A stretch of DNA of 25,040 bases from Candidatus Omnitrophota bacterium (GCA_043803685.1 JAZDJU010000011.1:1-25040), one strand, 5' to 3'. Positions 1 to 25,040 are shown, counted from the first letter of the stretch. The notes: a model not told the origin generated them from the letters alone. Translations and numbers: made by a program.

Positions 1-750
1 CGACCTATATTCCATTGTCCCATTGGTAACATATAAAGTTACCAGCTTGCCCTGCTCCTTTTTCTTGTCCTCATGCACAAACAATTCGATGCTTAGATTT
101 AACGAATCACAATTGATCCGATTAATTTCTACGGGCGCGAGTTTCCCACGAGAAAATCTACTTAAATCATTACCATCAAATACTGCGTCTATTGAAATCT
201 CCGATCTGCGCCACCATTCTCTAGCCCTCCCACCGATTTCAACAGGCAGCGGGGCATAGCGACCTCCTTTCAAGTTCACGCAGAGTTTAAAATCTTTTGC
301 TTTTTCGACAAAGAACGTAATACCCATGCTGCTTGGCTTAAAAACATTCGCTAACGACAAGTCTAAATCTTCCGTATTCTCACCATCTGAGACAGCTTCA
401 CTTTCGGATTTAAGCTCTTCGAGAGTCTCATCCAGCTCAGCGGTTTCGCCCACCTCCTCCCCCGTTCTCGGCTGTGCAAAAGGCGGCGGATTCGCGGGGG
501 CATCACTATTTTCATCATGGTTTAAACCCCTAGGATATAGAACTCCTATGCCATACCTCCTAGTCGGCGCATCCACCTGTAATATCTCATCGCCAGAGCC
601 CGCTTGTTTGCGTGGTTTATATGCCTCCTTAGCTTCATCGAACTTAAGAGGCTCACCGCAATTGAGCTCCTCCCCTAAGGGGCAGGGGCCGACTAATTCT
701 TTTTTTATAAATTCAATAACGCTTTTTCTATCAACGATGGGATCAATCAT
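1..750 (-). CDS. drmA: 5' part of a DISARM DrmA-like helicase; runs off the left edge of the window
   Basis: Not in the ORF track. Manual translation from ATG 750 (ATGA overlap with the stop at 747-749): MIDPIVDRKSVIEFIKKELVGP...DAPTRRYGIGVLYP...acidic stretch...LANVFKPSSMGITF..., open to position 1. ELVGP / PxxRYxxGxLxP / PSSMGxxF are motifs I recognise from DrmA-type N-termini. The helicase motifs lie outside the window. Confidence 0.65.
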   Translation of the reverse strand, partial: MIDPIVDRKSVIEFIKKELVGPCPLGEELNCGEPLKFDEAKEAYKPRKQAGSGDEILQVDAPTRRYGIGVLYPRGLNHDENSDAPANPPPFAQPRTGEEVGETAELDETLEELKSESEAVSDGENTEDLDLSLANVFKPSSMGITFFVEKAKDFKLCVNLKGGRYAPLPVEIGGRAREWWRRSEISIDAVFDGNDLSRFSRGKLAPVEINRINCDSLNLSIELFVHEDKKKEQGKLVTLYVTNGTMEYRS

Positions 751-2458
751 TTAATGCCTACCATTCTTGTAATTATCGCACCCTGCTCTTCTGCGCCAAC
801 CAGTACAGATAGTCGATTTAATGCTCGGCTCATGCCCACATAACATCGTGACAAGGTTGTATCTGAACTAAAATCGGATAAATCGGTCAGGATTACAACT
901 GATCGCTCCAACCCTTTAAATGCATGAATGGAGGTATAAGCAAGAAAGCCGTTTTGGTCAAACGAAAACTGCTTTAAAACGTTACTCCACTTTTCTTTCT
1001 GGGCCAACCGATGAGCGCAACTTTCCGGCTCACTCTTTCCAGATAAAATGATTATATCTCTAAGTTCAAAACCATCTTTTCTGTATTTTTCTATGAGCGC
1101 CTCTAGCTTCACTAGCTGATCATTTTCGCTAGAATAATAAATAAGCTGTGGCTCTATGCCATCGTCAGATCTCAAAACCCTCTTATAATTGGGGCTCATC
1201 CCACCCAAATATCTTGCCATGCTTGCTATCCTTGGCGTGTTCCTGCAATTTATTCTCATTTCATACATTGCAACTCCAGCCAGACGCCCGCCCATCAGTG
1301 TTTTAAGGCTCAATGATGACTCATAAAGCATTTGCTTTTCAAAATCTCCAAAAAACTTCCAGCTGCCTGATTGCAGCCCACCCTTAAGCGACTGGCTTAT
1401 AAAGTCTAGGTAAGGTTCTGCTGTTAAGTCTTGAAATTCGTCTATGATGATTTCGTCATAAACGTGCACACTACCAATTTCGCTCTTTGCTAGTTGCGGC
1501 AAGCGCTGCTCCCAGAAACTACTATCATTTTTTTCCCCTTCGCTCAACGACCGACCAATAACTGAAAGCATATGTCCATGCAGCGTTGCAACCGTAACAT
1601 CCAGAGCGCTTCCCTTGAGCTGAGCTTTGAGCCATTGCCCCAAGAGCCGATTGAAGCAAAGCAACAATATTTTTTTCCCCCGAGGCATGCTCTTCGGACA
1701 GCTTCGATCGCCAGCAATGTTTTCCCCGTGCCTGCCGGCCCTGTAAAAAGAACCCTTTGATTGCTTTCCATTGCGTCCAGAATATTAAACTGCTCTTCTG
1801 TATAATTTTTAATTTCTCGCCCACTCTTCTCCTTAATATTCAGCGGGCTTTCAAAATACTCGAAATTCGGTCTTATTAGCTGCAACATCCCCTCCAGTTT
1901 ATCCTTGGTAAAATACTCAGGACTAAACTTAATGCCTTTTTGCTGAAAGTGACGCAAAGCATTCTTCATTACCTCAAAAAGCAATTCGCTGATAGGCGTC
2001 ACACTCAAAGCCTTTTTGTCGATTACTTGCCATTCGTGCCATTCTGGCGACTTAACATTGAAATCAACGTATGGAAAAATAACAGCGTACCAAAAGGGGA
2101 CTTTGATAAATTTGTTTTCTTTCTCTTGAACATATTGACGCAAGCTATGCATTCCTTCAGAAGCCTGTCGAAATGGCCCCCGCCGATCCGGGCTAAAATC
2201 CGTGCCATACATCCACACACCATCTTTAAACATTAAGTGCGAGCATCCCTTAACTTCGATGCAAAGAATACCGTAGCCCGGAACCAAGACGACGAAATCA
2301 AGCTCCCCCGTGATTCGCGTCTGGTGATCCACAACATCGAGCGAGTGCAACGCAATCCAATCATCAGTGTTTTTGTCTGCCATCAGCATGTCAAAAACAC
2401 GCTTTTCTCCCGAGCTTTTAAAATTAACCCCAATCTGGGGTGGGATCATGCGCGCCAT
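747..2458 (-). pseudogene. NERD-domain nuclease / SF1 (UvrD-like) helicase split by a -1 frameshift at about 1670-1681 (pseudogene, programmed frameshift or sequencing error)
   Basis: ORF 1544..2458 has the NERD motif (GELDFVVLVPGYGILCIEVKG) and Walker A GPAGTGKT. ORF 747..1688 continues with ILLLCFN, DEFQD (Walker B), FGDFEKQ, NCRNT, SIHAFKGLE and YVGMSRA. The frames join across GGGGGAAAAAAA. Confidence 0.85.
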
Positions 2459-4053
2459 GGCAAATCAGCCCTCTTTTTTAACTGATTAATCTCAGCAGAT
2501 GACACCTTATATTTCTCACAGGAAATAGCTCTTACTTTAAATGCAGTCAACGCGCCCGCTTCAATGCCTGGCAAATCAATACACACCTCATTATTAACTT
2601 CAAAATCATCTACGCTCATTTGCTTCGCTTGTTTTATTAACTGCCTACGAATATAAAAACCCGCTTTCATATGAGCTTTATTAATCAGTCGCGCAGCATC
2701 AAAATACTTAGCAGCATCATTCTCTAAACCAAGGCATTTAAGTATGGCCATAAAATCCTGGTCATTCCGCGGCCTTATCGAGCTGTCAGACATCCAGTTT
2801 CTAACATTATATTCTTCTGCTATTTTCGACCCAGCGTCCAAAAGATCGAGGCTAACTTTGAGCGTGCTCGATCTTGAAACCTTTTCTTGCAAAAGGCGCT
2901 TCCAGTTTTTTTGAAGCTCATTCGCTGACGCGGCTCTTAAGCCAAGCAGTTTATCGGCGACTTGCGTTATATAATCACCGCTACCTTTCGTTCGCAACAA
3001 AACAAACATTTCTCTTTCGATTTTGCTGGTTTGAATTCGCTTCACAAATAATTCGGCTTCTTCGCCCGATGAATGATGCTCAGCCAAGATCTTGTTCTTC
3101 TCAGAAAAATCTATCGCTAATAGTTTCGATTCAGGATCCGCGTCAACAAACACCATATTTCCATTTTCCAGCAAACAGAGGTAGCATTCGCAAGTCGCCT
3201 GAGCTGTTATGGCAGATTCTGTAACGTGAAATTCTTTAGACAGCTCGCCCCAATTGATGACCGGGACTATCTTGTCCGCATCACACGCTATATCCGTTTC
3301 TAATTGTAGCGGCTCACATATCTGAAGCTCACTAAGCAGTGATTGAACCATAAACGGCTGCCCCGCTCCTTTTTGGAGGTCGGAAAAAAAACAAAACTTT
3401 GCCTCATCATCGCTTAGCCAATCCAGGCAAAGCACTTTTATTCTACTAGCACGGGGTGAGTTAAAAATGTGTGCTGGATACCACTTTCCAGCGCCCACGA
3501 GAATGAGTTCATCAACCGCCTCATAATCCTCCAAAAAATGTATCGCTCCAACATTAACATTAGTTTCAGGCATATTGTCTTTTACATGGTTCCGTAACGG
3601 CGCCAAGAACTCGGAATCCTTGATCAAAAGAAGGGCTTTCCCGTTAATGTTTTTTATTACAGACAAAACCTCGAGTATAGGGCTCACCCCTTCAGATAGT
3701 AGTTGATCGAATTCATTTATTAGCTTGCTAAGATGTGAAAACAGGGTTGGATACACCTCTTGGCAGCTCGCCAGTTGAAACTTTATTCGCTCATATAGCG
3801 GATAATTCAAAAGCGCCGGGTGCGCAAAGGGCAGGAGGGTCAAAGCAAAGTCATACCGATAGCATCTAAAGAATCTCAGAAATGATTTCCAGTATTCATC
3901 ATCTGAATCGCCTAACGCTTTTTCGATGAATTGGAAGTGACACAACACCGACTTGAATATGTCCAACCGAATATAGTAACGAGTTATATCCAATCGACCG
4001 CAATTCTCATAGATTCTATTTAGATTCAATATTGAGTATTTATCCATAATCAC
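2446..4053 (-). CDS. Hypothetical protein, possibly DrmE-like (DISARM-associated)
   Basis: 535-aa ORF overlapping both neighbours. The C-terminal WKRLLQE...VRNWM...IRPRNDQDF..IL segment resembles DrmE-family C-termini as I recall them; the gene lies upstream of the drmA-like gene. Confidence 0.5.
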   Translation of the reverse strand: MIMDKYSILNLNRIYENCGRLDITRYYIRLDIFKSVLCHFQFIEKALGDSDDEYWKSFLRFFRCYRYDFALTLLPFAHPALLNYPLYERIKFQLASCQEVYPTLFSHLSKLINEFDQLLSEGVSPILEVLSVIKNINGKALLLIKDSEFLAPLRNHVKDNMPETNVNVGAIHFLEDYEAVDELILVGAGKWYPAHIFNSPRASRIKVLCLDWLSDDEAKFCFFSDLQKGAGQPFMVQSLLSELQICEPLQLETDIACDADKIVPVINWGELSKEFHVTESAITAQATCECYLCLLENGNMVFVDADPESKLLAIDFSEKNKILAEHHSSGEEAELFVKRIQTSKIEREMFVLLRTKGSGDYITQVADKLLGLRAASANELQKNWKRLLQEKVSRSSTLKVSLDLLDAGSKIAEEYNVRNWMSDSSIRPRNDQDFMAILKCLGLENDAAKYFDAARLINKAHMKAGFYIRRQLIKQAKQMSVDDFEVNNEVCIDLPGIEAGALTAFKVRAISCEKYKVSSAEINQLKKRADLPWRA

Positions 4054-5030
4054 TCGTAATAAACAATGGTTTCAATGCCATGCGGCGGGATAGGCACCTG
4101 CAAACCATTTTCACCTTTGCGGTTTAAGATATAATCGTTTTTAACCGCATCGACAGCTTCGAGAAATAACCTTTCCGAACGATCTAGTAGCAGAAAAATA
4201 TGTGCCCCCCTCCTGAAATCAAGCCACTTGAGAAACCCTGCCGCCCCGTCAAATATAGTAACCTCCGGGCTCCTCGCTTTCACATCTTCCTGAAGATCGT
4301 TACTGTTAACACCTATTAACTCGGTAAGGAATCCATAGCCGTCATTTAAAGAGCCTTTCACTCGCACAATGTCCTTCAATTTACCAAGCTGACTTCTCCC
4401 CTCGTCTGAACCCAAGACCACTTCCGTCTTTTCCATTTCATCCTTATACATATTCAGATAGCCAAACATTTCACAAATCGCAGCATTGCTCATAAGAGAA
4501 TGTTTAAACTCATTCTCCCCAAAGGCCATCGCGAGGAACTCATCGTTTATTTGGACCTGTCTTCCTCGAAGCGTCATGGGAATGATCTCAAGTCTCTCAT
4601 TCGTAATCGTGACATCGTGGGCCCTGCTTTTATTGAAAAAAACACAATACTTGTCCTTCAATCTCAACATCACTTTAACCTGCCTCTCCCCAGACAGTTC
4701 GCAAACGCCGCAAATAATCGCTCTGTCGTATCGGTTTCCTTCCCAAATGGCTGTAACCTGGGTTCTTGGCGCCGCAGCACAAAGAGTTTCGAAATGCTCG
4801 GAGCTTCGTTCGCAAAGAGGAATCCTACGGCTTCGGCTCGTCAGATAGCCCGCATTCAAAAAAAAGCCTGCTAGATCGCGAGAAGGCGCTGTCATAACTA
4901 CTCTATATTTCTTTCCACTACTCTCATTGCCTAGCTGCCAACCCACATCAAAAAAATACTTAAGCCATTCAGGGAAAATTACATTTTGATCAGCTATGAG
5001 GAGAGTGAGAAAGGAGGGTTTGGAACTCAT
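4050..5030 (-). CDS. Hypothetical protein, first gene of the DISARM-like operon
   Basis: 326-aa ORF with a GTGA stop/start overlap with the next gene. No clear catalytic motif. Confidence 0.7.
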   Translation of the reverse strand: MSSKPSFLTLLIADQNVIFPEWLKYFFDVGWQLGNESSGKKYRVVMTAPSRDLAGFFLNAGYLTSRSRRIPLCERSSEHFETLCAAAPRTQVTAIWEGNRYDRAIICGVCELSGERQVKVMLRLKDKYCVFFNKSRAHDVTITNERLEIIPMTLRGRQVQINDEFLAMAFGENEFKHSLMSNAAICEMFGYLNMYKDEMEKTEVVLGSDEGRSQLGKLKDIVRVKGSLNDGYGFLTELIGVNSNDLQEDVKARSPEVTIFDGAAGFLKWLDFRRGAHIFLLLDRSERLFLEAVDAVKNDYILNRKGENGLQVPIPPHGIETIVYYE

Positions 5031-5170
5031 GTTTCAGTCTTCTTCGAAGAGGCTTTGGGGTAATCGTTAAATCGTTCTATGGCGAGTTGCTTTTCGTTCA
5101 CGCAGATCTTTCTCCGTAAGATTGCGGTCTACTCAAGAATCGAGCATTCCGTGTCGGCAAAAGTAATTAA

Positions 5171-5199
5171 AGTATACAGCAGACAGACAGGCCTAACAA
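5171..5199 (-). promoter_or_regulatory. Putative sigma70 promoter for the DISARM-like operon
   Basis: Minus strand TTGTTA-17 bp-TATACT, about 140 bp upstream of ATG 5030. Confidence 0.45.
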
Positions 5200-5330
5200 A
5201 GGTATTTGCCCTACTGCTCAGCTAAAGACTATGACATAACGCGACAGCGTCGTGACGCGGAGGAAAGATTTAAATATCGAGTAGCTCAGCGCAGTGGCGG
5301 AGTTCTTCTTTGGTGACATGGGTGTATATC

Positions 5331-6635
5331 CGCGTTGACTCAAGATAGAAGGTAACTTTAGGTTTGAATCGTTGCCTCAAGATGAGGGTAACCGTGCGAG
5401 ATGGTGAATTCTAGCGATTTTCTCATCGATAGTCCTTTTGAGTTTAAAGGGGTTGAGGTTCTTTGCCATCGTTCTGAGTGCGGCCTTGTTTGATTCCGAG
5501 ACGAACTCTGAGTTTAAAGTTCTGCGGTAAGGCGTGAGCGGCTTATCGTGTCGTTTGACGATCTTGGAACCGACTCGTTTCTTCTCAACCAGTTTTGTGG
5601 AAGGCAGAAAGAAGTTGAGAAAGAGGCGCCATTCGTTGCGGTAGAGATCGTTGAGGGCTGGGACGATCTTGGGATTTTCGAAACGACCATAGGCAAGCCA
5701 CTGCCGGATCTGGGTCCAGTTTTTTTGTTCGACGTGGGCGTTGTCATTCTTTTTGTAAGGCCGGGAGCGAGTGAATTGGACCGGACGCTTACGGTTTTGG
5801 AAGTGGCGAACGAGATGCCAGTTGAGGAACTCGGAGCCATTATCGCAATCGAATCCGAGGATGGGGAAAGGGAGACAGGATTCGATGTCCTGGAGTTGTT
5901 TTAGGATATCTCCTTCGCCTTTGCCCCATACGGCGCGTTGTTCGGTCCATCCTGTGGCGATATCGGTGGTATCGAGGGTATAGACGAAGGTTCCAAGCAG
6001 AGAAGTGCCGCAATGGGCTACGGTGTCGGCTTCGAGGAAGCCCGGCTTTGACTCATCCCATTGGTTGGTTTTAATGGGGATGTGATGTTTAAGGAGAAGC
6101 CCCGGCTTGGTGGCGGAGCGTCCGGTGCCGGTATGAAGGATGCGGAAGGGTTTGAGGATCCGGTCGATGGTGGCAGGCGAGATGGATTCTAGGAGATCGA
6201 GGATTTTAGGTGAAAGGAATCCGAACTCGGACTGGTAGGGGGAGATCCATTCTGGGAGAATTGCCTTGAGGCGTTTGGAGCAGGGAAGGTGAGCAAAGAG
6301 CCAGATTTGCTGAAGGGGTTTGAGGAGTTCGGGCTTGGCGTATTTTGATCCGGGGCCTGGTTTTCGTGTTGTTGCGGGTCTTCGTCTGAGTTTATAGGCG
6401 AGAAGTTTGCGAATGGCGTACTTGCGGTTGTAGCCAAAATTGACGCAGAACTCGTCGAGGATCCTGGAGCGTTCTTTGCGGCGGGATTTTTGATAGCGTG
6501 GGGCAAGGGTCTTTAGAAACTCTTTTTTGGCCGTTGGACTCATTGGGGATACCCTCCTTTGTAGGGTTACCTTTATCTTGAGTCAACGATTCGATATTTG
6601 CCTTCGTAGAGTTACCTTTATCATGAGTCAATGCG
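5331..6635 (-). mobile_element. Insertion sequence, 1305 bp, with two repeat copies at each end and a 4-bp TATC target duplication
   Basis: Left end CGCGTTGACTCAAGATAGAAGGTAAC (5331-5356). Right end 6611-6635 reverse-complements to CGCATTGACTCATGATAAAGGTAAC. Inner copies at 5366-5392 and 6566-6592. TATC at 5327-5330 and 6636-6639. Confidence 0.9.
5377..6543 (-). CDS. DDE transposase (rve/integrase catalytic core)
   Basis: 388 aa. PGFLEADTVAHCG, DIATGWTE, DCDNGSEF and SRPYKKNDNAHVEQKN supply a D-D-E triad. AAGGAG RBS upstream. Confidence 0.92.
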   Translation of the reverse strand: MSPTAKKEFLKTLAPRYQKSRRKERSRILDEFCVNFGYNRKYAIRKLLAYKLRRRPATTRKPGPGSKYAKPELLKPLQQIWLFAHLPCSKRLKAILPEWISPYQSEFGFLSPKILDLLESISPATIDRILKPFRILHTGTGRSATKPGLLLKHHIPIKTNQWDESKPGFLEADTVAHCGTSLLGTFVYTLDTTDIATGWTEQRAVWGKGEGDILKQLQDIESCLPFPILGFDCDNGSEFLNWHLVRHFQNRKRPVQFTRSRPYKKNDNAHVEQKNWTQIRQWLAYGRFENPKIVPALNDLYRNEWRLFLNFFLPSTKLVEKKRVGSKIVKRHDKPLTPYRRTLNSEFVSESNKAALRTMAKNLNPFKLKRTIDEKIARIHHLARLPSS

Positions 6636-6687
6636 TATCTGGGTGGTGGTGATGGAGCTTGGCTAAGGAATTCCTGAGCTCTCCCCC

Positions 6688-6715
6688 ATGCCGCTTTCCG
6701 ACGATAAGGCGACAT
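6688..6715. repeat. dif-like 28-bp site S1
   Basis: ATGCCGCTTTC-CGACGA-TAAGGCGACAT; arms match 8/11 as an inverted repeat. Confidence 0.65.
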
Positions 6716-6819
6716 TAAATCGCCTCCAAACGGAGAGAGCAGCACGGATGAGATTTGCCTGCCGCCACGTATCGTCTAACCGACTTAAGGCGTTAAATTG
6801 CTAATGGAGAGATTTCTTT

Positions 6820-7776
6820 TTATCTCGAGAGACTTTGAGGGATTTCAACCAGCATGGACTTATCGATCTCTGCACTATCAACCCTCTGGTTATACATCTC
6901 CAACAACCGTTTAAATTCATCAGCCACTTTATCCTTCGAGAATTTCGACAACTCGTCTATATTCTGAGCGATAAAAGACTCTATAGCTTCTACTGCAACC
7001 CTACCCGGAGCCGCCACCTCGGCATTTTGCTTCGCACCTTCCAACAGCCTATCAGGAACGAGGAGATAGACACGCTGCCCATCCAAGATATTCCTCGTAC
7101 ATTTTTCATATACTGCGGGCATTGGTGCTACAGTTACATGGAAAGCAGTATTTCCTATTAAAAAATCTCCCGGCCTGTTCAACTGCTGATCCGCAGTACT
7201 ATACGATTCGTTACTTACCGACACATCAGGAAACCTCAGCTGCAGCTTTGCTCCAATAAGATATTGCGCCACGGGGCCTTCTTTTCCCGTTTCACGTGCA
7301 ACTGCAAGCAATTCAAGAATCGATTGTCGAGTTGTCTTTGTGAAATCATAGTTCATTTTTAATCGCTGCTGATTATGGAATTCACGCACTTTTTCAACTA
7401 GAACTTTTTGAAATCGCTCCAAAGCTCTAACTTTTTCTGCCGGAGCGAGAGCTTCTAATTTTTCAAGTTTTATAGCAGAGAGCATCTTTTCTATATCACC
7501 GCGCAAGCCTCTGTTTGTCCGGCCTCCTTCGCTTACAAAAGGTCTTGTTTCTCCAAACTTCTGGAGGATTTTTCTGACGGCGTCTCCCCCCGCGCCGCGT
7601 ACCTGTGACCCACCTTTTGCAGTATGCGAATCTATGTTTAAATCAAATCTTTCTTTAAGCTGTTCGATCACGCATAAAGCTCCACTAAGAGTACCCTTGG
7701 CGGGGAATCCACCATAGAGTTTTAGAGCAGAATGCCATTGTTCAAAAGGGCTTAATGCCTTATTTGCCATTATCAT
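6820..7776 (-). CDS. DUF4928-like protein, putative restriction endonuclease partner of the methyltransferase
   Basis: 318 aa. EGGRTNRG, QYLIGAKL, TADQQ..RPGDFLIGNTAFHVTVAP recognised as DUF4928-like. Overlaps the end of the MTase gene. Confidence 0.6.
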   Translation of the reverse strand: MIMANKALSPFEQWHSALKLYGGFPAKGTLSGALCVIEQLKERFDLNIDSHTAKGGSQVRGAGGDAVRKILQKFGETRPFVSEGGRTNRGLRGDIEKMLSAIKLEKLEALAPAEKVRALERFQKVLVEKVREFHNQQRLKMNYDFTKTTRQSILELLAVARETGKEGPVAQYLIGAKLQLRFPDVSVSNESYSTADQQLNRPGDFLIGNTAFHVTVAPMPAVYEKCTRNILDGQRVYLLVPDRLLEGAKQNAEVAAPGRVAVEAIESFIAQNIDELSKFSKDKVADEFKRLLEMYNQRVDSAEIDKSMLVEIPQSLSR

Positions 7777-9370
7777 TACCCCATGACTTTAAAGGGGTGC
7801 TTCTAATCAGGTTGCTCACTAGTGGATTCAGATAGTATTTTGCGATCCATTCCACAACCGAGACACAAACAGCATCACCGAAGCCGAATAAAGCCTTGTT
7901 CGCAGAAACGTTAATTTTATAATTATCTGCCCCCATAAGCCGTGCTGCTTCTCGCGGAGTAATTAATCTCGCAAAATACTTTCCTTTTCCGGCTTTAAAT
8001 AATATTTGCCTTGCGCTGCCCCCTTTCGGGGTCCGCAAGCATCCCGCAATTCCATCGACTCTTAATTCAGCAGTAGATACTCCATGCCGCGTTCTTCTGA
8101 ATATAGTTCCATAACGCCACCCTTTCCCACGAATCATCTCATCAGCGATTTCACGGTGTTTCTTACTCATTTGGCTTAACAAGTATCGCGCTCGTTCTTT
8201 GTTCCACCAACTTTTATCGGCACGTGGAATGTCCTCCAGGACATGTTTTAAATCAAAATGGTCGTTAGGAGGAATTGGCAAAGGCTGCAAATGCCATCTG
8301 ATCTCAGGATGCCCCCCCACAAATTCCATAAGGCTCTCGGGTCTCAATTTGTTCACCGCAATGCTTGTCGAGCTCACCGTCTTACCGCACATCATTTCTT
8401 CTTGAATCCCAACGACAAACAACCTAGGTCTGCTTTGGGGGACAAAATTAATCGCATCCATAATAAAAGCGTCAACAGAATAGCCCAGTCGGTTCAAAGC
8501 CAATAAGGCTTGCTTAAAGTCCCCGCCATTACTCGACGTAAGGAAAGCAGGGACATTTTCGAGCATTATAATCGGCGGTCGTCGGCACCCCATCTCGTCA
8601 AGCACCCTAACAAAGCCCCAAAATGCCGACGATTGTTTGCCCTGTAGTCCTTCTCTCGCACCAGCAAGCGATAGGTCAGTGCAAGGGAAAGAAGCCGTGG
8701 CTAAAGTAACGGTTGGTATTTCGTTAACGGAAATCTTATGGATGTCTCCTAGAGCGAAGTGTTTCTCGACGCTCTCAAAGTTATCTTTGTACATTTCATA
8801 TTTCTGGACATCAATATCATTCGCAAAGGCGCAAGACCAACCGGCGTTTTCAAGGCCCATCCTCATTAGACCGATCCCGGCAAAGAATTCTGCTACGGTT
8901 CTTTGCGGTAAGCTCGAATACGAACGGGTATTAATGCGGTTTTCTAAAGCTAGTCTTATTACATTGAGACAGCAAATCATGTTCTGATTAATTTCACTTT
9001 CCCAAAAACGCAATACAGTCCAACCCTCAGATATTAATAAAGAGGTAAAGTTAAAATCTCTCTCCATATTGCGACGAATTTTTGAAAGCCAGTATTCTCT
9101 TGTTTTGGTGGTTTTGAACTGCTCCTCTAAAGATAAAAGGTCTCTTTCTTGCCATTGTCCACCATGCCAGAAATCCCCGTCAATAAAGATAGCAAGCTTC
9201 TCACTCGGGATTACGATATCAGGCTTTCCGGGAAGATTTGAACAGTTGGTCTTAAAGCGAAGGCCGGTGGACTTGAGAGACTTTTGAAATAGGCTTTCTG
9301 GAAGAGTACCGGATGAATGAACTCGCCGCATTCTTTCTGAAACAATGTTGAGAGCGTCATTTATTAACAT
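7760..9370 (-). CDS. dcm: Fusion of Vsr (very-short-patch repair endonuclease) and DNA (cytosine-5) methyltransferase
   Basis: N-terminal ~140 aa: LPGKPDIV, IFIDGDFWHG, YWLSKIRRNMERD, GWTVLRFWESEI (Vsr). C-terminal: FFAGIG (motif I), SFPC (IV), ENV (VI), QSRPR (VIII), RLITPREAARLMG (IX), FGDAV (X). One continuous frame. Confidence 0.92.
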   Translation of the reverse strand: MLINDALNIVSERMRRVHSSGTLPESLFQKSLKSTGLRFKTNCSNLPGKPDIVIPSEKLAIFIDGDFWHGGQWQERDLLSLEEQFKTTKTREYWLSKIRRNMERDFNFTSLLISEGWTVLRFWESEINQNMICCLNVIRLALENRINTRSYSSLPQRTVAEFFAGIGLMRMGLENAGWSCAFANDIDVQKYEMYKDNFESVEKHFALGDIHKISVNEIPTVTLATASFPCTDLSLAGAREGLQGKQSSAFWGFVRVLDEMGCRRPPIIMLENVPAFLTSSNGGDFKQALLALNRLGYSVDAFIMDAINFVPQSRPRLFVVGIQEEMMCGKTVSSTSIAVNKLRPESLMEFVGGHPEIRWHLQPLPIPPNDHFDLKHVLEDIPRADKSWWNKERARYLLSQMSKKHREIADEMIRGKGWRYGTIFRRTRHGVSTAELRVDGIAGCLRTPKGGSARQILFKAGKGKYFARLITPREAARLMGADNYKINVSANKALFGFGDAVCVSVVEWIAKYYLNPLVSNLIRSTPLKSWGNDNGK

Positions 9371-9379
9371 ATGGTGTTT

Positions 9380-9408
9380 ATTGTATACGACTTTTTATTT
9401 TGTATAAA
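9380..9408 (-). promoter_or_regulatory. Putative near-leaderless promoter of vsr-dcm
   Basis: Minus strand TTTATA-17 bp-TACAAT, ending 9 nt before the ATG; no Shine-Dalgarno visible. Confidence 0.45.
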
Positions 9409-9412
9409 GCAA

Positions 9413-9440
9413 TCTTAAAGAGACCTTCTTAAAGAGACCT
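9413..9440. repeat. 14-bp tandem duplication
   Basis: TCTTAAAGAGACCT twice, exact. Confidence 0.9.
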
Positions 9441-9569
9441 TCGAGGGTCTTCACAAAATGCGCAGGTAGAAACGGCCGTTGAGAAGTGACAGCTTAAAGC
9501 GCACTCACCCAGTGTCAGCGTTTTGTCTTGGGCATATTTTGGCTTTGCTTAGAATTTGCCGATCTTCGG

Positions 9570-9597
9570 ATGTCGCCATTCGACTAAAAGCCGACGT
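9570..9597. repeat. dif-like 28-bp site S2
   Basis: ATGTCGCCATT-CGACTA-AAAGCCGACGT; arms 8/11; core differs by 1 nt from S1 and S3. Confidence 0.6.
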
Positions 9598-9660
9598 TAG
9601 AATTGCTCATTCAACCTGTCCTGATACCGTTCTAGTACCGTTCTACACGTGCGTTTTATT

Positions 9661-10680
9661 CTATTGAGTATCGCGTATGATGTCTAATTGGTTAAAATCA
9701 AAAGAAGCTAAAAAAGCTCCCCCGCCTTGCTTTTTCTTCGGAGATCTCACTTGAGCAATTCGCGGCTTTCCTTTTGCCTTTATTTGATTATGCCAATTTA
9801 AAAGGACAAGATTCTTACCTTTGTGTCTGGGACTATCGAATAGAATCCCATTAAAACCCATTGACCTCGCGCAATCGGCAATAAACCGTGGGATAAAATA
9901 TTCTGGCCTCCAAATTGCTCGCGACCCAGGAACTAATGACCGCAGCTTAACATTGATAAACCAGGGCAACCCTTCAAGCTCATCTTGTCGACTTGCCAGC
10001 ATAGTCAGATTAAGAATGTTATCGATTTCTGTTATAACAAAGCGTTGAATCCATGCAATATTTTCGCCTTTTTCTAGCGTCTCAATTAATGCAGCATCTT
10101 TGGATTCTGCCAAATAAAAGACTCTTTGACCATAATGGTTAAATCGTCCTTCTGCTTCTGGCTGCTTTGGCGGCAACATATCTTTCGTTAGAAATTTTTT
10201 TGCACCTTCAGGCTTCCTAGCGCGCCACCAAATTTCATTCGAAATGCCCACTTTGGGAAACTGCCGTAAAGCGTTATAGATTTTCCTCCCCATTTTGTGC
10301 GCACATCCTAAATAAGGGTATTTCTCTAAAAATTCTCCAAAATCTTTGATCGCTGGGATGTATTTCTTGCGAAGTCGTTCCCACTCATTTTCCTCCTCTA
10401 CCTCAGCCTGCGTTTTTACTCCGATCGTATCACCGCGAGAAAATTGCGCTCTGCAATTTCCACAGCATAATTCCTCTACTAAACGATCCCGCAACTTGGC
10501 AGGGACATTAAATTCATCGAAAACCTCTTCTAAATCCTCCGCTGATCCATTGATCCAAAATGTTTCCTTATCTTCGCTATCGAATGGTTGGCAATAAGTA
10601 CAACTAATACACCAGGGCTGGATTTTTTTCCTTAATCTTTCGACTCGGCTTTCCTCGGCACTTGTCAAATCCATGGGCAT
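9661..10680 (-). CDS. RES-domain protein (putative NAD+-consuming effector) with a Cys-rich N-terminus
   Basis: WRAR...PP...EGRFN..GQRVFYLA...AL.E...Y..PRFIAD..R.MGFNGILFDS...NLVL gives the R-E-S signature. N-terminal CxxCxxC and CCxxC. Confidence 0.85.
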   Translation of the reverse strand: MPMDLTSAEESRVERLRKKIQPWCISCTYCQPFDSEDKETFWINGSAEDLEEVFDEFNVPAKLRDRLVEELCCGNCRAQFSRGDTIGVKTQAEVEEENEWERLRKKYIPAIKDFGEFLEKYPYLGCAHKMGRKIYNALRQFPKVGISNEIWWRARKPEGAKKFLTKDMLPPKQPEAEGRFNHYGQRVFYLAESKDAALIETLEKGENIAWIQRFVITEIDNILNLTMLASRQDELEGLPWFINVKLRSLVPGSRAIWRPEYFIPRFIADCARSMGFNGILFDSPRHKGKNLVLLNWHNQIKAKGKPRIAQVRSPKKKQGGGAFLASFDFNQLDIIRDTQ

Positions 10681-10724
10681 TATATTTTTTCTCGAATCGA
10701 GCTTATATAGGGTGCGTGTGGTTT

Positions 10725-12359
10725 TTAAAGTTTCAAAATCTTAAAGATCTCTTCAAGCGGCACCGCAAAATCAGGGTAGGTCTTTCGAAGATTATCCCAC
10801 GTGCCACAAGCTTGAATCAGCTCCGCAACATGTCGAGAGTTTTCGCTCTGTTTCGTCGTCTTGAGAACTCCTTCTAGATTAGGGTTCATAACTTTCCAAG
10901 AGTTACTACTAGGATCAATTTTGAGTAATGCATTCTTTGCATCAGCATCTAAAAAAGCCGCCTGAAGAATTTGAAAATTATTAGCATAGGGAGCTAAATG
11001 AACTATATTGCCAAACCCACCAAGACGCAAAATCTCAAGCCCATAATAGGCGGGCACTATCCCTTTCAATGCCAAAGCTGCTTGAACTGCAGCATAGTCA
11101 TCATCACCTTCAAGAAATAAAACTCGTTGCGAAAAAATCAATCGGTCAAGATTAGGTTCTATGAATTTCAATGTAATATCAAAAGAGGGCGCTTTTGTTT
11201 TTGCAGGCCATTGGATGGGAGTAGTAGCGCCTGATTCTTTTTTTAACAAAATTGCGCTTTCAGGAACGGCAGGATCAAAAAATTCCGCACTATGGGTTAT
11301 AACAATTACCTGATTCCCCATCTTTGCAAACTTCTGTAAAGTTGAAGCGAATAAAGCTCTGAGATGTGATCCTAAAAATATTTCCGGCTCTTCAATCAGG
11401 ATAATGTTTCCTTTCGCACTATCACCCAAATTATTCAAAGCACGAAAGAGCGCCACAATCCCAAGAGCGGAATATCCTCGCCCAAGTCTTTCAAAAGGCA
11501 GCAATGGCACTTCAGCATCATCTTTTCCAAGGAAATCGAGTTTTTTTAATAGATCCATGCCCCCCGGCAGACCGATTTCTAGACCTAAGGATTTCGGTGG
11601 AAGTTGTAATTGTGCAGTCATGAAGTCAGCCATTGTGCTTAATATAGCGTCAACGCGATCAGTCTTTAGTAATCCCCCCAACTCCGCCAACACTTCTTTA
11701 ATAGCTTCTTCTCGCGTGCAATCCTTGCCATGCCAGTTAATACGATTAGCATCTCTCAATAAGTCATCATGCAAAATCTTAGAAAGAAAGGACATCAAAC
11801 TTCCGCGTTGCATCGACAAGTGCCAATGGTAGGAAGCATTATCCAAATAATAAATAGGTATGCGTCCATTAATTTCTCGAACCATCAAAGGACGCGTCTT
11901 TTGTCGTCCTTCTTTTTCCTCAGAAGTTAATTCCCGGCCTTTTGCTAATTTAGTAGCCATATCAGTCAGTATAGGTTGGCCAGTCGGAGTTAACGCAGAA
12001 TGCTCACAACGAACACTGCCCTTTTCTTCGCCGATCTTGTATTCCTTTGCTTCGAAGCGCAGCAAGCCAACGTCAGAAAATTTGTTGAATGTATCGCCAT
12101 GTTTTAAAGGCGGATCGAGTTCAGCTTCAATTTTAATGGGATTTTCGGTATTGCCCTTATGGAAATCCCAGCTTTCCACAAGATCTCCACCGATATTTTT
12201 TTGCAAGGTAATCCATCGAAGAGCTTCGAGCAAATTGCTTTTACCCGCCGCATTTAATCCTGCAACGACAAAGTAGCCATCCGCATGGCTTAAATCAATG
12301 GAAAGAAGTTGGGGGCCAAAGGAACGTAGATTTTGGATGCGAAGCGTTTTAATTTTCAT
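10725..12359 (-). CDS. OLD-family ATP-dependent nuclease (ABC ATPase + TOPRIM)
   Basis: Walker A GLNAAGKSN, signature-like LGRG, Walker B IEEPE, H-loop ITHS, TOPRIM FLEGDDD and DAD. Confidence 0.88.
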   Translation of the reverse strand: MKIKTLRIQNLRSFGPQLLSIDLSHADGYFVVAGLNAAGKSNLLEALRWITLQKNIGGDLVESWDFHKGNTENPIKIEAELDPPLKHGDTFNKFSDVGLLRFEAKEYKIGEEKGSVRCEHSALTPTGQPILTDMATKLAKGRELTSEEKEGRQKTRPLMVREINGRIPIYYLDNASYHWHLSMQRGSLMSFLSKILHDDLLRDANRINWHGKDCTREEAIKEVLAELGGLLKTDRVDAILSTMADFMTAQLQLPPKSLGLEIGLPGGMDLLKKLDFLGKDDAEVPLLPFERLGRGYSALGIVALFRALNNLGDSAKGNIILIEEPEIFLGSHLRALFASTLQKFAKMGNQVIVITHSAEFFDPAVPESAILLKKESGATTPIQWPAKTKAPSFDITLKFIEPNLDRLIFSQRVLFLEGDDDYAAVQAALALKGIVPAYYGLEILRLGGFGNIVHLAPYANNFQILQAAFLDADAKNALLKIDPSSNSWKVMNPNLEGVLKTTKQSENSRHVAELIQACGTWDNLRKTYPDFAVPLEEIFKILKL

Positions 12360-12521
12360 TAAGCCGAGGGTTCTCTATTTAAAAAATTATATGCTTACCG
12401 AACGCCTTCCGCGTGGAGAGGTTAGCTCCCCTGCTTCAATTGCTAAATACTCTGCCTCTTAGTGGGGATTTTCAAGAAAAATTATGGGGTTTTCTGGGGT
12501 TTTCCCGGAGGAACGAGCAGA

Positions 12522-12549
12522 ATCTCACTTTTCGACGAAAATGCGAGAT
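12522..12549. repeat. dif-like 28-bp site S3
   Basis: ATCTCACTTTT-CGACGA-AAATGCGAGAT; arms 9/11; core identical to S1; the right arm is the exact reverse complement of the S4 left arm. Confidence 0.75.
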
Positions 12550-12573
12550 TAAGCGTGGGCGTACGCGTGCTCA

Positions 12574-14070
12574 TTAAGCACGAGAAAACTTCTTCAAGCC
12601 GAGCACATCCATGAGGCCTGGGTGCAGCTTGAATTTTTCGGCAGTTTCGTCAAACCTCGCTCTTCCCTCTTTGTATTTGAAGACATATTCGGAACCGCCA
12701 AAACCGCCACCACCAGCTCGATAAAAGCCGATCACAGAAAAAGAAAATAATTCTTTCAGAATTTCCATAGGATTTTTCCCGGGGAAGAAATCCTTTTTGG
12801 CATCAAAAATTCGTATAAATTCGGCCTTATCAAATTGCATCACTCCAATACCCTTAAAAATTTCCAAATAGTCTTCATATTTGGGCAAATGTTTGTGAAT
12901 TTCATCATCCAGTTCACGAAGGAAATAGTCGCTATAAGAAGTCTTGGCTTTTATCAAATCAGCATTATCGAATTTCAGATTAGAATCAGGCTCGCTCTTT
13001 AATCTGTTTTTGTATTCAACCAGAACTTGATTGCAAAACTTAATAATATCGCGAGGCCTAAGATAGGTGCGATCCAGAATGTGCTGATATTTGCTCTGAT
13101 GGCCAGTCATTTCTTTCGTCTCATCAAACACTTCATCCCAATTAACATTTTCGCCTTCGCCTAATAGCAACGCAAATCGTTTCTCCATCAACCCCTTAAG
13201 TGTTTTCGATGTTGTCTGCGTATCCCATTCAATAGTCGAGAGGTGATTCTCAGTGATTTTATTCTTGTCTTCAAAATGCAAGTTGTCGTAGATATCATTT
13301 CTAAGAAAAATAACGACGAGCAATTTTTTTCCAATTTCCTTAGCTTTTAAGTTTATATCGCGCGCGGCTAATAATAATCCAATAAGCCGATTCATATAAT
13401 CGGGGCTACCCGGGTCAAAACCCAAATCCAATTGGTCGAAACAAACATAATATTTATGAGCTGGGTTAAGGCAAGATAGCACGGCAGTGGTAAGATTCTG
13501 GTTAACCTCCTGAATAATTGTGGGTAGTTCCTCCATCGGAACTTGTTCAGGAGAGATGCCTGCCTTCAATAGCTTAAAATCAAAATCGATATGTGGTTTC
13601 AAACGAAGGACTTTAGTGGGACTAAAAATCTGGGTAACGTCAGGATCACGCGTACCATAGGTGTCGATAACAAATTGTTCGATCTTTGCTTGTTGCTTTA
13701 ATGATTCTTCGTCGTATGGAAGTGATTGATCTTGGTTTAAAACGATTTTTGAAAGAGTGAGCAAAACAAAATATTTCCAGCTATGCGTAAATTTATCCTG
13801 ATCGGGGATGCCGAGCTTTACCTGCCTATCGTGATATTCCCAAGGATAATCCGTAAATGTGTGGCCAAAGCAGAAGAAATCATATGTTCTATTAAGAAGT
13901 AACTTTTTGAATATTGATGTTTTGCCACTCCCCTTCCTTCCGACAATTAGGAAGTTTTTTAATTCAAGCAACGCCTTAAAGGCCTCGTGATCTTCAAAAC
14001 AACGAATGAGAATATCATCGCTATCCGCATCGATACCTCCGAAACATTCGATTTCCAATAGTTTCTTCAT
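12574..14070 (-). CDS. P-loop ATPase, Sll1717/FunZ-like family
   Basis: 498 aa. FGGIDADSD N-terminus, GRKGSGKT, FDQLD, FLRNDIY, DKNK, RTYLRPRDII. Confidence 0.75.
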   Translation of the reverse strand: MKKLLEIECFGGIDADSDDILIRCFEDHEAFKALLELKNFLIVGRKGSGKTSIFKKLLLNRTYDFFCFGHTFTDYPWEYHDRQVKLGIPDQDKFTHSWKYFVLLTLSKIVLNQDQSLPYDEESLKQQAKIEQFVIDTYGTRDPDVTQIFSPTKVLRLKPHIDFDFKLLKAGISPEQVPMEELPTIIQEVNQNLTTAVLSCLNPAHKYYVCFDQLDLGFDPGSPDYMNRLIGLLLAARDINLKAKEIGKKLLVVIFLRNDIYDNLHFEDKNKITENHLSTIEWDTQTTSKTLKGLMEKRFALLLGEGENVNWDEVFDETKEMTGHQSKYQHILDRTYLRPRDIIKFCNQVLVEYKNRLKSEPDSNLKFDNADLIKAKTSYSDYFLRELDDEIHKHLPKYEDYLEIFKGIGVMQFDKAEFIRIFDAKKDFFPGKNPMEILKELFSFSVIGFYRAGGGGFGGSEYVFKYKEGRARFDETAEKFKLHPGLMDVLGLKKFSRA

Positions 14071-14271
14071 AACCTGCTCCGCAATTTGTTTCCGAGCAAT
14101 CCCGTTGACATTACAATCTGACGTTCCAAAAGCTAATCACACGTGCTTACCTAATTCACAATGGCATAGTATAGCGTTGATCAGGAATATCGGAAATTTA
14201 AATCCATTTTAGCGATCTGACAAAATTTGGCTAAAAAATGCTTGCTGTAATTCGTCCGATTGGCAGACTCA

Positions 14272-14299
14272 ATCTCGCATTTTGCATATTATGCGAGAT
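14272..14299. repeat. dif-like 28-bp site S4
   Basis: ATCTCGCATTT-TGCATA-TTATGCGAGAT; arms 9/11; 18/28 identical by hand count to E. coli dif GGTGCGCATAA-TGTATA-TTATGTTAAAT. Confidence 0.75.
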
Positions 14300-14451
14300 T
14301 CGGGAACCCTCACACATGTTCGATCCCAAACCGGCTCCCTGAACTGATTAGATCATTACCGTGTTCCCCCGCATGTGAGACCAGCGCAACTAGCTCATGA
14401 CCGCAGGAGAGGTGGAAATCCTTAAGACTCGGGTGAAGGAGCTGCCGTTGA

Positions 14452-15429
14452 CTATGTCAACAAGACAAGTTTAAAAACACCGCTGGTTGTTTGATCGGTG
14501 CCGCTACCGGCGATATCCTGCACCATACCCACATCGAAGCGCAGATGATCGTTCACGGGAATGATCGCGCCGAAGACCATACTGAAAAGCTTTGCGCCTT
14601 TTCCGGGGCTTTGAAATTCCTGGGTATAGAGCGCCTCGATCTGCGGCTGGAGCCAATCGAAAACATGATATCCTGCACCATAGCCAACGGTCATAGTTCC
14701 GGCGGAGTTGTCGCTCCTTTTTTTATGTGCGAAAGGAACTTCATAGCCGAGGTTCCCGCTCATCGTCCAGCGTTTGATATCCTTCGTCACCGCTAGCGTG
14801 TTCCCCATGCTGACATATCCTTGCGACGGCCCGAGGTGATCGAGGTTGCTACGCCGGCCAACCGGGATCACAATGTAAGGAACATACGCCATGCGGAGTG
14901 TCTTATCGCAAGACTGGTAAAAGCGCCAGCGGCCGTTCACGGTCATATCCTGCCAGCCGTGCCCCTTATGCGGGCCGTCCGTCGTGTCCTCCAAGGGGTC
15001 TCCTGTCGCAGGATCGATCTGGCCGTCGACTTCATTATAATTATTCTCTTTGTCCGCAAGGATCGAAAAACCTTCCGTAATGCCCATGTCAAACCCTTCA
15101 AAAACACCGAAGTTCACGGTGGACTGAAAAGAACTCTCCCTGAAAAGTTTCCGGCTGTCCCGGCTCCCGCTCGTCTGCCACTGCTTCCCCGACCCGGTGA
15201 TTGAATAAGAGCTACTCCACTCGATCTTCATCGGATCAAGCGGCGTTGCGTCCACCAAAACGAGCTTCGTTGCTTCCGGTTCAAAAACTTCCGTCTCCTC
15301 AGTGGAGGCCTCCACCATTGGAAGTGTTTTGGTGTGCGGCTCGTCCTTAGCGAAAACTTCACCCAGTCCTATCCCAAATACCGGCGTGATAATCGAAAGA
15401 AAGATGGCCATGTTCTTGAGTTTTCTCAT
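14452..15429 (-). CDS. Putative outer-membrane beta-barrel transporter (MetA-pathway/SphA-like)
   Basis: Signal peptide, amphipathic beta-strands, GWQD...KWRF-like segment and PVG motif; last gene of the nik cluster. Confidence 0.6.
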   Translation of the reverse strand: MRKLKNMAIFLSIITPVFGIGLGEVFAKDEPHTKTLPMVEASTEETEVFEPEATKLVLVDATPLDPMKIEWSSSYSITGSGKQWQTSGSRDSRKLFRESSFQSTVNFGVFEGFDMGITEGFSILADKENNYNEVDGQIDPATGDPLEDTTDGPHKGHGWQDMTVNGRWRFYQSCDKTLRMAYVPYIVIPVGRRSNLDHLGPSQGYVSMGNTLAVTKDIKRWTMSGNLGYEVPFAHKKRSDNSAGTMTVGYGAGYHVFDWLQPQIEALYTQEFQSPGKGAKLFSMVFGAIIPVNDHLRFDVGMVQDIAGSGTDQTTSGVFKLVLLT

Positions 15430-15523
15430 AATCTCCCCCTGTTTTGGCGCAGAAAGCGCCGTTATTTAATTTCTGGCTGGGGAGTTAGACCTGGCTGGAA
15501 ATATCGACGATCAAATCGTGGCG

Positions 15524-15715
15524 TTACTTATTCAAAATCAACTTTTCTGTTTTCGTGATCAATAGCCGGTATTCTTGCCCGTGATGACGGATCAAGACCT
15601 CTCTGGCTCTTCCGAAAAGATCTGAGGAATTAAAACAACGCTTGTCGGAATGTGCGAAACCGCCCGCTCTCTCGGGAGCTATCGAACGGCTTGAAAGGGT
15701 GTTTTCTGCTTCCAT
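15524..15715 (-). CDS. hemP: HemP-family small protein
   Basis: SSDLFGRAREVLIRHHGQEYRLLITKTEKLILNK matches the HemP/HmuP signature. Confidence 0.85.
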   Translation of the reverse strand: MEAENTLSSRSIAPERAGGFAHSDKRCFNSSDLFGRAREVLIRHHGQEYRLLITKTEKLILNK

Positions 15716-15728
15716 AAATGGACTCGCC

Positions 15729-16124
15729 TTATTCTGTCGAGCAAGCGATCAAGTCTCCACCCTTGATCCCTTTCAGCCCGATCAGCTTTTTTGAAAGACC
15801 GTTCAGCTCTTTCGCGCGTCCCTTCACGAGAATGGTTTCAAGGCAATGGTGATGGTCGAGATGCACATGCTGACCCGAAAGGATCAAGTGATGATGATCA
15901 TGCTGAATGGTCATGAGGTTGTTGAGGAGATCTCGCCGGTGATGGTCATAGATCAGCACAACACAACCGGCCACCAGTTTGTTGTCTTTCCATTTATCCT
16001 GGAGTAAATTTTTCCGCACTAGGAACCGTATCGCCTGTGAACGGTTGGGAAGTTTATGTTTGGACACGAGGCGGTCTAATTCCTTCAAAAGGCCATCTTC
16101 TACAGAGACCCCGAATCGTTTCAT
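15729..16124 (-). CDS. nikR: Nickel-responsive regulator NikR
   Basis: RHH N-terminus RFGVS...NRSQAIR; YDHH, QHDH and HVHLDHHHCLE nickel site. Confidence 0.95.
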   Translation of the reverse strand: MKRFGVSVEDGLLKELDRLVSKHKLPNRSQAIRFLVRKNLLQDKWKDNKLVAGCVVLIYDHHRRDLLNNLMTIQHDHHHLILSGQHVHLDHHHCLETILVKGRAKELNGLSKKLIGLKGIKGGDLIACSTE

Positions 16125-16137
16125 GACATGCCTCCGG

Positions 16138-17052
16138 CTATCTCGCCGTCTTGAGTTTCATGCAGGTCAAACTTTTGGCCAGAAGCCAACCCAGAGCGAA
16201 GACCAACAATACGCCGGCCAAACCGGCCAAACCCGTGGATAGCATCCCATCTGGAAGCGCCGGAACCGCGTATCCCGATAGAGGGCTCACAAATGTGGGT
16301 GCGGCTTCATGCAGAAACCGGTATTTTTCAGCAACCCATTCGAGGCCGTCAGGAAATCCGCTTGCGAAGGAACTCAAGAGAGTCCCGATGATCCCGGCTG
16401 CTAAAAGCGGCGCGCCCACATTCCACTTAGGAGAGGTGCTAAGTGATTCCGCGGAAAGAAATCGATAAACCGCCACGGTGATCAATCCCTCACCCATTCC
16501 GATAAGAGCATGGACGCTTAACATCGCGCCAGCAACCCTTGCGAAAGGAACAGTCCCTGAGATCCCCAATTCAATGCTGCACGCCAACGCCGCCAAGATC
16601 ACGGAAAGCCATCCTGCCACGCCAAGCGAGGATAAGCGAAAGACCGAATTCTTTTCGGAAGCCCCTGCAAATTGTTTAAAAAGGAATCCTCCCACTCCCG
16701 CACCGATCAAGGCCATGTTAAAAATGTTGGCACCAAGAGCCGACACACCTCCATCGGAAAATACAAGACATTGAACAAGCAGGACAAGCGCGGTCGCCAA
16801 AACGCCGAAAGGAACGCCTAGAAGAGCAGAAGCAAGCACGCCTCCCAAAAGATGACCGGAGGTGCCGTTCTGAATGGGGAAATTCATCATCTGGGCCGCG
16901 AAAATAAAGGCCGCGACCGCTCCAAAGCGAGACGCTGAGGGTTTTTCTTTGGATCTTATTACCATGATCGCGGCGCTGGCAATGCCGAGCGCGCTGACCG
17001 CGGCCGTTACGGGGCATATCTGCCCATGAAGCATGTGAGCCGGGATGTGCAT
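16138..17052 (-). CDS. nikM: ECF-type Ni/Co transporter substrate component NikM/CbiM fused to a PDGLE (NikN) domain
   Basis: MHIP N-terminus, FAAQMMNFPI..GTSGHLLGG, DGG..ALGAN, HALIG..EG, C-terminal PDGLE. Confidence 0.92.
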   Translation of the reverse strand: MHIPAHMLHGQICPVTAAVSALGIASAAIMVIRSKEKPSASRFGAVAAFIFAAQMMNFPIQNGTSGHLLGGVLASALLGVPFGVLATALVLLVQCLVFSDGGVSALGANIFNMALIGAGVGGFLFKQFAGASEKNSVFRLSSLGVAGWLSVILAALACSIELGISGTVPFARVAGAMLSVHALIGMGEGLITVAVYRFLSAESLSTSPKWNVGAPLLAAGIIGTLLSSFASGFPDGLEWVAEKYRFLHEAAPTFVSPLSGYAVPALPDGMLSTGLAGLAGVLLVFALGWLLAKSLTCMKLKTAR

Positions 17053-17088
17053 AAAAAACCTCCTGAGTTTATTTTTTAAGGGAAACAG

Positions 17089-17136
17089 GTGTTACGTTTT
17101 TCAGAATGATGCTACTTAAAATCATTAGCTTGTCAA
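17089..17136 (-). promoter_or_regulatory. nikM promoter with an overlapping candidate NikR operator
   Basis: Minus strand TTGACA (17131-17136)-16 bp-TAGCAT (17109-17114). Operator GTGTTAC-N13-ATGCTAC (17089-17115) covers the -10. Confidence 0.6.
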
Positions 17137-17179
17137 TGCTAAAGTTGAAAGCGTTTTTAATTTCCAAGATCGTTAACGC

Positions 17180-17200
17180 AAATGAAAATGATTTCTATTT
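17180..17200. promoter_or_regulatory. Candidate Zur/Fur box
   Basis: AAATGAAAATGATTTCTATTT has the same geometry as the AAATCGTAATnATTACGATTT Zur box. It overlaps TTTACA (-35; CATAAT -10 at 17220) upstream of the zur-znu operon. Confidence 0.65.
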
Positions 17201-17268
17201 ACAACGGACGCATTCTATGCATAATGGGCGCGTTGTCAACCCTGATTTAAATCCAAGGAGGCGCACTT

Positions 17269-17688
17269 ATGAATCCCTATCTTGTCAGGCTTAAAGAAAA
17301 CGGCCTCAAGGTCACTTCGCAGCGGGAAGCGGTGTTGGCCCTTTTCGCCAAAGACAACTCGAGGAAAACTCCGTATGCGGTCCACAAAAAACTAAAGAAA
17401 CGCCTTCCTCAGTTAGGCCTTCCAACTGTCTACCGCGTTCTCGAAGAGCTTAAGGAGATCGGGCTTTTAGTCCAGATCCCCTCGGAAGACCGGCAGCTTC
17501 ATTACAGCCTATGCAATCTTCCGGCCGACAAGCACCATCATCATTTCGTTTGCCGGAAGTGCAAAAAGGTCGAAGAGGTGGAACATTGCAACTTCAAAGG
17601 TATCTCGAATTTTATCCTTCGAAAACTTGGCGCGATTGTCGAATCCCACTCCCTTCAACTGGAAGGCCTTTGCGCCTCCTGCAAATAA
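17269..17688 (+). CDS. zur: Fur-family regulator, likely Zur
   Basis: GLKVTSQR, PTVYRVL, HHHHFVCRKC, C-terminal CxxC; heads the znu operon; AGGAGG RBS. Confidence 0.8.
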   Translation: MNPYLVRLKENGLKVTSQREAVLALFAKDNSRKTPYAVHKKLKKRLPQLGLPTVYRVLEELKEIGLLVQIPSEDRQLHYSLCNLPADKHHHHFVCRKCKKVEEVEHCNFKGISNFILRKLGAIVESHSLQLEGLCASCK

Positions 17689-17701
17689 CAAGGAGCTTGT
17701 C

Positions 17702-18601
17702 ATGAAAATAATGCGGCTGTATCTTTTAATAGCGGCACTTGTCGCACTACCGGCTCATTACGGATGGTGTGCTGGCATGAGTGATACCGACGGACAAAAC
17801 CAGAAGCGGATACTCGCGTCATTTTATCCGATGTGTATCATGGCGCTTAATGTCGCAAAGGATGTCCCGGGCGTTACCGTGGCGAATCTGACCCCGCCTC
17901 TTACTGGTTGCCTGCACGACTACGCGTTAACGACCCAAGATATGAAGAAGTTTGTTGATGCAGATATCTTTGTCGCAAATGGCGCGGGGATGGAATCTTT
18001 CCTGGATAAGGTGACGGCACAATACCCCGGATTAAAAATCGCTAAATTATCAGAAGGTATCCCGTTAATAAAAGGCGAAGGGGATGAAGGCGACAATCCC
18101 CACGTATGGGTAAGCATTTCTAACGCGATCACGCAAGTCAAAAATCTTTGCAAATCCTTGCAGACGTTTGACCCTGCGCACGCCGAGATATACCAAAAGA
18201 ATACAGATGACTATGTTTCTCAGTTGGAATCCTTGCGTCAAAAGATGCATGCCGCCGTGGATCCCTACAAAGGAAAGAAAATCGTGACATTCCACGAAGC
18301 ATTCCCCTATTTCGCGGAAGAGTTCGGATTAGAGATCGCTGCCGTTGTGGAAAGAGAACCAGGCAGTGAACCTAGCGCGCAGGAGCTTGCGAAAACAATA
18401 GATTTAGTCCGAGGATCAGGCATCAAAGCTTTATTCGCTGAGCCGCAATACCCTGCGCTCGCCGCAGAAGCCATTGCCAGCGAGACAGGAGCAAAGGTCT
18501 ATATTCTTGACCCCGCGGTAAGCGGCCCTGAGCAGCCTAATGCCTATGTCCGAATCATGGAAACGAACTTGGCAACGCTTGAAGAGGCGCTAAAGCATTA
18601 A
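17702..18601 (+). CDS. znuA: Zn/Mn ABC transporter substrate-binding protein
   Basis: Start moved to ATG 17702 (AGGAG RBS, signal peptide). LHDY, NPHVW, FHEAFPYF, EPS, LDP motifs. Confidence 0.88.
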   Translation: MKIMRLYLLIAALVALPAHYGWCAGMSDTDGQNQKRILASFYPMCIMALNVAKDVPGVTVANLTPPLTGCLHDYALTTQDMKKFVDADIFVANGAGMESFLDKVTAQYPGLKIAKLSEGIPLIKGEGDEGDNPHVWVSISNAITQVKNLCKSLQTFDPAHAEIYQKNTDDYVSQLESLRQKMHAAVDPYKGKKIVTFHEAFPYFAEEFGLEIAAVVEREPGSEPSAQELAKTIDLVRGSGIKALFAEPQYPALAAEAIASETGAKVYILDPAVSGPEQPNAYVRIMETNLATLEEALKH

Positions 18602-18602
18602 T

Positions 18603-19376
18603 ATGGAACGCTCGTGCGGACACTGTTGTCTAAAAATTGAAGGTCTGAATGTAGCGATTGACGGTCATCCGATACTTGAGAATGTCAATCTACATACGGA
18701 TTGCAAAGAGCTCCTATCGATTATCGGGCCAAACGGAGCGGGTAAAACCACTCTATTGAGGGTGCTGTTGGGTGATATTCCCTATCAAGGAAGAATCAAT
18801 TTTCAAGAGAAAGGATTGAAAAAAAAGAATCCACGAATAGGGTACGTCCCACAAAAGCTGAATTTTGACTATAACGCTCCCGTGAGTGTTCAAGATTTAA
18901 TAGCTGCATCCTTAACGTATGCGCCTGTATGGTGCGGGATAGCCGGTGGTATTAGAAAAAGGATAGAAGCTGTTCTTGAAAGATTCTCTGTAGCACATCT
19001 TTTGGATCGTACGATCGGGTCATTGTCAGGAGGCGAATTGCAACGGGTGCTTCTGGCTATGGCGATGATCCCCATTCCTGACCTACTTTTGCTGGATGAA
19101 CCCGTCTCAGCAATTGATGTGAAGGGGCTTTCTTTATTTTATGAGACCGTGATGCGGCTTAAAAAAGAGCATGATATTTCTATTGTTATGGTGACTCATG
19201 ATCTGGCGGGAATTGCCCCCTATGCCGATAGAATGATCCTGCTTAACCGCTCAGTCCTTGCAGAAGGAACGCCGCGCCAGATCCTTTCTGACAAAAAACT
19301 CGTTGAGACGTTTCAACTGGAGCTGCTCAACGTATCCCGCATCTCACTCTCTACTGAGGGGAAAAGCGATGAATGA
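18603..19376 (+). CDS. znuC: Zn/Mn ABC transporter ATP-binding protein
   Basis: GPNGAGKT, GYVPQ, LSGGELQR, LLLDEP, VTHD. Confidence 0.9.
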   Translation: MERSCGHCCLKIEGLNVAIDGHPILENVNLHTDCKELLSIIGPNGAGKTTLLRVLLGDIPYQGRINFQEKGLKKKNPRIGYVPQKLNFDYNAPVSVQDLIAASLTYAPVWCGIAGGIRKRIEAVLERFSVAHLLDRTIGSLSGGELQRVLLAMAMIPIPDLLLLDEPVSAIDVKGLSLFYETVMRLKKEHDISIVMVTHDLAGIAPYADRMILLNRSVLAEGTPRQILSDKKLVETFQLELLNVSRISLSTEGKSDE

Positions 19377-20214
19377 ATTTTACAGCCACATGACGCGGCT
19401 TCATTTCAGTTGGATGCAGTACGATTTCATGAAGAACGCTCTCTTGGCGGTTCTCTTTGTGACCCCGCTCTTTGCGCTCTTAGGCACGATGGTCGTCAAT
19501 AACCGTATGGCTTTTTTCTCTGATGTGCTTGGGCATTCCGCGTTAACCGGCATAGCGCTGGGGGTGATGCTTGGCGTGGGCGATCCTTTTTGGGCGCTGT
19601 TGATCTTTACGATCATACTTGCCGTTGCGGTGAACTACTTTAAAGGAGTGACCCAAGCCTCATCGGATACAACGCTGGGTGTATTTTTTGCTATGGTGGT
19701 TGCGACAGGGGTTGTCATTTTAAGCAGGAATGGCGGTTTTAGTAAATATACGACGTATCTTATAGGCGATATTTTGGCTATCTCCGGCGGGGAGATTAAA
19801 TTGTTGATCGCGGCATTCTTGCTGGTCACAGGATACTGGTATTTATTCGGCAACAGCCTTTTATTGTTGAGCGTTAACCCGACTCTTGCGCGCAGCCGGG
19901 GCGTAAAGGTATTTTGGGTGGAGACGAGTTTTGTGATCGTGTTAGCGATCATCGTCGCAATCTCCATACGCTTGGTCGGGGTTTTAATTATTAATTCCCT
20001 CTTAGTCCTTCCAGCGGCAACTTCTCGTCTGTTGGCTCGCAACACATCAAGGTATACCTTTTACAGCGTTGGGATCAGCATTGTCTGCGGAGTAAGCGGC
20101 CTTATCGCTTCATACTATTGGAATACCGCGTCCGGAGCGACCATTGTGCTGTTGTGCGCTTTTATGTATGTACTCTCAACTTTTATTACTCGCCTTTTAC
20201 CAAAGAAGTCATAA
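19369..20214 (+). CDS. znuB: Zn/Mn ABC transporter permease (ABC-3)
   Basis: Start moved to ATG 19369. MAFFSDVLGHSALTG, YLIGDIL, VGVLIINSLLVLPAA, SGATIV. Confidence 0.9.
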   Translation: MNEFYSHMTRLHFSWMQYDFMKNALLAVLFVTPLFALLGTMVVNNRMAFFSDVLGHSALTGIALGVMLGVGDPFWALLIFTIILAVAVNYFKGVTQASSDTTLGVFFAMVVATGVVILSRNGGFSKYTTYLIGDILAISGGEIKLLIAAFLLVTGYWYLFGNSLLLLSVNPTLARSRGVKVFWVETSFVIVLAIIVAISIRLVGVLIINSLLVLPAATSRLLARNTSRYTFYSVGISIVCGVSGLIASYYWNTASGATIVLLCAFMYVLSTFITRLLPKKS

Positions 20215-20222
20215 CGTAAAGA

Positions 20223-21377
20223 ATGAACATGGATAAGAACCGCATTGAAAAAGATAGCCCCCTCAAAAAAATCATGAGCAAACTTAAAAAATTTCTAAAC
20301 TGGATCTTTCATAATTTATTTCTGAAGCTTTGGCTCGTCTTCGGAGGGATCATCGGTATTTCAACCGCCTCCACATGCCCCTGCTGCGGTCAAGTCGCCT
20401 CATCCTGCCCCGCGGGCCTCTCGATCATTGCCATTTTGGCAGGGATACTGGCTGGATTGGGTGTTTTTTATAAAAAGCTCTTTAAAAGAGGAACTGCCGA
20501 AATGCCTCGCGCTGCAAAGCAATCGAGAAAATGGCCCTTCGGCTGGGCTCTGTTCCTTTTGACAGTGATCGCAATCATAGAGTTCGGAAACTATTTTCCG
20601 ATAAACGCTGCTCCCAAAAACCAGTGGCAGCCCAAACCCCGAATGCCGGGCATGTGCCCGCTTAGAACCAATGCGGCTCCTATCCCCCCTGCACCCACCC
20701 TGCAGAATCTTGAAAAAATTCAACCGATTGCGACGATCCCAAAGAAGAATCTTGAAACGCAATCAGCAAGAAATACGCAAAAGCCTGACGCCAAGAAGGT
20801 AGCCTCCGGAGCTATGCTGGCAGAGAAAAAAAACATTCCAGTTCAAACATCTCCGGAAATAATCCCGAAAGCAAAACCGGCTGAGAGTCCTGCGAAGCTC
20901 GGACGGATGAAGGCCGTCATCAATGAAGATGGCTCCGTGGAAATGCAGAAAGAAGAGCCCGACATGATCCGTTATGAAACAGCAGGATTTTTGGAATTGA
21001 ACGATGATATGTATAACCGGCTCGATTTTTATGAGGGGAAAAAAGTCGAGATCACAGGATACGTCTATCGTCGTAGCGATTTCAAGCCAAACCAGTTCGT
21101 TGTAGCTCGATCTTACATGTGGTGCTGCAGCTTTGACGCCTCTCCCGTCGGCCCGCTGTGTGAATGGGATCGCGCTCCGGAACTCACCAACGACACTTGG
21201 GTCAAAGTGGAAGGCCTTATCACCCGGGAACACTTCATAGATGCTTACTATGAAGAAACCGGTGACATCCCTATCATCAAAGTTGAAAAGATTGAACGGG
21301 TTTCAAAGCCCGAAAATCCGTATGTGTACGCCAGAAATCCGGCGGCTCTTTTCGGCTCAAATCGCCGCTCTAAGTAA
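20223..21377 (+). CDS. Membrane protein with a C-terminal DUF1980/TIGR03943 (YcgQ-like) domain and an N-terminal CPCCG motif
   Basis: YEGKKVEITGYVY...FVVAR..MWCC..DA..VG...WVKVEG...P.NPYVY; three hydrophobic segments and a Pro/Lys-rich linker. Confidence 0.75.
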   Translation: MNMDKNRIEKDSPLKKIMSKLKKFLNWIFHNLFLKLWLVFGGIIGISTASTCPCCGQVASSCPAGLSIIAILAGILAGLGVFYKKLFKRGTAEMPRAAKQSRKWPFGWALFLLTVIAIIEFGNYFPINAAPKNQWQPKPRMPGMCPLRTNAAPIPPAPTLQNLEKIQPIATIPKKNLETQSARNTQKPDAKKVASGAMLAEKKNIPVQTSPEIIPKAKPAESPAKLGRMKAVINEDGSVEMQKEEPDMIRYETAGFLELNDDMYNRLDFYEGKKVEITGYVYRRSDFKPNQFVVARSYMWCCSFDASPVGPLCEWDRAPELTNDTWVKVEGLITREHFIDAYYEETGDIPIIKVEKIERVSKPENPYVYARNPAALFGSNRRSK

Positions 21378-21457
21378 AATTGACAAGGAATTAAAAAAAC
21401 GCTACCGAAAAATAACACCGCCTTTGTGTATGTGTAAATTGTTTGCACCGAGATTGA

Positions 21458-21485
21458 ATGTCATTTTCTGGGCTAAAAGCGACAT
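21458..21485. repeat. dif-like 28-bp site S5
   Basis: ATGTCATTTTC-TGGGCT-AAAAGCGACAT; arms 8/11; overlaps the stop codon of the SIR2-like gene. Confidence 0.55.
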
Positions 21486-22522
21486 CTCCCGCCTGCCCTC
21501 CTAGAAGTGCCTGAAAAATCAATATCTGGAAACGCTTGTTGCAGGTTAGCACGGACATCACTATTAAACCCTACTAGCCCTTTCCGCAGCACCGTCAATG
21601 ACTTCTGGCCCAAGAGACGAATAAACCGGGCGCATGTCAACTCGGAAGGATCAATGAGAAGCCATTTACAGCGCTTATTGATATTAAAAGCTGTCATCAT
21701 TTTCGATCTGGCTTGCGCATCCCCTTCGGGCAGCGAATAGCCAATTATGATGATGCATTCTGCTTCACATAACCGCTCGAAGAATTTGCTCCACTGGGGC
21801 TCAAGCAGCTTGTAAAAATCACCGCAATATTTATAGGCGCTGGGTTCTAAAATAACCGGCTGATCTGAAGAATTCGGATCTTTTGAATATTCATTCCATT
21901 TCCGTTCCAAGTCACCCGAAGACGCGAAGCGCACATAGGTAAGGCGGCCATTTATCATCCACCAGTTGATCCCGCCATGAAGCTTCAAAAAAAGATGCTT
22001 TGGCCATCCGCCGTACCAATTATCTATGGAGATAGCTAGCGACGGATTAGATCTTGACCCCGGACCGGCCCATGATTGCCAATACCAGAATGAAGCATCA
22101 AAAACGCAGTCCCAATTAAAGGAGGCCCATGTAACTTGTTCGAATTTCTCATTGCAAACTTGTATTAACGGATTAAGGTGCGCCGCCTTAGTCGACTTCC
22201 CCTCAAAGACAGCACGCATGATCAGGACATATAGCCGCTTTCGAAACTCGGTAAAAAGATTAAGCTCCGGACATTTCCTGCAGTTTGGTTCGTTCTCCCA
22301 ATCTCTCAATATGGTAAGCATCTCTTCGATAGTGACGGATTGATCCGAGGATTCGAGGGTATGGCCTCGCGGAGCCCAAAAAATCTCGTCTAACTTTTGA
22401 GCAAGGAATGCATCCTGCTTAAGGTACTGACGCGCCCATTTGTCTTTGAAGATCCCCTGCAATGTCGGCACTCCAAAATCAGATGAAGCTCCAGCCCCGA
22501 GAATGACAACTGCTTTACTCAT
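21473..22522 (-). CDS. SIR2-like (SIR2_2) protein, putative NADase defence effector
   Basis: VVILGAGAS..FGVPT, SFNWD, LKLHGGINW, IIIGYSLP..D. Confidence 0.85.
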   Translation of the reverse strand: MSKAVVILGAGASSDFGVPTLQGIFKDKWARQYLKQDAFLAQKLDEIFWAPRGHTLESSDQSVTIEEMLTILRDWENEPNCRKCPELNLFTEFRKRLYVLIMRAVFEGKSTKAAHLNPLIQVCNEKFEQVTWASFNWDCVFDASFWYWQSWAGPGSRSNPSLAISIDNWYGGWPKHLFLKLHGGINWWMINGRLTYVRFASSGDLERKWNEYSKDPNSSDQPVILEPSAYKYCGDFYKLLEPQWSKFFERLCEAECIIIIGYSLPEGDAQARSKMMTAFNINKRCKWLLIDPSELTCARFIRLLGQKSLTVLRKGLVGFNSDVRANLQQAFPDIDFSGTSRRAGGRCRF

Positions 22523-22539
22523 ATTCTCCTCAACGGGTG

Positions 22540-23100
22540 TTAGCTAAACTTCAGCAAGGAACCCAACTTATATTTCAGGATAAGCGAACGAAGAACGGGG
22601 TCTTTGGCGTATTGGCGGAGGATATCCTTCGCGACAGCTCGGATCGCCTCTTCGATGCTGGGAGGCAGGTTTTGAGGCGAATGAGCCCCTGAGACACCTG
22701 TAATGCTCCTGGTATAAATATTCTCGCCTGAGCCATCGAACACTCTTAAAACTAGCGTCAACTGGATCACCTCAGCCTGATCAGCGATATTAAGCGCTTT
22801 AATTCGTATCACAAGTAATCCGCCCGACTTCTCAGGAGCTGCAAAAACATACGGCGATTCCCCTTCTTCCGTAATCACTCCTGCGATCCTGAGCCCGGCA
22901 TTTTCCTCGAGGTTCTCTGCAATACATTTCATCACGGTCGCAAGATGGCTGGGTGGCGCTTGGGCAACGGATTTAATATGTTTGTCGCGAACATCACCCG
23001 AAAAGACCGGAACAGGCAGCCGAGTTGTTCCGCAGCCGTACAGCACAGGACCCACAACGATTAAAAATACCGCTTTAACGGACCGGCGCATGGCAAACAT
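22540..23100 (-). CDS. Putative lipoprotein
   Basis: Start at 23100 or 23091 gives a basic N-terminus, a hydrophobic core and the lipobox LYGC. Confidence 0.6.
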   Translation of the reverse strand: MFAMRRSVKAVFLIVVGPVLYGCGTTRLPVPVFSGDVRDKHIKSVAQAPPSHLATVMKCIAENLEENAGLRIAGVITEEGESPYVFAAPEKSGGLLVIRIKALNIADQAEVIQLTLVLRVFDGSGENIYTRSITGVSGAHSPQNLPPSIEEAIRAVAKDILRQYAKDPVLRSLILKYKLGSLLKFS

Positions 23101-23830
23101 GTTTCGCAGCTTTTTCATAAGATTCCTTACTGCCGATGTCAAACCATGCCCCCTCGAAAACAACCCCGAAGACAGGCTCCTTTTCAGTCAACCATGCAAA
23201 AAAATCTCCGATGCGATCGGGATTCCGCTTTTCAATATCGAGATACTCATAGAGTCTGAGGCGTGCCTCCGGGGACATGTGATAAACACCCACACTCACT
23301 TTCGTGGAAGCCGGAGCGGTAGGTTTTTCGTCAAAGCGGGTGATCTTTCCTGTTTCGTCCATTTCAACCACACCGTATTGGGACGCTAAGGCCTTCTCCT
23401 CCACGTCGTAAAGACCTATGAACGTGTACCGCGAATGCCCCAGACACGGCAGTAAAAAATACCCGATCGGAAAATCAAAATAATTATCCCCGCAGAAAAC
23501 AAGAAAACTTTCCGGAGTTCCCCGGGACGGCCTAAGTGACAACTCCAGGTCCCGTACGGCCCCCAGCCGCTTTTCCGGGTCATTAACTCCGTTATGGATG
23601 ATGCGTATCGGCTTTTGATAGAAGGCTTCTTTCTTCCATCTCTTGAGATTTTGGTAAAAGCGTTTGCTGCTAACGATGACGATCTCATCAATGATCGGAA
23701 AACGATCAAGCTTCCCAACCAGATGATCAAGAAGCGTCTTATCCCCGAGCTTTAAAAGCGCTTTGGGAATATTCCGCGTAAGCGGATAGAGTCTCGTTCC
23801 AAAACCGGCGGCGAGAATGATAGCTTTCAT
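23075..23830 (-). CDS. Sugar-phosphate nucleotidyltransferase family protein
   Basis: MKAIILAAGFGTRLYPLT..IPKALL, GDN, YGVV, FDEKP, WFDIG. Confidence 0.92.
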   Translation of the reverse strand: MKAIILAAGFGTRLYPLTRNIPKALLKLGDKTLLDHLVGKLDRFPIIDEIVIVSSKRFYQNLKRWKKEAFYQKPIRIIHNGVNDPEKRLGAVRDLELSLRPSRGTPESFLVFCGDNYFDFPIGYFLLPCLGHSRYTFIGLYDVEEKALASQYGVVEMDETGKITRFDEKPTAPASTKVSVGVYHMSPEARLRLYEYLDIEKRNPDRIGDFFAWLTEKEPVFGVVFEGAWFDIGSKESYEKAAKHVCHAPVR

Positions 23831-24015
23831 AGAATGTATGGTTCCTCCTGGGGTTCAAATGTGACGGGGAGACACAAACACATGCTTTCCTTGCCCGACT
23901 TTAAAAACACTCTCAGATCCTGAATCCGACGCCCAGCTCTAACACTACGGAGTAACAAGGTAAGCTCGGCCTCAAACGACGCAGCGTCTTCTTCCGGGAA
24001 TTCCTCAGGAGTCAT
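23827..24015 (-). CDS. Small hypothetical protein
   Basis: ATGA overlaps with both neighbours (start 24015, stop 23827) indicate translational coupling. Confidence 0.6.
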   Translation of the reverse strand: MTPEEFPEEDAASFEAELTLLLRSVRAGRRIQDLRVFLKSGKESMCLCLPVTFEPQEEPYIL

Positions 24016-24941
24016 TTGCGCCACCCGTCCTTCGCAGGCGAAATCTCCGCAGCCGCCCGCATTCCGTATTTAATATCAGGCGGCATTTCCCTGAGACGGA
24101 TCGCACAGGCAACGACATGCTTGATCTTAAAGACCTTTTCAACCTCATCTCTTGCTCGGGGAGCAATACGGATCACTTCCCCCGAAAAGGTTTTTCCGCG
24201 GAATGCGTTGAATTTCGCTTTGACCGGATCACCAAGCGAAACTTTCCTGATCATGTTCTCCAGGATCAGCATCTCAAGGAAATACGTGCCAGGATCCGCG
24301 AACTCGAGGACGAACTCACCTTCCTTAAGCGGGCTTCCTATCTGCTCGCTCGGGTCCGTAAGCAGAATCCCGTCAAACGGGGCTTTGAGTTCCAACGCCT
24401 CCACTTGCGTCTTGAGAAACCCGATCTCAGCCTCGGCGGATTCCATCTCTTTCGCCTTGATTGAAACCGTCTGCTCCAACTCTTCAAGTCCATAAACGGT
24501 GCGTTCATGTTCCGTCTGTCCGATCACTCCGTTCTCAAAGAGGATGTTGCTTCGGTCCTTCTCCTGCGTCAGGAACCCGGCCTTCTTCGTAAGCCGGTCC
24601 TTATCCAGCTTTAAGATCTCAAGAGCAAGTTTCTTCCCCTCCAAACGCTGCTTGATATCCAGGTTCTCGAAGCGGGCGATCACTTCCCCTTTCTTCACCC
24701 GGTCACCTTTCTGATGAAGCAGCTCTTTGAGCATTCCGGGACCGGAAAGTCCGATCCTCGCGAACCGCTCCGCCTGCAGGATGGCGTCCCCCTTAATGAC
24801 CGGCTTCGGCCAGAAGAGAGCCCCGAAAAGAACGGCCAGGACTAAAATAAAGATCTTCGTCTTCCCTTTTTTAGGGGGTTCTTTTTTCTCTTCAAAAAGA
24901 GCGGGTTCTTTTTCCTGAGCGTGGATTTCCTTCTGCGTCAT
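24012..24941 (-). CDS. HlyD-family / RND periplasmic adaptor protein
   Basis: N-terminal TM helix, lipoyl-like GDRVKKGEVIA, coiled coil, LKAPFDG, GEVIRIAP, KYGMRA. Confidence 0.88.
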   Translation of the reverse strand: MTQKEIHAQEKEPALFEEKKEPPKKGKTKIFILVLAVLFGALFWPKPVIKGDAILQAERFARIGLSGPGMLKELLHQKGDRVKKGEVIARFENLDIKQRLEGKKLALEILKLDKDRLTKKAGFLTQEKDRSNILFENGVIGQTEHERTVYGLEELEQTVSIKAKEMESAEAEIGFLKTQVEALELKAPFDGILLTDPSEQIGSPLKEGEFVLEFADPGTYFLEMLILENMIRKVSLGDPVKAKFNAFRGKTFSGEVIRIAPRARDEVEKVFKIKHVVACAIRLREMPPDIKYGMRAAAEISPAKDGWRK

Positions 24942-24965
24942 ATTCTTGATCTCTCCTTAGTTGAT

Positions 24966-25040
24966 TTAGATCCATGCCTTGCACCGTTCCGGAACCGACC
25001 TTGCGGTCCAGTACGCAACGGGAATGGAAAGGATCAGGCT
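24966..25040 (-). CDS. 3' end of an upstream gene (partial)
   Basis: Open frame SLILSIPVAYWTARSVPERCKAWI* ending just before the AAGGAG RBS of the HlyD gene. Confidence 0.4.
   Translation of the reverse strand, partial: SLILSIPVAYWTARSVPERCKAWI

Follow-up and report, generated by a model that had tools for sequence, protein, structure and literature searches.

Palindromic 28-bp sites in an Omnitrophota defence island look like crossover points of an undescribed gene-module exchange system

The attC sites of integrons are folded hairpins of 57-141 nt. Integron cargo is reported to be rich in defence and toxin-antitoxin genes (bioRxiv 10.1101/2024.07.02.601686). In the pdif modules of Acinetobacter plasmids, neighbouring sites are inversely oriented, with C and D modules alternating, and reactions favour identical or nearly identical spacers (PMC13141974). 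Here we analyse a window of 25,040 nt (that is, the whole stretch of DNA under study, which is the entire contig C11) from the genome of an uncultured Omnitrophota bacterium, in which five palindromes separate blocks of defence and metal-uptake genes. On the basis of comparisons with relatives, we consider it rather likely that these palindromes belong to a cassette system that resembles integrons or pdif modules and has a tyrosine recombinase of its own, as opposed to host XerC/XerD; a very small recombinase probably drives the system, in place of the enzymes with which the cell resolves its chromosome. A literature search found no description of this site and recombinase system.

A local family of 28-bp sites and the modules between them

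The five palindromes (S1-S5; Table 1) were first listed in an earlier note on this DNA, and their coordinates and letters were verified. Each spans 28 bp, with an 11-bp arm on either side of a 6-bp spacer, information content restricted to the 28 bp and arm-to-arm complementarity of 8, 8, 9, 9 and 8 of 11 in S1-S5, respectively; S1-S3 have identical or near-identical spacers on one strand. When a matrix of the ten arms was scanned over the 2.89-Mb genome, as the earlier note had proposed, S1-S5 took ranks 1-5 (23.6-29.0 bits), followed by C34:10646 (22.1) and C82:10399 (20.7), with all others below 18.3. Leave-one-out matrices found 1, 9, 0, 1 and 0 positions scoring equal or better among 2,882,867. 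The five palindromes form one real and local family, and a 41-site matrix of relatives recovers S1-S5 alone in the window at 14 bits or more, in agreement with the claim that no site lies inside a block.

Table 1. Sites, modules and neighbouring features of the window
Feature	Coordinates	Strand	Description
S1	6688..6715	-	Gene-orientation reading ATGTCGCCTTA TCGTCG GAAAGCGGCAT; 105 nt past DUF4928 stop; 52 nt from insertion-sequence end
S2	9570..9597	-	Spacer TAGTCG (gene orientation); 64 nt past RES stop; 200 nt ahead of Vsr-Dcm start
S3	12522..12549	-	Spacer TCGTCG, as in S1; 25 nt past Sll1717 ATPase stop
S4	14272..14299	-	Spacer TATGCA; 153 nt past stop of outer-membrane (Phenol_MetA_deg) gene
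S5	21458..21485	-	Spacer AGCCCA (gene orientation); 3' end of SIR2-like gene; convergent genes either side
Module S1-S2	6716..9569	-	Type II restriction-modification pair: DUF4928 restriction enzyme 6820-7776, Vsr-Dcm fusion 7760-9370
Module S2-S3	9598..12521	-	RES-domain protein 9661-10680; OLD-family ATPase/TOPRIM nuclease 10725-12359
Module S3-S4	12550..14271	-	Sll1717-family P-loop ATPase 12574-14070
Block S4-S5	14300..21457	both	Outer-membrane protein, NikR, CbiM, Zur, ZnuABC, DUF1980
Promoter-like stretch, ~90 nt, just after S3	12430..12521	-	TTGAAA, 17 nt, GAGTAT, by direct reading
Conserved multi-copy segment	21473..25040	-	SIR2-like gene, 207 aa gene, nucleotidyl transferase, HlyD-like gene
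Insertion sequence	5331..6636	-	388 aa ORF, weak IS481-like match

The gene content of the blocks is as previously described, beginning with DrmA/DrmE-like genes and the insertion sequence, continuing through DUF4928 with Vsr-Dcm, RES with OLD, the Sll1717 ATPase and nickel/zinc uptake, and ending with a weakly SIR2-like gene. The insertion sequence was judged to lie outside the site system. The modules between S1 and S4 had been correctly described as such; the extension of this idea to the 7.2-kb metal block between S4 and S5 does not clearly hold, and we regard its status as a cassette as doubtful, the nikR-cbiM part being found in two relatives in a different chromosomal context that has no sites. 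In 60 relatives, next to no DNA similar to the S1-S4 modules was found (one 57-nt match only), so their mobility is argued by analogy; no recombination event was seen in these modules of the window itself. The stretch of about 90 nt after S3 is common to the DNA that follows two other sites (G008:C4:11398 and G012:C23), which precede other genes. A segment that is conserved in many relatives has its left limit at S5, where this segment ends and the variable DNA of each genome starts. The G+C content is 46.0% for the contig and 52.1% for the genome.

Homology breaks, position and polarity among relatives

The earlier note had proposed comparing synteny breaks among relatives, and homology between genomes indeed ends at the sites, at S5 in several genomes and most sharply in the metagenome contigs L064 and L074. 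These two match at 99.9% over 4132 nt, with 4 differences, 3 of which fall at inner positions 8, 9 and 11 of the left arm of one site; the 4119 nt from its spacer onward hold 1 difference, upstream of the site the contigs are unrelated (a 903-nt cassette versus a 1563-nt Mrr cassette), and the joint is bounded by left-arm position 7 and the first base of the spacer. At the G012:C23 site, the left arm and gene are as in G036:C52 and at S5 of the window, the spacer, right arm and next 115 nt are as in G008:C4:11398, and the joint falls between left arm and spacer. Likewise, the segment to the right of S5 has unrelated DNA to its left in 9/9 copies, and a permafrost run yielded a 1467-nt contig whose match to the window starts only at 21457. 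Among sites that have a homologous flank in another genome, synteny continues across the site in 0/17, compared with 60/129 other gene boundaries (p = 9e-5); a cruder test, of BLAST match ends against all gene boundaries, gave no enrichment at sites (8/43 versus 77/294). The reads, which are thin contigs only, showed no circle, no empty site and no excision joint. Inverted arms, a spacer within the range of 6-8 bp and joints at the arm/spacer border are the features of a simple dif- or lox-type core site, and these comparisons support reading the sites as places where the modules of a cassette-like system recombine.

Outside this genome, the motif turns up chiefly within a single Omnitrophota family. 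Allowing up to 3 mismatches, the pattern is present in 17/19 genomes of the same genus, at 1-13 copies each (0 or 1 for a reversed-pattern control); allowing up to 2, it is present in 22/65 genomes of the family and, by subtraction, in 12/335 elsewhere in the phylum, where the control hits 5 genomes. There are about six sites per genome, all within variable islands, where they are found just past gene ends and in a single polarity. Among 41 sites of at least 20 bits in fetched loci, 29 lie no more than 100 nt past a gene end, and spacer position 5, read along the preceding gene, is a pyrimidine in 39 (18 to 1 in a one-sided comparison, p = 8e-5), counts that, like those of the synteny comparison, are not independent because the loci compared were selected for holding sites and several S5-type sites represent one orthologous place. 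The result is a co-oriented array with a site at the 3' end of each cassette; the exception to the polarity rule is the site adjoining the recombinase described below, with spacer GATTGC or GATTAC. As each site ends a module at its 3' side in one polarity, the DNA between two sites may be regarded as a cassette. Spacers fall into recurring classes and, given that neighbouring sites have unlike spacers, canonical exchange between them should be hindered.

A linked small tyrosine recombinase and alternative readings of the sites

In five loci (L064, L074, L060, G018:C130 and G008:C258), a site is followed at a distance of about 210 nt by a gene for a small tyrosine recombinase, which in L064 and L074 stands at one end of the array. 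Linkage was seen from both directions: 7 of 29 metagenome loci chosen by site pattern alone have a tyrosine recombinase of 202-207 aa within about 1 kb, and in a reverse sample of 68 genome loci chosen by recombinase alone, sites occur in 7/13 loci at 61% identity or above (all 7 at 63% or above) and in 0/55 at 54% or below, with no sites in 680 kb of control DNA. Recombinases at 48-54% identity are accompanied by 11-6-11 palindromes with changed outer arm bases, which in three cases begin 6-10 nt past the gene stop. In a separate set of 13 recombinase loci, 4 had no site on the stretch covered.

The protein (190-204 aa; family members mostly 189, 194 or 204 aa) consists of the catalytic domain only, aligning to positions 105-284 of the 295 in the XerC model, and thus has no N-terminal core-binding domain of the kind found in Xer, Cre and IntI. 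It matches PF00589 (E = 3.7e-38), and the tyrosine-recombinase residues (R46, K69, H140, R143, H166 and Y175, that is, the catalytic R-K-H-R-H/W-Y set) are invariant in 30 family members. Its predicted structure (mean pLDDT 83.6) has the catalytic-domain fold, with XerH on palindromic difH and XerA as the best solved matches and the XerD fold also matched, the coverage being of the catalytic half of these proteins only (TMt 0.40-0.52). The earlier note had postulated a single recombinase and suggested looking for an intact tyrosine recombinase near such sites. A single dedicated enzyme is a reasonable candidate, given the linkage of sites and small tyrosine recombinase, but the search in this genome did not bear out: no family member and no cognate of the sites was found in this genome (best match XerC, 35% identity; assembly 91% complete), nor was a small recombinase found in G036, which has 10 sites.

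The same note called the sites dif-like and likened them to Xer/dif and pdif, a comparison of which the 11-6-11 geometry stands and the arm sequence and alternating orientation do not. In a reading that follows this analogy, which we consider unlikely, the sites would be extra dif-like sites on which host XerC/XerD act, the modules moving as pdif/dif modules do in Acinetobacter. Beyond the geometry, XerC and XerD are both present in this genome, above curated cut-offs, sites exist in genomes with no detected small recombinase, that recombinase is itself Xer-like, and a few arms (for example, ATCTCGCATAA in S4) resemble the XerC arms tabulated for Acinetobacter pdif sites (PMC13141974). However, the host dif (C12:22281-22308, GAGTCCTATAA-TGTATC-TTATGTAAAGT) is a canonical XerC/XerD site that is single-copy in 45/61 relatives, and by direct reading the module consensus arm is identical to either of its arms at 4/11 positions. 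No module arm is like the XerD arm, which is the conserved part of pdif sites, and the resemblance to host dif with distinct XerC and XerD arms that characterizes pdif is lacking. Furthermore, the sites are co-oriented, polarity tracking the preceding gene in 39/41, and do not alternate; and whereas dif and XerCD are found across the entire order, the module motif is limited to one family.

Two further explanations seem to us improbable, and equally so. In the first, the sites are attL/attR-type scars of integrase-less elements accreted serially via the large integrases of the islands (360-480 aa, each paired with an excisionase-like HTH_17 partner). Such integrases, with HTH_17 and LexA-like/UmuC genes, do lie a few kb from arrays in G036:C26, G008:C15, G000:C34, G000:C82 and L074, yet the C82 integrase adjoins tRNA-Met, the usual target of such enzymes, and the presence of the C34-type integrase does not follow that of the sites, which G005, G006 and G016 possess without any match to it. 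Extended direct repeats of identical sequence are not what is found: the sites are short, symmetric 11-6-11 palindromes whose spacers differ. The site-picked and recombinase-picked samples both favour the family of about 200 aa. In the second, the palindrome is the operator of a dimeric island protein (either the LexA-like S24 protein or, if it served only as repressor or resolvase at its own gene, the small recombinase), and module borders are marked because modules bring their own regulated promoter. This would suit arms that evolve as independent half-sites, the site ahead of the recombinase gene in several loci, the promoter-like segment shared by the DNA after S3 and two other sites, and the frequency of LexA-like genes in the islands. 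However, there is nothing for S5 and G005:C9:5835 to regulate, as both are flanked by convergent genes; the sites keep close to the preceding stop, with the next start 0 to >1000 nt away, the joints fall within the site, and the window and L064/L074 have no LexA-like gene.

As the two arms do not co-vary (323 complementary cells versus 325.8 in shuffles, P = 0.72, 41 sites; T/C changes at arm position 7 compensated in no case), we read them as probable protein half-sites, not as a hairpin. The idea of structural hairpins (terminators, RNA-stabilising stem-loops or REP/MITE-like repeats) is already largely refuted and has very little left to recommend it: although sites follow gene ends, also between convergent genes, and folding is good for S3 and S4 (z = -3.95 and -2.35), neither S1 nor S2 outdoes shuffles in folding, and S1 does not fold as the palindrome. 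No site has a T-tail, none of 19 called terminator-like matches falls at a site, an Rfam search gave no match for the palindromes, the copies are few per genome and all in variable islands, and neither the compensated stable stem nor the genome-wide dispersal of intrinsic terminators or REP-like repeats is seen.

A model of module exchange and its place among known systems

The comparisons establish a site family, its polarity and position, the homology breaks at its members and their linkage to a recombinase family. For the rest (binding, strand exchange, circular intermediates and the small recombinase as the enzyme), we infer the following from sequence. The sites would be of core type, with two inverted 11-bp binding arms flanking a 6-bp crossover spacer, and would be acted on by a dedicated tyrosine recombinase and not by the host XerC/XerD pair, the likely enzyme being the Xer-like, catalytic-domain-only protein of 190-204 aa. 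When two directly repeated sites recombine, the cassette between them would leave as a circle; crossover of such a circle with a resident site would integrate it, and crossover between arrays would exchange entire tracts. Sites that share a spacer, for example, S1 and S3, would be the favoured partners. Given that this assembly has no small recombinase, the window would be an orphan array in a low-G+C defence island, similar to an integron cassette cluster without integrase. More tentatively, and with somewhat less than even confidence, we envision a third type of gene-capture platform, alongside integrons and pdif modules, in Omnitrophota, and perhaps in other lineages with relatives of the recombinase of about 200 aa. 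In such a platform, a mini tyrosine recombinase that lacks the core-binding domain would act on duplex 28-bp sites, the 6-bp spacers would form a small set of addresses deciding which cassettes exchange, the arms would co-evolve with the recombinase subfamily, and restriction, OLD, RES, SIR2, Mrr and toxin-antitoxin cassettes would be carried in chromosomal islands.

If the sites recombine in this manner, they would offer a simple and compact route by which a large uncultured phylum assembles and exchanges its defence genes, differing from integrons in site and enzyme alike, and would account for the building of defence islands where integrons are absent. A search for sites would then serve as a rule for module borders and for finding new defence cassettes in metagenomes, and a 200-residue recombinase with a 28-bp target could become a tool. 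The system also raises the mechanistic question of how a tyrosine recombinase without a core-binding domain recognizes 11-bp arms.

Among known systems, the FimB/FimE invertases are similar to the small recombinase in size (about 200 aa), and tyrosine-type DNA invertase models match it weakly, but far below Xer models (40 versus 156 bits); unlike with FimB/FimE, no invertible segment was seen at these loci. XerH/difH and XerA/dif, which provide its best structural matches, share with Cre/loxP what we propose here, that is, one enzyme on a near-palindromic core site near its own gene. These systems, however, have a single site per replicon, at which dimers of the chromosome or plasmid are resolved, whereas here many sites bound cargo in each island, and the enzyme covers only part of the length of single-recombinase Xer proteins. 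The pdif/dif modules of Acinetobacter plasmids resemble the present ones in that 28-bp 11-6-11 sites flank accessory modules of one to a few genes, including toxin-antitoxin genes, and in that joints between related replicons lie within sites and that the spacer preference parallels the recurring spacer classes seen here (PMC13141974). They differ in that the arms here are near-symmetric and unlike host dif, the sites are co-oriented with genes, the setting is Omnitrophota chromosomal islands and the linked enzyme is a mini recombinase, not XerCD.

The earlier suggestion of integron-like shuffling without attC fares well as to cassette-like joints and less well as to this genome, which has neither a cognate recombinase nor a visible event in S1-S4. 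In contrast to integrons, there is no IntI-type integrase (against the TIGR02249 cut-off of 265, the best recombinase of this genome, G000, scores 151.6 and the small recombinase 90.9), the sites are 28-bp duplex-type palindromes whose arms show none of the compensatory change of attC-like folded sites, and the recombinase is entirely without an N-terminal domain. In common with integrons and CALINs, there are co-oriented cassette arrays in which a recombination site ends each cassette, cargo rich in defence and toxin-antitoxin genes (as reported for integrons; bioRxiv 10.1101/2024.07.02.601686), a recombinase gene at the array end (here in L064/L074) and, as for CALINs, orphan arrays such as this window.

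Sites, gene blocks and the host dif

The earlier note had read five 28-bp palindromes in the window (S1–S5, each with two 11-bp arms around a 6-bp spacer) as dif-like sites delimiting defence and metal-uptake cassettes built by a recombinase. On sequence comparisons, we consider it rather probable that these palindromes are the sites of a dedicated tyrosine recombinase and that they delimit exchangeable modules. The window is the complete contig C11 of genome bin G000 (2.89 Mb, 133 contigs) and has a G+C content of 46.0% against 52.1% for the genome. The coordinates of the five 28-mers, whose arms pair at 8–9 of 11 positions, proved exact, and the gene blocks around them match the earlier description (see the table). 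The NERD-helicase gene preceding S1 is probably frameshifted, as it is split into two overlapping open reading frames (ORFs). The insertion sequence (IS) beside S1 was rejected as a site-targeted element because its 88% identical copy in a related genome (G012:C5) has no site in the vicinity.

Coordinates of the sites, gene blocks and related features; positions without a contig or locus name are those of the window
Feature	Position	Remark
S1	6688	28-bp site
S2	9570	28-bp site
S3	12522	28-bp site
S4	14272	28-bp site
S5	21458	28-bp site
DrmA/DrmE-like stretch, split NERD-helicase gene, IS	preceding S1	IS at 5331–6636
NERD + UvrD-type helicase gene	747–2458	ORFs 1544–2458 and 747–1688
Type II restriction–modification pair	between S1 and S2	DUF4928 enzyme + Vsr-Dcm fusion
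RES-domain gene + OLD-family nuclease	between S2 and S3	
Sll1717-family ATPase	between S3 and S4	
Nine metal-uptake genes	between S4 and S5	
nikR-cbiM	15729–17137	within the metal block
85-nt stretch	14365–14449	between S4 and outer-membrane gene
Similar stretch, related genome G006	G006:C199:855–939	site at 796–823
SIR2-like gene (weak likeness)	beyond S5	first of segment conserved in relatives
HlyD / nucleotidyl transferase / SIR2-like copies	21496–25040; G000 C34:1891–5435, C96:1–2632, C3:1–2450	
Chromosomal dif	G000 C12:22281–22308	
LexA/UmuC-like pair	L034 = G036:C26; L042 = G008:C15; L032 = G005:C9; L036 = G036:C10; L012 = G000:C82	
Site directly before small recombinase gene	L064:2885; L074:4303; L047:633; L092:3475	spacer GATTGC or GATTAC

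A genome scan with a matrix built from the ten arms, as the earlier note had proposed, placed S1–S5 first, with only two other positions coming close. As this test is circular, each site was omitted in turn, which left 1, 9, 0, 1 and 0 positions equal to or better than S1–S5, respectively, among 2,882,867. A matrix from 41 sites of other genomes recovered the same five alone on contig C11 (23–30 bits), bearing out the view that one site lies at each junction and none within a block; elsewhere in the bin it found C34:10646 and a few weak matches. With up to three mismatches, the symmetric pattern is present in 41 of 61 relatives, including 17 of the 19 genomes of the same genus (1–13 sites each; reversed control, 0 or 1). 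When the search was widened to 401 genomes of the phylum and two mismatches were allowed, the same family yielded matches in 22 of its 65 genomes, compared with 12 of 335 others (a figure derived by subtraction from the scan tallies), mostly one match in each of the latter; the control matched in 5 genomes. The sites are concentrated on particular contigs.

The host has a dif of its own. A generic dif pattern gave one perfect match in G000, GAGTCCTATAA-TGTATC-TTATGTAAAGT, which is the chromosomal dif of the lineage: across the order, the pattern derived from it is single-copy in 45 of 61 relatives (two genomes have two) and in 29 of 32 good-quality genomes, and its reversed control hits one place each in 2 of 61. 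XerC (C79) and XerD (C1, with a near-copy on C109) score above curated cut-offs, and no protein of G000 reaches that for integron integrases. In our own comparison, the module arm consensus ATGTCGCnTTT agrees with each of the dif arms at 4 of 11 positions, so the term dif-like holds for the geometry of the sites and fails for their sequence. Two conserved variants of the site pattern were set aside. A one-per-genome variant (ATCTCGCTTAT TTGATG AAATGCGCGAT; C37:128931 in G000), initially taken for the chromosomal dif, was dropped as a chance match in a conserved gene because it lies in apparently coding DNA without a change in G–C skew; a second variant (AACTCGCGTTT...) was dropped on the same presumption. 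Given the four copies of the HlyD / nucleotidyl transferase / SIR2-like segment, the two of XerD and an estimated contamination of 6.6%, the bin may be a mixture of related strains.

Anatomy of the palindromes

To describe the sites, 20 site regions were fetched and their ORFs called, and 41 sites of at least 20 bits were oriented with reference to the closest gene end directed towards them. The site follows that gene end within 100 nt in 29 of the 41 cases and within 50 nt in 22, and the distance from the site to the next gene start ranges from 0 to more than 1000 nt. Sequence information is limited to the 28 bp and one or two flanking bases. The spacer is polar, with C or T at position 5 in 39 of 41 sites, a rule that just 22 of 41 obey when flipped (18 versus 1 discordant cases, p = 8e-5). 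Certain spacers (TCCCTC, TACCTA, AGCCCA, TATGCA, TCGTCG/TAGTCG, CCAATC, ACCACC and TGTGTG) recur across genomes and contexts; neighbouring sites often have unlike spacers, and those of S1 and S3 are identical.

The palindromes could be read as hairpins in RNA or as binding sites for protein. S3 and S4 fold well; S1 does not fold as a palindrome and S2 folds no better than its shuffles. None of the 19 terminator-like hits in 6000–22600 falls at a site, and an Rfam scan of the window found no family. Pairing would predict compensatory change between the arms, yet 323 complementary cells were counted where shuffling of the right arms among sites gave a mean of 325.8 (P = 0.72), and no instance of the common C/T change at arm position 7 has a compensating change in the opposite arm. 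This lack of covariation argues that the arms behave as two binding half-sites of a protein dimer.

Beyond S4, the 85-nt stretch, which has no Rfam match, has short DNA matches (72–91% identity) on several contigs in many relatives, and in G006:C199 a similar stretch again lies about 30 nt past a site.

A candidate recombinase

Large integrases accompanied by an HTH_17 partner are encoded in the islands, one of these integrases abutting a tRNA-Met, as is a LexA-like and UmuC-like gene pair. That these integrases act on the palindromes was judged unlikely: across 61 genomes, presence of the C34-type integrase does not track the sites. Beside the island integrases, a LexA-like S24 protein of 195 aa and a UmuC-like polymerase of about 440 aa are found repeatedly, and in the related genome contig G005:C9 a site lies 11 nt after the polymerase gene; one paper (PMC4542609) reportedly deals with integron-like elements inserting into rulB.

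A better candidate is a small tyrosine recombinase encoded downstream of the array's last site in the metagenome contigs L064 and L074. Its likely start (MKRQR...) gives 204 aa (189–204 aa in relatives); it covers only positions 105–284 of the 295-position XerC model and is 35–37% identical to XerC of the genomes compared. Six residues (R46, K69, H140, R143, H166 and Y175) are the same in all 30 family sequences aligned. The nearest structures to its predicted model (mean pLDDT 83.6) are XerH on the palindromic difH, XerA and the C-terminal domain of XerD, the match extending over roughly half of those proteins. Family members of 189–204 aa are numerous, mostly from Omnitrophota, and carry no more than general names in the source records, if any.

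Association between enzyme and site was seen from both directions. In five loci (L064, L074, L060, G018:C130 and G008:C258) the recombinase gene is preceded by a site at a distance of about 210 nt, and of 13 recombinase loci, 9 share their contig with a site of at least 20 bits no more than about 12 kb away. Among loci picked by the site alone, 7 of 29 encode, no further than about 1 kb from it, a tyrosine recombinase of roughly 200 aa; three of these (204 aa) are 86% identical to the query and four (202–207 aa) just 28–36%. When 68 genome loci were chosen by the recombinase alone and then checked, sites were present in 7 of 13 with at least 61% identity (all seven at least 63%) and in 0 of 55 with at most 54% (reversed-sequence control, 0 in 680 kb). 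Distant recombinases have 11-6-11 palindromes of their own, with arms ACGACGC..., ACGCCGT... and ACTGCGC... at 52–54% identity and ACTTCGn... at 48%, which start 6–10 nt past the gene stop in three cases. Such pairs, few as the cases are, fit the pattern expected if enzyme and site change together. The earlier note had advised a search for an intact tyrosine recombinase nearby: no member of the small family was found in the G000 assembly, nor in G036, a relative with ten sites.

Three observations concern recombinase loci. The GATTGC/GATTAC site directly before the gene is an exception to the polarity rule of array sites, and may therefore be a special docking site or inverted. In more distant lineages (L058, L067 and L070), the full palindrome is accompanied, at no more than about 60 nt and near a 200 aa recombinase gene, by extra single half-sites (ATGTCGC or GCGACAT), which may be accessory binding sites. 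A fragment on a contig assigned to another phylum (L110, titled Candidatus Paceibacterota) is 99% identical to the G008 small recombinase, which indicates either a mis-binned contig or a recent transfer.

Possible exchange at the sites and likeness to known systems

The sharpest joint is that between L064 and L074, which were retrieved by site pattern alone. They are 99.9% identical over 4132 nt, and one site's left-arm positions 8, 9 and 11 account for three of the four differences; beginning with the first spacer base, one difference remains in 4119 nt. Upstream they carry unrelated cassettes of 903 and 1563 nt, each preceded by another site. At a mosaic site in G012:C23, the gene and left arm are those of a G036:C52 site, and the sequence from the spacer TATGCA onward matches G008:C4:11398 over 115 nt. 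The stretch running from S5 to the end of the contig recurs with 77–91% identity in many relatives and three further copies in the bin; an alignment of nine copies showed unrelated DNA left of the site in 9 of 9 and a two-armed site at that spot in 4 of 9. More members of this group occur in G004, G008, G011 and G018, the site following another gene in G008 and G011, and a 1467-nt contig from a permafrost run matches the window from 21457 onward only. Within the bin, the four copies of the HlyD segment are 87–88% identical.

Ends of BLAST matches, compared with all gene boundaries, were not enriched at sites (8/43 versus 77/294, p = 0.35). This test was then replaced by one conditioned on one flank having a homologue elsewhere, in which synteny continued across 0 of 17 sites versus 60 of 129 other gene boundaries (p = 9e-5, which overstates the case, as the loci were selected on the presence of sites and several S5-type sites represent a single orthologous place). 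On this conditioned count, the synteny comparison in relatives that the earlier note had advised agrees with it, and the joints in L064/L074 and G012:C23 fall at the arm and spacer. Five public sequencing runs each contained only 5–9% of sampled window words, so that gaps in coverage carry no weight as evidence, and the thin, short contigs assembled from four of them contained no join across any module, no circle and no excision joint at any site; the listed joints were all inside the IS, and the listed near-identical read pieces (0–4 differing letters) all fell within 9615–12412, inside module S2–S3.

The modules themselves differ in what can be said of them. For those from S1 to S4, 60 genomes yielded hardly any related DNA, metagenomes searched with the OLD protein contained no relative, and the mobility of these modules would follow by analogy with the site family. 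The metal block S4–S5, with genes on mixed strands, may instead be displaced chromosomal DNA. Its nikR-cbiM part has an 80% identical copy in G004:C13 and G002:C3, in a syntenic context like that of G000 contig C40, where the corresponding place holds two other genes; a search for the block's empty site found neither a site nor a scar in the nikR-cbiM context of G004 and G002.

Among the titles and abstract openings returned by a full-text literature search, none describes sites or a recombinase of this kind in Omnitrophota. The earlier interpretation was probably right in kind, that is, a recombinase-built cassette array, and probably wrong in its attribution to Xer/dif. Set against known systems (PMC13141974, PMC8138268), the array would resemble pdif modules in its way of working and differs from them in that its sites neither have a dif-like sequence nor alternate. 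It would likewise resemble integrons in its way of working, although an integron reading is rejected because the array has neither an IntI-type integrase nor a folded attC.
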